The notes under the pieces were generated by a model that saw only the letters and a program-made list of their open reading frames with translations, searched no databases and had not been told where the DNA came from. A stretch of DNA of 64,000 nt from Alphaproteobacteria bacterium (GTDB lineage: Bacteria > Pseudomonadota > Alphaproteobacteria > GCA-2731375). Shown one piece after another: positions 1 through 64,000 of the stretch (its first letter is position 1; the number at the start of each line of letters is the position of its first letter). The stretch lies in NCBI GenBank assembly GCA_965232515.1, contig CBDDPY010000002.1, forward strand, positions 7,040,001 to 7,104,000. The letters are read 5' to 3'. The position numbers were made by a program, and so were the translations under genes.

Positions 1-3000
1 CATCGATGCCGGCGCCGCCGTCGAGAACATCATCGCCGCCGTTGCCACGAAGGACGTCGTCGCCCGAAGCACCGCTCAAGCTGTCGCTGACGGCACTGCC
101 GGCCAACGCATCGTTGCCGTCGCCGCCGCTCAGGCTCTGGCCGTCGCCCTCATAGACCTTCGCATAAACGCCGTAGCCACTGCCGTCCTGGTCTTGCGAT
201 TTCCAGGCCGTGACAAAGCCGCCGTCGGCCCGGCCTGCCACGACCGCGAAGCTCTGGTCCCCCGCCGTGTAGTCGTTCAGCCGGAACTCGCCGCCAACCG
301 CGTTCCCCGTCGCGTCGTAACGTTGCGCGTAGGCGCCCATACCGGTCGCGCCGCCGTCCTGCAATTCCGACGACCAACTGACCAGGAAGCCGCCATCGGC
401 CAGCGCCGTCACCGCGGCGACCGACTGCGCCCCCGTCACATGGCTGTTGACCTGGAACTCGCCGCCGACGGTTACGCCGGAAGCGTCATACCGCTGCCCA
501 TAAATGCCGTAGCCCGAACCGTCCTGACCAAGCGACTGCCACACCACCACGAACCCGCCATCCAACAGCGCCGCCGCCACCGGATAGGCCTGGATGTCAC
601 TGGTGTGCGTGTTGACCTCGAACTCGCCGCCCAACGCCACGCCCGCCGCGTCGTAACGCTGACCGGTAATGCCCTGAATGCTGCCGTCCTGCGACGACGT
701 CCAGACCACCGCGAAGCCGCCCCCCGACAGCCCGATGACCCAAGGATCGCGCTGGTCGCCAACCGTTGTCGTGTTAATCCGGAACTCGCCGCCGACAGCC
801 GTCCCGGTCGCGTCGTAACGCTGGCCATAGACGCCTAGCGTGTCACCGTCCTGGCCGCTCGATCGCCAGGCGATCACATAGCCGCCGTCCAATAGTCCGG
901 CCACCGACGGCACCCATTGGTGATCCGTCGTGTAACTGTTCGCCCGAAACTCGCCGCCAACCGCTGTGCCGGCCGCGTCATACCGTTGCCCGTAGATGCC
1001 GAGACCGCCGCCGTCCTGACCGTCCGACGGCCAGACAACAACAAAACCGCCGTCCGACAACGCCGCCACCCGCGGTTCGTATTGATCGCCGACCGTATGG
1101 CTGTTCACCCGGAACTCACCGCCAACCGCTGTACCGGAAGCGTCATAGCGTTGGCCATAGGCGCCATAGCCAGAACCGTCCTGCAGGCTCGAACGCCACA
1201 CAACCACATGCCCGCCGTCCGACAACACCGCAACCGACGGCGTCGACTGCTCGCCCGTGGTGTAGCTGTTCACCTGGAACTCGGTGTCCCCATAGACCTT
1301 GGCGAACACACCATAGTCGCTGCCGTCCTGGCCGAAGGACTGCCAGCTGATGACAAAGCCGCCGTCTGGACGGGCGTCGATGGCCTGAAGGCGCTGTTCG
1401 GCCGGCGTACCGGGCGTGTAGTCGCTGACCTGGAACTCGTCGCCGAGCGGATTGCCGCCGGTATCATAGCGCCGCGCAAAGACCTTGTTCTCGGGCGCGT
1501 TGACACTGTCATGTGACATCCAGGCGATGACAAAGCCGCCGTCAGCCAGGGCCGTCACGCGGGCATATGCCTGGTTGTTCGCTGTTTGCGTATTGACCTG
1601 AAACTCCGGACCGACAACACCGCCGGTGGCGTCGTAACGTTGGGCGTAGACGCCATAGCCGGAGCCATCCTGCCCGTTCGACACCCAGACGACGATGAAG
1701 CCGCCGTCATGCAACGCACCGATTGCCGACGACAGCTGGTCGCCGGTGGTGTGGCTGTTGACCTGGAACTCCACACCCATCCGGCTGCCGTTGGCGGCAA
1801 ACCGCTGACCGTGGACGCCGTAGCCGTTACCGTCCTGGCCGTCCGACCGCCAGGTCACGACAAACCCACCGTCTAGCAGTGCCGTGACGACGGCTGCAGA
1901 TTGCATGCCTGCCGTGTGGGTGTTGATCTGGAACTCACCGCCGACGACCTTGCCTTCGGCATCGTAGCGTTGGCCATAGATGCCGCGCTCGCTGCCATCC
2001 TGGCCCTCCGCCGACCAGGTCACGACGAAGCCATCATCTGGCAGCACGGCGATATCCGAGCCGCGTTGGGCGCCGGCGGTGGTGGTGTTTACCTGGAACT
2101 CACCGCCGACCGGCGTGCCGCTGGCGTTGTAGCGCTGGCCGAAGATACCGGTGCTACTGCCGTCCTGGCCATCGGACCACCAGACGACGATGAACGCGCC
2201 GTTCGAGAAGCTGGCGACCCGGGGGTTTTCCTGATGGCTGGTGGTATAGCTGTTGACCCGGAACTCCGGCCCGACGGCGTCGCCGGTCGCGTCGAAGCGC
2301 TGCGCGTAGACGTTGCTGGTGGCGCCTTCCTGATTGTCTGACCGCCAGGCGACCACGAAGCCGCCGTCGGGGAGGGTGGCCATATGACCCTTAGCTTGAA
2401 AGCCCGTCGTAAAGGTGTTGGCCCGGCGCTCCTCGCTCGTCGCGACGTTGGCCAATTGGTCGGCGACGTCGATGGTGATCTGCCCGACGGCGACATTGCC
2501 GCCGGCATCGGTGACCTTGTAGTCGAAGCTGTCGGCGCCGGTGTAGCCGGACGACGCGGTGTAGGTCCAGGAACCGCTGGCATTCAGCGTCAGCTGTCCG
2601 TGGGTCGCATCCTGTGCCAAGGCGTAGGTCAACAGCTCCGGCGCCGTCGCGTCGTCCGTCGCGCCCAATTGGCCGTTGATGGTGCCGTTCCTGCCGACCG
2701 AGGCAATGCCGCCCACCGGGGTCGGTAGCGTCGCGAGGTCGACATCGCCGTCGGCAAAGCGCAGGGTCTCGATGCCGGTCAGCGTGTCGGTGCCGTCCGC
2801 CGGCGTCGCCCGGCGGTCCTCGACGACCGTCTCAACGCCATTGCGACGGATCCAATAGTCCGCGATGTTGCCGCCGTAGATCGCGACATCGCTCCCGGCG
2901 CCGCCGTCCAGAACGTCATCACCGCCATCGCCACGCAATACATCATCGCCAGAGGCGCCGGAAATCAGGTCGCTGCCGCCATCGCCCAACAACGTATCGT

Positions 3001-6000
3001 GGCCGATGCCGCCGCTAATGACCAATCCGGCCGGGTCGTCATGGACGTCAATCACGACCTGACCAATCGAAACATTGCCGTCGGTGTCGGTAACTCGATA
3101 GTCAAAGCTGTCGACGCCGGCATAGCCCGGGTCCGGGGAATAGGACCAAGAACCGTCGGCGGCTAGCGTTAGCGTCCCGTTGGCCACGTCTTGGGCAATG
3201 GCATAGGTCAGCAAATTTGATGCCGTGACGTCGTCGACCGCGCTCAGCTGCCCTGCGACCGAACCGTCCTTCTCGACTGACGCTGAACTGTCGACGGTCT
3301 CCGGCGATGCCGCGACATCGACATCGCCATCGGCGAAGCGCAGCGTCTCGACGCCGGTCAGCGTGTCGGTGCCGTCCGCCGGCGTCGCCCGGCGGTCCTC
3401 GACGACCGTCTCCGAGCCATTGCGCCGGATCCAGTAGTCCGAAGCATTGCCGCCGTAGACCGCGACATCGCTCCCGGCGCCGCCATCCAGAACGTCATCA
3501 CCGCCATTACCCTGCAGGACGTCGTCACCCAACCCACCGCTCAGAACATCACCGCCAAGCCCGCCGGCCAACGCATCGGGACCGTCGGTAGAGGTCGACA
3601 TGCTGCCGGAAAGGTCGAGCCGGTACATCCGGGCATAGGCGGTGCCCTGAATCACGCCGACTTGCGTGTCCGACCACCAGCTGAACAACACCCGTCCATC
3701 CGACGCCGTTGCGACGGACGAGTTGCGCGGCCCCTCCTGAGCGGCGGTCTCCGAAACCAGAAACTCGCCCCCGATGGCCTGCCCGGCACTGTCGTAGCGC
3801 CGTGCATAGGCGCCCAGGCCGCTGTCGTAGTGGAGCCCCGAGGTGATCGCCGAGTGATACCAGGTGACGACAAAGCCGCCGTCCGGCAACGCCGCCACGT
3901 TCGAGCCGGATTGATTGCCCGATGTCGTCTCGTTGACCCGGAACTCGTCGCCAACGCTGTTGCCGTCGGCATCAAAGCGTTGACCGTAAACCCCGCCGGA
4001 ATCACCATCCTGGCCGTCGGTCTGCCAGATCACAACAAAACCGCCGTCGGCAAGGCCGGCTACCGTCGCGGCTCCTTGATAGCCCGCCGTCGTGCTGTTG
4101 ATCTGGAACTCACTGCCGACGGTTGTGCCGGTGGCATCATAACGCTGGCCGAAAACCCCGCCGCCGTCGCCGTCCTGGCCGTCCGAACGCCAGGTGACGA
4201 CAAAGCCGCCACCGGACAGACGGCTTATATTGACGTCCGACTGCGTGCCGGCAGTGGCCGTGTTGACCCGGAACTCCGCCGTGCCAACGGCCGCACCGTT
4301 CGCATCATAGCGCTGGCCATAGACGCCCCATTCGCTCCCGTCCTGGAGGTTCGAGATCCAGACGGCGACAAAGCCACCATCGGCAAGGGCCTCGACACGC
4401 GGATTGAGTTGATAGTCCGCCGTCGTCGTGTTGATCCGGAACTCCGCGCCAACGGCCGTGCCTGAGGCGTCGTAGCGTTGCCCGTAGGCGCCCGACTGCG
4501 ATCCGTCGTGATAGGAATACCAGGTGACGACAAAGCCGCCGTCGATCAGCGCGGTGACATTCGCGCCTTCCTGAATGCCGGTCGTATGGGAGTTGACCTG
4601 GAATGCGGAGCCAATTGGCGTACCGTCGTCGTTGAATCGGCGGCCAAAGACGCCCCAACTGTCGCCATCGGCGGCATGCGACATCCACACCAATACATAA
4701 CCGCCGCCAGACAACAGCGCGCCCACCGGGTGATGCTCGGTGTGCGGCGACTGGTCGCTGACAACGAACTTGTCGCCCAGCACGGACCAGGCAGATGGCT
4801 CGGCGGACACATCGACCCCGACGGTCGTCACATCGCGCAAACCGCCGGCGTCCGTCGCCGTGATCTCAAAACTGTCGGCCCCGGTAAAGTCGGCCGCCGC
4901 CTCATACTCATAGTCGCCCGTCGCGGCATTCGTTATCCGTACCCGGCTACCTGAGGACAACGTAACCCAGCCATTCGCGTCCGGTGTGCCGGGGATGCCG
5001 AAGGTCAGGTTCTCCACCCCGCCGTCGTCCGTCGCGCCGACCGAACCCGATGCCAGACCGCCTGACGTCACCGAGACCACGCCCGCCGTCACATCCGGCG
5101 ATGCCGCGACATCGACATCGCCATCGGCGAAGCGCAGCGTCTCGACGCCGGTCAGCGTGTCGGTGCCGTCCGCCGGCGTCGCCCGGCGGTCCTCGACGAC
5201 CGTCTCCGAGCCATTGCGCCGGATCCAGTAGTCCGAAGCATTGCCGCCGTAGACCGCGACATCGCTCCCGGCGCCGCCATCCAGAACGTCATCACCGCCA
5301 TTACCCTGCAGGACGTCGTCACCCAACCCACCGCTCAGAACATCACCGCCAAGCCCGCCGGCCAACGCATCGGGACCGTCGGTAGAGGTCGACATGCTGC
5401 CGGAAAGGTCGAGCCGGTACATCCGGGCATAGGCGGTGCCCTGAATCACGCCGACTTGCGTGTCCGACCACCAGCTGAACAACACCCGTCCATCCGACGC
5501 CGTTGCGACGGACGAGTTGCGCGGCCCCTCCTGAGCGGCGGTCTCCGAAACCAGAAACTCGCCCCCGATGGCCTGCCCGGCACTGTCGTAGCGCCGTGCA
5601 TAGGCGCCCAGGCCGCTGTCGTAGTGGAGCCCCGAGGTGATCGCCGAGTGATACCAGGTGACGACAAAGCCGCCGTCCGGCAACGCCGCCACGTTCGAGC
5701 CGGATTGATTGCCCGATGTCGTCTCGTTGACCCGGAACTCGTCGCCAACGCTGTTGCCGTCGGCATCAAAGCGTTGACCGTAAACCCCGCCGGAATCACC
5801 ATCCTGGCCGTCGGTCTGCCAGATCACAACAAAACCGCCGTCGGCAAGGCCGGCTACCGTCGCGGCTCCTTGATAGCCCGCCGTCGTGCTGTTGATCTGG
5901 AACTCACTGCCGACGGTTGTGCCGGTGGCATCATAACGCTGGCCGAAAACCCCGCCGCCGTCGCCGTCCTGGCCGTCCGAACGCCAGGTGACGACAAAGC

Positions 6001-9000
6001 CGCCACCGGACAGACGGCTTATATTGACGTCCGACTGCGTGCCGGCAGTGGCCGTGTTGACCCGGAACTCCGCCGTGCCAACGGCCGCACCGTTCGCATC
6101 ATAGCGCTGGCCATAGACGCCCCATTCGCTCCCGTCCTGGAGGTTCGAGATCCAGACGGCGACAAAGCCACCATCGGCAAGGGCCTCGACACGCGGATTG
6201 AGTTGATAGTCCGCCGTCGTCGTGTTGATCCGGAACTCCGCGCCAACGGCCGTGCCTGAGGCGTCGTAGCGTTGCCCGTAGGCGCCCGACTGCGATCCGT
6301 CGTGATAGGAATACCAGGTGACGACAAAGCCGCCGTCGATCAGCGCGGTGACATTCGCGCCTTCCTGAATGCCGGTCGTATGGGAGTTGACCTGGAATGC
6401 GGAGCCAATTGGCGTACCGTCGTCGTTGAATCGGCGGCCAAAGACGCCCCAACTGTCGCCATCGGCGGCATGCGACATCCACACCAATACATAACCGCCG
6501 CCAGACAACAGCGCGCCCACCGGGTGATGCTCGGTGTGCGGCGACTGGTCGCTGACAACGAACTTGTCGCCCAGCACGGACCAGGCAGATGGCTCGGCGG
6601 ACACATCGACCCCGACGGTCGTCACATCGCGCAAACCGCCGGCGTCCGTCGCCGTGATCTCAAAACTGTCGGCCCCGGTAAAGTCGGCCGCCGCCTCATA
6701 CTCATAGTCGCCCGTCGCGGCATTCGTTATCCGTACCCGGCTACCTGAGGACAACGTAACCCAGCCATTCGCGTCCGGTGTGCCGGGGATGCCGAAGGTC
6801 AGGTTCTCCACCCCGCCGTCGTCCGTCGCGCCGACCGAACCCGATGCCAGACCGCCTGACGTCACCGAGACCACGCCCGCCGTCACATCCGGCGATGCCG
6901 CGACATCGACATCGCCATCGGCGAAGCGCAGCGTCTCGACGCCGGTCAGCGTGTCGGTGCCGTCCGCCGGCGTCGCCCGGCGGTCCTCGACGACCGTCTC
7001 CGAGCCATTGCGCCGGATCCAGTAGTCCGAAGCATTGCCGCCGTAGACCGCGACATCGCTCCCGGCGCCGCCATCCAGAACGTCATCACCGCCATTACCC
7101 TGCAGGACGTCGTCACCCAACCCACCGCTCAGCATGTCGGAGCCGGCGCTGCCGGCAAGGCCGTCATCGCCGCCGCTGCCGACCGCTGTCTGACCATTGT
7201 TGCCGCCAGCTCCGGCATAGATCTTCGTGACGATGCCTTCCTCGCTGCCGTCCTGGCCGACCGACGCCCAGCTCACAACAAAGCCACCGTCGGCTCGCGC
7301 CGCCACGCTCGGGCGGATCTGCCGGTCGAGCGTCGTGTCGTTGATCCGGAACTCACTGCCGACTGGCCGGCTCAGCGCGTCATAGCGCTGGCCGTAAACC
7401 CCATCCGCCGAACCGTCCTGAAGGTTCGAGTACCAGACCACGACGAAGCCGCCGTCCGTCAGTCCGGCCAGCACCGGGTGGAACTGAATGTCGGTGACAT
7501 GCGTGTTGATCTGGAATTCGTCGCCGACCGTATTGCCACTGGCATCATAGCGCTGGCCGTAAACACCCCATTCGCTGCCGTCCTGATAGCGCGAGTGCCA
7601 GGCAACGACGAAGCCGCCGTCGGCGAGCTCGGCTATCACGGACTCGTCCTGTGCGCCCGCGGTATAGCTGTTGACGCGGAATTCGCCGCCCAGCGCCGTT
7701 CCGTTCACGTCGTAGCGTTGGCCGTAGACGCCAAAGCCGTCGCCGTCCTGGCCGTCCGAGCTCCAGGTAACCACAAAGCTGTCGTTCGACAGGACCGCCA
7801 CCGAGGCAGCGTGTTGATTGCCCGTCGTGAAAGTATTGATCTGGAATTCGGGCCCGGTGGCGACGCCAGCCGCGGTGTAGCGCTGGCCGACGATTGCCGT
7901 CTGGGAGCCGTCGATGTTGTCCGAGTACCAGACCACGACAAACCCGCCGCCGGAAAATGCCGACACCGATGGCGTGTATTGGTGATTGGTGGTGGACGTG
8001 TTGACACGGAACTCGCTGCCGACTGCGGCGCCCGCGCCATCGTAGCGCTGCGCGTAGATGCCCCGACCGCTGCCGTCTTGGCCGTCCGACTGCCAGCTCA
8101 CCACAAAGCCGCCGCCGGACAGCGCCGCCACCTGCGGCGTGAACTGGTCGCCGGTGGTGTGGCTGTTGACCCGGAACTCACCGCCCAGCGCCGTGCCGGC
8201 GGCGTTGAAGCGCTGGCCGTAAACCCCCAGACCGCCGCCGTCCTGGCCGGTCGAATGCCAAACCGTGACAAGACTGCCGTCTGATAGCACTGCGACCGAC
8301 GGATAGTTCTGGCCCAGCGCCGTGTGCGCATTAACCTGAAGCTCGCTGCCGGCCGTCACCGCCGTCGTCGCGGGCACCACGTCGACGTTGATCGTCGCCA
8401 CCGAGACATTGCCGTCGGCATCGGTGACCTTGTAATCGAAGCGGTCGGCGCCGACATAGCCCGCCGTCGGGGTATAGGACCAGGAACCGGCGGCATTGAG
8501 CGTCAGCGCGCCGTGTGCCGGGCTCTGCGCCACCGCATAGCTCAGTAGCTCCGGCGCAGTGGTGTCGTCGGTCATGCTGAGCTGACCGGTGACGCTGCCG
8601 TCCTTGCCGACGGACGCAAGACCGTCAGCCGCCTCAGGCGATGCCGCGACATCGACATCGCCATCGGCAAAGCGCAGGGTCTCGACGCCGGTCAGCGTGT
8701 CGGTGCCGTCCGCCGGCGTCGCCCGACGGTCTTCCACGACCGTCTCCGAGCCATTGCGCCGGATCCAGTAGTCCGAAGCATTGCCGCCGTAGACCGCGAC
8801 ATCGCTCCCGGCGCCGCCATCCAGAACGTCATCACCGCCATTACCCTGCAGGACGTCATCACCTGACCCACCGCTCAGCATGTCGGAGCCGGCGCTGCCG
8901 GCAAGGCCGTCATCGCCGCCGCTGCCGACCGCTGTCTGACCATTGTTGCCGCCAGCTCCGGCATAGATCTTCGTGACGATGCCTTCCTCGCTGCCGTCCT

Positions 9001-12000
9001 GGCCGACCGACGCCCAGCTCACAACAAAGCCACCGTCGGCTCGCGCCGCCACGCTCGGGCGGATCTGCCGGTCGAGCGTCGTGTCGTTGATCCGGAACTC
9101 ACTGCCGACTGGCCGGCTCAGCGCGTCATAGCGCTGGCCGTAAACCCCATCCGCCGAACCGTCCTGAAGGTTCGAGTACCAGACCACGACGAAGCCGCCG
9201 TCCGTCAGTCCGGCCAGCACCGGGTGGAACTGAATGTCGGTGACATGCGTGTTGACCCGAAACTCGCCGCCGACCGTATTGCCGCTGGCATCGTAGCGCT
9301 GGCCGTAAACACCCCATTCGCTTCCGTCCTGATATCGCGAGTGCCAGGCAACGACGAAGCCGCCGTCGGCGAGCTCGGCGATCATGGGCTCGTCCTGTGC
9401 GCCCGCGGTGTAGCTGTTGACGCGGAATTCGCCGCCCAGCGCCGTCCCGTTCACGTCGTAGCGTTGGCCGTAGACGCCAAAGCCGTCGCCGTCCTGGCCT
9501 TCCGAGCCCCAGGTGATGACGAAGCTGTCGTCGGACAGGACACGAACGCGCGGGAAATACTGCTTGTCCGCCGTATGGGTGTTGATCTGGAATTCGGGCC
9601 CGGTCGCAACGCCGGCGGCCGTGTAGCGCTGGCCGACGATCGCCGTCTGGGAGCCGTCGATGTTGTCCGAGTACCAGACCACGACAAACCCGCCGCCCGA
9701 AAACGCCGATACAGATGGCCGGCGCTGATGGTTGGTGGTCGAGGCGTTGGCCCGGAACTCGCCGCCGACCTTGTTGCCGGCGGCGTCATGGCGTTGCCCG
9801 TAAACACCAAACCCGCTGCCGTCCTGGCTGTCAGATTCCCAAACGACGACAAAGCCGCCGCCGGACAGCGCCGAAACACGAGGATGGCGTTGATCGTTGG
9901 TGGTGTGGGTGTTGATGAGGAATTCAGTGCCGAGCGCGGAGCCCGCGGCATCGAAACGCTGGCCGTAGGCGCCCATACCGCCGCCATCCTGGCCATCCGA
10001 ATACCAGACCGTGACAAAGCTGCCGTCGGCGAGCACCGCCACCGATGGAATTGATTGGGCGAGCGCGGTGTGGGTATTGACCTGGATTTCGGTGCCGGCG
10101 GTGACGGCGGTCGTCGGCGGCACGACCTCGACGGTGATCGTGGCGACCGAGACATTACCGTCTGCGTCAGTGACGCGGTAGTCGAAGCTGTCGGCGCCGG
10201 TGTAGCCGGCGTTGGGGGTGTAGGTCCAGGAGCCGTCGGCATTCAGCGTCAGCGTGCCGTGCGCTGTGTCCTGCGCTTTTGCGTAGGTCAGCAGCTCCGG
10301 CGCGGTGGCGTCGTCGGCCACGCTGAGCTGGCCGGTGACGTTGCCGTCCTTGCCGACCGACGCAAGGCCGTCGGTGGCGAAGGGCAGGGTGGAGACGAGG
10401 ACGGCCTGATCCGCGAACTGGAGGCGTTCGATGCCGGTCAGCGTATCGGTGCCGTCGTCGCCGTTGGTGGTGCCGTTGAGGTCGCGGACGGTGAGGCCGC
10501 CGGCTGTGCCGATGATCTCGTAGTCGGCGCGGTTGCCACGATAGACCGCGGTGTCGAAACCGCTGCCGCCGATCAGCGTATCGTCGCCGCTGCCGCCGGT
10601 CAGGCGGTCGCTGCCGCCGCCGCCGTCGATCACGTTGGCGTCAGCGCTGCCGAACACGGTGTCGGCCCAGGCCGAGGCGACGACGTTCTCGACGCTGCGC
10701 AGCCGGTCGCCCTCAGCCTCGCCACCTTCCGACGCATCGCGGCCGAGATGGACCGCGACCTCGTCGCCGGAGTGGGCGTAGGAGGCGGTGTCGATGCCGG
10801 CGCCGCCATCGAGCCAGTCGGCGCCGCTGCCGCCGTGCAGCGCGTCGTCGTCGTCGCCGCCCAGCAGCCGGTCGTCGCCGGCCTCGCCGTAGAGGAGGTC
10901 GGCGCCGGCCTTGCCGCGTACGCGGTCATCGCCCGTGCCGCCGGAGAGGTAGTCGTCGCCGGCCTCGCCGGAGATATGGTCGTCCCCGCCGGCGCCGGCC
11001 AGGAAGTCGGTGCCGGCCGTGCCGGTCAACACCTCGTCCCTCGCGTCGCCCTCGATGACCGAGGCCTCGGAGAGTGTGACGACGCTGCCGTCGCTGAACT
11101 GCAGCTTCTCGATGCGGCTGTCGGCGTTGGCCCAGTCGACCAGGCGCACGCGGTCGCTCAATGCGAGCACGGGCATGTCCGGGCTCAACGGGCTGCGCAG
11201 GCCGAACAGCAGGTCGTGCGGATCGTCCGGGTTGGCGCCGATGCGGTCGAAGCCGAAGACCAGATCGGCGAGCGTGATACCGGCCCCGAATTTCAGCGTA
11301 TCGACGCCGCCGTCCGACTGTTTGCGCTCGGATTCCGGCACGGTCTGATACTCCACCACGACGGCGTCACGCGTGCCGGTATGCGTAACGTATTCGTACT
11401 TCGTGCGCTGGACGTCACGCCATTCCTGTCGGATTTCCTTGACGTAGTAGGTCTCGGTGATCAAGCCATAGGTGAAGGCATCCCCACCGCCAGGACCGTC
11501 ATATGCCGTGTAAACCTGGCCGGTATAGGCGCTCCAGGTAATGTCTTCGCCGGATCCGCCGCTGATATATCGCCAGCCGACCAAGGTCTGGTCTTCGCCC
11601 TGATAGGTATAGACCGGGCGGACGCCGACCTGTCGCGTAACTTGCTTGGGCACGTTGACTTCGTAGGTGTAGAGCTCGCGCGCCGTATAGGTGATGGGCG
11701 TCAGGACCTGATAGTCGAAATTGACCGGCTGCACGGTCTCGACAGGCACCTCGGTGGTGGTGACCTCGTCGTACCAGTGGCCGTCCAGCATGTGGTCGAT
11801 GCCGTCGCCGCGGCCGTATTCGTAGATGTCGTCACCGAGCCCGCCTTCGAGCGCGTCGTCGCCGCGGCCACCGGTCAGGATGTCGGCACCGGCGCCGCCC
11901 TGGAGCAGGTTGTCTTGCGTGTCGCCGGTCAGGACGTCGTCAAAATCGGAGCCCGACAGGTTCTCGATGCCCTGCAGCACGTCGCCCTCGGCGTCGCCGC

Positions 12001-15000
12001 CGCGGCCGCGTCGGGTGGCGAGGTTGACGTCGACGCCCGTGGCCGACGCGCCATAGGCGGCGGTGTCGCGGCCGGCGCCGCCGGTCAGCAGGTCGGCGCC
12101 GGCGCCGCCGGCGAGCGCGTCGTCGCCGGTGCCGCCGTCGAGCTGGTCGTCGCCGGCGCCGCCGAACAGCGCATCATCGGCGCCCTGGCCGGAGATGTTC
12201 ACCGCGTCCGTTCCGGTGGTCCAGAACACGTCGGAGGCGATGCCGCCGATCGCCATCTCGGCGTTGATCTGGCCGAGATCGATGGCGAGGCCGAGCGGGC
12301 CGTCGGCGATCACCAGGTCGAAGCCGTCGCCGGCGTCGATCAACAGCCCGCCCTGATCGTCGACCACCCGGTCGTCGGAATCGATCATCAGGATGTCGTC
12401 GCCGGCGCCGGCCGAGAAGTCGTCCTCGCCGGTGCCGCCGATCAGGATGTCGTCGCCGGCGCCGCCGATGAGCACATCATCGCCAGAGCCGCCGTCGATC
12501 CGGTCGTCGCCGATGTTGCCCGTCAGCGTGTCGTCGCCGCCACCGCCGACCATGGCCGCCGGCGCGGTGGCGCTCGACGACAGGATGTCGTTGCCGTCGC
12601 CGCCGACCACCGCCTCGAAGCCGTGGGCGGCGATGTCGATGGTGCGGCCGACGCTGCCCTCGATGACCAGCGTATCGCGGCCGTCGCCGCCGGAGATATT
12701 GGCCATGTTGTCGGCGTCGTCGATGACGATGATGTCCTGGCCGCCGCCGCCGTGCAGCGTGTCGCTGCCGGCGCCGCCGACCAGCTTGTCGTCGCCCTCG
12801 CCGCCGGTCAGCACGTCGGCGCCGTCGCCGCCGTAGGCCGCGGTCAGGCCGTCGGCCGTCAGGTCGACGCTGATGCCGGCCGCACCGTCGCCGGCGGCGC
12901 GGATCTGGCTGCCGTCGTCTTTGCGGATGGTGACGCTGCCGTCGGCATTCTGACGCAGGCCGGTGGTGCCGTAGCCCAGGCCGACGTCGCCGAACGTGCC
13001 GGTGCTGCCGTCGGACTTGCGGTAGCGGCCTGTGCCGAGCACGACGTTGCCGTTGTTCTCCCGGTGCTGGCCGTCGCTCGTGAGCGTCACCTCGGTGATT
13101 CCTGCGGCGTCCAGGCCGACAAACTCGCCGGGGTCCGTGATGCCGTCCTGGTCCAGGTCCTGCCAGACGCCGAACTTCGACCATTCGGCATCGGCCGAGC
13201 TGAGCACGCCGTCGTCGTTCCTGTCGAAGAATTTGAGGCCGTCGAGGTCGGTCTCGGCGCCCAGCACGTAGGCGCGGAAGGCGATCTCGTCGAAGTCGGC
13301 GATCAGGCCGTCGCTGTTCTTGTCATAGGCCAGGAAGCCGTCGTCCGGCGCCACCCAGCCGACGCGGTGGAGGAAGCCGGAGGCGTCCAGCGCGAACTGC
13401 GCCGGCGAGTCGTTGAAATGCACCAGCTCCAATCCGTCGCCGTCGAGATCCAGCACCAGCGGCAGGGCGCCGCCGCCGTCGCCGCCCGGGCCACCGTCAC
13501 CGTCGGCCGGGGGATTGTAGTATTGCGGGATCTTGTTGGTCTCGGGCGGCGTGTCGAAGTTCAGCAGCTTGCCGTTATAGAAATAGCCGGCCAGCACCGG
13601 CTCGTTGTCGTGGCCGTAGGTCCAGTGCCAGTTCTTCGGATCGTTGGCCGCGGCTTGGCGCGCCTGCTTCTCGGCCAGCAGCGCCGCCTCGTACTGGGCG
13701 ATCGATTGCGCCCGCGTCAGATCGTAGAGCGCCTGCGTCTCGCCGCCGACCAGCGCCGTGTCGAGCTGCAGCGCCGCCGCCCGGCGCTGGCTCTCGGCCC
13801 AGCGCGCCTGCGCTTCGGCGCCGCCGGCGTCGACCATGGCCAGGAACGTCGCCTCGTCAGTGCGATAGAAGCTCCAGTCCCAGGCCGCGGTCAGGTCGTC
13901 GTCCATCTCGGCCAGTGTCTGCGCGGTCGAGCGGTAGAGCGCGCGCTTCACGTAGATGTCGCCGCCCTCGAGCTGCACGGACTTGAGCTGGTCCAGCGCG
14001 CCGGCCTCTATCGCCGCCTGGGCCGTGCTGTAGTGCGGAAAGCCGAAATTGTCGGTCTCGGCGTCGCTGCGGCCCCAGAAATAGCCGGTCACGTCCTTGC
14101 CATACTTGTACTTGGCCTCGTGCACGTTGGCGACGCGGCCGCCGGCCTTGGCCGTGAAGATGTTCAGGAAGTCGGCCGCCGCCTGGCCCATCTCGACGAC
14201 GACACCGGCCCCCAGCCCGTTGTCCGAGCCATAGCCGTCGATCAGGAAATGCTCGTCCCGGAAGCGCACGTTCGAATGCCCGATCGGCCCCACGCTCTTG
14301 CCACCCCCGAACAGCCCGCCGATCGAGGTGCCGAAGAACGAGCCTGCGAAGAACACGGCGGCGAGGGCGACGATGGCAGTTGCCGGATTAGAGCCGAGTG
14401 CAGCGGCGAAGAGACTTTTAGCACTGCCAATGCCAAAAGCAGTCGAGGATGCTACTGCGGTTGCAGCAAGGCTGCCAATAGCGCCGCCGATGGCTTGCCC
14501 CTTGGGGTTGCCGCCATCGAAGATGGTGGTCGCGAGTTTGGAGCCGAAATAGGAACCGACGGCCGTGGCGGCCGACACCTGGAGTGCCTGCTGAAAAGAC
14601 GCGGTGGCAATCCACGACTGCGAAGTAGCTCCGAGTTTCTCAGCGACTCGGACACCGATCTGCTGGGCGGCCGTACGGCCGAAAATGCCCCCGATAAGTT
14701 CGCCATACTCAGCATTGACACCAATGGCGTCTGCCAGCTCGGCACCGATTTCCGTGCCGACAAGATTGCCGACTGCGTTGATGCCGGCCTGCACGACACC
14801 TGTCGCGAGGCCGTCAGCGGTGATACCTGAGAAATCCTCGCCATATGCGGCTTGGGCGAGCGTGCTCAGCGTTGTGCTGATAAGCACCTCACTGGCAATT
14901 TGTAGGGCTTCATTATCGTCGATAAATGCTTCCGCGAGCTGCGATCCGATGAAGGACGCGGCGCCGGATACCAACTGCTGACCGAACTCGTTCGCATTAA

Positions 15001-16768
15001 AGTCGAAATCAATGCTACCACTATTGCTGCTGCCTTCGGATCCAGCAGTCGCACCGCCAGTGCTTGTCGGATCGACGATCGATGTCTCTGCACGGCCCAG
15101 GGTTGCGTTGATCTTCTCTTGGTAGGCCGCATAGATCGTCCCTGCTCCGGCAAGACCTACGGAGTCATTTGGATCGACTCGATCGAATCCGGAGCTGTCA
15201 GTGAATCCATCCGCAAAATCGGAAAAATCTCGAGCTTGATCAATTTGTCCAAATGAAAACCGAGTTTGAACCGGCTCCCAGGCGTCTGATTCAGTACTTT
15301 CAAAATTGTAAAGCTCATGTCTACTCAGTCCTAAACCCAACTCTGAGTCGTCCTGACTGAATATTACTTGAGGCGTGCCATCGCCAAAGAGTACGGCAAG
15401 CTGTTGACCTTCGGGATTGCCGCTTTCATCAAAAAACTGATATGTGGCCCAAGCGCCTCCGGCTGAAATACCTTCTGAGCTAAACTCGGCGGTCAATGTT
15501 TCTTGGAGGTTGGATCCATTATCAGCTTCATAAGAAACAATCGTGGTTCGTAGATAACCCCCGGATCCATTCGGTCGATCTGTTGCGACTGGATCAGAAG
15601 TTGCGACGTAGGATTGTTGAATTAAGCCATTTAAGAAGCTTTGAACAGGCGCGTCAGTAGTGTCGCTTGCAAACTGACGGTCTGAAGGAAATATACTCGC
15701 CTTCCTTCGCATCTGATCGGCAATGTAGTCTTGGGACAGATTGCTACGATCGATTGCCTCCTGCAGTGTAAGCGTTGTTACAGGAGATTCTCCCGCAGAC
15801 AGGCCGTCGTACACCGGGTCCAAGTCCGAAACAAAGTAACGTTGTCCATCGATTTCTAAATCTAATACATACGCCTGTCCCGCCCGACCAACCGAAAGAC
15901 TACCATTGTCTTCGGGAATTAGCACATCGTTGAGATTATTCCCAAAAGCGGATTCAAAGTGGGTAAGGTCTGTTATATATTTTTCAAAATTTCTCCAATA
16001 AACATGTTCTGAAAATGGACCGTATGAGTCTGTTTGTATTACCTTGTACTGCTCCCCTATCTGAACAGCATAGTCAGTTACGATATCTGGACCGCTAAAA
16101 ATATTTCTAATATTCGGATCTCTAGAGATTTTTGGTGTTTTAACTCCAAAAACAGATAAAATACGTGAAGCGACATCACCAACGAAGCCTACACCTGCCC
16201 AAAACGCTCCACCCTGCCCTGGTGTTGCCGTGTTTGTGACTTTGTTATATTTATCAGGAAATTTCTCATATAATGCAATCGTGTTGATTCCGCCAGATGA
16301 ATCACCATGAAGATCAATAACTGGATCAACATTTCCTTGTTGAATAATTAGATCGCGAGTTTTTTCGGCCCATAAAATAAACCCATCCGATTGAATTCCA
16401 CCACCTACAATTGCTAATAATGCTGTGTTAAAAGCATCTGCTTGATTTCTTAGCGTTCCATCAGATGCAAAGACAAAAGAGTCATTTTTATTATTTTTTA
16501 CTGCTAGATAATTACCTCCCGTGGATGCCTTTTCTCCGGCGAAGAATTCGTACTTATCTTCTATATCCAAACGTATGTTCTTAAAATTTTGAATAATCAC
16601 ATCGTTTGCGCCGTCTTTTTCAAGACTAGTTTGCAAACGATCAAATATGGTATCTCTAACGTTCTCAAAATTCCTCGCATTAAAACTCGGAAGATTTTCG
16701 GTTTCATAGGCAATATAACTCAATATAGATGTTTCAACGATTTCGCGTAGTGATAATTCATTTCTCAC
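1..16768 (-). CDS. Giant RTX-family T1SS substrate, over 5,589 aa, 3' end beyond the window: N-terminal lipase-like domain, hydrophobic region, FrpC SPM-like module, RTX repeats, Ig-like and 7-bladed propeller modules
   Basis: GTG at 16768 preceded by GGAGGG. Manual translation starts MRNELSLREIVETSILSYIAY and is still in frame at base 2 (GGDDVLDGGAGID). The ORF track has no terminated minus-strand ORF in this frame, consistent with no stop codon. Many GGxGxD nonapeptides; long in-register antisense ORFs such as 10055-14830. Confidence 0.93.
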   Translation of the reverse strand, partial: MRNELSLREIVETSILSYIAYETENLPSFNARNFENVRDTIFDRLQTSLEKDGANDVIIQNFKNIRLDIEDKYEFFAGEKASTGGNYLAVKNNKNDSFVFASDGTLRNQADAFNTALLAIVGGGIQSDGFILWAEKTRDLIIQQGNVDPVIDLHGDSSGGINTIALYEKFPDKYNKVTNTATPGQGGAFWAGVGFVGDVASRILSVFGVKTPKISRDPNIRNIFSGPDIVTDYAVQIGEQYKVIQTDSYGPFSEHVYWRNFEKYITDLTHFESAFGNNLNDVLIPEDNGSLSVGRAGQAYVLDLEIDGQRYFVSDLDPVYDGLSAGESPVTTLTLQEAIDRSNLSQDYIADQMRRKASIFPSDRQFASDTTDAPVQSFLNGLIQQSYVATSDPVATDRPNGSGGYLRTTIVSYEADNGSNLQETLTAEFSSEGISAGGAWATYQFFDESGNPEGQQLAVLFGDGTPQVIFSQDDSELGLGLSRHELYNFESTESDAWEPVQTRFSFGQIDQARDFSDFADGFTDSSGFDRVDPNDSVGLAGAGTIYAAYQEKINATLGRAETSIVDPTSTGGATAGSEGSSNSGSIDFDFNANEFGQQLVSGAASFIGSQLAEAFIDDNEALQIASEVLISTTLSTLAQAAYGEDFSGITADGLATGVVQAGINAVGNLVGTEIGAELADAIGVNAEYGELIGGIFGRTAAQQIGVRVAEKLGATSQSWIATASFQQALQVSAATAVGSYFGSKLATTIFDGGNPKGQAIGGAIGSLAATAVASSTAFGIGSAKSLFAAALGSNPATAIVALAAVFFAGSFFGTSIGGLFGGGKSVGPIGHSNVRFRDEHFLIDGYGSDNGLGAGVVVEMGQAAADFLNIFTAKAGGRVANVHEAKYKYGKDVTGYFWGRSDAETDNFGFPHYSTAQAAIEAGALDQLKSVQLEGGDIYVKRALYRSTAQTLAEMDDDLTAAWDWSFYRTDEATFLAMVDAGGAEAQARWAESQRRAAALQLDTALVGGETQALYDLTRAQSIAQYEAALLAEKQARQAAANDPKNWHWTYGHDNEPVLAGYFYNGKLLNFDTPPETNKIPQYYNPPADGDGGPGGDGGGALPLVLDLDGDGLELVHFNDSPAQFALDASGFLHRVGWVAPDDGFLAYDKNSDGLIADFDEIAFRAYVLGAETDLDGLKFFDRNDDGVLSSADAEWSKFGVWQDLDQDGITDPGEFVGLDAAGITEVTLTSDGQHRENNGNVVLGTGRYRKSDGSTGTFGDVGLGYGTTGLRQNADGSVTIRKDDGSQIRAAGDGAAGISVDLTADGLTAAYGGDGADVLTGGEGDDKLVGGAGSDTLHGGGGQDIIVIDDADNMANISGGDGRDTLVIEGSVGRTIDIAAHGFEAVVGGDGNDILSSSATAPAAMVGGGGDDTLTGNIGDDRIDGGSGDDVLIGGAGDDILIGGTGEDDFSAGAGDDILMIDSDDRVVDDQGGLLIDAGDGFDLVIADGPLGLAIDLGQINAEMAIGGIASDVFWTTGTDAVNISGQGADDALFGGAGDDQLDGGTGDDALAGGAGADLLTGGAGRDTAAYGASATGVDVNLATRRGRGGDAEGDVLQGIENLSGSDFDDVLTGDTQDNLLQGGAGADILTGGRGDDALEGGLGDDIYEYGRGDGIDHMLDGHWYDEVTTTEVPVETVQPVNFDYQVLTPITYTARELYTYEVNVPKQVTRQVGVRPVYTYQGEDQTLVGWRYISGGSGEDITWSAYTGQVYTAYDGPGGGDAFTYGLITETYYVKEIRQEWRDVQRTKYEYVTHTGTRDAVVVEYQTVPESERKQSDGGVDTLKFGAGITLADLVFGFDRIGANPDDPHDLLFGLRSPLSPDMPVLALSDRVRLVDWANADSRIEKLQFSDGSVVTLSEASVIEGDARDEVLTGTAGTDFLAGAGGDDHISGEAGDDYLSGGTGDDRVRGKAGADLLYGEAGDDRLLGGDDDDALHGGSGADWLDGGAGIDTASYAHSGDEVAVHLGRDASEGGEAEGDRLRSVENVVASAWADTVFGSADANVIDGGGGSDRLTGGSGDDTLIGGSGFDTAVYRGNRADYEIIGTAGGLTVRDLNGTTNGDDGTDTLTGIERLQFADQAVLVSTLPFATDGLASVGKDGNVTGQLSVADDATAPELLTYAKAQDTAHGTLTLNADGSWTYTPNAGYTGADSFDYRVTDADGNVSVATITVEVVPPTTAVTAGTEIQVNTHTALAQSIPSVAVLADGSFVTVWYSDGQDGGGMGAYGQRFDAAGSALGTEFLINTHTTNDQRHPRVSALSGGGFVVVWESDSQDGSGFGVYGQRHDAAGNKVGGEFRANASTTNHQRRPSVSAFSGGGFVVVWYSDNIDGSQTAIVGQRYTAAGVATGPEFQINTHTADKQYFPRVRVLSDDSFVITWGSEGQDGDGFGVYGQRYDVNGTALGGEFRVNSYTAGAQDEPMIAELADGGFVVAWHSRYQDGSEWGVYGQRYDASGNTVGGEFRVNTHVTDIQFHPVLAGLTDGGFVVVWYSNLQDGSADGVYGQRYDALSRPVGSEFRINDTTLDRQIRPSVAARADGGFVVSWASVGQDGSEEGIVTKIYAGAGGNNGQTAVGSGGDDGLAGSAGSDMLSGGSGDDVLQGNGGDDVLDGGAGSDVAVYGGNASDYWIRRNGSETVVEDRRATPADGTDTLTGVETLRFADGDVDVAASPEAADGLASVGKDGSVTGQLSMTDDTTAPELLSYAVAQSPAHGALTLNAAGSWSYTPTAGYVGADRFDYKVTDADGNVSVATINVDVVPATTAVTAGSELQVNAHTALGQNYPSVAVLSDGSLVTVWHSTGQDGGGLGVYGQRFNAAGTALGGEFRVNSHTTGDQFTPQVAALSGGGFVVSWQSDGQDGSGRGIYAQRYDGAGAAVGSEFRVNTSTTNHQYTPSVSAFSGGGFVVVWYSDNIDGSQTAIVGQRYTAAGVATGPEFQINTFTTGNQHAASVAVLSNDSFVVTWSSDGQDGDGFGVYGQRYDVNGTALGGEFRVNSYTAGAQDESVIAELADGGFVVAWHSRYQDGSEWGVYGQRYDASGNTVGDEFQINTHVTDIQFHPVLAGLTDGGFVVVWYSNLQDGSADGVYGQRYDALSRPVGSEFRINDTTLDRQIRPSVAARADGGFVVSWASVGQDGSEEGIVTKIYAGAGGNNGQTAVGSGGDDGLAGSAGSDMLSGGLGDDVLQGNGGDDVLDGGAGSDVAVYGGNASDYWIRRNGSETVVEDRRATPADGTDTLTGVETLRFADGDVDVAASPDVTAGVVSVTSGGLASGSVGATDDGGVENLTFGIPGTPDANGWVTLSSGSRVRITNAATGDYEYEAAADFTGADSFEITATDAGGLRDVTTVGVDVSAEPSAWSVLGDKFVVSDQSPHTEHHPVGALLSGGGYVLVWMSHAADGDSWGVFGRRFNDDGTPIGSAFQVNSHTTGIQEGANVTALIDGGFVVTWYSYHDGSQSGAYGQRYDASGTAVGAEFRINTTTADYQLNPRVEALADGGFVAVWISNLQDGSEWGVYGQRYDANGAAVGTAEFRVNTATAGTQSDVNISRLSGGGFVVTWRSDGQDGDGGGVFGQRYDATGTTVGSEFQINSTTAGYQGAATVAGLADGGFVVIWQTDGQDGDSGGVYGQRFDADGNSVGDEFRVNETTSGNQSGSNVAALPDGGFVVTWYHSAITSGLHYDSGLGAYARRYDSAGQAIGGEFLVSETAAQEGPRNSSVATASDGRVLFSWWSDTQVGVIQGTAYARMYRLDLSGSMSTSTDGPDALAGGLGGDVLSGGLGDDVLQGNGGDDVLDGGAGSDVAVYGGNASDYWIRRNGSETVVEDRRATPADGTDTLTGVETLRFADGDVDVAASPDVTAGVVSVTSGGLASGSVGATDDGGVENLTFGIPGTPDANGWVTLSSGSRVRITNAATGDYEYEAAADFTGADSFEITATDAGGLRDVTTVGVDVSAEPSAWSVLGDKFVVSDQSPHTEHHPVGALLSGGGYVLVWMSHAADGDSWGVFGRRFNDDGTPIGSAFQVNSHTTGIQEGANVTALIDGGFVVTWYSYHDGSQSGAYGQRYDASGTAVGAEFRINTTTADYQLNPRVEALADGGFVAVWISNLQDGSEWGVYGQRYDANGAAVGTAEFRVNTATAGTQSDVNISRLSGGGFVVTWRSDGQDGDGGGVFGQRYDATGTTVGSEFQINSTTAGYQGAATVAGLADGGFVVIWQTDGQDGDSGGVYGQRFDADGNSVGDEFRVNETTSGNQSGSNVAALPDGGFVVTWYHSAITSGLHYDSGLGAYARRYDSAGQAIGGEFLVSETAAQEGPRNSSVATASDGRVLFSWWSDTQVGVIQGTAYARMYRLDLSGSMSTSTDGPDALAGGLGGDVLSGGLGDDVLQGNGGDDVLDGGAGSDVAVYGGNASDYWIRRNGSETVVEDRRATPADGTDTLTGVETLRFADGDVDVAASPETVDSSASVEKDGSVAGQLSAVDDVTASNLLTYAIAQDVANGTLTLAADGSWSYSPDPGYAGVDSFDYRVTDTDGNVSIGQVVIDVHDDPAGLVISGGIGHDTLLGDGGSDLISGASGDDVLRGDGGDDVLDGGAGSDVAIYGGNIADYWIRRNGVETVVEDRRATPADGTDTLTGIETLRFADGDVDLATLPTPVGGIASVGRNGTINGQLGATDDATAPELLTYALAQDATHGQLTLNASGSWTYTASSGYTGADSFDYKVTDAGGNVAVGQITIDVADQLANVATSEERRANTFTTGFQAKGHMATLPDGGFVVAWRSDNQEGATSNVYAQRFDATGDAVGPEFRVNSYTTSHQENPRVASFSNGAFIVVWWSDGQDGSSTGIFGQRYNASGTPVGGEFQVNTTTAGAQRGSDIAVLPDDGFVVTWSAEGQDGSERGIYGQRYDAEGKVVGGEFQINTHTAGMQSAAVVTALLDGGFVVTWRSDGQDGNGYGVHGQRFAANGSRMGVEFQVNSHTTGDQLSSAIGALHDGGFIVVWVSNGQDGSGYGVYAQRYDATGGVVGPEFQVNTQTANNQAYARVTALADGGFVIAWMSHDSVNAPENKVFARRYDTGGNPLGDEFQVSDYTPGTPAEQRLQAIDARPDGGFVISWQSFGQDGSDYGVFAKVYGDTEFQVNSYTTGEQSTPSVAVLSDGGHVVVWRSSLQDGSGYGAYGQRYDASGTAVGGEFRVNSHTVGDQYEPRVAALSDGGFVVVWPSDGQDGGGLGIYGQRYDAAGTAVGGEFRANSYTTDHQWVPSVAGLLDGGYVIAWRSSGQDGDTLGVYGQRYDATGTAVGGEFRINTTTVGDQRDPWVIGLSGGGFAVVWTSSQDGSIQGITGQRYDAAGVALGGEFEVNTHTSDIQAYPVAAALLDGGFVVVWQSLGQDGSGYGIYGQRYDASGVTVGGEFQVNSHVTGAQSVAAVTALADGGFLVSWSSELQDGGATGMGAYAQRYDATGNAVGGEFRLNDYTAGDQSFAVVAGRADGGFVTAWKSQDQDGSGYGVYAKVYEGDGQSLSGGDGNDALAGSAVSDSLSGASGDDVLRGNGGDDVLDGGAGID
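150..10095 (-). repeat. About 55-aa (165-nt) beta-propeller blade repeats, six groups of seven, separated by Ig-like and RTX spacers
   Basis: Consensus EFxVNxxTxGxQxxPxVAxLxDGGFVVxWxSxxQDGSGxGxYGQRYDAxGxxVGG. Seven blades counted in each group at about 150-1285, 1290-2440, 3620-4775, 5415-6570, 7215-8345 and 8960-10095. Confidence 0.85.
3300..7132. repeat. Apparently perfect in-frame tandem duplication, 1,794-bp unit, about 2.1 copies
   Basis: Unit starts at 3300, 5094 and 6888 (tccggcgatgccgcgacatcg). ORF-track translations are identical at a 1,794 offset (3662/5456, 4478/6272, 4546/6340). Confidence 0.95.
6890..10380. repeat. Older in-frame module duplication, 1,746-bp period, partly diverged
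   Basis: About 6890-7750 is near-identical to about 8636-9496 (shadow ORFs 7478 and 9224 are offset by 1,746); the remainder is more diverged. Confidence 0.85.
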
Positions 16769-16784
16769 GAGCTTTCCCTCCAAA

Positions 16785-17477
16785 TTAATCTGCTAATCTG
16801 GGAATGAGTATATTTGTGAGTTTTTTTCGATTCATGTTTATTTTGTCAATATTTTTGCATTTTGTTAAAATATATCTATTTATATCTAGTGAATACGTGT
16901 ATTCATTGTGCAAATATATATTTTGATTTATTCTTCTATTCATAACAATATGAGAGGTCTTGTTTAATATTTCACCATTGTTCCTTAAGGCACTTCGTTT
17001 TTCTACAAACTCATACTCAGCAGTTATCTGCTTTATTGGTTTGGCTGTGATGCAGACCTGTCCAGAGTCCAGTGGCATCGCGCATAGTGGATGATCAGCA
17101 CTAGCGAGTTCAAAGCGATACATGCCCGGGCGCAACTTGCTTATGCTATTTCGGCGGGAACTAGTGACCTCTGCTTCAACGAAGGCGTATCCGGCAACTC
17201 GAAGAAACTCAGACATTTGATGCCTGCAAATATTGCTGCAACCACCAAAGCGATACTGCGAAGTCCGCTCGGCGATGATGTGAATTTCAACAATGCCTGC
17301 GTGGAAAAATCCTTCCACGTCTCTAGTCGGTCTATAGATCTGTAAACCAGCATCGCGTTCGCAGATTTGATCGAATTTTGCAGTCGAAGGTGATGTTCCT
17401 TCAAACCGTAAGGAACACCCCGCTGTAGTCGTTGCGATGATAATAAAAATAACCCACGATATTTTATAGTTCATCAT
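16785..17477 (-). CDS. Low-GC, Cys-rich lipoprotein; candidate immunity or FrpD-like partner of the RTX protein
   Basis: Signal peptide MMNYKISWVIFIIIATTTAGC with lipobox TAG-C21. Stops 16 nt before the RTX start and shares the AT-rich composition of the RTX N-terminus. Confidence 0.8.
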   Translation of the reverse strand: MMNYKISWVIFIIIATTTAGCSLRFEGTSPSTAKFDQICERDAGLQIYRPTRDVEGFFHAGIVEIHIIAERTSQYRFGGCSNICRHQMSEFLRVAGYAFVEAEVTSSRRNSISKLRPGMYRFELASADHPLCAMPLDSGQVCITAKPIKQITAEYEFVEKRSALRNNGEILNKTSHIVMNRRINQNIYLHNEYTYSLDINRYILTKCKNIDKINMNRKKLTNILIPRLAD

Positions 17478-17673
17478 TTTCCAAGAACCTACCTAATGTA
17501 ATATTCTGTTTAACAACATCATCGTCGGAAAGCCAATGTTCCTGTATTGAAATTCATTATTTTCACTTGCAGATCCTGTTACCTTGTTTTCCATATCCAC
17601 CATCTGTCCGTGTCTGAAAACTGCTCAGTCGATCCGCAATACCAAACAGGCTGACAGGAACTTCACCGAGGTT

Positions 17674-18288
17674 TCACCACTCCACGACACTCACGCCCTG
17701 CCCACCGGGTGCGGGCTGCAGGGACTTCACCTTGCGGCCCTTGAAGGTTTCTTCTTTTAGTTGGCGCATGGCTTCTTCGGTGCCGCCGAAGGGACAGACG
17801 AGGTCGATGAGCCAGAGCTGGTCGCCGGAGCGCCATTCGGCGGGCGCGAGGCGACGGACTCCGGAAGCGAGACGGGCGGCGGCCTCGTCGTTGAGGAACG
17901 CCCAGGAGGCGAAGGCGACGGGCAGGTTGTCGCGGCGCCAGAGCCGGAACTGCTTCAGGCCGATCGGCGGCATCAGCAGCCATTCCAGGTCCTGCACGAA
18001 CATGTGCTTGTGCAGCGGCGAATGCATCATCACCCAGGCCGCCTGGCCGAGGATGCTCGAGAGGTCAGGCGTGATGTTCGGGCGCTGGGGGGCGGCGCCG
18101 GCCTGGTCCGCCGGGCCAGCCTCGGCGGCGGCTTGCGGCTCGGCGGCCGGCGGTTCGCCTGCTTGCGGCGCCGTGGCCGGGGGCGGCGTGGCGGCGGCGC
18201 CGTTGCCGGCCTCCGCGCCGCTGCTGTCGTCGTCGCTGTTCGAGGCGGTGGTGGGGTCGGTCTCGTTGCCGGCGGTGATGTCGGTCAT
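17674..18288 (-). CDS. hlyC: RTX toxin-activating lysine acyltransferase (HlyC/RtxC/CyaC family) with an acidic, Pro/Ala-rich N-terminal extension
   Basis: Family motifs LGQAAWVMMHSPLH, PVAFASWA, EWRSGDQLWLIDLVCPFGG. ATG at 18288 has a GGAG RBS and is preferred over the track's start at 18378. Confidence 0.92.
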   Translation of the reverse strand: MTDITAGNETDPTTASNSDDDSSGAEAGNGAAATPPPATAPQAGEPPAAEPQAAAEAGPADQAGAAPQRPNITPDLSSILGQAAWVMMHSPLHKHMFVQDLEWLLMPPIGLKQFRLWRRDNLPVAFASWAFLNDEAAARLASGVRRLAPAEWRSGDQLWLIDLVCPFGGTEEAMRQLKEETFKGRKVKSLQPAPGGQGVSVVEW

Positions 18289-18484
18289 GTCCGTGCTCCG
18301 TTGCTGGTGCGCCGTGCCGCGATGCAGGCGTGGCGCCAACGGCGCGCGGTCTGTCGCGCGCCTGTCGAAGTGTGGCACGGATCGGGGCGGGTCAGGATTT
18401 GATCTGCGGTCGTGCCAGTGGGGCGGTGGCGGTCGTGTCGGTGTGCCGGGACTTGCGCGACCGGTACCGGTGGCGACGGCGCAT

Positions 18485-18977
18485 GGATGCCGGCCTGCGC
18501 CGTTATGACGGGGGAGGGGGCGAACGCACGTCTGCGTAACCGCGACAGCCTCACATTGTCATGCCCGGGCTTGACCCGGGCATCCAGAGCGGCATTCGCG
18601 CGTTGTCGCGGCTCGTCCAGCTTCCTGCCTGTCGCAACCGTTTGTCTGGATCCCTGGATCAAGTCTGGGGATGACCAAAAGTGACTCGGGAGTGACCAAA
18701 AGCGACTCGTGGATGACCATGGGTGAAGCATGGACGAGGGGTGGGCGGCGGTTGGAGACCGTCGTGACGTCGGCTTCATCGTCATGCCGGCGGCGGCCGG
18801 CGTCCGGGGCTTGCGTTCACCGCTGAACGGTTCAGAGAGGTACGGATCATCGGCGCCGATTGGCGTCGGCGCGATGACCTGTCGGCGGTTGGCATGCGTC
18901 GCGGGCGGCAATGACGCGTGGCCGTGACGTGTGTCGGAAACGGCAAGCCCGGATGCCGGCCGGCGGCGGCATGACGG
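18485..18977. repeat. Cluster of alphaproteobacterial REP-like palindromic elements
   Basis: GTCATGCCCGGGCTTGACCCGGGCATCCA (18558-18586) pairs with TGGATCCCTGGATCAAGTCTGGGGATGAC (18647-18675). CGTCATGCCGGCGGCGGCCGGCGTCCGGG (18780-18808) pairs with CCCGGATGCCGGCCGGCGGCGGCATGACG (about 18948-18977). A half unit lies at 18485-18510. Confidence 0.7.
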
Positions 18978-19217
18978 TGTTGCGATGAGATTGTGCGGGT
19001 GAGTTGCCGTCGTCCGAATTGCGGTGACGGTTTGGTCGCGGTACGTCAGATACGGAGACTCAGCGAGACTCGGATACGTCACATCGACCCCCAACTTCAC
19101 AACCGCAAATGACTCGACAGATCGACCATCGATTGCGGCTACGACCCGAACACAATCTTCGACCGGAATCGGTTCTGAACGCAAGGGTTGAGTCGCGGAC
19201 TGGGCGAAAAAAGTTGC

Positions 19218-20618
19218 TCAGCGCTCGCGAATGGCCTCGTCGCGGTAGCGCAACAGCGGCGTCAGCACGTATTCGATGACCCGGCGCTGGCCGGTCTTGA
19301 TGTCGACCGTCACCGCCATGCCCGGCGTCAGGCGCATGTCGTTGCCGTCGGCGCGGATGGTCTCGCGCGACATGGCGACGCGGATCGGGAACACGAGGCC
19401 CATACCTTCGCGCTCGATCGCGTCGTCGGAAACGTGCAGAACGTCGCCCGAAATGGTGCCGTACTTGGTGAACGGAAACGACTCGACCTTGATCTCGACG
19501 GCCTCGCCCGCGGCGACGAAACCCTTATCCTTGTTGAGCATCATCGCTTCGACCTCGAGCCGCTCGTCGTCCGGCACGATGATCATCAGCTGCTCGTCGG
19601 TGGTGACGACGCTGCCGACGGTATGCACGGCGAGCTGGTGCACCATGCCGTCGACCGGCGCGACGAGCTGGTTGCGCTCGTCGCGGCGCACGGCCTTCTT
19701 CAGCTCCTCGGCCAGCCCCGCGATTTCTTTCCGCAGGTCCTCGCGTTCGGCTACGGCGTTGGCGAGGAATTCGGCCTGGGTCTCGGCCGCCTGCCGGCGC
19801 AACGCCTCGATCGCGGCCTCGGCGGCGCGGTAGCTGCCCTCTGCGCGGGCCAGGTTGGCCTCCTCCTCATGCAACTGCTGCGCGACCTCGAGATAGGCGG
19901 CCCGGCTGCCGAAGCCTTTCTCGGCGAGACGCACGCGCTGATCGACGCGCTCGCGGATCACGGCGACCATCTGGCGTTGGCGGATGCGGGTGTCGTCGGC
20001 GCTGGCGAGCTCGGCGTGGCGCTGGCTGATCTGGCCGTCGATGGCCGCGAGCTCGGCCCGGTGCGCGGCGACGGCGGTCAGGAACAGTTGCCGCTGGCCC
20101 TCGACCAGCACGGGATCGCCGTCGGCCGGCGGCTCGAAGGCGGCGTCGGGCGGGTCGAGTTTGAACCGCGTGACGGTGATCAGCGCGTCGAGCCGGGCAG
20201 CCTCGACGCGCGCGGTCATCAGTTCCTGCGTCAGGCGCTGGCGGTCGGCGGCGGCATCGGTCGGATCCATCTCGAACAGGATGTCGCCGGCGCGCACGTG
20301 GCTGCCGTCGCGCACGTGGATGGCGGCGACGGTGCCGGTCTCCAGCGGCTCGATGACCTTGACTCGGCCAGACGGCACGATCTTGCCCTGGGCGGTAGCG
20401 TGGATGTCGATCTTGCCGAAGGTGGCCCAGGCGAGCGCCGCCGTGAAGAAGGCGATGATCAACCACAGCGTCAGGCGGCCGGCGGGCGAGGCGGGGCTGT
20501 CCATGATCTCGATCGCCGCCGGCAGGAAGGCGCGCTCGGCGGCGTTGCGGTCGGGCTTCTTCGGCTCCGCCTTCTCGGCAGCGATCGACGCCTTCAGTAC
20601 CTGCATCACGCGGCCCAT
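19218..20618 (-). CDS. hlyD: HlyD-family T1SS membrane fusion protein (locus 1)
   Basis: FLPAAIEIMDSPASP, single TM segment, GKIVPSGRVKVIEPLE, coiled coil, VESFPFTKYG, LTPGMAVTVDIKTGQRRVIEYVLTPL. TGATG overlap with hlyB. Confidence 0.95.
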   Translation of the reverse strand: MGRVMQVLKASIAAEKAEPKKPDRNAAERAFLPAAIEIMDSPASPAGRLTLWLIIAFFTAALAWATFGKIDIHATAQGKIVPSGRVKVIEPLETGTVAAIHVRDGSHVRAGDILFEMDPTDAAADRQRLTQELMTARVEAARLDALITVTRFKLDPPDAAFEPPADGDPVLVEGQRQLFLTAVAAHRAELAAIDGQISQRHAELASADDTRIRQRQMVAVIRERVDQRVRLAEKGFGSRAAYLEVAQQLHEEEANLARAEGSYRAAEAAIEALRRQAAETQAEFLANAVAEREDLRKEIAGLAEELKKAVRRDERNQLVAPVDGMVHQLAVHTVGSVVTTDEQLMIIVPDDERLEVEAMMLNKDKGFVAAGEAVEIKVESFPFTKYGTISGDVLHVSDDAIEREGMGLVFPIRVAMSRETIRADGNDMRLTPGMAVTVDIKTGQRRVIEYVLTPLLRYRDEAIRER

Positions 20619-22864
20619 CAGTCGGCGGCTCCGGCATCCGGTTGCCCGCCGACGTCGCCGACCTGGTGGCGGTAGAGCGTCGCGTAGCGGCCGCCCTGGC
20701 GCAGCAGCTCGTCATGCGTACCCATCTCGACGACGCGGCCGGCCTCGATGGTGATGATGCGGTGGCATTGACGCACGGCGGCGAGACGGTGGGCGATGAT
20801 GAAGACGGTGCGGCCCTTCGTGATTTGGCGCATGTTCTGTTGGATGGCGTATTCGGATTCGTAATCCAGCGCCGAGGTCGCCTCGTCGAAGATCAGGATG
20901 CGCGGGTCGGTGACCAGCGCCCGGGCGATGGCGATACGCTGACGCTGGCCGCCGGACAGATTGCTGCCGCGCTCGCCGATGGCGGTGTCGTAGCCCTGCT
21001 CGAGCTCGAGAATGAAGTCGTGCGCGCCGGCGAGCTGGGCGGCGCGGACCACGCGGTCCATGGGCATGCCGGGGTCGGCGAGCGCGATGTTCTCGCGCAC
21101 GGATCTGTTGAACAGCACGTTCTCCTGCAGCACGACGCCGATCTGCCGGCGCAGCCAGGCCGGGTCGACCATGGCCAGGTCAACGCCGTCGATCAGCACG
21201 CGGCCGCTTTCCGGCACGTAGAGGCGCTGCAGCAGCTTGGTCAGCGTGCTCTTGCCCGAGCCCGAGGGGCCGACGATGCCGACGACCTCGCCGGGCGAGA
21301 AGTCGAGCGTGATGTCCTTCAGGATCTCCGGCCCGCCCGGACGGTAGCGGAAGGTGATGTGGTCGAAGGCGATGCGGCCGCGGATCTGCGGCAGGGCGCT
21401 GCGGGCGCCGCCGCCCTCGAGTTCGGTGGGCGCGTTCAGGATGTCGCCGAGGCGGGCAAGCGAGATCCGCACCTGCTGGAATTCCTGCCAGAGCTGGGCC
21501 AGGCGCAGGATCGGCGCGCTGACCCGGCCGGCCAGCATGTTGAAGGCGACGAACTGGCCGACCGTGAGGTCGCCCGACATCACCAGCTTGGCGCCGAACC
21601 AGAGCGTCAGCGCGATGACGACCTTGTTGATGAGCTGGGTGATCTGACCGGCGACGTTGCCGAGGTTGGTGGCCTTGAAGCTGGCGCTCACGTAAGCCGC
21701 GAGCTGGTCTTCCCAGCGGCGCTGCATCTGCGGCTCGACCGCCATGGCCTTGAGCGTCTCGACGCCGGTGACGGCCTCGACCAGGAAGGCCTGGTTCTCG
21801 GCGCCGCGGTTGAACTTCTCCTCCAGGCGATGTCGCAGGATGGGCGTCACGAACACGGCGAGCGCGACATAGAACGGGATCGAGGCCAGCACGATCAGCG
21901 TCAGCGTCGGGCTGAACACCCACATCACGGCGAAGAAGACGAAGGTGAAGAACAGGTCGATGACGAGCGTCAGCGCCGAGCCGGTGAGGAACGAGCGGAT
22001 GGTTTCGAGCTCGCGCACGCGAGCCACTGAATGGCCGGCCTGGCGCGCTTCGAAATAAGCGATCGGCAGCGACACCAGATGCCGGAAGATGCGGGCGCCC
22101 AGCTCAACGTCGACGCGGCTGGTGGTGTGCGCGAAGACGTAGTGGCGCAGCGCGCCGAGCACGACCTCGAACAGCGAGACCGCGATCAGGCCGGCGACCA
22201 GCACGTCGAGCGTGGTCAGGCCGCGGTGCACCAGCACCTTGTCGATCACCACCTGGAAGAACAGCGGCGTGATCAGCGCGAAGAGCTGCAGGAAGAACGA
22301 GGCGACCAGCACCTCGCCGAAGAGGCGCCGGTAGCGCACAATCGAGGGGATGAACCAGGTGAAGTCGAACTTGCGCAAGGCGCCGGCGAGGCTCGCCCGC
22401 GTCGTCAGCAGGATCAGCGCGCCGGTCCAGGTGGCTTGAAATTCTTCGAGGCCGAGCTCGCGCGGGCCCCGGTCGCGCGGGTCCTGGATCAGCACCTTGT
22501 CGTCGGCGGCCTTTGCGAGCACGCAGAAGGCGCCGTCGGCGAGCTCGGCGATCGCCGGCAGCTCGACGCGGCCGAGGCGGTCGACGGACGACTTCACGCG
22601 CTTTGCTTTCAGGCCGACGCGCTTCGCCGCGCGCAGCAGATCGTCGGCGCCGAACAGAGCGCCCTGCAGGCCGAGGTCATGCTGCACCTGGGCCGGCTCC
22701 ACCGCGATGCGGAAGAACCGCGCCATCAGCATCAAACAGGCCAAGCCGGTGTCGACTCGCGGCTCTGCGCCGGCCTTTCCGTCGCCGTCCGTGCTGGTGT
22801 CTACGCCACGCTCAACGGATTCCGTCGGCGCAGCCGGTGTTGGCTGTGTCGTCTCGCCATCCAT
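20618..22864 (-). CDS. hlyB: HlyB-family T1SS ABC transporter with an N-terminal C39-like, probably non-catalytic, domain
   Basis: DTGLACL at the C39 catalytic position (Thr, not Cys); KFDFTWFIP; Walker A GPSGSGKST; signature LSGGQRQR; Walker B ILIFDEATSALD. Confidence 0.96.
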   Translation of the reverse strand: MDGETTQPTPAAPTESVERGVDTSTDGDGKAGAEPRVDTGLACLMLMARFFRIAVEPAQVQHDLGLQGALFGADDLLRAAKRVGLKAKRVKSSVDRLGRVELPAIAELADGAFCVLAKAADDKVLIQDPRDRGPRELGLEEFQATWTGALILLTTRASLAGALRKFDFTWFIPSIVRYRRLFGEVLVASFFLQLFALITPLFFQVVIDKVLVHRGLTTLDVLVAGLIAVSLFEVVLGALRHYVFAHTTSRVDVELGARIFRHLVSLPIAYFEARQAGHSVARVRELETIRSFLTGSALTLVIDLFFTFVFFAVMWVFSPTLTLIVLASIPFYVALAVFVTPILRHRLEEKFNRGAENQAFLVEAVTGVETLKAMAVEPQMQRRWEDQLAAYVSASFKATNLGNVAGQITQLINKVVIALTLWFGAKLVMSGDLTVGQFVAFNMLAGRVSAPILRLAQLWQEFQQVRISLARLGDILNAPTELEGGGARSALPQIRGRIAFDHITFRYRPGGPEILKDITLDFSPGEVVGIVGPSGSGKSTLTKLLQRLYVPESGRVLIDGVDLAMVDPAWLRRQIGVVLQENVLFNRSVRENIALADPGMPMDRVVRAAQLAGAHDFILELEQGYDTAIGERGSNLSGGQRQRIAIARALVTDPRILIFDEATSALDYESEYAIQQNMRQITKGRTVFIIAHRLAAVRQCHRIITIEAGRVVEMGTHDELLRQGGRYATLYRHQVGDVGGQPDAGAAD

Positions 22865-23114
22865 CTCTTCACAGAGCTGCCGGCGGACGAACGGCGTCTT
22901 ACCCGCGCCGTTTGACCCCCACCTAAGCGGCCCCCCACAACTCGACCACTACGGTAGATGGAATTCGGCGGCGGATAAAGTTATCAATTGCACCGGCGCC
23001 GATCTGCGACATCGCGCCGCGCAAGCCAGCATGCATCAGCAAATGTTGTTGGGTGTGTGCGTGTCGAGGGGCGACGAAGCCCTTGCTAAGACTGTGATTG
23101 AGAGGGGGGATGTG

Positions 23115-24662
23115 GTGACGCAAGCGGGCAATCGTCAGCAACGCCGTCGCGCCCGGCGCAGCGCCGGCGCGCCGCCGGCCAAAGCGCAACGGTTGAGCGC
23201 CGAGGCCGCGGCGATGCTGGCGGCCGGCGACCTTGAGGGCGCGGTCGCCGCCTTCGAGGCGGCGCTCCGGCTGGCGCCGGAGAACGCCGACCTTCTGAGC
23301 AATCTAGGTTTGGCCCTGAAGCAGGCTGACCGTGACGACGAGGCGATCGCCGTGCTGCGGCGCGCGTTGACGCGTTCGCCGCACCATGTTCCGGCGCTTA
23401 AGGGCCTGCACAACCTGCTGCAGGGGCGCGAGGACGACGACGGCCTGCTGCCGGTGCTGCGGGCGCTGGTCGCCGCCGCGCCGGACGAGACGATCCATCA
23501 CGCCAACCTGGCGAACGTGCTGTTGAAGCTGGACCGGCGTGATGAATCCGAAGCCGCGTTCCGTGCCGTGCTCGACCGTAATGCCGACGATCTGAATGCG
23601 CTGGTCAATCTCGCCAGCCTGCGGCAGGCCGCCGGCGCGGCGGCGGAAGCGGAGACCTTGCTGCGCCGTGCCTTGACGCTATCGCCTGACGATCCGGCCG
23701 CGAACTACAATCTCTCGCGCTTGCGTCTTCTCGCCGGCGATTTTGACGAGGGCTGGCGGCGACACGAGTACCGCTGGCAGTGCGAGGACTTTCAAGGCTG
23801 GCTGCGGCCGTTCCGGGTTCCGCGCTGGGACGGCTCGGTGTTCGCGGGTCGGACCTTGCTGGTGCACGCCGAGCAGGGCATCGGCGATACACTGCAGTTC
23901 CTACGCTATCTGCCGCTGGCGAAGGCGCGGGGCGGCCGTGTGCTGCTGGAGGTGCAGCGTGGCCTCGGTCGGTTGCTGGCGGGTTTCAGTGGTGCCGATC
24001 AGATCGTGGAGCGCGCGCCGCTCTGGCCGGCCGACGACAAGCTGCCGCCCTATGATCTGCATTGCCCGTTGATGAGCCTACCGTTCGTGCTGGGTCTCGA
24101 GCGTCGCGAGCTCACCGGACCCGGCCCGTATCTCCACGCCGATGGACATCGCGTGAACGCCTGGGCCGAGCATCTGGCGGCCCACCCTCGGCCCCGCGTC
24201 GGCCTGGTCTGGGCCGGCAATCCCCGCAACCGCATCGATGCGCAACGCTCGTTCGGATTTGACGCGCTGTCCGAGGTGCTCGCCGCAGCGGGACCAAGCT
24301 GGTTCAGCCTGCAGGTGCCAACTCAATCGGATCGCGCCGCGTCTCTGGCGGCGGCGGGCGTGAGCGATCTCGGAGCCGAACTCACCGACTTCGCCGAAAC
24401 CGCGGCCGTGCTCGCCAACCTCGATCTATTGATCTCTGCCGACAGCGCACCTGCCCACCTCGCCGGCGCGCTCGGCTATCCTGTTTGGGTGCCGACCTAC
24501 GAGCCGCCGGAATGGCGCTGGCTGACACAGGGAACCGCCACGCACTGGTATCCGACCATGCGCCTCTTCCGGCAACCAGCGCCGGGCCAGTGGACGCCCG
24601 TCTTCACTGCCATCGCCGCTGCACTCACCCAAGCCGTCGCTGCTAGCCGTAAGGCTGGGTGA
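23115..24662 (+). CDS. TPR-repeat protein with a C-terminal GT-B (GT9-like) glycosyltransferase domain
   Basis: Several TPRs (LLSNLGLAL, HHANLANVL, ALVNLASL, ANYNLSRL), then LLVHAEQGIGDTLQFLRY, RVGLVWAGNP and DFAETAAVLANLDLLISADSAPAHLAGALG. Start moved to the GTG after GAGGGGGG. Confidence 0.9.
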   Translation: MTQAGNRQQRRRARRSAGAPPAKAQRLSAEAAAMLAAGDLEGAVAAFEAALRLAPENADLLSNLGLALKQADRDDEAIAVLRRALTRSPHHVPALKGLHNLLQGREDDDGLLPVLRALVAAAPDETIHHANLANVLLKLDRRDESEAAFRAVLDRNADDLNALVNLASLRQAAGAAAEAETLLRRALTLSPDDPAANYNLSRLRLLAGDFDEGWRRHEYRWQCEDFQGWLRPFRVPRWDGSVFAGRTLLVHAEQGIGDTLQFLRYLPLAKARGGRVLLEVQRGLGRLLAGFSGADQIVERAPLWPADDKLPPYDLHCPLMSLPFVLGLERRELTGPGPYLHADGHRVNAWAEHLAAHPRPRVGLVWAGNPRNRIDAQRSFGFDALSEVLAAAGPSWFSLQVPTQSDRAASLAAAGVSDLGAELTDFAETAAVLANLDLLISADSAPAHLAGALGYPVWVPTYEPPEWRWLTQGTATHWYPTMRLFRQPAPGQWTPVFTAIAAALTQAVAASRKAG

Positions 24663-24841
24663 GCTGCCATCGCGACACACGAGAACACGATGCGGGGCAA
24701 ACACCTGAAAGGGGATTGCAGGTCATTTTTGTCGAGAACACTGACCGACGGCGGCAGTATTGATTCGGCGTCCTTCGTCACGGCCAAGCTATTTTCTCAA
24801 AGGCCCTAAGCTCTCCATGCCCAGCAAAGATGGCGGCTGAC

Positions 24842-24931
24842 GAAAAATGTCTTTCATTTCGCGACCACGCGTGTGGTCTTGGCCATCGGTCGTCAAGATC
24901 TCAGGTCTCAGAGATTTTGACCCCCCTCCCT
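24842..24931 (-). other. cos-like phage packaging site (putative)
   Basis: Minus strand reads GGGAGGGGGGTCAAAATCTCTGAG...GACGACCG...CGCGAAATGAAAGACATTTTT, resembling from memory the sequence between HNH and terS in HK97/P27-type cos phages. It lies downstream of the primase. Confidence 0.45.
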
Positions 24932-25386
24932 CAATTTGGCGGGAATTCGAGTGTCGCTGGAGCCCGGTCTACATTTGACGAGGCTGTAGAGATCAGATAC
25001 CCCCTACCCACTGAATATGACGCCTCCTCCTCCTTGTACTGGTTAATGGACGGTAAGAACCATCAAATCCACCACCTTCCACGAACCCGGAAGAATCGCG
25101 CACGCGTTGCGCTCGACGACCGTTATCGATCGCTCGCCGAGGAAGGACCCGTACGTTTGATCGAGTCGTGGCGCGGCGTCGATGCGTTGACCTCCTCGAT
25201 TTTCCCGACGGCATGCAGCGGAGTCGTTTCAGCGGCGCCCATAGGATTCCGCGCTGCTCGGTTTGGATCGGGCTCGATTTGAACCTGCCGACCAAGATGA
25301 TTTCGAATGGCGTCGTACGAAGTCTTCCCGCCATAACAACATCTCAGTGCGACCGTGTTAGCGGCGCCGTTGAGTTGGCCCCATCA

Positions 25387-25488
25387 ATGACGGAATGACG
25401 CACAGTGACGCACCTTCGGTGAACGCCGATAACGAGATCACTCCTCAGCAACTCCTGAATTTGTCCGTCATGTCGGTCATTGCGTCAT
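25387..25488. repeat. Convergent RTGACG(G/C) heptamers; candidate replication origin of the element
   Basis: ATGACGG, ATGACGC and GTGACGC (25387-25411) face CCGTCAT, CGGTCAT and GCGTCAT (25465-25488) at the primase stop codon. Confidence 0.5.
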
Positions 25489-27483
25489 TGGTTCGGCTGA
25501 TCCTGATCGCACCCAGAAGCGGTGCGTCGCCGTTCGGGGGCCGGGTTTCCAGCCCAGCCGTGTGAGTATTCTCGTGACCCGGTTCTGGCCCGTTCGATCT
25601 TGACGCGGCGTATCAATGCCAAGCGAGCTCATGACTTGACCTACGGTTACGGACGACCTGTCTGACAAAAATCGTTCGATCGGTTCTTCCCAAACATCGG
25701 CATCGTAGCGACTCTGTTGTTTCCCTAGCGTTGCGGCCAAGATCCCGTCGTCTGTGATGTGCCAGGCATGGCCTTCGCGGTAGAGGTGCACTGCTTCCGT
25801 CCAAAGCTGCTCTCCGTCTGTCCGCAAAGACGCCAGATCAACTTCATGGATTTGAACCGGCCAATATCGCCGTCCGCCAGTCTCGTCCTTGAGGTAGCTT
25901 GATTTATTCGTCGTGCCGACAAAGACACATTGGCGTGGATACTCCTGCTCACGGCGACCGTAAGCTGGCCTGAACCGATCGACATCTCTGCTCAAAAACG
26001 CCTTGGCGGCGGTTGCATCGGCCTTGCTCATTGCGTCCAGCTCGGACAGCTCGACGATCCATTTTCCGCGCAGATGGTCGGAAGCGTCTTTGGTACCGAT
26101 CTCGGGCAGGGCATCGCTGAAGTGATCGTCGCCGCAAAGTATCCGACAGGCCGTCGATTTGCCGATGCCTTGCCGGCCTTCGAAGATGAGGATGTGGTCA
26201 GCCTTACACCCGGGATCGAATACCCCCGCTACAGCCGATATCAGCCACATCGTTCCGACAGCGCGCACGTAGTCGCTTTCGTCCGCGCCGAGATAGCGGA
26301 CAAGCCACGGTCGAAGGATTTCACCGTCAACGGTTGTGCCGCCGCGGACCCGCGGGACACCGTCCCATTCGAGTCTCCGCAACCAGTCACGGACGGGATG
26401 ATATGGCAGCTCACTGGCCCGCGACGTGATCGCGTTTGTCACCGCATTAATCGCGACGGTCTCCAAACCGGCGAGCTGCAGCCATTCCTGGGATGCCACA
26501 TCGTCGACATCGCTCCAGTGCTGCGGTTTGGTGCGCTCGGATGGCGCATTCTTCGAATGCGAGGGAACCGGTCGCAACCGCATGACCTGGTTACGCATCT
26601 CGTCAAAGCCGATCACGCCTCGCCATGCCGGATCACAGCGCACCGCCAGCATCACGTTGGCGTGGTTCGATCTGATCTGGCCGCGGACACCTGTCTGGCA
26701 CCTGTCACGCCAGTTCTGATCGATCGTGCCGTCAAACGTATCAACGGCGTTGGTGAGGGCGTGCAGCTGCTCTGCGGTTCCACCGATTTCGATCCAATCG
26801 AACGGATCTCCCTTCGGCGGCAGGTCTGGAAGTTGCAGTAAGCGGACGCTTGCCGCAACCGGCTGCAGCCATTCCGCGACTGACATTCCATGTCTTTGAC
26901 CGGCTTGACCGTTGTCGGGGAGGATGACGACATCACGATCCACAAAGTAGGCCGCATACTCTTCGCGCCATTTCATGGCACCGCCCGGACTGCAGGTCGC
27001 TGTCAGGCCAAGCGATCGCAAGGCCTCGACTGCCTTTTCGCCCTCGACGATGAAGACATATCTTTCCTTGGAGGAAACAAGCTCGGGCAGACGATACGGG
27101 ACCTGCTTAGTGCGGCCGAGTTTCCAGATCCAGCCGCCGCGGCCGTCAGGCCGTCGTTGTCTGAATGACTTGGGCCGCAGCCGGACGACCTGAAAGAGCA
27201 ACGTTCCGTCGGCGTCAACGTAGTCATACGTGGCTTCGATGACCCCCCGAGAATGGTTATTGGTTTGCCGCTCCTTTCGCTTCAGTAAGCCCAGCTTGTG
27301 CAGGGCCTCGTAGACGTCTTCCTGACTACAGCCGGCATGGCAGTGCCAAAGGACTTCACCGTTGTCGGCGTTCCGAAGTGTCAGGCTCGGCTTCTTGTCG
27401 TCGTGGGCAGGGCAGCGGCAGATCCATTCACTGCCACTTCGACTTGCAAGACCGAGTTGCCTGGCGATTTTCCCGGCGTCCAT
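25477..27483 (-). CDS. Primase-helicase: Zn-binding domain, TOPRIM and VirE/VapE-type P-loop ATPase
   Basis: CPAHDDKKPSL...HCHAGC; VFIVEGEK and VVILPDN (TOPRIM); YHPVRDWL, EGRQGIGKST, WIVELSEL, GTTN, DETGGRRYWP (VirE). Confidence 0.92.
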   Translation of the reverse strand: MDAGKIARQLGLASRSGSEWICRCPAHDDKKPSLTLRNADNGEVLWHCHAGCSQEDVYEALHKLGLLKRKERQTNNHSRGVIEATYDYVDADGTLLFQVVRLRPKSFRQRRPDGRGGWIWKLGRTKQVPYRLPELVSSKERYVFIVEGEKAVEALRSLGLTATCSPGGAMKWREEYAAYFVDRDVVILPDNGQAGQRHGMSVAEWLQPVAASVRLLQLPDLPPKGDPFDWIEIGGTAEQLHALTNAVDTFDGTIDQNWRDRCQTGVRGQIRSNHANVMLAVRCDPAWRGVIGFDEMRNQVMRLRPVPSHSKNAPSERTKPQHWSDVDDVASQEWLQLAGLETVAINAVTNAITSRASELPYHPVRDWLRRLEWDGVPRVRGGTTVDGEILRPWLVRYLGADESDYVRAVGTMWLISAVAGVFDPGCKADHILIFEGRQGIGKSTACRILCGDDHFSDALPEIGTKDASDHLRGKWIVELSELDAMSKADATAAKAFLSRDVDRFRPAYGRREQEYPRQCVFVGTTNKSSYLKDETGGRRYWPVQIHEVDLASLRTDGEQLWTEAVHLYREGHAWHITDDGILAATLGKQQSRYDADVWEEPIERFLSDRSSVTVGQVMSSLGIDTPRQDRTGQNRVTRILTRLGWKPGPRTATHRFWVRSGSAEPMTQ

Positions 27484-27495
27484 CGAAGCCGCTCG

Positions 27496-27888
27496 CTATC
27501 GGCGCCGACGATGGGCCGATGTTTGTTGTTGGGCTTGCGCCGCCAAGTGCTCCTTGAGCGTGGGGATGTGAAACAGCAGAGTGCGCCCGAGCCGGATTGG
27601 CTTCGGCAACCCGCGCAGGCGGACCCAGCGTTCGATAGTCCGCTGAGACACGCCGAATAGCTGGGCGATCTGTTCCTTGCGTGCATACTCAGACAGGATC
27701 GCATCGTTAGCTGGCGTCGAAGACGGATCAACGTGCTCTGGCTTTTGAATGCAGTTGCCCGAATCTACATTGGCGTCTGTGACCGGATGGTCCTTGGGCA
27801 GCCGGCGAGGGGACATAACGGCGAACTCCTGTCGCTGAGTGACGTGTCCCTCCGGTTTCGTCGCGATGGCAGGCCCAATAAAGAACAA
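27496..27888 (-). CDS. AlpA/excisionase-like HTH protein (true start probably further downstream)
   Basis: EQIAQLFGVSQRTIERWVRLRGLPKPIRLGRTLLF, located just upstream of the primase. Confidence 0.8.
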   Translation of the reverse strand: MFFIGPAIATKPEGHVTQRQEFAVMSPRRLPKDHPVTDANVDSGNCIQKPEHVDPSSTPANDAILSEYARKEQIAQLFGVSQRTIERWVRLRGLPKPIRLGRTLLFHIPTLKEHLAAQAQQQTSAHRRRR

Positions 27889-27922
27889 TATTCCTCAATA
27901 TGTTTTGTGGTTTTGAGGCTCG

Positions 27923-29167
27923 TTAAGCGCCGCTCGTCTCGGCCTTTACGAGCGGCCGCAAAGTCCGGCGAATGGTCTCCTCGCTCAACGCTCTGACGTC
28001 ATCGTCTGCCGACGTCAGCAACACCTGATCTCGGACCCGATAGACCAGCTCTTTCATCGGGTTGGATCGGCTGATCTCCCTCCGCTCGAGGAGGGTATTG
28101 TAGGCAGCCACAATCTCTGGTTTCCGAGACGGTCGACCTGGCTTCCGGCTCTCAGTCTGGCGGAGGCCCTCGGAGCCATTTTCGATCGCTACCGAGTTGG
28201 CTTGTAAGGCGCCGCCCTTACTGCGTTCGCTATTGACGCTGACCCTTACGGGCAGCGGCGCGCTTCCCTGCAGCGCCACCGTCGACTCCTCGAAGTTGAA
28301 TTCCAAGAATTCAACCCGGTCTGCGGGGACCGGTTTGGGCTCTTCAAACGGATTAGTGAGGCCGCTCAGGATGACGTGGCCCGATTTTGCGAGCCGTACT
28401 AGCTCCGAACGGAGTCTTTCGTCGAGATCGATGAAATACCAATGGCGTTCGCTTCCTCGTTTCTCATCTGGATCTTCAGGGGCGCCCAAAATGAGGAGGC
28501 CGCCGCCGAAGTCGTACCGTGTTCCGTGCCTTGCCAGAAAAATGAACTCTCGATCTGCTGGATCTGCCAGCGCATCGACGGCGTCTAACAAGCTACTGTT
28601 CGGTCGGATTGCGTTTTCTGGTTGTGCAGCATTAACGACGATATCCGAGAATGTCTTGATCCATTCCCGCTCCCGGCCTCGTCGCTCTCGACGGTACAAA
28701 GAATTTTGTTGAAAGGATATGAAGCTGTCTGGCCGCGACCACCATTCGGCTGGTATTTCGGTCCTATCGAGCTCGTGGGTCGGTGGCTCTTTCGTGCCAC
28801 GTGCAATCCAGTTGCCGTTTCGTAGCTGCTCGATCAGATCGACGACGAGTTGTTGACCGCTTTCGTTGAGCGGATTGGCAATTTGCTCCGAGATAGTCCT
28901 GTACAGGCCCTTGGCCCGCGAATAGCTGATCGATTTGACGTTCCACAATATCCAGCGACGACCGCGAAAATTTCTTCCTTCAAATCGCACTGGAACCAAT
29001 TTAGGGAAACTTCTCCAAACTGGCGATAATCCGGATTCCTCAAGATCCTCCTTCGCGCGCTGCTTCTGGACAGCGATATCCGCATTCGCAAGGACGTGTT
29101 TTTCGTAGACGACATTCAGCGGACAGCCAAGGGTCAGACAACCTGTCCAATCTGGAATTTCGGTCAT
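27923..29167 (-). CDS. Hypothetical protein of the element, with an internal duplicated motif and a C-terminal basic/HTH-like segment
   Basis: 414-aa ORF between the integrase and the HTH gene; ends RKPGRPSRK...LSEETIRRTL. Confidence 0.75.
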   Translation of the reverse strand: MTEIPDWTGCLTLGCPLNVVYEKHVLANADIAVQKQRAKEDLEESGLSPVWRSFPKLVPVRFEGRNFRGRRWILWNVKSISYSRAKGLYRTISEQIANPLNESGQQLVVDLIEQLRNGNWIARGTKEPPTHELDRTEIPAEWWSRPDSFISFQQNSLYRRERRGREREWIKTFSDIVVNAAQPENAIRPNSSLLDAVDALADPADREFIFLARHGTRYDFGGGLLILGAPEDPDEKRGSERHWYFIDLDERLRSELVRLAKSGHVILSGLTNPFEEPKPVPADRVEFLEFNFEESTVALQGSAPLPVRVSVNSERSKGGALQANSVAIENGSEGLRQTESRKPGRPSRKPEIVAAYNTLLERREISRSNPMKELVYRVRDQVLLTSADDDVRALSEETIRRTLRPLVKAETSGA

Positions 29168-29267
29168 TCGAACAGACTCTGAACTACCGTCGGTTACACC
29201 TCTGTTGCCGGCGGTCCAAGATTGCTCATTGCAGAATCACCTAATGGTAGCATCCGAGAGCGAGCGC

Positions 29268-29294
29268 AAAAAAATGGGCCGCATCGCGGCCCAT
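29268..29294 (-). terminator. Intrinsic terminator after the integrase
   Basis: Minus strand ATGGGCCGC-GAT-GCGGCCCAT followed by a T-run, 24 nt after the stop codon. Confidence 0.8.
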
Positions 29295-29317
29295 GCGGCG
29301 GGTTGGTTCGCAAGCGG

Positions 29318-30499
29318 CTAGCAGCCGCCTCTCGGCGAGGCGGGAGATCCATTGCCGAACTTGCTGACGACCGATCCGACGCGATCGGTTGCTTCCCGCA
29401 GCGGATCGTCGAATAGGTGCGAGTAACGCGCCGTGGTGTTCGGCTGGGTGTGGCCGAGGAGTGCGCCGATGACGGGCAACGAGAGCCCTTCGCTCGCCAG
29501 AATGCTGGCGTAGGTATGTCGGAGGTCGTGGATACGGAAGTCGGCGAGATCGGCGTTTCGGCAGACGCTGGCCCAGAACTTCTTTATGTCTTGCAAAGGC
29601 TGGTCGGTAGTCTTGCCGGGAAAGACATACCGCGAATCGACGTTGTCTTTGCGGAGCCCCGTCAACAGCTCCAAGGCGGGGGCCGACAACGGTATGCGGT
29701 GTTCCTTCTTCTGTTTGGTGTGAGAGCTGGACTTGACCCAGATGCCCTTGGCCAGATCGAACTGATCCCACGTCGCAGTCAGAACTTCACCTCGACGTGC
29801 GCCGGTCAGCAGCAGCAGGCGGATCGCGTTGGCACTGGGCTGGTCAGCATATTCGTCAAGCACGGCTAACAGACGCTTCAGTTCCTCGGTCGACAGATAT
29901 CGTGTTCGTTTGGGTTCGGGATTGCGACGCAGGCCGTTGACCGGATTATCGGTCCGATAGTTCCAGCGGATCGCCAGGTTGAACATCTTCGACAGCAACT
30001 GGGCCAACCGGTTGGCGCGGATCGGCCGTGTCCGGCTCACCTGGGCGTGGATGCGGTCGATGTCGTCGTGCCGAACTTCGAAGACCTTCAGATTGCCGAT
30101 TTCGGGCAGCACCAGCTTTTCCAGCATGGCGCTGTCGTCCTGCCGGGCTCGTGCCACCTTGTGCACCGCGTGTTCGCGCAGATAGCGCTCAGCCAGATCC
30201 TTTACGGTCGGGGCTGCACGTTCGGCGTGGCGCACGCCCATCGGATCTTCTCCGCGATCGACACTCTGTTTCTGGCGCTTGGCCTCTTCGCGTGCCGCCG
30301 CAACGAACCAGTCGGGATAGGACCCGATCGTGATGCGGCGTTCCCTGCCGTTGACACGGTAGTTCAGGATGAAGGCCTTGGCGCCGGCGGCGGTCACGCG
30401 TGCGCCGAAACCTTTGATCTCGCTGTCATACGTGATCTTGTTCCCGCGCGCGGGGCTGGGAAGGGCGCGGACGACTTTGTTTGTAAGCTTGATAGCCAT
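29318..30499 (-). CDS. int: Tyrosine recombinase/integrase with an N-terminal arm-binding domain
   Basis: YDSEIKGFGARV...ITIGSYP arm-binding region; catalytic motifs LLTGARRGE, HDLRHTYAS and LLGHTQPNTTARY. Confidence 0.96.
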   Translation of the reverse strand: MAIKLTNKVVRALPSPARGNKITYDSEIKGFGARVTAAGAKAFILNYRVNGRERRITIGSYPDWFVAAAREEAKRQKQSVDRGEDPMGVRHAERAAPTVKDLAERYLREHAVHKVARARQDDSAMLEKLVLPEIGNLKVFEVRHDDIDRIHAQVSRTRPIRANRLAQLLSKMFNLAIRWNYRTDNPVNGLRRNPEPKRTRYLSTEELKRLLAVLDEYADQPSANAIRLLLLTGARRGEVLTATWDQFDLAKGIWVKSSSHTKQKKEHRIPLSAPALELLTGLRKDNVDSRYVFPGKTTDQPLQDIKKFWASVCRNADLADFRIHDLRHTYASILASEGLSLPVIGALLGHTQPNTTARYSHLFDDPLREATDRVGSVVSKFGNGSPASPRGGC

Positions 30500-30514
30500 G
30501 CGGCAAACCTATCA

Positions 30515-30571
30515 TGTCCGCATTGTGTCCGCATCAATTTTGCGCTCGAGTGTCGCACTTTGTCGCCGCAT
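30515..30571. repeat. Short direct repeats; candidate integrase arm-type binding sites
   Basis: TGTCCGCAT at 30515 and 30526, with related TGTCGCACT and TGTCGCCGCAT at 30551 and 30561, between the integrase start and the att core. Confidence 0.5.
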
Positions 30572-30675
30572 ATCCAGCTTTGTGCCTATGTAATACCTTG
30601 AAAATGTTGTAGAAATACGTCTTAAACGGTCGGCACCAATAACTTCAATGACTTGCAAGAAATATCAGAAACTGA

Positions 30676-30720
30676 CTCATAACCTGAAGGTCGCAGGTTC
30701 AAATTCTGCCCCCACAACCA
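30676..30720 (+). other. 3' half of an initiator tRNA-Met(CAT); att-site fragment, not a full tRNA
   Basis: CTCATAACCTGAAGGTCGCAGGTTCAAATTCTGCCCCCACAACCA has the anticodon loop, T-arm and CCA, but the 5' half is absent. It lies next to the integrase. Confidence 0.88.
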
Positions 30721-30724
30721 ATCG

Positions 30725-30755
30725 CAAGAAAGCCACCCAACGGGTGGCTTTCTTG
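30725..30755. terminator. Perfect hairpin immediately after the tRNA fragment
   Basis: CAAGAAAGCCACCC-AAC-GGGTGGCTTTCTTG, 14-bp stem. Confidence 0.8.
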
Positions 30756-30920
30756 TGGTTTGGCTTGCGCGGTCAGAGTCTGAACATGTGCCCATGAAGG
30801 TTATGGCCGCGACCAACGGGCGCGCGCATAACTTGAAGGCTGAGGGCGTGTAGAAAAAGCGCCAGTGGCGCTCTTTTAGCCCGAAGGTCGAGCACCGGCG
30901 AACAGCCGGCCCGCAAACAG

Positions 30921-30949
30921 CGCAGCTTCAAATTCTGACCCCGAAACCA
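30921..30949 (+). other. Degenerate second tRNA-Met 3' fragment
   Basis: CGCAGCTTCAAATTCTGACCCCGAAACCA aligns with CGCAGGTTCAAATCCTGCCCCCGCAACCA with 4 mismatches. Confidence 0.6.
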
Positions 30950-31167
30950 AACTTCCGACAAATTCAACACGCTGCACAACCGGTCCCACACAATATTAGT
31001 CCTGCGCATATCTGCATCCGCAGGGTGTCCGAAAATCCGCGAGACACCTGGGAGGCAGAAGCCGATCCAAGAGCGTCTGTACGCATCAACATTGAGACTG
31101 CCAATTCCACAATATGACTTCTTTCAAGATCTGCTGCTTACAGCACCTAAGACAGAATCATTCGTGA

Positions 31168-33378
31168 CTATTTGGTTGAAGCGACGAACACACCGTCCCA
31201 ATCGGGATCGGGCGGATTCTCGCGATAGTAATCGACCCGCACGTCGTAGAGATCATACAGCGGTTCCAGATCGTCGCCCCATTCACGACACTGCTTGATC
31301 AGTGCCGCCGCCCGATCCCAATCCTGTCGACGGAATGCCGCCAGCATCCGGGTATGTCTGTCGATTAGTTCGGCGAACCGGCCGTCGTTGCTGACACTTT
31401 CATCGCCAAGCAGAGCGAAGATTCGAACCGCCTCACGCTTGCCTTTCACGGCAATCAGATCGAGCTCGACGGTCGCGTAGCCTTTCGCCTCTCGTTGCGT
31501 TTCCTCGCCGATCACGATACCGACTCCGTAGTTCTTTGATTGACCTTCAAGACGCGCGGCCAGGTTCACCGCATCGCCCAGCACGGAATAATCGAATCGT
31601 TGCTGCGACCCCATGTTGCCAACGACGCATTCGCCCGAATTCAGGCCGATGCCGATGGCGAGCGGCAGGGGCTTCCTATCCTCGGCTGCCGCTTCGGTGA
31701 CAAGTTGTTCGTTCAGTTTGCGCAGCTCCTCGAACATGGCGAGCGCCGATTGGCAGGCATGCTCGGCGTGAAGGGGGTCGTCTAGCGGCGCATTCCAGAA
31801 CGCCATGATGCAGTCGCCCATGTATTTGTCGATGGTGCCGCCGCGGGCCAGGATGGCGTCCGTCATCGGCGTCAGGAAGCGATTGATCAGCGTCGTCAGG
31901 CCTTGCGGGTCGCCCTTGAAGCCCTCCGAGATCGAGGTGAAGCCGCGTACGTCGCAGAACAGGAAGGTCATTTGGCGCACTTCGCCGCCGAGCTTCAGCA
32001 AATCCGGCTCGTGCGCCAACTGCTCGACCAGCGCCGGCGACAGATACTGGCTGAAGGCGCCGCGCACCTGCTGCTTGCTGCGCTCTTCCTCGATATAGCC
32101 GGTATAGACCAGCATCGTATAGACGACGATCAGAGAACCGGCCGGATACGACCAGTCGATCAGCGTGCGTTCATCGAGGAACAGCCACCAGGATGTCGCG
32201 GCGACCAGGGCGCCTACGGCCAGGCCGAGGATGACCGTCCATTTGCCCCTCAGGAACGGGATGACAATGACCAGGATCAGACCCGTCACCAGAATCAGAC
32301 TTAGCTCGGCGCCCAGGGCGTACGGCGGGCGCTTCAGCCCGGTCTGCGTGAGAATGGTTTCCAGCATCTGGGCATGGATATCGACGCCGAACATGGCGAT
32401 GTTGAGCGGCGTCGCCTTGATATCCCCCAGTGCTGAGGCATAGGCCCCCAACAACACCAGCCGCCCGGTGAACACGGCGGGGTCGAAGCGCCCTTCGAAA
32501 ACATCCACGGCGGAGACCAGATCGCGGTTGTGCCGCGCCGCGAACCGGACCCAGATGCGGCCGTCCCGGTCGGTCGGCACCAAGACGTTGCCGACGACGA
32601 CGCCGGTCACGCCCGATTGATCGCTGCGCACGGCGATGGCCGAACTACCGGTGGCGACGCGCAGCATCTCGATGGTCAGCGACGGCAAGATCTTGTCGTT
32701 CAGTCCGACTACCGCCGGCAGCCGGCGGACGACGCCGTCGAGCTCCGGCACGACCGTGATCACGCCGCGGCCGGCGGCTGCGGCCGACAGCTCGTTGAGG
32801 TTGGCGATGATGTCGTCGAACTGCGGCAGATAGGGCAGCGGGCTGCCGCCGATTTCGGCGACCGGAGTCAGGTGTGCCAGGGTGTTCGCCGCGCCCATGC
32901 CGCTTGCCACGGCGCGGCCCAGTACGACGCGACTGGTTTTCAGGACCCCGGCCAGTATCTCGTCGTTTGATGGCAGCAATGCCAGTTGGCGTTTAAGATC
33001 GGCGGAGAAGGTCGGCAGGTGCTGGGCCAGCTTCGACGGCGACGTTCTGTCGGGTTCCGGGAAAACAATGTCGACGCCGATCGCCGCCGCGCCGCTGTCG
33101 CCGATACGACGAAAAATATCGGCCAGCACATTCCGCGGCCAGGGCCACTGCCCGAGACTGGCCAAGCTGGCCTCATCGATCGCGACCAGCGTGACCGGCG
33201 AGTTGAGCTCGTCGCCCGGCACGAGTTGCTGATACTGATCGAAGACCTTGAGGCGCAGGGCCTCGACCGGCCAGGGATCCCAGGCGCGTACGGCCAACAG
33301 CGCGACCAGCATCAGCAGCGCCAGCACGCGCCGACGCCCGAATTTGCCGATCTCCGAGCCGATGGCTTCTATTGCCAT
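31168..33378 (-). CDS. CHASE2-domain class III adenylate cyclase
   Basis: N-terminal TM; CHASE2 motifs VAIDEASL..LGQWPWPR, GVDIVFPEPD, DGVVRR, GVDIHAQ; three TMs; cyclase motifs FCDVRGFT, DKYMGD, DYSVLGDAVNLAARLEG (Lys/Asp pair indicates ATP specificity). Confidence 0.95.
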   Translation of the reverse strand: MAIEAIGSEIGKFGRRRVLALLMLVALLAVRAWDPWPVEALRLKVFDQYQQLVPGDELNSPVTLVAIDEASLASLGQWPWPRNVLADIFRRIGDSGAAAIGVDIVFPEPDRTSPSKLAQHLPTFSADLKRQLALLPSNDEILAGVLKTSRVVLGRAVASGMGAANTLAHLTPVAEIGGSPLPYLPQFDDIIANLNELSAAAAGRGVITVVPELDGVVRRLPAVVGLNDKILPSLTIEMLRVATGSSAIAVRSDQSGVTGVVVGNVLVPTDRDGRIWVRFAARHNRDLVSAVDVFEGRFDPAVFTGRLVLLGAYASALGDIKATPLNIAMFGVDIHAQMLETILTQTGLKRPPYALGAELSLILVTGLILVIVIPFLRGKWTVILGLAVGALVAATSWWLFLDERTLIDWSYPAGSLIVVYTMLVYTGYIEEERSKQQVRGAFSQYLSPALVEQLAHEPDLLKLGGEVRQMTFLFCDVRGFTSISEGFKGDPQGLTTLINRFLTPMTDAILARGGTIDKYMGDCIMAFWNAPLDDPLHAEHACQSALAMFEELRKLNEQLVTEAAAEDRKPLPLAIGIGLNSGECVVGNMGSQQRFDYSVLGDAVNLAARLEGQSKNYGVGIVIGEETQREAKGYATVELDLIAVKGKREAVRIFALLGDESVSNDGRFAELIDRHTRMLAAFRRQDWDRAAALIKQCREWGDDLEPLYDLYDVRVDYYRENPPDPDWDGVFVASTK

Positions 33379-33411
33379 GTTTTTTGCTCCGCCAGCTCCG
33401 TGATGCGGCGT

Positions 33412-34710
33412 CTAACGCTCGCGGAAGGCTTCCTGTCCGGCCTTGATGACCGGCTTCAGCAGGTACTGCATGACCGATTTAGTTCCCGTCTGAATGTCGA
33501 GCACGGCCGTCATGCCCGGCTTGATGACGAGCACGCCGGGCCGGTCGCCGAGATAGGTTTGCTCGGGCGCCATGACGACCTCGAAATACGATGTGCCGTC
33601 GGCGGCGATGGTCGAGTCGGCGCCGATATGGGTGATCCGGCCTTCGAGCGCGCCGTACCTGACGAAGTCGTAAGCCGAGATCTTTGCCCGCGCGCTTTGG
33701 CCGACCACGACGTAACCGCGATCCATCGGCCGCAGGCGTGCCTGTATGACCAGCCGTTCATGCGAGGGCACCAGCTCCAGGATTGGATCGCCCGGTCCGA
33801 CCACGCCGCCGATGGTGTGGAACCGGAGGTGCTTGACGATCCCGGCGATCGGGCTGCGTATCACCGTGCGGCGGGCCTGGCCGGTCGCTTCAGCTAGCTG
33901 CTGATCGGTGCGCACGATCTCGGCTTCGGTACGGCTTAACTGTTCGAGCAGTTCGCGTTCGAACCGCAATTGCTCCTCGCGCAGTCGTTCTTTGACCTCG
34001 CCGATGGCCGCCTGAGCCCGCGGGATCGCGGGTGTGAGCGTTTGCAGCTCGCCTTCCAGGCGCCGGACCTCGCGCTTGCGTTCGAGATGATCGATTTTCG
34101 ACGTCAGGCCGTCGCGCGCGAGGTCTTCCGATATCGCGAAGTTTTCCCGCGCCAGTCGCAGATCGGTCTGCAGGGCGGCGCGCGCGGCGGTCAGTTCCTT
34201 GACGGCGAGCTCGCGCTGACGGATCTGCTGACGCAGGGCCGCGAGCTTGGTCGTCAATTCCTCGCGGTGAGCGTCATAGGTTTGCCGCTGCGCCGTCGCA
34301 AGCTCAGGCCGGCGTGCCGCCACCACCGCCGGGAACGACAACGGCTCGCCGGCGATCTCCGCCGTGAGACGGGCGCGGGCCAGCACGAGGCCGTCCCGTC
34401 GCGCCTCGATCTCCTGGGCGTTCACGGCCGTCACCGGCAGGTCGATCTGGACCAGCTTGTCGCCGGCCTCGACCGATTGCCCGTCGCTGACGAAGATCTG
34501 CTCGATGATGCCGCCTTCCAGGTGCTGCACGATCTTGACCTTGTCCACCGGCACGACTTCGCCGTCGGCGACAGCGACCTCATCGAGCTCGGCAAGGTTG
34601 GCCCAAATGATGCCGGCGGTGATCAGCACGGCAATGGCCCAGGCGGCCCTGTGCCAACCTTCGTTGATCCTGAGATCGGGCTGATCGATCGGCTGCATCA
34701 TCGCCGTCAC
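33412..34710 (-). CDS. HlyD-family T1SS membrane fusion protein (locus 2)
   Basis: GEVVPVDKVKIVQHLEGGII, coiled coil, IRSPIAGIV, AYDFVRYG, IKPGMTAVLDIQTG. 4-nt overlap with the ABC gene. Confidence 0.95.
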   Translation of the reverse strand: MTAMMQPIDQPDLRINEGWHRAAWAIAVLITAGIIWANLAELDEVAVADGEVVPVDKVKIVQHLEGGIIEQIFVSDGQSVEAGDKLVQIDLPVTAVNAQEIEARRDGLVLARARLTAEIAGEPLSFPAVVAARRPELATAQRQTYDAHREELTTKLAALRQQIRQRELAVKELTAARAALQTDLRLARENFAISEDLARDGLTSKIDHLERKREVRRLEGELQTLTPAIPRAQAAIGEVKERLREEQLRFERELLEQLSRTEAEIVRTDQQLAEATGQARRTVIRSPIAGIVKHLRFHTIGGVVGPGDPILELVPSHERLVIQARLRPMDRGYVVVGQSARAKISAYDFVRYGALEGRITHIGADSTIAADGTSYFEVVMAPEQTYLGDRPGVLVIKPGMTAVLDIQTGTKSVMQYLLKPVIKAGQEAFRER

Positions 34711-36455
34711 TCCGCGACGCCGGTCTTTGCCGACGGCGGCACGCCGAACAGCTTCGGCAAAATCTCGCCCGACGCGCCGGCCATGGCGATACGCCCGCCC
34801 TGTAGCACCATCACGCTGTCGCAGGCTGACAGCAGGGTCGAGCTGTGCGTGACGACGACGATCGTGCGGTCCAGCGCCAGGTTTACCAGTTCGTCGCGCA
34901 GGGCCTGCTCTGCCTGTTTGTCAAGATTGCCGGTGGGTTCGTCGAGCAGCAGGATCGCCGGATCCTTGAGCAGCGCCCGGGCGACGGCGATGCGTTGGCG
35001 CTGCCCGCCGGACAGGCGCGATCCGGCCTCGCCGACATCGGTCGCAAACCCGTCCGGCAGATCGACGACGTAACGATAGACGCCGGCGGACTTGGCAGCG
35101 GCGAGAATTTCGGCATCGCCAGCCGACGGTTCGCCGACGGCGATATTGTCGCGAATGCTGCCGGCGAACAGGAAGCATTCCTGCGGCACATAGCCGATCC
35201 AGTTCGCGATCTGGCTGCGCGAAAACTGTCCGATATCGGCCAGGTCGATCAGGACGCGGCCCTGGCTGGGGGCGTAGAGGCCCTGCATCAGCTTCAGCAA
35301 GGTTGTCTTGCCGCTGCCATTGCGGCCGACGATACCGTGCATGCCGCACGGCCCGACACGCATGGTCAGGTCGCTCAACACGGGCGGCGTGTCGTCGGCA
35401 TAGCGGAAGCTAACGTCTTCCAGGAAGATCAGGCCGTTCGGCCGCGGCATGTCGATCGCCGTCTCGATGCGGTCCTCGGCGGCGTCGAACAGCGCCCCCA
35501 GCCGGTTGGCGGCGGTCTTGAAGCCGGCGAAATTGCGCCACGTGCCGACAAGCTGGACCAAAGGCGCAATGAACCGGCCGCCGAGGATGTTGGCCGCGAC
35601 CAGCGCGCCGATGGTCATCTGCTGGTCGAGAATGGCCAGCGCGCCGACGCCGGTGACGGCGACGGTGGTCATCATGCCCAGAACGGCGCCCAGGTTGGTA
35701 TAGCTGTCGCTGCGCTGACCGCGCGACAGAGCGGCGGCGATGGTCTGGTTGCGCCGCTGCTGCCAGGCCGGCCGCACGGCGCCGCCCAGGTCGAGCGCCT
35801 TGATCGTCAACCGGCCGGCCATCAGCTCGCCGATCAGGTTGTCGCGCTGCAGCGCCACCTGGCGCTCGGCCGCGGCCGCCCGCCCGACGGTAATCGAACT
35901 CAGGCCTGCCAACACCAGGAAGACGCCCAGCATGGCCAGCAGCACCCAGGCCACCGGCGCCGCGATGATCGCCACCAGGCCGAAGAACAGAACCATGAAC
36001 GGCAGGTCGGCCAGCAGCATGGCCGAGGCGCCGGAGAAGGTGTTGCGTACGGTCTCGACGTCGCGGAACAACGCCTGCCAGAATGGCGCCGGCCGGGATT
36101 CGAGCGTTCGCAGCGGCAGCGCGTTGAGCTTGTCATAGAGCTGCTCGCTGAGCTGCAGGTCGATCCTGAGCGCCGATTTCTGCAGGACCCGGCTGCGCGC
36201 CTGCCGCAGGACGAAGTCGAACCCGAGTGCGATCATCATGCCGACGGCGAGCGCCTGCAACGTGCTCAGGCCGCCGTGGAACACGACACGGTCGTAGACC
36301 TGCAGGACAAACAGCGGCACTGCCAGCGCCAGCAGGTTGACGAAGAACGACAGCGCCAGAACTTCGACAAGGATCACGCGCACGGGCCGCAGCACCGGCT
36401 GCAGCCAGGACCGTTTGCGTGCGGGCGGCTCGGGGCTGGTGTCGTTCGCGGTCAT
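34707..36455 (-). CDS. T1SS ABC transporter lacking a C39-like domain (locus 2)
   Basis: Starts almost directly with the TM domain (NLLALAVPLFVLQVYDRV); GRNGSGKTT, LSGGQRQR, LLLDEPT. Confidence 0.95.
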   Translation of the reverse strand: MTANDTSPEPPARKRSWLQPVLRPVRVILVEVLALSFFVNLLALAVPLFVLQVYDRVVFHGGLSTLQALAVGMMIALGFDFVLRQARSRVLQKSALRIDLQLSEQLYDKLNALPLRTLESRPAPFWQALFRDVETVRNTFSGASAMLLADLPFMVLFFGLVAIIAAPVAWVLLAMLGVFLVLAGLSSITVGRAAAAERQVALQRDNLIGELMAGRLTIKALDLGGAVRPAWQQRRNQTIAAALSRGQRSDSYTNLGAVLGMMTTVAVTGVGALAILDQQMTIGALVAANILGGRFIAPLVQLVGTWRNFAGFKTAANRLGALFDAAEDRIETAIDMPRPNGLIFLEDVSFRYADDTPPVLSDLTMRVGPCGMHGIVGRNGSGKTTLLKLMQGLYAPSQGRVLIDLADIGQFSRSQIANWIGYVPQECFLFAGSIRDNIAVGEPSAGDAEILAAAKSAGVYRYVVDLPDGFATDVGEAGSRLSGGQRQRIAVARALLKDPAILLLDEPTGNLDKQAEQALRDELVNLALDRTIVVVTHSSTLLSACDSVMVLQGGRIAMAGASGEILPKLFGVPPSAKTGVAE

Positions 36456-36478
36456 GTCAGCACCAGACGGCCCGTATC

Positions 36479-39400
36479 TCAGGTGACCTGCAGATCGTTG
36501 GCTTTCAGGTCGGCGCCGGGCACCTGGGCGACGATCGTGTAGCCGTCGGCCTCGCCGTTCGGATCGTAGATCAGATTGCCGGCCGCGTCGGCGAGCAACG
36601 AGGGATCGCCGGCAAGGTAGGCGTCGCTGTTGCCGTTGGTGCCGTCGTATTCGGCGCCGATGACGGAGAAATTGCCGTCGTCGATCTCGGTCAACGCGAA
36701 GCTCGCGCCGTCGAGCGCAATGGTGTCGCCCTCGACGGCATTGAAGTCGGCGATGACATCGCCGCCGTCGCCGGTAACCCGATAGTAGAAGGTGTCGCCG
36801 CCGACGCCGCCGGACAGCATGTCGGCGCCGGCGCCGCCCGTCAGCCAGTCGTCGCCGGCCGATCCGAACAGCATGTCGTTGCCGGCCCCGCCGTCGAGGC
36901 TGTCATCGCCGTCTCCGCCGTCGTAGGCATCGTCGGCGTCGCCGCCGTGAAGCGCCGTGCGGTCGGCGGCGAAGGCGTCGTTAAGCGCGGTAAAGACAAC
37001 GCCGCCGTCGAGATAATCGAAATCGAACGAGAAACCGTCGGCGGCGCCCGTGATCGCGACCGACAGGCTGTCGACGATCGCATCGAGGCCCTGCGCCGCG
37101 CTCAGGAACTGGATGCTGTCGCCGGCCTGCGGCAGATAACCGTCGAGGAGGACGATATCGAGCAGGCCGCTGGTCAGGTCTACGCTGCCGCTGACCTCGA
37201 TCAGGTCGTAGGCGCCGGCTTCCGTACCGGCCAGCTCGATCTCCAACGTGCCGCCGCTGAGCGTGAAGTCACCGTCGATCAGCGCCGTGCCGGGCGAGGC
37301 GCCGGGCTGGAACACGCCGCCCTGGTCGTTGGTGACGTTGCCCTGGATGACGCCGCCGGTATTGCCGATCAGCGAGCCGTCGGCGCCGATGAAGATGTCG
37401 GTGGCCTGCAGCAAGGCCTGGTCGCTGACCGTGACGCTGCCGGTGCCGCCCGGGTTCAGGTCGGGATCGACGCCGATGCCGAGCACGTCGCCAGCAAGGA
37501 ATTGGGTGCCGACGCCCGAGATGAGCAGCGTGCCGCTGCTACCCGCGAACGTCCCGACGAAGGTGCCGCCGGTCGAAGCCACGCCCGGGCTGACCTCGCC
37601 GAAGGTCACGTCGACAATGCTGCCGCCGTTCACGGTCATGTCGCCGTTACCGGTGCGGCCGATCGTGACCGAATTACCGGTGCCGTTGATGCGAACGGTC
37701 GATCCGCCGGTGACCGTCATCGCGCCGTCGCCACCGGGTTCCGAGGACGTTCCTCCCAAACTGAAACCGCCAGCGTCGCCCGTTGAATTGATGTTGAGTT
37801 GGGCGGCATTGGTCAACGTCAGGGTGCCTGTACCGCCGCGGCCGACGGCGAGCCCGCCACCGAAGCCGACACTCGCGCCCGTGTTGATGATTCCGCCCAG
37901 CGCGACCGTTGCGCCGTCGACGACAACGGTGCCAGTGCCGTTGGGATTGCCAATCAGCATGACCTTAGCACTCACCGAACCGCCGTTTTCGACGGTGAGA
38001 GAGCCGGTTGAGCCGCTGCCGGTGCCGACGGCAACGAGACTGTCGGCACTACCGGTCATAGCGATTTCGGAGCCGGCGCCCGATACAACGGCGACACCGT
38101 TCGCCGGATTCATGTTTTCGGTCTCGAAACTGCCACCGATATGGAACTGGCCGAAGAATTCGGCGTCGACCTCTCGGTTGACCTCGATCCGTCCACCGTC
38201 AGTCACATTAAGAAAACCGTCGCCCTGCCGGCCAATCGACACAAAGGGGTTGACGCCGTCGTTGCTCAATCGCAACAGCGAGCCCGCACCCTGGACGTTG
38301 ATCGTGCCGGTGCTGCCGGCATCAAGGCCAGCCTGAAACCCCGGGCTGTTTACCGCGTCCGCCGGCGCCAGGATCTCGACCAAGCCGCCGTCCGAAACGG
38401 TTAGGGTGCCGGTGCCGCCCGACCGTCCGACCGTCAGAAATGCGGAATCGTCGTCCACCGCGTCGACGCCGGACAACCGCAATGTAGAGGGGTTGTCGAG
38501 GACATCCCGACCGGAAACCAGGATGTCGCCGGTCGCGCCATCGCGGCCGACCGACATGAAAACCAGCCCGTCCTGGCCGACGCCTTGAACGACACCGCCG
38601 TCAGTGATGTTGAGCCTGCCGATGCTGTCCGCGCCGAAACGTCCGACATTGATCGATCCGGAATTGCCGCTGACGGTCAGGCTGGAGCCCTGACCGTCGA
38701 CATTGACGGTCGATGTCCCGCCGACACCGGGTACGCCATCGCGGTAGTCGGCGATATTCATGCCGGGGAAGGGATCGCTGGTCGCGTCCTGAATGGCGAA
38801 CGTGCCGCCGTTGGTGATGTTGACCGTGGCGTCGCCGGCACGGCCAACCCGGACGAAAGAAACGCCAGTTGTGACCGTTCCGGCGGCGTTGAACTGGGAG
38901 CCGGTGCCCGAGATGTTCACGACGGCGTTGCCGGCGTTGGCGGTATTGTCACCGGCAAATTCGACGAAGCCGCTGTTGTTAGTCCAGGTGCTACCGCTTT
39001 CGATCGTCAGCGTTGCATTGCTATTTTCGCCTGTCGCAAACGCGGTCCTGAACTCGCCATTGTTGACGAAGCTGGCGCCGTTCCTGAGGGTGACGTCAGC
39101 CGTACCGGACAGTCCGATGTCGAGAGCGTTGGCGGTATTCGCCCAGCTCGCGCCGTCGATCAGGATGGTCGCCGAAGACCCGGTGTCGATTGCGATGTCG
39201 GTACCTGCCGTCCCCAGCAATGCGCCGTTCGTGACATTGATCTGGGCAGACGAATTCGTCGTTTCCGACACCCGCAGGAATCCGTCGTTGTCCCAAAGCG
39301 AGCCGGTGCCGTCGACATTGATAGTGACATCGCTGGTTTCGCTGCCGGTGCTGTCGTCGCTGAAGCCGCGGGCGCGGCTGACGGTACTGTCGTTGAGATC

Positions 39401-42400
39401 CAGCGTCGCGCCGTTCAATACATGCAGCGTGACGGTCACGGCGCCGCCGGGCGTGCCTTGCACGAAGCCGCTGCCGGCCTGGGTGAAAACCTCGGCGATG
39501 CCGATATTTGCGAACTCTGAGAACGAAAGGGCGGAGCCGACGCCGTCAATGGTGACGTTGGTCGTCGCGCCCGCGGCGCTGCCGATATGGCCCGATCGCA
39601 GGTCCATCGTGCCGCCGGACAGGATATCGACGGTCGCCGTCGCGTTGGCGCCGTCGCCAATGGTGAAAAAGCCGGTATCGCTCCATGTCGAGCCGTTGCC
39701 GGTGACGGTCACGGTCGCCGTGGTCAGTTCCGTGCCGTCGAAGCCGTCGCCGAAGGGGCCTTGCGACAAACGGCCGCCGGACGAGTTGATCGTTCCGCCG
39801 TTGCGGACTTCGACGGTCGCGGTCGCGTTCTCGCCGGCGGCGCCTTGCGTGAAACCGCTTCCGGCTGGGGTGAAGACGTCCGCCCGTGCCATGCCGAAGA
39901 ACCCACCGGCATCAAACAGCGACCCGGCGCCATCGACCAGGAGATTGCCTGACGCACCAGCGGCTTCGCCGAACACGGCGCCCGTACCGAGGAATACGCC
40001 GCCATTGGTCACGTTGATCGTGCCGGTCGCGTTGTCGCCTTCGCCAACCTGAAGGAACCCGCCATTGACCCAGCGCGAATCAAGGCCGTCAATGTTGACC
40101 GTCGCGATCGTGGACTCGGTGCCGAGGAAATCGTTGCCGCCCGGACCCTGCGACACGCCACCGCCGATCGTATTCAGAAATCCGCCGTCAAGGACGTTTA
40201 CGACGGCGACGGTCTGGCCGCCCGGCGTCCCCAGATCGAAACCGCTGCCGGCGTTAGTGAATACCGCGGCACTGCCGACGGCGAAGAAGCTGGTGGTGTC
40301 AAGGCGCGACCCGGCGCCGGTGATCGTCAGCGTGCCGTTGGATCCGGCGGCGTTGCCGACGAACGTGCCGCCTTCGATGCCAGCGACAGGAACGGCGGCG
40401 TCGACATTGGCGCCGCCGGAAATGGTCATGCTGCCGGTGCCAGCTTGGCCGATCTCGAGCCGGTTGAACGTGGCGTCCAGACTCACTTTCGTGTTCGGTC
40501 CGGTCACGTTGACGGTGCCGGTCATGTTGCCCGGGTCGGTGCCGATCGTGAGCGCCGCCGTCGCGAAGTCGGCGCCGCCGGTGACGTTCAGGACCCCGGT
40601 TTCGGTCGTGCTGGTCCCGACAAAGACGTTCAAGCTGCCGTTCGTCGACACGCCGCCGCTGGCCGTCACGCGCAACAGGAAGTCGCCCGCGCTGAGCTCG
40701 GCGGGTGTCACGCCCTGGAGTGTGATCGGGAACTGGCCGGCGCCACCGTCGATCACCGCGTCGCCGTTCAGGTCCGTGGTGATTCCGGCGAGCACGTCGT
40801 TCGGATCGTTTGTCTCGAAACCGACCAGCTCGATGATGTCCTGGCCGGGCGTGAAGTCGGTGATGGTGTGACCGCCGATGGCGAAGGGGCTGAGCTTGGC
40901 GACGCGGAATTCGAACTGATCCGCGCCGCTGCCGCCGGTCAGGATGTCCTGGAAACCGAAGCTCTCCAGGCGGTCGTCGTCGGCGCCGCCGTCGAGGATG
41001 TTCGTGGTGCCCCGGCCACCATCGAGGAAATCGTTGCCGGCGCCGCCAAACAACCGGTCGTCACCGTCGCCGCCGATGGCGACGTCGTCGGCCGTGCCGC
41101 CTTCCAGCCTAATGGCGTTGCCGAGCGTAGGATCTCCGTTAATGACGAAAGACAGGCCATCCGACGAGGAGTCCTGGATCTCGAAATCGAAAGCCGACGT
41201 GACACCGCTGACCAAAACGGACAGGTCTGCGGCGCTGGTGCCGAGGCTGGCATTGTCCAGGATGAAGTTGTAGGACGCCGCCGCCAGCGGCTGCGCGGTG
41301 AAGCTGACGTTGAGGGTGCCGCCGGCGACGGCGATGGCATTCCCGACCGCGACCTGGTCGAGATCCGTCGCCGCGTTGGCGCCAAACTCGAGGTCGAGGA
41401 AGCCGCCAGCCAGGTCGAAATCGCCGGTGACGGTCAGCGTGCCGAACGAGGCGCCAGGCGACATGCGGCCGCCCGCGAACGCGACGTCCCCGTCGAGCGT
41501 CCCGGTGCCGGAAACCAGGCCGCCGCTGCCGATGCTGATGCTCTCGGCCTGGGCGACGCCAAAATCGTTGACGATCAGCGTGCCCGTGCCGCCGGTGCCG
41601 GGGCCGAGCGGCGTGCCGTTGAAGTCCTGGCCAACCACGAGGTCGGTGCCCGCCATCAGACGCGAGATGACCGGGCTGCCGCCGCCGGGGTCGCCGGTGA
41701 TCGTCACCGTGCCGTCCGCGCCGGCCTCGCGGCCGATCGTGGTGGCCCCGTTGGACGCGACCGTCACCAAGCCGCCCTGGTCGATGGTCAGCGCGCCGCT
41801 GCCCTGCAGCCCGACAGCCAGTTCCGAGCCGTTGCCGAGGACCGACAACGTCGAGCCGGCGCCGCTCACGCTCGCCTGGCCGTTGCTGCCGGCAGCCCGG
41901 CCGATCAGGAAGTTGGCCTTGGTTGTCTGGCCATCGAGCACCAGGTCGCCGCCATTGGTGATGTTCAGCGTGCCGGTATCGAACAGACCGACGGATGCGA
42001 TGGCCGAACTGCCGGCCGCCTGCAACAGCGAACCGGCGCCGTCGATGTTCACGGTGCCAGTGCCGCCGGTCAGCGTCGAGTTGTCGCTGAACAGCGTGCC
42101 GCCTGCGGCGAAGCCGACGAAGCTGCCGCCGTTGTCGGCGAGCAGGACCTGGCCGCCGTTCAGTACGTTCACCGTGCCGGTGCCGGCGAGGCCGATATGT
42201 AGGAATGACGAGGCATTGAGGTTGTCGAGGCCGGCGGCGTTCAGGGTCGACCCGGCGCCGGTAACCGTCACCGTGCCGTTAGATCCGGCTAATCGGCCGA
42301 TCTGCATGAACTCGACATTCGCTGTGCCGCCGTCCTGCACGGTCAAGGTGCCGGCACCGAGCTGGCCGACCAGCGTGGTGTCCGAATCGAAACCGCCGGT

Positions 42401-45400
42401 GTCGGTGAAGCTCGAGCCGCTGCCCGACACAAACACCGTGCCGATGCCGCCCGCGTTTCGCCCGATGCTGACATCGGTGTTGGCGAAGGTCGCGGAACCG
42501 CCCGCCAGCACGGAAAGCAGGCCGTCGCCCGAAGCGCCGATCGAGGTTAGCGTGCCGCCAGTGTAGTTGAAGCTGGACCCGGCGCCGGTGACGGTGAGCG
42601 AACCGGTACCGTTGAAGCTCTGACCGATGGCGAACTGGTCGGACATCACCGTCACCGTGGCGCCCTGCGACACGGTCACGTTTCCGACGCCGGCATCGGC
42701 GACAGTGAATTCAAAGCCACTGCCATGCGTCAGCGACGATCCGCCGCCGGAAACCGTAACGGCGCCGACACCGCTGAAATCGCCGCCGATGCGGATATCG
42801 GTGTTGGCGAATGTGGCCGTGGCGCCGTTAAGCACCTCCAGCGTGCCGTCACCCGAAAAGCCGATGTCCGCCACACCGTTGCCGCCGGTCACGTCGAGGC
42901 TGGAGCCGGCATCCGTCACCGTGACGGCACCGTCGCCATTGCTGCTCAGGCCAAGAGTGAACTGATCGGTGACGAATGTTGCGCTGGCCGACTGTGAAAC
43001 ATCGAGCGTGCCGACGCCGGACACGCCGATATTGGCGAATGTGAAGCCGCTGCCGCCGGTGACCATCAGACTAGAGTTGAGGCCGGTGACGACGACCGCG
43101 CCATCGGTAACGTGCCCGCTGTTCTCGGTGCCGGCGACCGTGAGGCCGCCGCTGTCGGTGGTGAAGTTGAACTGGCCGCCGGACTCGATCCGGAGCGTGC
43201 CGAGTGTGCTGCCGACGGAACCATCAAAGTTGCCGGCGGCCACCGTGACTGAGCCATCGACGGTGTTGCCGCGGAATTCGCCGCCGTTGCGCACGACCAT
43301 GGTGCCGTTGCCGACGCGGCCGATCTGGATGAAGGTGCCGAACTCGTCGATGTCGCGGTCCGGTACGTTGACGTCCTCGATCTCGATGATCGATCCGGCG
43401 CCGTCGATGATGACGGTTCCGTCGCTATCCAGGTTGCGGCCAAGCTGCAAGCCCGAGCCGACGGTGTCGGTGTTGGTCGTCTGGCCCGGACCGATGAACA
43501 GCCGTGCGCCGTTTTCGACATTAAGGGTGCCGAAACTGTTGGCCTCGCGGCCGACGCGGACGAAACCGGCCTCGAAGTCGAAGTCGCCGCTGAAGCGGCC
43601 GGTGTCGTTCGTCACGTTGACCACGGTCGTGGGACCGGTGATTGTCGCCGTGCCGTCGCTGCCAGTATCCCGCCCAACCTCCAGGAAGAGCGTTTGGATC
43701 GTGGCGCCGTCCTGCACGGTCAGCGTACCGGTGCCGAACTGACCGATGCGTACCGTATTGTCGACGCCCTGGGTGACGACGCTGCTGCCGGTGCCGGTCA
43801 CCGTGATCGTGCCGTTGCCGCCGGCGTCGTCGCCGGCTTCCAGGGATGCCGCCGTGACCTGGCCGCCATTGCTGACGGTCAGCGTTCCGGTGCCTTCGTT
43901 ACCGACATCGATGCCGAAGCCCTCGACGGTCAGCGTGGCGCCGCCGCCGGTCCCATCCACGGTCACGGCGCCGGTGCCGTTCGGCAGGCTACCGACATGC
44001 ATCACGCTGTCATCGTCGGTTACCGTGAACGTGCCGCCCGAGGTGATCAACAGCGTGCTCGGTGTGACGCTGGCGGTCTGGTCGTCGTCGCCGCGGCCGA
44101 CGGCGACGAAGCCGGAGAAGCCGGTCATCGTGAAGCTGCCGCCATTGCGGACTTCCATGGCGCCATCCCCGGCCCGGCCGACGAACAGCAGAGGATCGCC
44201 GTCGAAGCTGTCCTGGATCGTGACCGACGATCCGACGCCGTCGATCACGAAGCTGCCGCTGCTGCCGGTGTTGCGGGCAAGCTGGATCGCCGGGAATTGC
44301 GAGATGTCCTGGCCGGTAATCGTCAGGTCGGCGCCGTTCTGGACGGTGGCGTCGGCGCTGCCATCCACGCCGATGCGCAGATTTCCGTCGAAAAGCCGCC
44401 CGTCGACGCCCCGTATCTGACCCGATAGAGCAATGCTGGAGCCGGCGCCGTCAAGCAGCAGAGTGCCGCTGCCGCCGGCCTCGACGCCGAGGTCGATCGC
44501 CGCCGCCGAGACCGCGCCACCATTGGTGACGTTGAGCGTGCCTTCGCCGGCGCGGCCAACGTCCATACGGTTGTTGGCGCCGGTCAGCGTCAGTTGCGCG
44601 CCCGCGCCGGCGACGTCGACCACGCCGCTGCCGCTCGCCTCCAGGCCGACCTGCACGAGATGCGCCGTCACCGTGCCGCCGGGACCGATGTCGAGCAGGC
44701 CGGTGCCGCGCTGGCCGACGATCAGGGTCTCCTGCAACGTGAAGTTGGCGCCGGCGCCGCTGACCGTCAGCGTGCCGACGGTGCCCGCCTCGAAGCCGAG
44801 CACGGCCGTGGTTTCGGTCTGGGTCTCGCCGGCGCCGAGGACAAGATCGGCATCCGCGCTGTTGCCGACGACCAGCGGCCGGTCGATACGCAGGGCCAGG
44901 TCACCGTCCGGATCGCTGTTGTCGCTAAAGAAATCGTCGTCCGGTGACAGGAACAGGTGGGTGGCGCCGGCCGGTACCGTGAGGACAATCGTCTCGATGA
45001 AGAAGTCTTCCGCGATGTCCGTCGGCAGGTCGCCGTTCGCGGTGTTGTCGGTGACGAAATCGCGTCCGGCATCGCGCGCGTCCGGCACCCGGTTCAGCAG
45101 GTTGTCGGCCAGCAGCGTATCGCTGCTGCTGAACACACCGAGAATGCCTTGGGGCGTCTCGACGCCGTCGTTGTCGTGGTCGTAGAAGCCGAGCCGTTGC
45201 AGGGCGATGATATCGCCGGGCGAGATGCCGAGCGTCGCGAGCGCGATGGCGGTTGCCGGCAGGGCGCCGGCATCGGCGTTGACCCGGAGATAGGTCTCGG
45301 TCGGCACGATCGGTTGCACCGCCGTCGAGGCGCCGCCTGGCACAATGCCGCTGGCATTGACCACGGTCAGCGTCAAATCGCCGGTGCCGGCGTCGAGCAC

Positions 45401-48400
45401 CGCCGCGAGCTCGAGACCATTGCCGAGATCGAGGCCGGTGATGGTATCGAACGTCCCGACCGTGTTCGCGGCGTCGAACACCAGGAAGCTGTCGCCCAGC
45501 GATGGCGTGAAGCCGCCGATCAGCGTGACGTTGAGCGTGCCGGCGAGCGTCGCCGTGCCGGAAATGGTGAGCAGATCGAAGCTGCCGCCGGCGGTCCCGC
45601 CGAGCTCGATGTTGAGCACGCCGGTCGCTGTCTGCGTGTAGTCGCCGATGATGGCGAAGGTGCCCGCCGAGGTGCCGGGGTTCAGCGTGCCGGCGTTGGC
45701 AAAGGTCGTGCCATCGACATCCAAGGTGCCGAAGCCCTGGATGGTGCCGGCCGCGAGGTTGTCGAACGCGCCGCCGTTGACGTCAAGCGTCTGCCCGGCG
45801 TCGACATCGATGGTGCCGCTGTTGCTGAAAGTCGTGCCGGTATTATCGATCGTCAGCCGATGATCGATGTCGATCAGGCCCTGGTTGTCGATCGCGCCCG
45901 TCAGCGCCCGCTCACCGCCGCTCGCCGGACCGCCCGGACCCGATGTTGTCAGGATCGTCCCCGCATTGACTAGCGTGCCCGTGCTGACCGTCAGACCCGT
46001 CAATGCAGCCGGAGAGAAGAAACTGCTCGACTTCGTCAGTTCGATCAGACCATCGTTCGTAAAGCCGCTGGCTACCGTCAGCGTTACCTCGGAATCAGCG
46101 CTCTCTATCCGAACCGTCGCCAGCGCTGCGTTGGTCACCAAACCTGCAAGGTTCGAACTCTGCTCAACTGTCACAAAGCCCTGGTTCACAAATTCAGCAT
46201 TGATTGTGTCGCCGGCCAGCCGGCTGTCGGCGCCAGCATTGATCAACCGGCCCGGACCGTTCACCGTGCCGTTGCTCAGATCCAGCGACACGTCGCTTGT
46301 CAGATCGGCCGTCAGGTCCAGCACATAGCTGTCCAGCGTCAAGGTCCCGCCGCCCAGCAACGCCGTTCCAGTCGCGATCGACACCGTGCCGCCATCGACG
46401 GTCAATGTCCGTCCGGCGGCGATATCGATGGTGCCGCTGTTGTTGATCGTGCCGGTGCCATTCGTAATCGTCAGCGCAGCGTCGACATCGATGGTGCCGC
46501 TGTTGCTGAAAGTCGTGCCGGTATTATCGATCGTCAGCCGATGATCGATGTCGATCAGGCCCTGGTTGTCGATCGCGCCCGTCAGCGCCCGCTCACCGCC
46601 GCTCGCCGGACCGCCCGGACCCGATGTTGTCAGGATCGTCCCCGCATTGACTAGCGTGCCCGTGCTGACCGTCAGACCCGTCAATGCAGCCGGAGAGAAG
46701 AAACTGCTCGACTTCGTCAGTTCGATCAGACCATCGTTCGTAAAGCCGCTGGCTACCGTCAGCGTTGCCTCGGAATCAGCGCTCTCTATCCGAACCGTCG
46801 CCAGCGCCGTATTGATACCGCCACTGACAGAGAGGTCTCCACCCGCGACAACCAACAGATCACTATTCGTCAGGTTGGCGAGGTTCGTAGCGCCCGTATC
46901 GTAGGTCACCGGCCCGGTGCCGGTGGGGATGATCACGTCTTCGCCATCGACTGGCACAACGCCGCTATTCCAGTTCGCCGGCGTGTGCCAGGAGCCGTCG
47001 CCGCTGCCGTTGGTGAAGGTGACGACGCCGGAAGAGACCACCGTCAGGGTCAGGTCGCCGGTGCCGGCGTCGAGCACGGCGTCGAGCAGTAGGCCGCCCC
47101 CGAGGTTCAGGCCGTTGATCGTGTCGAACGTACCGACCGAGTTGGCGGCGTCGAACACGAGGAAGCTGTCGCCGAGCGTCGGTGTGAAGCCGCCGATCAG
47201 GGTCACGTTGAGCGTGCCGGCGAGTGTTGCGGTGCCGGAAATGGTGAGCAGATCAAAGCTGCCGCCGGCAGTGCCGCCGAGCTCGATGTTGAGCACGCCT
47301 GTCGCGGTCTGGGTGTAGTCCCCGACGATGGCGAAGACACCCGCCGAGGTGCCGGGATTCAGCGTGCCCGAACTGGTAAACGTCGTGCCGGCGACATCGA
47401 GCGTGCCGAAGCCCTGGATCACGCCGGCGGTGAGATTGTCGAATGTGCCGCCATTGACGTCGAGCAGGATGCTGGCGGCGATGTCGACCGTGCCGACATT
47501 GGTGAAGGTCGCGTTGTTGTTATCGATGGTCAGATCGGCATCGACGTCGATCAGGCCCTGGTTCGTGACCGAGCCGTCCAGGCTCAGCAGGCCGCCGCCA
47601 CCGCCGCCGTCCAGGCCGCGGATCACGCCGGTCGCGGCATTCACCAGCGTCGCCGTGGTCACGTCGAGCTCGACCGTGCGGCTGTTGGGATGCGTGTTGA
47701 GCAGCTCGATCAGGCCGTCATTGGTGAAGCCATTCTCCACCGTCAGCCGGCTGAGCGCGGTACCGTCGGTCCCGTCGACCCGCAGCACCGCGCCGCTCTC
47801 GTTGCTGAACGCGCCCGCAAACGTGTTGTTCGCCAGCGCCGTCAGCGTGCCCTGGTTCACCAGCTCGGCATTGACCGTGTCGCTCCGTAGCGTCAGACCG
47901 TCGGTCTGGTTGATCAGCCGGCCGGGACCGTTCACCGTGCCGTTGCCCAGGTCCACCACGATGCCGCCGTTGACCAACGTCAGGTCGCTCTGCAGCGTCA
48001 GATCGTAGTTGACCAGGTCGAGCGTGCCGGTGCCCGCCAGCACCGAGGTCGGCGTCAGCACCGTGCTGCCCAGCGACACGGTCAGCGTCTGCCCGGCGGC
48101 GACGTCGACCGTGCCGACATTGGTGAAGGTCGCGTTGTTGTTGTCGATGGTCAGATCGGCATCGACGTCGATCAGACCCTGGTTCGTGACCGAGCCGTCC
48201 AGGCTCAGCAGGCCGCCGCCACCGCCGCCGTCCAGGCCGCGGATCACGCCGGTCGCGGCATTCACCAGCGTCGCCGTGGTCACGTCGAGCTCGACCGTGC
48301 GGCTGTTGGGATGCGTGTTGAGCAGCTCGATCAGGCCGTCATTGGTGAAGCCATTCTCCACCGTCAGCCGGCTGAGCGCGGTGCCGTCGGTCCCGTCGAC

Positions 48401-51400
48401 CCGCAGCACCGCACCGCTCTCGTTGCTGAACACGCCCGCAAACGTGTTGTTCGCCAGCGCCGTCAGCGTGCCCTGGTTCACCAGCTCGGCATTGACCGTG
48501 TCGCTCCGCAGCGTCAGACCGTCGGTCTGATTGATCAGCCGGCCGGAACCGTTCACCGTGCCGTTGCCCAGGTCCAGCACGATGCCGCCGTTGACCAGCG
48601 TCAGGTCGCTCTGCAGTGTGAGGTCGTAGTTGACCAGGTCGAGCGTGCCGGTGCCCGCCAGCACCGAGGTCGGCGTCAGCACCGTGCTGCCGAGCGATAC
48701 GGTCAACGTCTTTCCGGCGGCGACGTCGACCGTGCCGACATTGGTGAAGGTCGCGTTGTTGTTGTCGATGGTCAGGTCGGCATCGACGTCGATCAGACCC
48801 TGGTTCGTGACCGACCCGTCCAGGCTCAGCAGGCCGCCGCCACCGCCGCCGTCCAGACTGCGGATCACGCCGGTCGCACCATTCACCAGCGTCGACGTCG
48901 TCACGTCGAGCTCGACCGTGCGGCTGTTGGGATGTGTGTTGAGCAGCTCGATCAGGCCATCGTTGGTGAAGCCGTTCTCCACCGTCAGCCGGCTGAGCGC
49001 GGTGCCGTCGGTCCCGTCGACCCGCAGCACCGCGCCGCTCTCGTTGCTGAACGCACCCGCAAACGTGTTGCTCGCCAGCGCCGTCAGCGTGCCCTGGTTC
49101 ACCAGCTCGGCATTGACCGTGTCGCTCCGCAGCGTCAGACCGTCGGTCTGGTTGATCAGCCGGCCGGGACCGTTCACCGTGCCGTTGCCCAGGTCCACCA
49201 CGATGCCGCCGTTGACCAGCGTCAGGTCGCTCTGCAGCGTGAGGTCGTAGTTGACCAGGTCGAGCGTGCCGGTGCCCGCCAGCACCGAGGTCGGCGTCAG
49301 CACCGTGCTGCCGAGCGACACGGTCAACGTCTGCCCGGCGGCGACGTCGACCGTGCCGACATTGGTGAAGGTCGCGTTGTTGTTGTCGATGGTCAGGTCG
49401 GCATCGACGTCGATCAAACCCTGGTTTGTGACCGACCCGTCCAGGCTCAGCAGGCCGCCGCCACCGCCGCCGTCCAGGCCGCGGATCACGCCGGTCGCGG
49501 CATTCACCAGCGTCGCCGTGGTCACGTCGAGCTCGACCGTGCGGCTGTTGGGATGTGTGTTGAGCAGCTCGATCAGGCCATCATTGGTGAAGCCGTTCTC
49601 CACCGTCAGCCGGCTGAGCGCGGTGCCGTCGGTCCCGTCGACCCGCAGCACCGCGCCGCTCTCGTTGCTGAACGCACCCGCAAACGTGTTGCTCGCCAGC
49701 GCCGTCAGCGTGCCGGCATTGGAAACAATTGTCGAAATTGTCGAACTGGTAAGGGTAAGCACGGCCGAACCAGCAGCCGCGAGCGTACCGGTGCCGTCGA
49801 TCGATGCGTTGGTCACGCTGCCAGTGCCGACGAGTGTCAGAACGCGGCCGTCGAGGTCCTTGGCGCCGGCACCGCTGATTGTCGCCGCGCCATCCACGAC
49901 GAAATCGCCGGCGCCGGTGAGCGTGCCGGTCGTCCAATCGAAGTTGCCATCGATGGTGGCGTTGCCGCCGCCGCCGTATGTGCCGCCCGATAGTGTCAGG
50001 TTGGCGCCGGCATCGAAGCTGGCCGTGCCGTCGACGTTGAGCGTTCCGGCCGCGACGATCACGCCGTCGCTCGCCGACAACGCGCCAAGATTCGTGACGC
50101 CGGTATCGTAGGTGACCGGGCCGGTCCCCGCCGGGATGATGACGTCGTCGCCGTCGACCGGGACCGTGCCCGTGTCCCAGTTAGCGGCCGTATGCCACGA
50201 GCCATCGCCGCTGCCATTGGTGAAGGTGACGACGCCCGTCGCGACAACCGTCAGCGTCAGGTCGCCGGTGCCGGCGTTCAGGACGGCGTCGAGCAGCAGG
50301 CCGCCGCCCAGCCCCAGTCCGTTGATCGCATCGAACGTGCCGACCGTGCTCGCTGCATCGAAGACCAGGAAACTGTCGCCCAGCGTCGGCGTGAAGCCGC
50401 CGATGATGCTGACGTTCAGGGTGCCGGCGAGCGTCGCCGTACCGCTGATCGTCAGCACATCGAACGTGCCGCCGAGTTCGATATTCAGTACGCCGGTCGC
50501 GGTCTGGGTGTAGTCGCCGACGATGGCGAAAGCGCCGGCGGACGTGCCGGGGTTCAGCGTGCCTGAATTGGTGAAGGTCGCGCTGGCGGCATCGAGGGTG
50601 CCGAAGCCCTGGATGATGCCGCCATCCAGGTTGGTGAATGCGCCGCCGTTGACATCGAGCGTCTGGCCGGCGGCGATGTCGACCGTGCCGGCATTGTCGA
50701 ACGTCGTGCCCGCGATCGAGAAGACCAGATCAGTGTCGACGTCGATCAGGCCCTGATTGTCGATCGTTCCGGTCAGGGTGCGTGGGCCGCCGCCGGTGCC
50801 GGCCAGGACGCTGATCGTCCCGGTGTTGGTCAGCGTGCCAGAATCGACCGTCAGGCTGACCGGCCGCAACACGCCGGACTGCGTGTTGGTCAGCTCGATC
50901 AGGCCGGCGTTGGCGAAGTCGTCGCCGAATGTCAGGCTCGAATTGTTGAATGCCGCATCCAGCCGCAGCGTCGCCAGCGCGTCGTTGCTGCCACCGCTGG
51001 CCAGCGCCGACGTCCCCGCGACCGTCGTCGTGCCCTGGTTCTCGAACGTCGCGGCGATATCCGTGTTGGTCAGGCTGAGGTCGTCGCTGGCATTAATCAA
51101 ACGGCCCGGGCCGTTCACCGTGCTGCTGCGCAGCTCGACCGACAGGCTGGCGGCCGGGACGGTCAGATCCACGGGCAGGGTGAGGGTCACGCTGGCGAAG
51201 TCGAGCTGCCCGTCGCCCGCGAAGTCCGTGCCGGCGGCGAACGTCGCGCTGCCGCCGGTGATCGTCATTGTCTGTCCAGTCGCGACGTCCAGCGTCCCGC
51301 TGTTGCTGAACGCCGCGCCGTTGTTGTTGATCGTCGCGTCGGTGTCGGCGTCGATCAGGCCCTGATTGTCGATCGTTCCGGTCAGGGTGCGTTGACCGCC

Positions 51401-54400
51401 GCCGGTGCCGGCCAGGACGTTGATCGTCCCGGTGTTGGTCAGCGTGCCAGAATCGACCGTCAGGCTGACCGGCCGCAACACGCCGGACTGCGTGTTCGTC
51501 AGCTCGATCAGGCCGGCGTTGGCGAAGTCGTCGCCGAATGTCAGGCTGGCGTTGTTGAACGCTGCGTCCAGCCGCAGCGTCGCCAGCGCATCATTGCTGC
51601 CGCCGCCGGACAGCGCCGACGTCCCCGCGACCGTCGTTGTGCCCTGGTTCTCGAACCCCGCAACGACGTCCGTGTTGATCAGGCTGAGGTCGTCGCTCTC
51701 ATTGATCAGGCGGCCCGGGCCGTTCACCGTGCTGCTGCGCAGTTCGACCGATAGGCTGGCGGCCGGGACGGTCAGATCGACGGGCAGGGCCAGCGTCACG
51801 CTGGCGAAATCGAGCTGCCCGGCGCCCGCGAAGGCCGTGCCGGCGGCGAACGTCGCATTGCCGCCGGTGATCGTCATCGTCTGCCCAGTCGCGACGTCCA
51901 GCGTCCCGCTGTTGCTGAACGCCGCGCCGTTGTTGTTGATCGTCGCGTCGGTGTCGGCGTCGATCAGGCCCTGGTTGTCGATCGTTCCGGTCAGGGTGCG
52001 TTGACCGCCGCCGGTGCCGGCCAGGATGTTGACCGTTCCGGTGTTGGTCAGTGTGCCGGCGTTCACCGACAGGCTGGCCGGCCGCAACACGCCGGATTGG
52101 GTGTTCGTCAGCTCAATCAGGCCGGCATTCGTAAAGTCTTGGCCGAGTGTCAGGCTCGCGTTGTTGAACGCCGCGTCGAGGCGCAGCGTCGCCAGCGCAT
52201 CATTGCTGCCGCCGCCGGACAGCGCCGACGTCCCCGCGACCGTGGCGATGCCCTGATTGGCGAAATCCGGGTTGACGGTCGTGTTGATCAGGCTGAGGCC
52301 GTCGCTGGCATTGATCAGGCGGCCCGGGCCGTTCACCGTGCTGCTGCGCAGTTCGACCGATAGGCTGGCGGCCGGGACGGTCAGATCGACGGGCAGGGCC
52401 AGCGTCACGCTGGCGAAATCGAGCTGCCCGTCGCCCGCGAAGGCCGTGCCGGCAGCGAACGTCGCGCTGCCGCCGGTGATCGTCAGCGTCTGTCCCGTCG
52501 CGACGTCCAGCGTCCCGCTATTGCTGAACGCCGCGCCGTTATTGCTGATCGTCGCGTCGGTGTCGGCGTCGATCAGGCCCTGGTTGTCGATCGTTCCGGT
52601 CAGGGTGCGTTGACCGCCGCCGGTGCCGGCCAGGATGTTGACCGTTCCGGTGTTGGTCAGCGTGCCGGCGTTCACCGACAGGCTGGCCGGCCGCAACACG
52701 CCGGATTGGGTGTTCGTCAGCTCAATCAGGCCGGCATTCGTAAAGTCGTCGCCGAGTGTCAGGCTCGCGTTGTTGAACGCCGCGTCGAGGCGCAGCGTCG
52801 CCAGCGCGTCATTGCTGCCGCCGCCGGACAGCGCCGACGTCCCTGCGATCGTCGCTGCGCCCCGGTTCTCGAACGCCGCGCCGAGCGTTGTGGAGACGAT
52901 CGTCGCCGTGCCTTGATTGTCGACTGTGCCGCTGCCACCGATCGTCGCATTCGAGATATCGGACGTGCCGATGAGCGTCAGGGTCTTGCCGGCAAGCGCC
53001 TTGGTGGCGGCGCCGCTGACGGTCGTTGCGCCGCTGACCGTGAAGCCGCCGGCGCCGGATAGCGTGCCGGCGGTCCAATCGAAGCTGCCGTCGATGTTGA
53101 CGTTGTCGGCGCCGCCGAACGTGCCGCCGGACAGCGTCAGCCCGGCACCGGCGTCGAAGTTCGACACCGCGGCGACGGTGAGCGTGCCGGCTGCGACGAT
53201 CACTTCGTCACCGACGGTCAGGCTGCCCAGATTCGTCGTGCCTGTGTCGTAGGTGACCGGGCCGGTGCCCGCCGGGATGATGACGTCGTCGCCGTCGGCC
53301 GGCACCACGCCGGCGTTCCAGTTGGCCGCCGTGTGCCAGGAGCCGTCGCCGGTGCCATTGGTGAAGGTGACCACGCCGGTGGTCACCACGGTCAGCGTCA
53401 GGTCGCCGGTCGGGGCATCGAGTACGGCGTCAAGCAGCAGGCCGCCGCCGAGGTTCAACCCGTTGATCGTGTCGAATGTACCGACCGTGCCGGCGGCGTC
53501 GAACACCAGGAAACTGTCGCCCGCGATCGGCGTGAAGCCGCCGATCAGCGTGATGTTCAGGGTGCCGGCAAGCGTCGCCGTACCGCTGATGGTAAGCAGA
53601 TCGAAAGTGCCGCCGGCGGTGCCGCCGAGCTCGATATTGAGCACGCCGTCGGCGGTCTGCGTATAGTCGCCGAGGATCGTAAAACCGCCGGCCGACGTGC
53701 CGGGGTTAAGCGCGCCGGCATTGGTGAAGGCGGCGCCTGCCACGTCGAGCGTGCCGAAGCCCTGAATGACGCCGGCGATCGCGTTCGTTACCGTACCGGC
53801 GGCGACGACGACGCTCTGGCCGGCGGCGATATCGATCAGACCGCTGTTGCTGACCGTGCCGCCGTTGTTGGTGATCGTTAGATTGGCGTCGACGTCCAGC
53901 GTGCCGCCGTTCGCAAAGTCGGCGCCGTTGTTGCTGACGACCAGGAACTGGCTGACGACGATAAGGCCCTGGTTGTCGATCGCGCCGATGATTTCGCGCG
54001 TGCCGCCGCTGCTGCCCGTCAGGCTGCGGATAACGCCGGTCGAACTGTTGACGAGCGTGCCGGTGACGATCTGCAGCGTTGCCCCACTGGCACCGGCATT
54101 CTGATTGGTCAACTCGATGACGCCGTCGTTCGTGAAACCAGAGAAGGCCTGCAATTGGGCGTCGAGGGCGTTCAGACCCTGTATCTGCAGCGTCGCCGTC
54201 GTCGTATTCGCGAAGTCGGCACCAAATGCGGTTCCGCCTTGGGCAATAAGACCGGCCTGATTGACGAACGGCACGTTCAGCGTGTCGCCGAACAGCAGGA
54301 AGTCGTCGCGGGCATTGGTCAGGCTGCCGGCGCCGTCCACCGTCACACCGCCCAGGTCAAGAATGACGCTGCCGTTGGTCAGCGTCAGGTCGATGTCGAG

Positions 54401-57400
54401 GATGAGGGCGCTGCCGCTGTTGAAGTTCAGGGTACCGGTGCCCAACAGGACCGTGCCGACGGCCAGCGTTGTCGCGCCGAAGTTGACTGCCAGCGTCTGA
54501 CCGGCGGCGATATCGATCGTTCCGGTATTGCTGACCGTGCCGCTGCCGTTCGAAATCGTCAGGTTGGCGTTGATGTCGAACAGTCCGCTGTTGCTGACCG
54601 AGCCGCCGCCGTTCGACACGATCAGGAAACCGTCGACGGTTACCGTGCCGCCGTTGTTGAAGCTGGCACTCGTATTGTCGATTTGCAGGCCGGTAACGAT
54701 ATTGAGCGCGCCCTGATTGTCGACCGAGCCGATAATCGTTCGGCCGCCGCCCCCGGTGCCGGCGATGCTGCGGATTTCGCCACCGACACTGTTCAGCAGC
54801 GTGCCGCTCAGGATCTGCAGCGTCGCGCCACTGGCGCCGGTGAAAATGTTCGACAGCTCGATAATGCCGTCATTGGTGAAGCCGGTACCGACGATCAGCC
54901 TGGCGTTGTCGACGGACGATCCCTCGATACGCAGTATCGCGGTCGCGGTATTGCCAACGCTGCCGTTCAGCGAGGTGCTGCGTTGCGCCGAGAGTGCGGC
55001 CTGATTGGTCAGGTTCGCATCGAGCGTGGCGCCGATCAGCGCCAAGTCGCCTTGATTGTCGATCGTGCCGACGCCGCCGATGGTCGTCGACAGCACGCTT
55101 GCGATGCCGCCGGCGGAGATTTCCAGCGTCGTGGCGTCGAGCGTCTTCACGCCGGCGCCGCTCACCGTCGTGCTGCCGCTCACGGCAACGCCGCCCGTCC
55201 CGGTCAGCGTGCCCGCGGACCATATGAAATTGCCCGCAATGCTGGTGCCGCCTGGCCCGCCATAAGCGCCGCCGGACAGCGTCAAGCCGGCGCTTGCATC
55301 GAAATTGGCTACCGTTGCGACGGTCAGCGTGCCCGCGGCGACGTCGACCGTATCGCCGGCGGTCAGGCTGTTCAGGTTCGTCGTGCTGGTGTCGTAGACG
55401 ACCGGTCCGGTCCCGGACGGGATGACCACGTCGTCGCCGTCGATCGGCGTCCGGCCGGTGTCCCAGTTGGCATCCGTGTGCCACGAGCCGTCGCCGCTGC
55501 CGTTGGTGAACGTCACCGTCGACGTGCCCGCGCCGGTGATCGTCACGGTGACGTCAGCGCTGTCCTCGCCGCCACTTCCGTCCGACACGGTGTAGCGGAA
55601 GCTGTCGGTCGTGGTTTCGCCCGGCGCCAGGGCATTGAAGGCGCCGGCCGGGTCGTAATTGACCGTGCCGTCGGGATTGATCGTCACCTGGCCCTGGGTG
55701 TCGAAGAAGGCCGTGTCGATGTCGATCACCTCCAGCACGTCGCCTGTGTCCTGATCGGTGTCGTTCGCCAGCACATCGATATCGACGGCGGCAAGATTGC
55801 TGGTGGCGGCGCCATCGGCCGACGTGTCGTCGACGGCGACCGGCAGGTCATTGATGTCGTTCACGGTGATCGTGAAGCCGGGGGTCGTCGCCGTGATCGA
55901 CAGGGAGTTCAGACGATAGTCTTCGTTTGTATCGTTCCGCGCGATGAAGAAGGTCAGCGGCGCGTCCGGATTCAACGGGTTGTTTGAGAAGTCGAAGGTG
56001 AAGCTGTCGCCACCTTCGGTGATGGTCATGGTCGTATCGCCGCCGTTACGGATCGCATAGACCAATCGGAACGGTTCGACGGCGCCCAGGCCGCCCTGGA
56101 CGAAGGCGAAGGTGGGCACGCTGTTGCCGTTGACCACGCCCTCGCGCACGAACCAGGACCCGGCGCTGTTGTCGGCGCGTTCCCAGGCGGTGATGTTGCT
56201 GCCGTCCAGCAACCCGAAGATGAAGTCGTTGTCGCCGGTGAGCGGCTCGTAGTCGATGTCGATCGTCACCGTGACGTCGTCGCGGTCCGCAGCCGGCAGC
56301 AGGTCATAGGTGAACAGAAACTGATCACCGCCGGCGTCCCCGGACGTGAAGTCGATCGCGCTGCCGCTGATCGTGCCGGTCTCGTTGAACGTGACGTCGG
56401 GGTTGCCGATCAGGTCCTGTCCGGTCTGCGTCGCGTCGAACAGCCGGCCGGCCGTGACGGTCAGACCGCCGCTGTCCTGCGCCGTCACCTGCACGGTGAC
56501 GGTCGGCTCGGTCTCGAAGTCCAGGCTGACGCCGTCCCGCAGCTTCAATTGATCGCCAACCACTTCGAAACGCGGGTCGTCGACGGTGAAGGTATGGCTG
56601 TCGCCGGTGTCGGGATCGATCGCGGTCAAGGTGCCGACCACGGCGCCGGGCGTGTTCTCGTCGACGCTGGCGTTGCTGAGCAGAATACTGCTCGGCGGGT
56701 CGTTCAGGCCGGTGACGCCAATGCTTGCCGTGGCCGTCGCCTCGCCGCCATTGCCGTCCGAGATCGTGTAATCGAAGCTGTCGATTACGGTATCGCCGGC
56801 GGGCAGATCGTCGAACTGCCCGTTCGGATCGTAGGCGAAGCTGCCGTCGGCGTTGAGGGTCAGCAGCGCCCCTGAGGCCAGCGCAATCTGTACACCGACG
56901 CTGGCCGCCGAACCGTTCACCGCCGATACGGTGAGCGCGTCACCGTCAGGGTCGTCGTCCAAGCCGCTGCCGTTGTCGACCAGCACGTTGCCCGCCGTCA
57001 GTGTATTCTGGTCGGTGACAAAGGCATCGGCCCGCGCCACGGGGTCGTTATTGACACCGGTGACCGTGACCGTGGCGGTCGCCGTGGCGGTACCGCCGTT
57101 GCCATCCGAAATCGTGTAGTCGAAGCTGTCCGATCGGGCGCTGCCGACACCGAGATCGTCGAACTGGCCATTGGGATCGTAGGTGAACGTGCCATCGGCA
57201 TTCAGGGTCAGCAGCGCGCCCGAGGCCAGGCTGATTGGATTGCCGATGTCGGCCGGCTGCCCGTTGACGGCGATCACCGTCAACGGGTCGCCTTCGGGAT
57301 CGCTGTCCGGACCGCTGCCATCGCCGGCCAGCACGTTCTCCGTCGTCAGCGGCGTGTTCTCGTCGGTGACGAAGAAGTCGTCCAGCGCCACGGGACCGTC

Positions 57401-60400
57401 GTTGACGCCGGTGACGGTAACAGTCGCCGTCGCCGTCGCGGTGCCGCCGTTGCCGTCCGAAATCGTGTAGTCGAAGCTGTCGTCCCGGCTCTGACCATCA
57501 CCGAGGTCTTCGAACTGCCCGTTCGGGTCATAGGCGAAGGTTCCGTCGGCGTTCAGCGTCAACAGGGCGCCGGAGGCCAGTGCGATCTGGCTGCCGACGG
57601 CCGCCGCCTGGCCGTTGACTTCCGTCACCGTCAGTGGATCGCCGTCGACATCGCTGTCCGCCCCGCTGCCGTTGTCGGCCAGCACGCTGCCGCCGGTGAG
57701 CGCAGTGTCTTCATCGATCGTGAAGGCGTCGGGCTGCGCCACCGGCGCCGTGTTGTCGAACGCGCCCGTAATGGTGATGTCGACGGTCGCGGTATCGCTG
57801 GCGCCATCGTTGTCCGAGAGCGTGTATTGGAAACTGTCGTTGGCAGTTTCGCCGGTCGTGAGGCTGTCGAATTGACCGTTGGGGTCGTAGGTAAAGGTGC
57901 CGTCGGCGTTGAGCGTCAGCAGCGCACCCGAGCCCAAGGTGATCTGATTGCCGACATCGGCGGTCTCGCCGTTTACCGCGCTCACCGTAAGGACGGCGCT
58001 GTCGACATCGCTGTCCGGCCCGTTGCCGTTGTCGGCCAACACATTGCCGCTGGTCAGCGCGGTGTCTTCGTCCGTCGTGAAGCCGTCTGCTTGCGCAACC
58101 GGTGCGTCGTTGACGCCGGTGACGGTAACCGTGGCCGTCGCCGACGCGCTGCCGCCCCGGCCGTCGGAGATCGTGTAGTCGAAGCTGTCGTCCCGGCTCT
58201 GGCCCACGGCCAGATCGTCGAACTGTCCGTTCGGATCGTAGGCGAAGCTGCCGTCGGCGTTCAGCGTCAGGAGCGCGCCGGAGGCCAGCGTGATCTGGGC
58301 GCCGATATCGGCCGGCGAGCCGTTCACAGCCGAGACGGTCAGCGGGTCGTCGGCATCGCTGTCGGGGCCGTTGCCGTTATCGGCCAGCACATTGCCGCCG
58401 GCGAGCGCCGTATCCTCGTCCGTAGAGAAGGCGTCATCCTGGGCGATGGGAACTTCGTTCGCCCCCGTCACCGTGATCGTGACGGTGGCGCTGTCGAATC
58501 CGCCCTGGCCGTCCGAGACGGTATAGTCGAAGCTGTCCGATCCGGTCTGGCCGACGTCGAGGCCGTCGAACTGGCCATTCGGATCGTAGCTGAAGCTGCC
58601 GTCGGCGTTCAGGGTCAGGAGAGCGCCCGACGACAGCGCGACCTGATTGCCGACGTCGGCCGGATCGCCGTTGACCTCGGCAATGCTCAAACTGTCACCG
58701 TCGATATCGGCGTCCGCGCCGCTGCCGTTGTCGGCCAGCACGTTGCCGCCGATCAGCGCGCTGTCTTCATCCGTCGTGAACGCGTCCGCTTGCGCAACGG
58801 GGCCGTCGTTGACGCCGGTGACCGTGACGGTGGCGGTCACCGTCGCGGTGCCGCCGTTGCCGTCGGAAACGGTGTAGTCGAAGCTGTCGTCCCGGCTCTG
58901 GCCGACGCCGAGGTCCTCGAACTGTCCGTTCGGCTCGTAAGCAAACGTGCCGTCCGCATTCAAGGTCAGCAGCGCACCCGAGGCCAAGATGATCTGACTG
59001 CCGATATTGGCCGACTGACCGTTGACTTCCGTGACCGTCAGCGCATCGCCATCGAGATCGATGTCCGGTCCAGCGCCATTGTCGAGCAGCACGTTGCCGG
59101 TGACGAGCGGCGTCGCTTCGTTGGTCGTGAAGGAATCGTCCCGCCCCAGCGGATCGTTGTTGATGCCGGTGAGCGTGATATCCACGTCGTCGAAGCGGAT
59201 GGTCTCGATGCCGGTCAACGTGTCAGTGCCGTCTGGACCGACGATTGTCGCCGTGCCGACACCGGTGATGGTGACGTCGGAATCATCGACGCTGCCGCCG
59301 ATGACCGCGATATCGTCGCCGTCACCGCCGTCCAACTGGTCGTTGCCGGCACCGCCGGTCAGCTGATCATTGCCGGCGCCGCCGATCAGTTGATCATCGC
59401 CGCCGCGTCCAATCAGAATGTCGTCGCCGCCGGCGCCATCCAGCACGTTGGCGGCATCGTCGCCGGCAATCGTGTCATTGCCCGGACCGCCTGTCGCGTT
59501 CTCAATCGCGATCAGTTCATCACTGTCGACGTCCAAGCCGCTTGCCGTGCCGGCGGCCAGATCGATTTCGACGCCGGATGCGGCGCTGGGATAGATAATC
59601 GTGTCGGTGCCGGGTCCGCCGTCGTAAACGTCGTCGCCTTCGCCTTCGCCTGCGACGATGACATCGTCTCCTGGTCCGCCGACGACCTGATCGTCACCGG
59701 CGCCGCCAGTCAGCCGGTCGTTGCCGCTGCCGCCGTCGAGGGTGTCGTTTCCAGGACCGCCGATCAAGATATCGTCGTCGTCGCCGCCGGCAATCACATC
59801 GTTTCCGGCTCCGCCATCCAACAGATCGCTGCCGCCAAAGCCGTCAACCTGGTCGTCGCCGTCCGTGCCGACGATCACGTCGGCCGCGGGCGACCCGCTG
59901 AACGTGGTCGGTCCCGTAGGCGGTGTCGTGACCAGTTGATCTTCAGAAGTGCTGCCGTTCGTCGTCGTCGTTGCATCGTCGGACGACGCCGTCGCCGCCG
60001 GATCGCCGGCGGCGATCTGGTCATCGTCGGCTGCTCCGACCGTCGCATCCGCGACCGGATCGAAGGCCTCGAGCGCCGCAATCAGCGTCTCGGATACCGC
60101 GGGTATGGTTGTCTCCGATGCGCCGGCCGCGGGAGCGATCCCCGCCAATTGCTCCGGAGTTAGATCGCCATCCTCGGCCTCGGCCCGCTGCGTTTCGCCA
60201 TCTTCCTGGATGTCGCCGCGTCGCTGACGGGTGCCCGACTGCGATTCCAAAATGCGCACGGCGCCGCCGAACAACGCCCGCATTTCATCCGGCGCAATCA
60301 CGAACGTCTCGCCCGGTGTCGCGAAGAAGCTGACGACTTCAGTCGATTGGAACGCTTCGGAGAGAATGCGTTGGCCGGCCGCATTGCTGATGCTGACCAG

Positions 60401-61138
60401 TCCAACGCTGCCATCAGGATCCGGCAAGAGGGTGCAGGTACTGTTCTGACCGTCGACCTGGATCTTGCAACTGACCGTCGTGCCGCGAATGCCGACCGTC
60501 GCGACAGGCGTCTGCACGCGCATCGCGTCGGCGCCAGATGCGGCGATGCTGCCGGTCAAAAACGCGAATGTTCCCTGCAGCACCGACACAGCCATTGAGC
60601 CGCCGCCGTCGGGATTGAAGACGAGCTCGTTAAGCACCATGCGGGCGCTGTCCGAGAGGGTGAACAGCGTATCGTCGACGAACTTGATGCCGACCGCGCT
60701 GTCGCCAGTCGTTGTGATCGTGTCGTTCAGAAAAACCGGATCTCCGACCGTCAACGTGTCGGTGACGCCATTGGTGTGCGTGGCCTGTACCTGGCCGTCG
60801 AGTTCGACGACCTCACCAATCGGCTGCGCGCCTGGCGGCGGCGTTACCTGCGCCACCTGGGCCGGCGCCCGCGGGCCAACCAGAATTTCGACGATGTCGG
60901 CGGCCAGAATCGCGCCGTCCGCCGTCTGCAGCGAGGGCGCGCTGTCATAGGCGAAGTAGTTTCTGACGATGACGTCTGGACCAGCGTCGACCTTTATCAG
61001 CAGGTTGTCGTCGAGCCGAAGGAAAGTTGCCGAAAAAAGCGACGCGTCGAGGGGAACATCCACGGCAATGGTTGTGGATTTGACTTCCAAAACCACCGCA
61101 TCAGCCGGTCCGCCCAGGTGTGTGCCGTCCCGCAACAC
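36479..61138 (-). CDS. Giant 8,219-aa T1SS-secreted adhesin: BapA-like prefix, FecR-like domain, RTX repeats, cadherin/VCBS-like Ig repeats, lectin-like inserts, long beta-helical repeats and C-terminal RTX/secretion signal
   Basis: Uninterrupted ORF. FecR-like IGEVVELDGQV...QTPVATVGIRGTT; GGxGND repeats; NDxPVAxxD...DSFDYTISDG repeats; C-terminal GGDTFYY...DVIADFN...DLQVT. Flanked by tolC, ABC and MFP genes. Confidence 0.95.
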   Translation of the reverse strand: MLRDGTHLGGPADAVVLEVKSTTIAVDVPLDASLFSATFLRLDDNLLIKVDAGPDVIVRNYFAYDSAPSLQTADGAILAADIVEILVGPRAPAQVAQVTPPPGAQPIGEVVELDGQVQATHTNGVTDTLTVGDPVFLNDTITTTGDSAVGIKFVDDTLFTLSDSARMVLNELVFNPDGGGSMAVSVLQGTFAFLTGSIAASGADAMRVQTPVATVGIRGTTVSCKIQVDGQNSTCTLLPDPDGSVGLVSISNAAGQRILSEAFQSTEVVSFFATPGETFVIAPDEMRALFGGAVRILESQSGTRQRRGDIQEDGETQRAEAEDGDLTPEQLAGIAPAAGASETTIPAVSETLIAALEAFDPVADATVGAADDDQIAAGDPAATASSDDATTTTNGSTSEDQLVTTPPTGPTTFSGSPAADVIVGTDGDDQVDGFGGSDLLDGGAGNDVIAGGDDDDILIGGPGNDTLDGGSGNDRLTGGAGDDQVVGGPGDDVIVAGEGEGDDVYDGGPGTDTIIYPSAASGVEIDLAAGTASGLDVDSDELIAIENATGGPGNDTIAGDDAANVLDGAGGDDILIGRGGDDQLIGGAGNDQLTGGAGNDQLDGGDGDDIAVIGGSVDDSDVTITGVGTATIVGPDGTDTLTGIETIRFDDVDITLTGINNDPLGRDDSFTTNEATPLVTGNVLLDNGAGPDIDLDGDALTVTEVNGQSANIGSQIILASGALLTLNADGTFAYEPNGQFEDLGVGQSRDDSFDYTVSDGNGGTATVTATVTVTGVNDGPVAQADAFTTDEDSALIGGNVLADNGSGADADIDGDSLSIAEVNGDPADVGNQVALSSGALLTLNADGSFSYDPNGQFDGLDVGQTGSDSFDYTVSDGQGGFDSATVTITVTGANEVPIAQDDAFSTDEDTALAGGNVLADNGNGPDSDADDPLTVSAVNGSPADIGAQITLASGALLTLNADGSFAYDPNGQFDDLAVGQSRDDSFDYTISDGRGGSASATATVTVTGVNDAPVAQADGFTTDEDTALTSGNVLADNGNGPDSDVDSAVLTVSAVNGETADVGNQITLGSGALLTLNADGTFTYDPNGQFDSLTTGETANDSFQYTLSDNDGASDTATVDITITGAFDNTAPVAQPDAFTIDEDTALTGGSVLADNGSGADSDVDGDPLTVTEVNGQAAAVGSQIALASGALLTLNADGTFAYDPNGQFEDLGDGQSRDDSFDYTISDGNGGTATATATVTVTGVNDGPVALDDFFVTDENTPLTTENVLAGDGSGPDSDPEGDPLTVIAVNGQPADIGNPISLASGALLTLNADGTFTYDPNGQFDDLGVGSARSDSFDYTISDGNGGTATATATVTVTGVNNDPVARADAFVTDQNTLTAGNVLVDNGSGLDDDPDGDALTVSAVNGSAASVGVQIALASGALLTLNADGSFAYDPNGQFDDLPAGDTVIDSFDYTISDGNGGEATATASIGVTGLNDPPSSILLSNASVDENTPGAVVGTLTAIDPDTGDSHTFTVDDPRFEVVGDQLKLRDGVSLDFETEPTVTVQVTAQDSGGLTVTAGRLFDATQTGQDLIGNPDVTFNETGTISGSAIDFTSGDAGGDQFLFTYDLLPAADRDDVTVTIDIDYEPLTGDNDFIFGLLDGSNITAWERADNSAGSWFVREGVVNGNSVPTFAFVQGGLGAVEPFRLVYAIRNGGDTTMTITEGGDSFTFDFSNNPLNPDAPLTFFIARNDTNEDYRLNSLSITATTPGFTITVNDINDLPVAVDDTSADGAATSNLAAVDIDVLANDTDQDTGDVLEVIDIDTAFFDTQGQVTINPDGTVNYDPAGAFNALAPGETTTDSFRYTVSDGSGGEDSADVTVTITGAGTSTVTFTNGSGDGSWHTDANWDTGRTPIDGDDVVIPSGTGPVVYDTSTTNLNSLTAGDTVDVAAGTLTVATVANFDASAGLTLSGGAYGGPGGTSIAGNFIWSAGTLTGTGGVAVSGSTTVSGAGVKTLDATTLEISAGGIASVLSTTIGGVGTIDNQGDLALIGATLDANLTNQAALSAQRSTSLNGSVGNTATAILRIEGSSVDNARLIVGTGFTNDGIIELSNIFTGASGATLQILSGTLLNSVGGEIRSIAGTGGGGRTIIGSVDNQGALNIVTGLQIDNTSASFNNGGTVTVDGFLIVSNGGGSVSNSGLFDINANLTISNGSGTVSNTGTIDIAAGQTLAVNFGATTLAVGTVLLGTGTLNFNSGSALILDIDLTLTNGSVILDLGGVTVDGAGSLTNARDDFLLFGDTLNVPFVNQAGLIAQGGTAFGADFANTTTATLQIQGLNALDAQLQAFSGFTNDGVIELTNQNAGASGATLQIVTGTLVNSSTGVIRSLTGSSGGTREIIGAIDNQGLIVVSQFLVVSNNGADFANGGTLDVDANLTITNNGGTVSNSGLIDIAAGQSVVVAAGTVTNAIAGVIQGFGTLDVAGAAFTNAGALNPGTSAGGFTILGDYTQTADGVLNIELGGTAGGTFDLLTISGTATLAGTLNITLIGGFTPIAGDSFLVFDAAGTVGTFDTINGLNLGGGLLLDAVLDAPTGDLTLTVVTTGVVTFTNGTGDGSWHTAANWNAGVVPADGDDVIIPAGTGPVTYDTGTTNLGSLTVGDEVIVAAGTLTVAAVSNFDAGAGLTLSGGTFGGADNVNIDGSFDWTAGTLSGAGGFTVSGATTVSGAATKALAGKTLTLIGTSDISNATIGGSGTVDNQGTATIVSTTLGAAFENRGAATIAGTSALSGGGSNDALATLRLDAAFNNASLTLGDDFTNAGLIELTNTQSGVLRPASLSVNAGTLTNTGTVNILAGTGGGQRTLTGTIDNQGLIDADTDATISNNGAAFSNSGTLDVATGQTLTITGGSATFAAGTAFAGDGQLDFASVTLALPVDLTVPAASLSVELRSSTVNGPGRLINASDGLSLINTTVNPDFANQGIATVAGTSALSGGGSNDALATLRLDAAFNNASLTLGQDFTNAGLIELTNTQSGVLRPASLSVNAGTLTNTGTVNILAGTGGGQRTLTGTIDNQGLIDADTDATINNNGAAFSNSGTLDVATGQTMTITGGNATFAAGTAFAGAGQLDFASVTLALPVDLTVPAASLSVELRSSTVNGPGRLINESDDLSLINTDVVAGFENQGTTTVAGTSALSGGGSNDALATLRLDAAFNNASLTFGDDFANAGLIELTNTQSGVLRPVSLTVDSGTLTNTGTINVLAGTGGGQRTLTGTIDNQGLIDADTDATINNNGAAFSNSGTLDVATGQTMTITGGSATFAAGTDFAGDGQLDFASVTLTLPVDLTVPAASLSVELRSSTVNGPGRLINASDDLSLTNTDIAATFENQGTTTVAGTSALASGGSNDALATLRLDAAFNNSSLTFGDDFANAGLIELTNTQSGVLRPVSLTVDSGTLTNTGTISVLAGTGGGPRTLTGTIDNQGLIDVDTDLVFSIAGTTFDNAGTVDIAAGQTLDVNGGAFTNLDGGIIQGFGTLDAASATFTNSGTLNPGTSAGAFAIVGDYTQTATGVLNIELGGTFDVLTISGTATLAGTLNVSIIGGFTPTLGDSFLVFDAASTVGTFDAINGLGLGGGLLLDAVLNAGTGDLTLTVVATGVVTFTNGSGDGSWHTAANWDTGTVPVDGDDVIIPAGTGPVTYDTGVTNLGALSASDGVIVAAGTLNVDGTASFDAGANLTLSGGTYGGGGNATIDGNFDWTTGTLTGAGDFVVDGAATISGAGAKDLDGRVLTLVGTGSVTNASIDGTGTLAAAGSAVLTLTSSTISTIVSNAGTLTALASNTFAGAFSNESGAVLRVDGTDGTALSRLTVENGFTNDGLIELLNTHPNSRTVELDVTTATLVNAATGVIRGLDGGGGGGLLSLDGSVTNQGLIDVDADLTIDNNNATFTNVGTVDVAAGQTLTVSLGSTVLTPTSVLAGTGTLDLVNYDLTLQSDLTLVNGGIVVDLGNGTVNGPGRLINQTDGLTLRSDTVNAELVNQGTLTALASNTFAGAFSNESGAVLRVDGTDGTALSRLTVENGFTNDGLIELLNTHPNSRTVELDVTTSTLVNGATGVIRSLDGGGGGGLLSLDGSVTNQGLIDVDADLTIDNNNATFTNVGTVDVAAGKTLTVSLGSTVLTPTSVLAGTGTLDLVNYDLTLQSDLTLVNGGIVLDLGNGTVNGSGRLINQTDGLTLRSDTVNAELVNQGTLTALANNTFAGVFSNESGAVLRVDGTDGTALSRLTVENGFTNDGLIELLNTHPNSRTVELDVTTATLVNAATGVIRGLDGGGGGGLLSLDGSVTNQGLIDVDADLTIDNNNATFTNVGTVDVAAGQTLTVSLGSTVLTPTSVLAGTGTLDLVNYDLTLQSDLTLVNGGIVVDLGNGTVNGPGRLINQTDGLTLRSDTVNAELVNQGTLTALANNTFAGAFSNESGAVLRVDGTDGTALSRLTVENGFTNDGLIELLNTHPNSRTVELDVTTATLVNAATGVIRGLDGGGGGGLLSLDGSVTNQGLIDVDADLTIDNNNATFTNVGTVDIAASILLDVNGGTFDNLTAGVIQGFGTLDVAGTTFTSSGTLNPGTSAGVFAIVGDYTQTATGVLNIELGGTAGGSFDLLTISGTATLAGTLNVTLIGGFTPTLGDSFLVFDAANSVGTFDTINGLNLGGGLLLDAVLDAGTGDLTLTVVSSGVVTFTNGSGDGSWHTPANWNSGVVPVDGEDVIIPTGTGPVTYDTGATNLANLTNSDLLVVAGGDLSVSGGINTALATVRIESADSEATLTVASGFTNDGLIELTKSSSFFSPAALTGLTVSTGTLVNAGTILTTSGPGGPASGGERALTGAIDNQGLIDIDHRLTIDNTGTTFSNSGTIDVDAALTITNGTGTINNSGTIDIAAGRTLTVDGGTVSIATGTALLGGGTLTLDSYVLDLTADLTSDVSLDLSNGTVNGPGRLINAGADSRLAGDTINAEFVNQGFVTVEQSSNLAGLVTNAALATVRIESADSEVTLTVASGFTNDGLIELTKSSSFFSPAALTGLTVSTGTLVNAGTILTTSGPGGPASGGERALTGAIDNQGLIDIDHRLTIDNTGTTFSNSGTIDVDAGQTLDVNGGAFDNLAAGTIQGFGTLDVDGTTFANAGTLNPGTSAGTFAIIGDYTQTATGVLNIELGGTAGGSFDLLTISGTATLAGTLNVTLIGGFTPSLGDSFLVFDAANTVGTFDTITGLDLGNGLELAAVLDAGTGDLTLTVVNASGIVPGGASTAVQPIVPTETYLRVNADAGALPATAIALATLGISPGDIIALQRLGFYDHDNDGVETPQGILGVFSSSDTLLADNLLNRVPDARDAGRDFVTDNTANGDLPTDIAEDFFIETIVLTVPAGATHLFLSPDDDFFSDNSDPDGDLALRIDRPLVVGNSADADLVLGAGETQTETTAVLGFEAGTVGTLTVSGAGANFTLQETLIVGQRGTGLLDIGPGGTVTAHLVQVGLEASGSGVVDVAGAGAQLTLTGANNRMDVGRAGEGTLNVTNGGAVSAAAIDLGVEAGGSGTLLLDGAGSSIALSGQIRGVDGRLFDGNLRIGVDGSADATVQNGADLTITGQDISQFPAIQLARNTGSSGSFVIDGVGSSVTIQDSFDGDPLLFVGRAGDGAMEVRNGGSFTMTGFSGFVAVGRGDDDQTASVTPSTLLITSGGTFTVTDDDSVMHVGSLPNGTGAVTVDGTGGGATLTVEGFGIDVGNEGTGTLTVSNGGQVTAASLEAGDDAGGNGTITVTGTGSSVVTQGVDNTVRIGQFGTGTLTVQDGATIQTLFLEVGRDTGSDGTATITGPTTVVNVTNDTGRFSGDFDFEAGFVRVGREANSFGTLNVENGARLFIGPGQTTNTDTVGSGLQLGRNLDSDGTVIIDGAGSIIEIEDVNVPDRDIDEFGTFIQIGRVGNGTMVVRNGGEFRGNTVDGSVTVAAGNFDGSVGSTLGTLRIESGGQFNFTTDSGGLTVAGTENSGHVTDGAVVVTGLNSSLMVTGGSGFTFANIGVSGVGTLDVSQSASATFVTDQFTLGLSSNGDGAVTVTDAGSSLDVTGGNGVADIGFSGDGTLEVLNGATATFANTDIRIGGDFSGVGAVTVSGGGSSLTHGSGFEFTVADAGVGNVTVSQGATVTVMSDQFAIGQSFNGTGSLTVTGAGSSFNYTGGTLTSIGASGDGLLSVLAGGSATFANTDVSIGRNAGGIGTVFVSGSGSSFTDTGGFDSDTTLVGQLGAGTLTVQDGGTANVEFMQIGRLAGSNGTVTVTGAGSTLNAAGLDNLNASSFLHIGLAGTGTVNVLNGGQVLLADNGGSFVGFAAGGTLFSDNSTLTGGTGTVNIDGAGSLLQAAGSSAIASVGLFDTGTLNITNGGDLVLDGQTTKANFLIGRAAGSNGQASVSGAGSTLSVLGNGSELAVGLQGSGALTIDQGGLVTVASNGATTIGREAGADGTVTITGDPGGGSPVISRLMAGTDLVVGQDFNGTPLGPGTGGTGTLIVNDFGVAQAESISIGSGGLVSGTGTLDGDVAFAGGRMSPGASFGTLTVTGDFDLAGGFLDLEFGANAATDLDQVAVGNAIAVAGGTLNVSFTAQPLAAASYNFILDNASLGTSAADLSVLVSGVTSAFDFEIQDSSSDGLSFVINGDPTLGNAIRLEGGTADDVAIGGDGDDRLFGGAGNDFLDGGRGTTNILDGGADDDRLESFGFQDILTGGSGADQFEFRVAKLSPFAIGGHTITDFTPGQDIIELVGFETNDPNDVLAGITTDLNGDAVIDGGAGQFPITLQGVTPAELSAGDFLLRVTASGGVSTNGSLNVFVGTSTTETGVLNVTGGADFATAALTIGTDPGNMTGTVNVTGPNTKVSLDATFNRLEIGQAGTGSMTISGGANVDAAVPVAGIEGGTFVGNAAGSNGTLTITGAGSRLDTTSFFAVGSAAVFTNAGSGFDLGTPGGQTVAVVNVLDGGFLNTIGGGVSQGPGGNDFLGTESTIATVNIDGLDSRWVNGGFLQVGEGDNATGTINVTNGGVFLGTGAVFGEAAGASGNLLVDGAGSLFDAGGFFGMARADVFTPAGSGFTQGAAGENATATVEVRNGGTINSSGGRLSQGPFGDGFDGTELTTATVTVTGNGSTWSDTGFFTIGDGANATATVDILSGGTMDLRSGHIGSAAGATTNVTIDGVGSALSFSEFANIGIAEVFTQAGSGFVQGTPGGAVTVTLHVLNGATLDLNDSTVSRARGFSDDSTGSETSDVTINVDGTGSLWDNDGFLRVSETTNSSAQINVTNGALLGTAGTDIAIDTGSSATILIDGASWANTANALDIGLSGTADVTLRNGASFVNNGEFRTAFATGENSNATLTIESGSTWTNNSGFVEFAGDNTANAGNAVVNISGTGSQFNAAGTVTTGVSFVRVGRAGDATVNITNGGTFAIQDATSDPFPGMNIADYRDGVPGVGGTSTVNVDGQGSSLTVSGNSGSINVGRFGADSIGRLNITDGGVVQGVGQDGLVFMSVGRDGATGDILVSGRDVLDNPSTLRLSGVDAVDDDSAFLTVGRSGGTGTLTVSDGGLVEILAPADAVNSPGFQAGLDAGSTGTINVQGAGSLLRLSNDGVNPFVSIGRQGDGFLNVTDGGRIEVNREVDAEFFGQFHIGGSFETENMNPANGVAVVSGAGSEIAMTGSADSLVAVGTGSGSTGSLTVENGGSVSAKVMLIGNPNGTGTVVVDGATVALGGIINTGASVGFGGGLAVGRGGTGTLTLTNAAQLNINSTGDAGGFSLGGTSSEPGGDGAMTVTGGSTVRINGTGNSVTIGRTGNGDMTVNGGSIVDVTFGEVSPGVASTGGTFVGTFAGSSGTLLISGVGTQFLAGDVLGIGVDPDLNPGGTGSVTVSDQALLQATDIFIGADGSLIGNTGGVIQGNVTNDQGGVFQPGASPGTALIDGDFTLSGGTLEIELAGTEAGAYDLIEVSGSVDLTSGLLDIVLLDGYLPQAGDSIQFLSAAQGLDAIVDSLSVAITGAADGFSFDFDYLDGGVVFTALNDAFAADRTALHGGDADDAYDGGDGDDSLDGGAGNDMLFGSAGDDWLTGGAGADMLSGGVGGDTFYYRVTGDGGDVIADFNAVEGDTIALDGASFALTEIDDGNFSVIGAEYDGTNGNSDAYLAGDPSLLADAAGNLIYDPNGEADGYTIVAQVPGADLKANDLQVT
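47475..49713. repeat. 621-bp (207-aa) near-identical tandem repeats, about 3.6 copies
   Basis: Shadow ORFs start at 48009, 48630 and 49251. The unit DGTDGTALSRLTVENGFTNDGLIELLNTHPNSR occurs four times. Confidence 0.92.
50745..52860. repeat. About 609-bp (203-aa) tandem repeats, about 3.5 copies
   Basis: Shadow ORFs start at 51392, 52001 and 52610. The unit LRLDAAFNNxSL...ELTNTQSGVLRP occurs four times. Confidence 0.9.
56690..59165 (-). repeat. Seven tandem cadherin-like/VCBS Ig repeats of about 117 aa
   Basis: Repeated GNVLADNGxGxDxDxDG...LxSGALLTLNADGxFxYDPNGQFxxL...DSFDYTxSDG. Confidence 0.88.
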
Positions 61139-61324
61139 ACGCCCCCCATTCGTCAGCCGCCGGTTTGCCGGATGTCACAGCAACTCCGGTTCTCATGTGA
61201 ATGCGTCCCGGCAGCATCGAAGCGGGTTTGCCCAACGCCCGACCCTTTGACTGCCGCGACACACTTACGCCAACGGCAGGAAAATTATCGGACGCAACCG
61301 ATCGTGGTGTCAATTCATGATTGA

Positions 61325-61339
61325 TTAACCATGTGTTAT
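61325..61339. promoter_or_regulatory. Possible CtrA-type box in the AT-rich region upstream of the adhesin
   Basis: TTAA-CCATGTG-TTAT has one mismatch to TTAA-N7-TTAA and contains TTAACCAT. Confidence 0.3.
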
Positions 61340-61520
61340 TAGCGCTTGCCTAGATTTGGACTATTAGGCGAAGATAAAATACTAGTACTTCTAATTATTT
61401 GCTTTGAGTTCCAGGATTTATCGCTGTAACCGTTGTGATTTTTGCAGCACTTCCTGACCGTTCACATTATCGTCAGGCGGTTGCGGGCTGGTTCGCACTG
61501 GACACGATCAGTGGCTGCGA

Positions 61521-62864
61521 TCAGCGAGAAACGCGCGTGGGTAGTTGCAATATCTCCGGCTTAAGGCGACCCATTGCGCTCAGCAAAGAGTAAGTGGCAA
61601 TCCGCGCATCGTAGCTTGCGTTCACGGAGTTGATCTGTGCGTTGTACAATTCAGTCTCTGCGTCCAGCACGTTGATCGCAGATTCCTGTGCTGCTTCGCG
61701 CAGCCGTTTGCGCGCCTCGAACACCTCGCTGGCGATGTTGACCGCGTTCTGCAGGAGTTCGACCCGTTCGCGCGCAGTTTCTAGACGCGTCCATGTGATC
61801 CGGACGTTCTCCGCAACACGGCGCTGGGAATTCGAAAGCGTCGCGATCTGCTCGGAGTACCGCGCAGATGCTTGCGCGACCCGGGCCCGTGTGGCCCAGC
61901 CTGAAAAGAGATTCCAAGTCAGCCTGACCAGCAGGGACGCTTCACGTCTGATGTCGCGAACGCCCTCGACGTCGTCCTCCCAATTCGCCCTGCCGACCAG
62001 GTCTACGCGAGGGAAGTATCCGCTCCGCGCCACCGTTCGCTGACGATCGGCGACGTCGACGTCACGCTCGCTGCCGATCACGTCGGGATTTTCCTTAAGG
62101 GCGATGTCGACCGCTTCATTCACACCGCCTGGCAGCAGCTCAACCGGCGGGATGGGCTCGACCATGTCGGCAATCTGCGGCGGTCGATCGAATACCTCGT
62201 TGTAGTCGGTCTGGGCTTCCCTCAGTAGGCCCTGAAACGCGACGCGCTGCTCCTTCGATATCTGCAGCCGCGTTTTTGCCAGGAGGACATCGACTGTAAT
62301 GCCACCGCCGCGGCGGACGCGCTCGTCTTCAAGGTTGAGCTGCCGCGCGATCGTTGCTTCGTTGGCCCGCGCCAGGTCTACCAACCGGGTTTGACGCAGG
62401 ACATTGTGATACGCCACCACCCCCTCGAGCAGAATTCGTTGTGTTGTCGATTCCAATGCCTGTTCCGCCGACTGCTGGCTGAGGTTCGCGGCATCGAGGC
62501 TTGCCGTTCGATCGAAACCGTCGAACAGGTTCTGGGTAACGTCGAGCGTCGCCAGATCGCGATTGGTGCTGAGCGGGCTGTCATTCGCGGTGCGCAGAGC
62601 CGGGCTGTCGGTGTACTCGTAGCCGGTATCACCGGAAAGATCGACTTGCGGCAGAAATCTGGAGAACGCCTCATCGACGGCGCCTTTGGCATTCAACACT
62701 CTGTTTCGCGCCGCTTGGATTTCGGGATGGGCGTCGAGCAGCGTTGCCAGTTCGTCTTCCAATGTCTGGCCGACGACTGTTTGACACGTACCAAATGCTA
62801 GAACTGCGCAAATTCCCCCAACAAATACCAGCCGCACGGAGCCCCCCTTCATTGGCTTAGCCAA
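61521..62864 (-). CDS. tolC: TolC-family outer membrane protein
   Basis: Signal peptide, HPEIQAA, FLPQVDL, VTQNLFDGF, YFPRVDL, LTWNLFSG, VLDAETEL. The start may be the ATG at 62852. Confidence 0.93.
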   Translation of the reverse strand: MAKPMKGGSVRLVFVGGICAVLAFGTCQTVVGQTLEDELATLLDAHPEIQAARNRVLNAKGAVDEAFSRFLPQVDLSGDTGYEYTDSPALRTANDSPLSTNRDLATLDVTQNLFDGFDRTASLDAANLSQQSAEQALESTTQRILLEGVVAYHNVLRQTRLVDLARANEATIARQLNLEDERVRRGGGITVDVLLAKTRLQISKEQRVAFQGLLREAQTDYNEVFDRPPQIADMVEPIPPVELLPGGVNEAVDIALKENPDVIGSERDVDVADRQRTVARSGYFPRVDLVGRANWEDDVEGVRDIRREASLLVRLTWNLFSGWATRARVAQASARYSEQIATLSNSQRRVAENVRITWTRLETARERVELLQNAVNIASEVFEARKRLREAAQESAINVLDAETELYNAQINSVNASYDARIATYSLLSAMGRLKPEILQLPTRVSR

Positions 62865-63811
62865 TTTGGCAGATCATTGATTCGGTCCGCAACCCATTGG
62901 TGCAGACGATATACACCATCAATTCGCTTGTCACGATTATTGCTCGAGGCTTTGGGCTCTACGCCGGCATTCGAGGGCCCGAAAAGCGTCGGTGTGGATC
63001 CTCGGAAATGCGGCGCAATCCCAGGGGCAAAGCAAGCGGACAGAGAACATCATCGACCGATGAGAAGAAGAGATCTTGATGTCGCGGCCACGCGCCTGCT
63101 GTTGGTCACCGGTGGTATCGAGATCGACAGAGGGCAAGAATCATCAAATCCACTGCGTCGAGCGCAAGCAGAAAAACTGCGCATGCGTTGCGCTCGGGGA
63201 CCGTTATTCATCGAAGCTCGAGGAAGGACCCGTTTCGCATCGCCAGCTGTCAGCGCGACTTGCCGCAGCACAGCAGCGGGTTGCCGTTGATCGGATCTCT
63301 GCTGCGGCACGCAAAACTTGAGACGGGCCAACGAATTCATGAGCTTTGCCGCAGATGCCACACATTTCGTGAAAACACAGCAATGAATCAAAGGCATATG
63401 TGCGAAATCCAGTATTAGGATCTTGGCGTTGGTGCTGTGACAGCGCGGCATCCGATCCTAGGGGATTGAACTGCAAGGCGGATCATATGCCGCGGCTGTG
63501 GCGGCTCTCGTGCGGCAGCCTGCGAACCTGCGGCATAGCGATGCCTAGCTACCGGGTCGTCGATAGCGTTCCGTGATCTCGCTTTCCGGCCCGCGTTAAA
63601 GAAGCGATGACATTTGCCGGCCATTCATCTGTGCAGATGACGATGGATCGTTACGGCCACCTTTTTTCCTTCTGCGGATCATCACCTCGGCATGGACAAG
63701 GTCGAAGCCCGACTACTCGGTTGAGCGCAACACCACCGCGATACGGCATGGCTTTCGATCGCTAAGTGGCTGAAATGCCAGCGTGAAATCCCAAGAAAGG
63801 TGGGCTTTAGT

Positions 63812-63851
<40 letters not shown>

Positions 63852-64000
63852 ATCATCAGCAACCACAACACGCGACACCACTGGCCCGGCGCCATGTCCG
63901 GCCAGCACATGGCCGTGCCTGCAGGGTGCCCGATGCGGCGGCGGTGCGACATCGGGCGAGACGGTCGGCGCGGCGAATGCCAGAATGATGAGCTGAAAAC

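What the first reader, a model, noticed from the sequence alone, without database searches (positions are those of the whole stretch)
15150..24662. Candidate T1SS-delivered, acylated polymorphic toxin system: swappable immunity lipoprotein plus N-terminal lipase effector
Seen: a sharply AT-rich block (about 15.2-17.66 kb) covers exactly a lipoprotein gene and the first ~500 codons of the RTX gene, within otherwise very GC-rich DNA. That N-terminus carries FASDGT, VIDLHGDSSGG (GxSxG, Ser157), GPDIV (Asp228) and SEH (His255), the order of a class-3-lipase/Tle-like triad. Known: antibacterial phospholipase effectors pair with adjacent periplasmic or lipoprotein immunity genes, and Neisseria frpD encodes a lipoprotein upstream of frpC that binds its N-terminus. 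Inference: because T1SS signals are C-terminal, the variable warhead sits at the N-terminus with immunity upstream, an inverted CDI/Rhs-like design. Here it is combined with HlyC acylation, a translocation region, an SPM-like module, propeller arrays and dedicated HlyB/HlyD. I do not know a characterised system with this full combination.
Basis: partly seen in the sequence, partly recalled or inferred. Interest (0 to 1): 0.85.

Follow-up and report, generated by a model that had tools for sequence, protein, structure and literature searches.

The report
Giant secreted toxin with swappable lipase head
A 7,811-residue secreted calcium-binding protein begins with a foreign-looking lipase-like domain encoded next to a small exported partner gene; related bacteria carry different heads on the same carrier, so this is probably a little-studied kind of modular bacterial weapon with its antidote.

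Summary
The most AT-rich 2.4 kb of the chromosome (GC 0.41 against 0.655) covers a lipoprotein gene plus the first ~520 codons of a 7,811-aa RTX gene. The gene lies beside hlyC, hlyD and a C39-like hlyB. All four motifs sit at the stated residues.

The N-terminus matches no curated family. Profile comparison, a bridging homologue with GHSLGG and language-model features all point to a divergent class-3-lipase-like hydrolase.

- One relative has a diverged lipase head plus a homologous upstream protein (20-23% identity, against 78% for HlyB).
- Magnetospirillum aberrantis has an unrelated head and small gene.
- Another relative encodes a cell-wall hydrolase separately, seemingly joined through a split Hint domain.

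All these modules are AT-rich.

Not shown: toxicity, binding (co-fold gave no verdict), acylation. The SPM-like module lacks the Asp-Pro cleavage site, and Pfam finds no propeller family.

The idea is not wholly new: FrpC/FrpD was proposed as a T1SS effector-immunity pair in 2019, and toxin domains N-terminal to RTX repeats were noted in 2025.

Verdict: a new variant of a sketched but uncharacterised kind. An antibacterial effector-immunity reading is about 50% likely.

The parts
15150..17673 (.). AT-rich cassette: hlyC-lipoprotein spacer, lipoprotein gene and the first ~520-540 codons of the RTX gene
   Evidence: GC 0.412 for 15209-17673, lowest 0.011% of 2.4-kb windows of the contig; GC3 0.29-0.39 against 0.88-0.92 in flanking genes
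16785..17477 (-). Exported Cys-rich lipoprotein-like gene (230 aa, Cys21 in TTAGC lipobox); candidate immunity or binding partner
   Evidence: ORF and translation. Only itself found among 5.8 billion clustered proteins. 23% identical homologue in the same position in G021, E 3e-12, with six conserved Cys. No Pfam, NCBIfam, PHROG or PDB match.
2..16768 (-). Window part (aa 1-5589) of the 7,811-aa RTX gene, which continues beyond the window start
   Evidence: RTX, Big_9, cadherin-like, Pentaxin/Laminin_G_3 and HCBP_related domains
15779..16768 (-). N-terminal class-3-lipase-like alpha/beta-hydrolase domain (aa 1-330; Ser157 codon at 16298-16300)
   Evidence: Motifs. ESM Atlas features 0.95 to Lipase_3/Mbeg1-like clusters. 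hhalign 87% to a Lipase_3 alignment, reversed control 0.4%. hhalign 94% to the G057 N-terminus, which carries GHSLGG and a borderline Pfam Lipase_3 hit.
15209..15778 (-). Variable, still AT-rich linker region (aa 331-520) with no recognised family
14279..15001 (-). Gly/Ala-rich hydrophobic glycine-zipper region (aa 590-830), candidate membrane-insertion segment
   Evidence: GxxxG 14 against 5.8 +/- 2.0 in shuffles, 0 of 1000 reach it; strongest hydrophobic stretch aa 785-822; conserved in G021, M. aberrantis and G025
13466..14275 (-). Conserved core domain (aa 832-1101; NVRFRDEHF ... QLEGGDIYVKRA) shared with phage tape measure proteins
   Evidence: Alignment A4. Hits in two prophage tape measure proteins at E 2.8e-12 and 1.4e-8. 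hhalign 96.8%. PHROG tape-measure families on those ORFs.
12977..13462 (-). SPM-like calcium-binding module (aa 1103-1264) without the Asp-Pro scissile bond
   Evidence: PDB 6sjw E 3.9e-20; Leu1102-Pro1103
17674..18378 (-). hlyC-family acyltransferase gene (true start probably downstream of 18378)
   Evidence: PF02794 2.7e-39, domain at aa 109-234; the only copy in the genome
19218..20618 (-). HlyD-type membrane fusion protein gene
   Evidence: HlyD_3 3e-18
20618..22864 (-). HlyB-type ABC transporter gene with C39-like N-terminal domain
   Evidence: ABC_membrane 4e-57, ABC_tran 4e-36, Peptidase_C39 2e-21

Best explanation
The locus encodes a type-I-secreted, probably HlyC-acylated, giant RTX 'carrier' protein. 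Its first ~330 residues are a divergent class-3-lipase-like serine hydrolase.

This head, and the exported Cys-rich lipoprotein encoded 16 nt upstream of it, form one horizontally acquired, fast-evolving AT-rich cassette. The cassette sits between hlyC and the conserved body of the gene.

I read the pair as an antibacterial effector and its periplasm-facing immunity protein, working as follows:
1. The protein leaves through HlyB/HlyD and an outer-membrane channel, C-terminus first.
2. It folds on calcium.
3. It binds target cells through its Ig/cadherin/lectin-like repeats.
4. It uses the glycine-zipper segment and the tape-measure-like domain to pass the N-terminal lipase into the target envelope.
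5. Sibling cells are protected by the lipoprotein.

Shown: the anatomy, the compositional anomaly, the modular variation among relatives, and the homology leads.
Inferred: lipase activity, acylation, delivery route, target and immunity.
For: 1. Cassette composition: GC 0.412, lowest 0.011% of windows; GC3 0.29-0.39 against about 0.9.

2. Divergence gradient against the syntenic locus in G021. Identities are HlyB 78%, HlyD 63%, HlyC 47%, core 43%, upstream protein 23% (E 3e-12) and N-terminus 20% (E 0.011).

3. Same carrier, other heads:
- The M. aberrantis locus has hlyC, then an unrelated 159-aa signal-peptide protein, then an unrelated ~470-aa N-terminus. Both lie in an AT-rich stretch.
- P0008 has a different N-terminus with an HELSH motif on a weakly matching core.
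- G025 has a separate AT-rich pair between hlyD and hlyC: a 235-aa membrane-anchored protein and a 446-aa cell-wall hydrolase (PF07486, 33.4 bits against a cut-off of 27; PHROG endolysin).

4. Same head, other carrier. G057 has a T1SS substrate with an N-terminal GHSLGG domain. That domain is homologous to the window's: hhalign 94.3%, E 1e-7, 244 columns. It has a different body and again an AT-rich N-terminal coding region.

5. Lipase-like nature.

6. All four upstream small proteins have an N-terminal hydrophobic export or anchor segment and 4-7 Cys.

7. The core is homologous to phage tape measure proteins, which act on bacterial envelopes.

8. A peptidoglycan hydrolase as alternative cargo in G025 points to bacterial targets.

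9. RTX bacteriocins are known in alphaproteobacteria (PMC3034196, passages). The FrpC/FrpD effector-immunity hypothesis is in print (PMC6759196, passages).
Against: - No curated lipase family matches the window's domain. Whole-genome profile searches for PF11187 and PF01764 give no match in G000.
- Both structure predictions failed (pLDDT 38.8 and 33.3), so the fold is not shown.
- D228 and H255 are not conserved in G057.
- Only a handful of loci support the variation, and they are kin.
- No orphan cassette or second copy is in the genome.
- Distant homologues of the lipoprotein lie in other contexts. One is in an AT-rich island without RTX genes; two are beside fatty-acid-CoA-ligase-like genes. 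G057 has no such upstream gene.
- HlyC-activated RTX toxins known so far attack eukaryotic membranes (recalled).
- The SPM-like module lacks Asp-Pro, so release of the head by the FrpC mechanism is unlikely.
- No homology to a known acylated domain was detected.
- Runs under the same organism label include poly(A) RNA libraries, which hints at a eukaryote-associated sample.
Confidence: 0.5

Rival explanations
1. A CyaA/MARTX-like cytotoxin aimed at eukaryotic cells (grazing protists or a host). The acylated hydrophobic moiety inserts into a eukaryotic membrane and carries in the N-terminal lipase. The upstream lipoprotein is an FrpD-like surface anchor or chaperone for the N-terminus, not an immunity protein.
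For: - hlyC plus a hydrophobic region followed by RTX blocks is the build of pore-forming RTX toxins (recalled knowledge of CyaA and HlyA).
- CyaA likewise has its enzyme at the N-terminus (recalled).
- FrpD is a lipoprotein encoded upstream of frpC that binds its N-terminus, and an adhesion role is proposed for it (PMC5472700, passages).
- Runs under the same organism label are poly(A) RNA libraries.
Against: - The partner co-diverges with, and is replaced together with, the head. That is expected of immunity more than of an anchor.
- The alternative cargo in G025 is a cell-wall hydrolase.
- The core resembles phage tape measure proteins.
- There is no sequence similarity to FrpD or to known acylated or hydrophobic RTX-toxin domains.
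Confidence: 0.25
2. A giant biofilm or surface adhesin. Its N-terminal domain folds early and retains the protein in the outer-membrane channel, as in LapA-type adhesins. The lipoprotein would be a periplasmic partner of that retained domain, and the GxSxG motif would be incidental or serve a non-toxic esterase role.
For: - 7,811 aa dominated by Big_9, cadherin-like and lectin-like repeats.
- A second giant RTX adhesin-like gene with its own T1SS lies in the same window.
- A LapG-like C93 peptidase exists in the genome.
Against: - The C93 gene is 3 Mb away.
- There is no Ala-Ala dipeptide in the first 300 residues, so no LapG-type site.
- hlyC and a glycine-zipper hydrophobic region are not features of LapA-type adhesins (recalled).
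- Retention modules would not be expected to be swapped for unrelated domains with cognate small genes.
Confidence: 0.15
3. The AT-rich block is a recent, functionally silent insertion (for instance xenogeneically silenced foreign DNA). It happens to keep the reading frame, and the motifs are chance.
For: Extreme compositional deviation. No expression data: 0 reads in two RNA runs, which were no test.
Against: - A 230-aa and a 520-codon open frame in 41% GC DNA, with an RBS and 16-nt coupling.
- Conserved Cys and motif positions in the G021 counterpart.
- The same arrangement recurs in three other genomes.
Confidence: 0.05

Closest known systems
Neisseria meningitidis FrpD-FrpC (proposed in 2019 to be a T1SS antibacterial effector with its immunity lipoprotein)
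   Same: - A lipoprotein gene lies immediately upstream of a T1SS RTX gene.
- The N-terminal ~350-400 residues of the RTX protein are variable and precede an SPM module.
- The window's aa 1103-1264 match FrpC SPM at E 3.9e-20.
Literature: PMC5472700, PMC6759196 and PMC3034196, passages read.
   Different: - No sequence similarity of the lipoprotein to any PDB chain, FrpD included.
- Leu-Pro instead of the Asp-Pro scissile bond.
- The window adds hlyC, a glycine-zipper region, a tape-measure-like domain and ~6,500 residues of repeats.
- The FrpC N-terminus has no known enzymatic fold.
Bordetella CyaA with CyaC (N-terminal enzyme on an acylated RTX haemolysin)
   Same: The order of parts: N-terminal enzymatic domain, hydrophobic segment, HlyC-family acyltransferase gene, RTX blocks, dedicated T1SS (the CyaA build is recalled). 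RTX blocks match CyaA chains.
   Different: - Lipase-like rather than adenylate cyclase.
- No detectable homology in the hydrophobic or acylated segments.
- A cognate upstream exported protein is present.
- The head varies among relatives.
- The organism is an environmental alphaproteobacterium.
Polymorphic toxin systems (CDI CdiA-CT/CdiI, Rhs, MafB; Zhang et al. 2012)
   Same: A conserved carrier with interchangeable toxin modules; an adjacent small cognate gene; modules of deviant, lower GC; Hint domains at the carrier-toxin junction in a relative (PMC3482391, passages).
   Different: - Polarity is inverted: toxin at the N-terminus, immunity upstream.
- Export is by T1SS, a class not described in the passages of that survey found by searching RTX, T1SS and type I secretion.
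- No orphan cassettes were found.
T6SS Tle phospholipase effectors with Tli periplasmic or lipoprotein immunity
   Same: A GxSxG serine hydrolase paired with an adjacent exported or lipoprotein gene. The Tle/Tli rule is recalled.
   Different: No sequence match to any curated lipase family; fused to a T1SS carrier instead of being a T6SS cargo; activity untested.
Stenotrophomonas X-T4SS effector Smlt3024 and immunity Smlt3025
   Same: An antibacterial effector homologous to N-terminal domains of many large RTX proteins, with an immunity protein of FrpD-like fold (PMC6759196, passages). This is the published bridge between RTX N-termini and interbacterial toxins.
   Different: No sequence was available here for comparison. 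The list of 221 RTX homologues is in a supplementary figure that I could not see. The window's head is lipase-like, whereas Smlt3024 has no assigned fold.
Giant RTX bacteriocins of rhizobia (RzcA) and the Caulobacter CdzC/CdzD glycine-zipper T1SS bacteriocins
   Same: Alphaproteobacterial T1SS-exported antibacterial proteins: giant RTX (RzcA, 439 kDa) or glycine-zipper-based (PMC3034196, passages; PMC5380434, search listing and abstract start only).
   Different: The reviewed passages state that the RzcA mechanism remains to be characterised; its immunity is not addressed there. No sequences were compared here.

Membership tests
Class 3 lipase (Pfam PF01764 Lipase_3) and Mbeg1-like (PF11187) | Match to the curated profile at or above the gathering score | tested here: not met
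   No Pfam family for aa 1-500 or aa 1-330, even at E <= 10. G000 has no PF11187 or PF01764 match in whole-genome profile searches.
Class 3 lipase (Pfam PF01764 Lipase_3) and Mbeg1-like (PF11187) | GxSxG nucleophile elbow after a beta-strand, preceded by the (R)GT strand motif | tested here: met
   G155-D-S157-S-G159 and FASDGT. hhalign aligns them with rGT and GHSLGG of 19 Lipase_3 segments: 87.4%, E 3.7e-6, reversed control 0.4%. Ser is invariant in the window, G021 and G057.
Class 3 lipase (Pfam PF01764 Lipase_3) and Mbeg1-like (PF11187) | Catalytic Asp and His after the Ser, conserved among relatives | tested here: inconclusive
   P227-D228-x-V230 is conserved between the window and G021. 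The His is offset by 4 residues there, and neither residue aligns in G057.
Class 3 lipase (Pfam PF01764 Lipase_3) and Mbeg1-like (PF11187) | Alpha/beta-hydrolase fold | tested here: inconclusive
   - AlphaFold2 with a 2-row alignment gave pLDDT 38.8, so no fold search was run.
- Atlas features score 0.95, with all ten best named clusters in the lipase clan.
- Bridging homologue G057: hhalign 94.3% to the window family and 93.1% to Lipase_3; Pfam Lipase_3 20.4 bits against a cut-off of 22.
RTX type-I-secretion substrate | Nonapeptide RTX repeats towards the C-terminus, with adjacent ABC transporter and membrane fusion protein genes | tested here: met
   HemolysinCabind hits along the protein and in the last 600 residues; HCBP_related near the end. 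hlyB and hlyD are adjacent. Secretion itself was not tested.
HlyC-activated (acylated) RTX toxins | Adjacent HlyC-family acyltransferase gene | tested here: met
   PF02794 2.7e-39. hlyC is also present at the G021, M. aberrantis, G025 and G164 loci.
HlyC-activated (acylated) RTX toxins | Recognisable acylated domain with the modified lysines | tested here: inconclusive
   NCBIfam RTX_toxin and PDB CyaA matches cover only repeat blocks. One Lys (K941 in GGDIYVKRA) is invariant in three relatives, but that is only a candidate site.
[quoted passage not shown] | Homology to the SPM domain | tested here: met
   aa 1103-1264 against 6sjw/6sjx, E 3.9e-20 and 2.6e-19.
[quoted passage not shown] | Asp-Pro scissile bond at the N-terminal edge of the module | tested here: not met
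   - Window: Leu1102-Pro1103. G021: Pro-Pro. M. aberrantis: Asp-Pro.
- Of 53 metagenomic loci with the module, 39 matched my motif pattern and 0 of those 39 had Asp before the Pro.
- The Asp-Pro requirement is from PMC7078468, passages.
FrpD-like partner lipoprotein | Lipoprotein encoded immediately upstream of the RTX gene | tested here: met
   ORF 16785-17477, with K5, a hydrophobic stretch and TTAG-C21. The lipobox rule is recalled from PROSITE PS51257.
FrpD-like partner lipoprotein | Similarity to FrpD in sequence or fold, and binding to the RTX N-terminus | tested here: inconclusive
   A profile of the two homologues finds 0 PDB chains at E <= 10. The AlphaFold2 model reached pLDDT 33.3. 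Binding could not be assessed.
Polymorphic toxin system | Conserved carrier bearing unrelated toxin modules in different genomes | tested here: met
   The carrier core is shared by the window, G021, M. aberrantis, G025 and P0008. Their heads are lipase-like, lipase-like, unknown, a separate cell-wall hydrolase, and HELSH-bearing respectively. The lipase-like head is also on a different carrier in G057.
Polymorphic toxin system | Adjacent cognate immunity gene that changes with the toxin | tested here: inconclusive
   The small exported gene next to the head is homologous where heads are homologous (window and G021). It is unrelated where heads differ (M. aberrantis, G025). However, G057 has no such upstream gene, and distant homologues lie elsewhere. 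Neutralisation is untested.
Polymorphic toxin system | Toxin module at the C-terminus, with orphan modules nearby | tested here: not met
   The module is N-terminal. tblastn of the genome finds no further copy of head, partner or core.
LapA-type adhesin with N-terminal retention module | LapG (C93) cleavage site and linked lapG/lapD genes | tested here: not met
   No Ala-Ala in the first 300 residues. The only C93 match is at C2:4015444, 3 Mb away.

The most novel reading that the evidence does not exclude
This may be a distinct class of polymorphic toxin system, built on type I secretion and inverted in polarity.
- An HlyC-acylated RTX carrier has a glycine-zipper segment and a domain derived from, or shared with, phage tape measure proteins. 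These would breach the envelope of rival bacteria.
- The carrier accepts interchangeable N-terminal warheads: lipase-like, metalloprotease-like, unknown.
- The warheads arrive as AT-rich cassettes together with an upstream exported immunity gene.
- In at least one relative the warhead (a cell-wall hydrolase) is encoded as a separate gene. It appears to be joined to, or processed with, the carrier through a split Hint (intein-like) domain.
Probability: 0.3. Interest if true: 0.85.

Novelty: new variant of a known kind. Interest (0 to 1): 0.66.

Why it matters
Type I secretion is the one major Gram-negative export route for which no modular effector-immunity weaponry has been characterised. The idea exists only as a hypothesis for FrpC/FrpD and as a passing note on domain fusions.

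This small family gives a concrete test case:
- a clear compositional boundary;
- a candidate catalytic serine;
- a candidate immunity gene;
- natural variants that exchange the head, or encode it separately.

If confirmed, three things follow:
- The polymorphic-toxin principle would extend to T1SS.
- The upstream lipoproteins of RTX operons would be explained.
- A phage-tape-measure-like module would be linked to protein delivery across bacterial envelopes.

The split Hint arrangement in the relative would, if functional, be a natural use of protein trans-splicing or trans-cleavage to load a toxin onto its carrier.

Tried and rejected
Sequence and family searches for the head (aa 1-520 or 1-330):
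- phmmer of aa 1-520 against 1.84 billion representatives gave one hit at E 3e-4, over 22 residues. I do not count it as a relative.
- A profile of window + G021 heads against 5.8 billion clusters (181-578 aa) found none at E <= 0.01.
- PDB by profile gave only an alpha/beta hydrolase at E 0.71 and CagA at 0.014. Both are insignificant.
PF11187 gave only weak hits elsewhere and none in G000.

Structure and binding:
- AlphaFold2 of the head (pLDDT 38.8) and of the lipoprotein (pLDDT 33.3) was too poor for any fold search.
- Complex prediction of head aa 1-300 with the mature lipoprotein gave no answer (scores 0.00 and 0.01; controls not run).

Searches for more family members and contexts:
- The Atlas search for the M. 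aberrantis head gave a best score of 0.77, which is uninformative.
- The metagenome scan returned 53 loci, all matching only the SPM-like part, so it gave no further members of the carrier family.
- The conserved-core search among longer proteins scored only 7,998 candidates of 1,204-3,435 aa. Members may have been missed.
- A Hint-block remnant at the head-carrier junction of the window's protein (HELYNFES) is not significant: 52 of 500 shuffles reach its score.
- No Hint N-half lies upstream of hlyC in the 3 kb available for G164.

Local features of the cassette:
- No convincing repeats flank it.
- Promoter and terminator scans were not above shuffles.
- There is no tRNA gene at 22-32 kb.

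Sequencing runs:
- No RNA holder is listed.
- Two RNA runs laid 0 reads, which is no test.
- A second DNA sample holds the same cassette sequence in fragments, so there is no strain-level polymorphism to report.

Earlier notes of this scan: nothing on this place or these words.

Literature: five searches found no characterised T1SS effector-immunity system of this build. Subscription-only papers are outside the library.

Full report
WHAT IS THERE

The window is G000:C2:7040001-7104000 of a 7.39-Mb genome with 65.5% GC.

On the minus strand lie, in order:
- hlyB (20618-22864): ABC transporter with a Peptidase_C39-like N-domain.
- hlyD (19218-20618).
- An ~840-bp gene-poor spacer.
- hlyC (17674-18378; PF02794, 2.7e-39).
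- A 196-bp spacer.
- A 230-aa ORF (16785-17477).
- A giant ORF, 16 nt further on.

The giant ORF most likely starts at GTG 16768, behind GGAGGG. It runs off the window. In the genome it is 7,811 aa long.

Its body holds RTX blocks, Big_9 and cadherin-like repeats, a Pentaxin/Laminin_G_3 domain and a C-terminal RTX/HCBP_related end. Pfam reports no propeller family.

THE OBSERVATION

The AT-rich block is real and extreme:
- GC is 0.412 over 15209-17673. That is as low as only 0.011% of 2.4-kb windows of the chromosome.
- GC3 is 0.29-0.39, against 0.88-0.92 in hlyB, hlyD, hlyC and the downstream part of the same gene.
- Its edges fall at the hlyC stop and at about aa 520-590.

THE HEAD

No Pfam, NCBIfam or PHROG family matches aa 1-520.

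Sequence searches also found no usable relative:
- phmmer against 1.84 billion representatives.
- A two-sequence profile against 5.8 billion clusters.

AlphaFold2 on a two-row alignment failed, with pLDDT 38.8.

Four lines nevertheless converge on a class-3-lipase-like hydrolase:
1. ESM Atlas features score 0.95 to clusters carrying Lipase_3, Mbeg1-like and 'Phospholipase-like'. All ten best named clusters fall in one clan.
2. hhalign of the window + G021 alignment against 19 Lipase_3 segments, taken from alphaproteobacterial genomes, gives 87.4%, E 3.7e-6.
   - It aligns FASDGT with the rGT strand and HGDSSGG with GHSLGG.
   - The reversed query gives 0.4%. The window's sequence alone gives 0.3%. 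The M. aberrantis head gives 0.1%.
3. A profile search of 401 genomes found a bridging homologue: the N-terminus of a 2,050-aa T1SS substrate in G057.
   - It carries a canonical GHSLGG.
   - It aligns with the window family over 244 columns (94.3%, E 1e-7) and with Lipase_3 (93.1%, E 3e-7).
   - Pfam Lipase_3 scores 20.4 bits against a cut-off of 22. UPF0227 scores 21.1 against 21.
4. Ser157 is invariant in all three proteins.

D228 is conserved with G021 but not with G057. The His is not alignable. I therefore call the domain lipase-like (about 0.75) and do not file it as a family member.

THE PARTNER

The 230-aa protein has K5, a hydrophobic stretch and TTAG-C21. This fits the lipobox rule as I recall it.

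It is alone in the 5.8-billion-cluster search.

The syntenic G021 protein is 23% identical (E 3e-12). It shares six Cys, but it has a membrane anchor instead of a lipobox.

More distant relatives exist in other contexts:
- G025:C71, in an AT-rich island.
- G253 and G073, beside fatty-acid-CoA-ligase-like genes.

The family is therefore not confined to RTX loci. Orphan immunity genes would look like this, but so would an unrelated periplasmic protein family.

No PDB chain, FrpD included, is matched by sequence. The model was unusable.

THE CARRIER

- Aa 590-830 are Gly/Ala-rich and hydrophobic, with an excess of GxxxG: 14 against 5.8 +/- 2.0, and 0 of 1000 shuffles reach it.
- Aa 832-1101 form a conserved domain (alignment A4).
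  - Unexpectedly, this domain also occurs inside two prophage tape measure proteins of G264: E 2.8e-12 and 1.4e-8, hhalign 96.8%.
  - Those ORFs match PHROG tape-measure families.
- Aa 1103-1264 match the FrpC self-processing module.
  - The defining Asp-Pro bond is Leu-Pro here, Pro-Pro in G021 and Asp-Pro only in M. aberrantis.
  - 0 of 39 metagenomic modules that matched my pattern (of 53 loci) have the Asp.
  - Clip-and-link release of the head is therefore unlikely in this protein.

THE COMPARATIVE TEST

The carrier core is rare:
- 2 loci in a pattern scan of 185,579 species genomes.
- 2 of 33 genomes of the order.
- 5 of 401 genomes of the class, of which G264's two matches are prophage tape measure proteins.

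What the members show:
1. G021 has the same order of genes and an AT-rich dip. Identity to the window falls from HlyB 78% and HlyD 63%, through HlyC 47% and core 43%, to partner 23% and head 20%.
2. In M. aberrantis, hlyC is followed by an unrelated 159-aa signal-peptide protein and an unrelated ~470-aa head. Both lie in a 38-44% GC stretch.
3. In G025, hlyB and hlyD are followed by an AT-rich pair: a 235-aa anchored protein and a 446-aa protein.
   - The 446-aa protein has a cell-wall hydrolase domain (PF07486 above its cut-off; PHROG endolysin).
   - Next come hlyC and an RTX gene with only ~100 residues before the hydrophobic region.
4. P0008 (metagenomic, no context available) has a weak core match behind a 460-aa head containing HELSH.
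5. In G164, hlyC is directly followed by the RTX gene. G370 looks truncated.

Conversely, the lipase-like head sits on a different, hlyC-less carrier in G057 (lipase-like, SPM-like, Ig repeats, SPM-like). There too the N-terminal coding part is AT-rich.

So the same carrier bears different heads, and the same head sits on different carriers. That is the signature of polymorphic toxins. The sample is small and its members are related.

A SIDE FINDING THAT BEARS ON 'SWAPPABLE'

In G025 the 446-aa hydrolase carries only the N-terminal Hint blocks (CFGAGTLI..., TPGH). They match the first positions of four Hint models. hhalign to PT-HINT segments gives 92.9%.

The RTX protein begins, at aa 82-110, with the C-terminal Hint blocks (YTVYNFTVEGYHTYVAGGIRVHN-S):
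- PT-HINT positions 106-134 of 137.
- hhalign 97.0%, with reversed controls at 0.2-2.2%.

The PT-HINT alignment used 3 of the 6 segments fetched. Three were dropped because my padded translation met a stop.

G164 has the same C-terminal block (94.5%). hlyC lies between the two halves.

This looks like a split intein-like domain that could couple, or process, a separately encoded head and the carrier. I did not find such a remnant in the window's protein.

MECHANISM AND RIVALS

I favour an antibacterial effector-immunity reading (0.5), for these reasons:
- The cassette-like co-variation of head and exported partner.
- The peptidoglycan hydrolase as alternative cargo.
- The tape-measure-like module.
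- The existence of alphaproteobacterial RTX bacteriocins.

Rivals:
- A CyaA-like toxin against eukaryotic cells, with an FrpD-like anchor, remains a serious rival (0.25). The reasons are that hlyC-dependent toxins known so far act on eukaryotic membranes, and that the sample may be eukaryote-associated.
- A LapA-like retention role is less likely (0.15): there is no di-alanine site, and lapG is unlinked.
- A silent insertion is unlikely (0.05).

Nothing here shows activity, acylation, binding or target.

WHAT IS KNOWN

- Bayer-Santos et al. 2019 (PMC6759196, passages read) showed that a T4SS antibacterial effector is homologous to N-termini of many RTX proteins. Its immunity protein resembles FrpD. 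The authors proposed FrpC/FrpD as a T1SS effector-immunity pair.
- Burroughs et al. 2025 (PMC12419801, one passage) noted toxin domains fused N-terminally to RTX repeats.
- Zhang et al. 2012 (PMC3482391, passages) mention T1SS only for classical RTX toxins.

The concept is therefore sketched, but no member is characterised. What I found in none of five literature searches is this combination:
- hlyC, a glycine zipper, a tape-measure-like domain and a non-cleaving SPM-like module;
- AT-rich head-plus-partner cassettes;
- a split-Hint variant.

Supplementary lists of RTX homologues in the 2019 paper could not be seen and may contain relatives.

Noticed in passing
L108 (G025:C35) 5800-9450, minus strand: Apparent split Hint (intein-like) domain. 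A 446-aa cell-wall hydrolase ORF (7382-8719) ends with the N-terminal Hint blocks only. The RTX ORF (from 6216) begins with the C-terminal blocks ...HTYVAGGIRVHN-S. hlyC (6287-6826) lies between them. A 235-aa anchored ORF (8740-9444) lies upstream, and the pair is AT-rich (39-46% GC).
   Followed up: partly
window 13466-14275; L109 (G264:C1) 10262-11161; L110 (G264:C3): The conserved core domain of the RTX carrier is homologous to an internal segment of two prophage tail tape measure proteins: E 2.8e-12 and 1.4e-8, hhalign 96.8%.
   Followed up: partly
L125 (G057:C16) 2276-12503, minus strand: Another T1SS operon: hlyB, hlyD, then a 2,050-aa protein. That protein has an N-terminal GHSLGG lipase-like domain, two SPM-like modules and nine cadherin/Big_9 repeats. 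There is no hlyC. The N-terminal coding region is AT-rich, and an AT-rich (33% GC) 187-aa multi-pass membrane ORF overlaps its 3' end.
   Followed up: partly
window 33415-62864, minus strand: A second giant RTX gene (36479-61138; 8,219 aa; FecR-like domain near the N-terminus, RTX, Big_9/cadherin). It has its own TolC-like gene (61524-62864), an ABC transporter without a C39 domain (34710-36455) and an HlyD-like gene (33415-34710). A CHASE2-cyclase gene follows at 31171-33378.
   Followed up: partly
window 24800-30500: A lower-GC stretch (0.51-0.60) with a VapE-like gene (25480-27483), an unknown 414-aa ORF and a tyrosine integrase (29321-30499). It looks like an integrative element next to the T1SS locus. 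No tRNA gene was found at 22-32 kb.
   Followed up: partly
L018 (Magnetospirillum aberrantis SpK) about 11935-11965: The RTX gene is split into two ORFs (8168-11953 and 11964 onwards) at a run of about ten G. This is a sequencing error, a frameshift or a phase-variable tract.
   Followed up: no
window 18379-19217: The gene-poor spacer between hlyD and hlyC holds a 41-nt inverted repeat (18777-18817 / 18939-18979, 80% complementary). It also holds three tandem 21-nt units (18667-18729).
   Followed up: no
L122 (G025:C71) 7000-12600; L123 (G253:C44) 1920-2783; L124 (G073:C57) 6445-6966: Distant homologues of the lipoprotein family lie outside RTX loci. One is in a 5.5-kb AT-rich island with P-loop and other unknown genes. 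Two are beside fatty-acid-CoA-ligase-like genes.
   Followed up: partly
genome contigs C3 and C4: Two small contigs (5.5 and 10.9 kb) have GC 0.46 and 0.42, against 0.655 for the chromosome. They may be a plasmid, a phage or contamination.
   Followed up: no
L128 (G147:C58), end of the PT-HINT match: A PT-HINT domain ends ...GIRVHN and is followed within three residues by PIVVDLD, the start motif of SPM-like modules. Hint and SPM-like modules therefore adjoin in at least one other protein.
   Followed up: no
window 22497-24659, plus strand: A TPR-repeat protein with a C-terminal glycosyltransferase-9-like stretch lies divergent from hlyB. The listed ORF start overlaps the hlyB 5' end, so the true start is probably later.
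   Followed up: no
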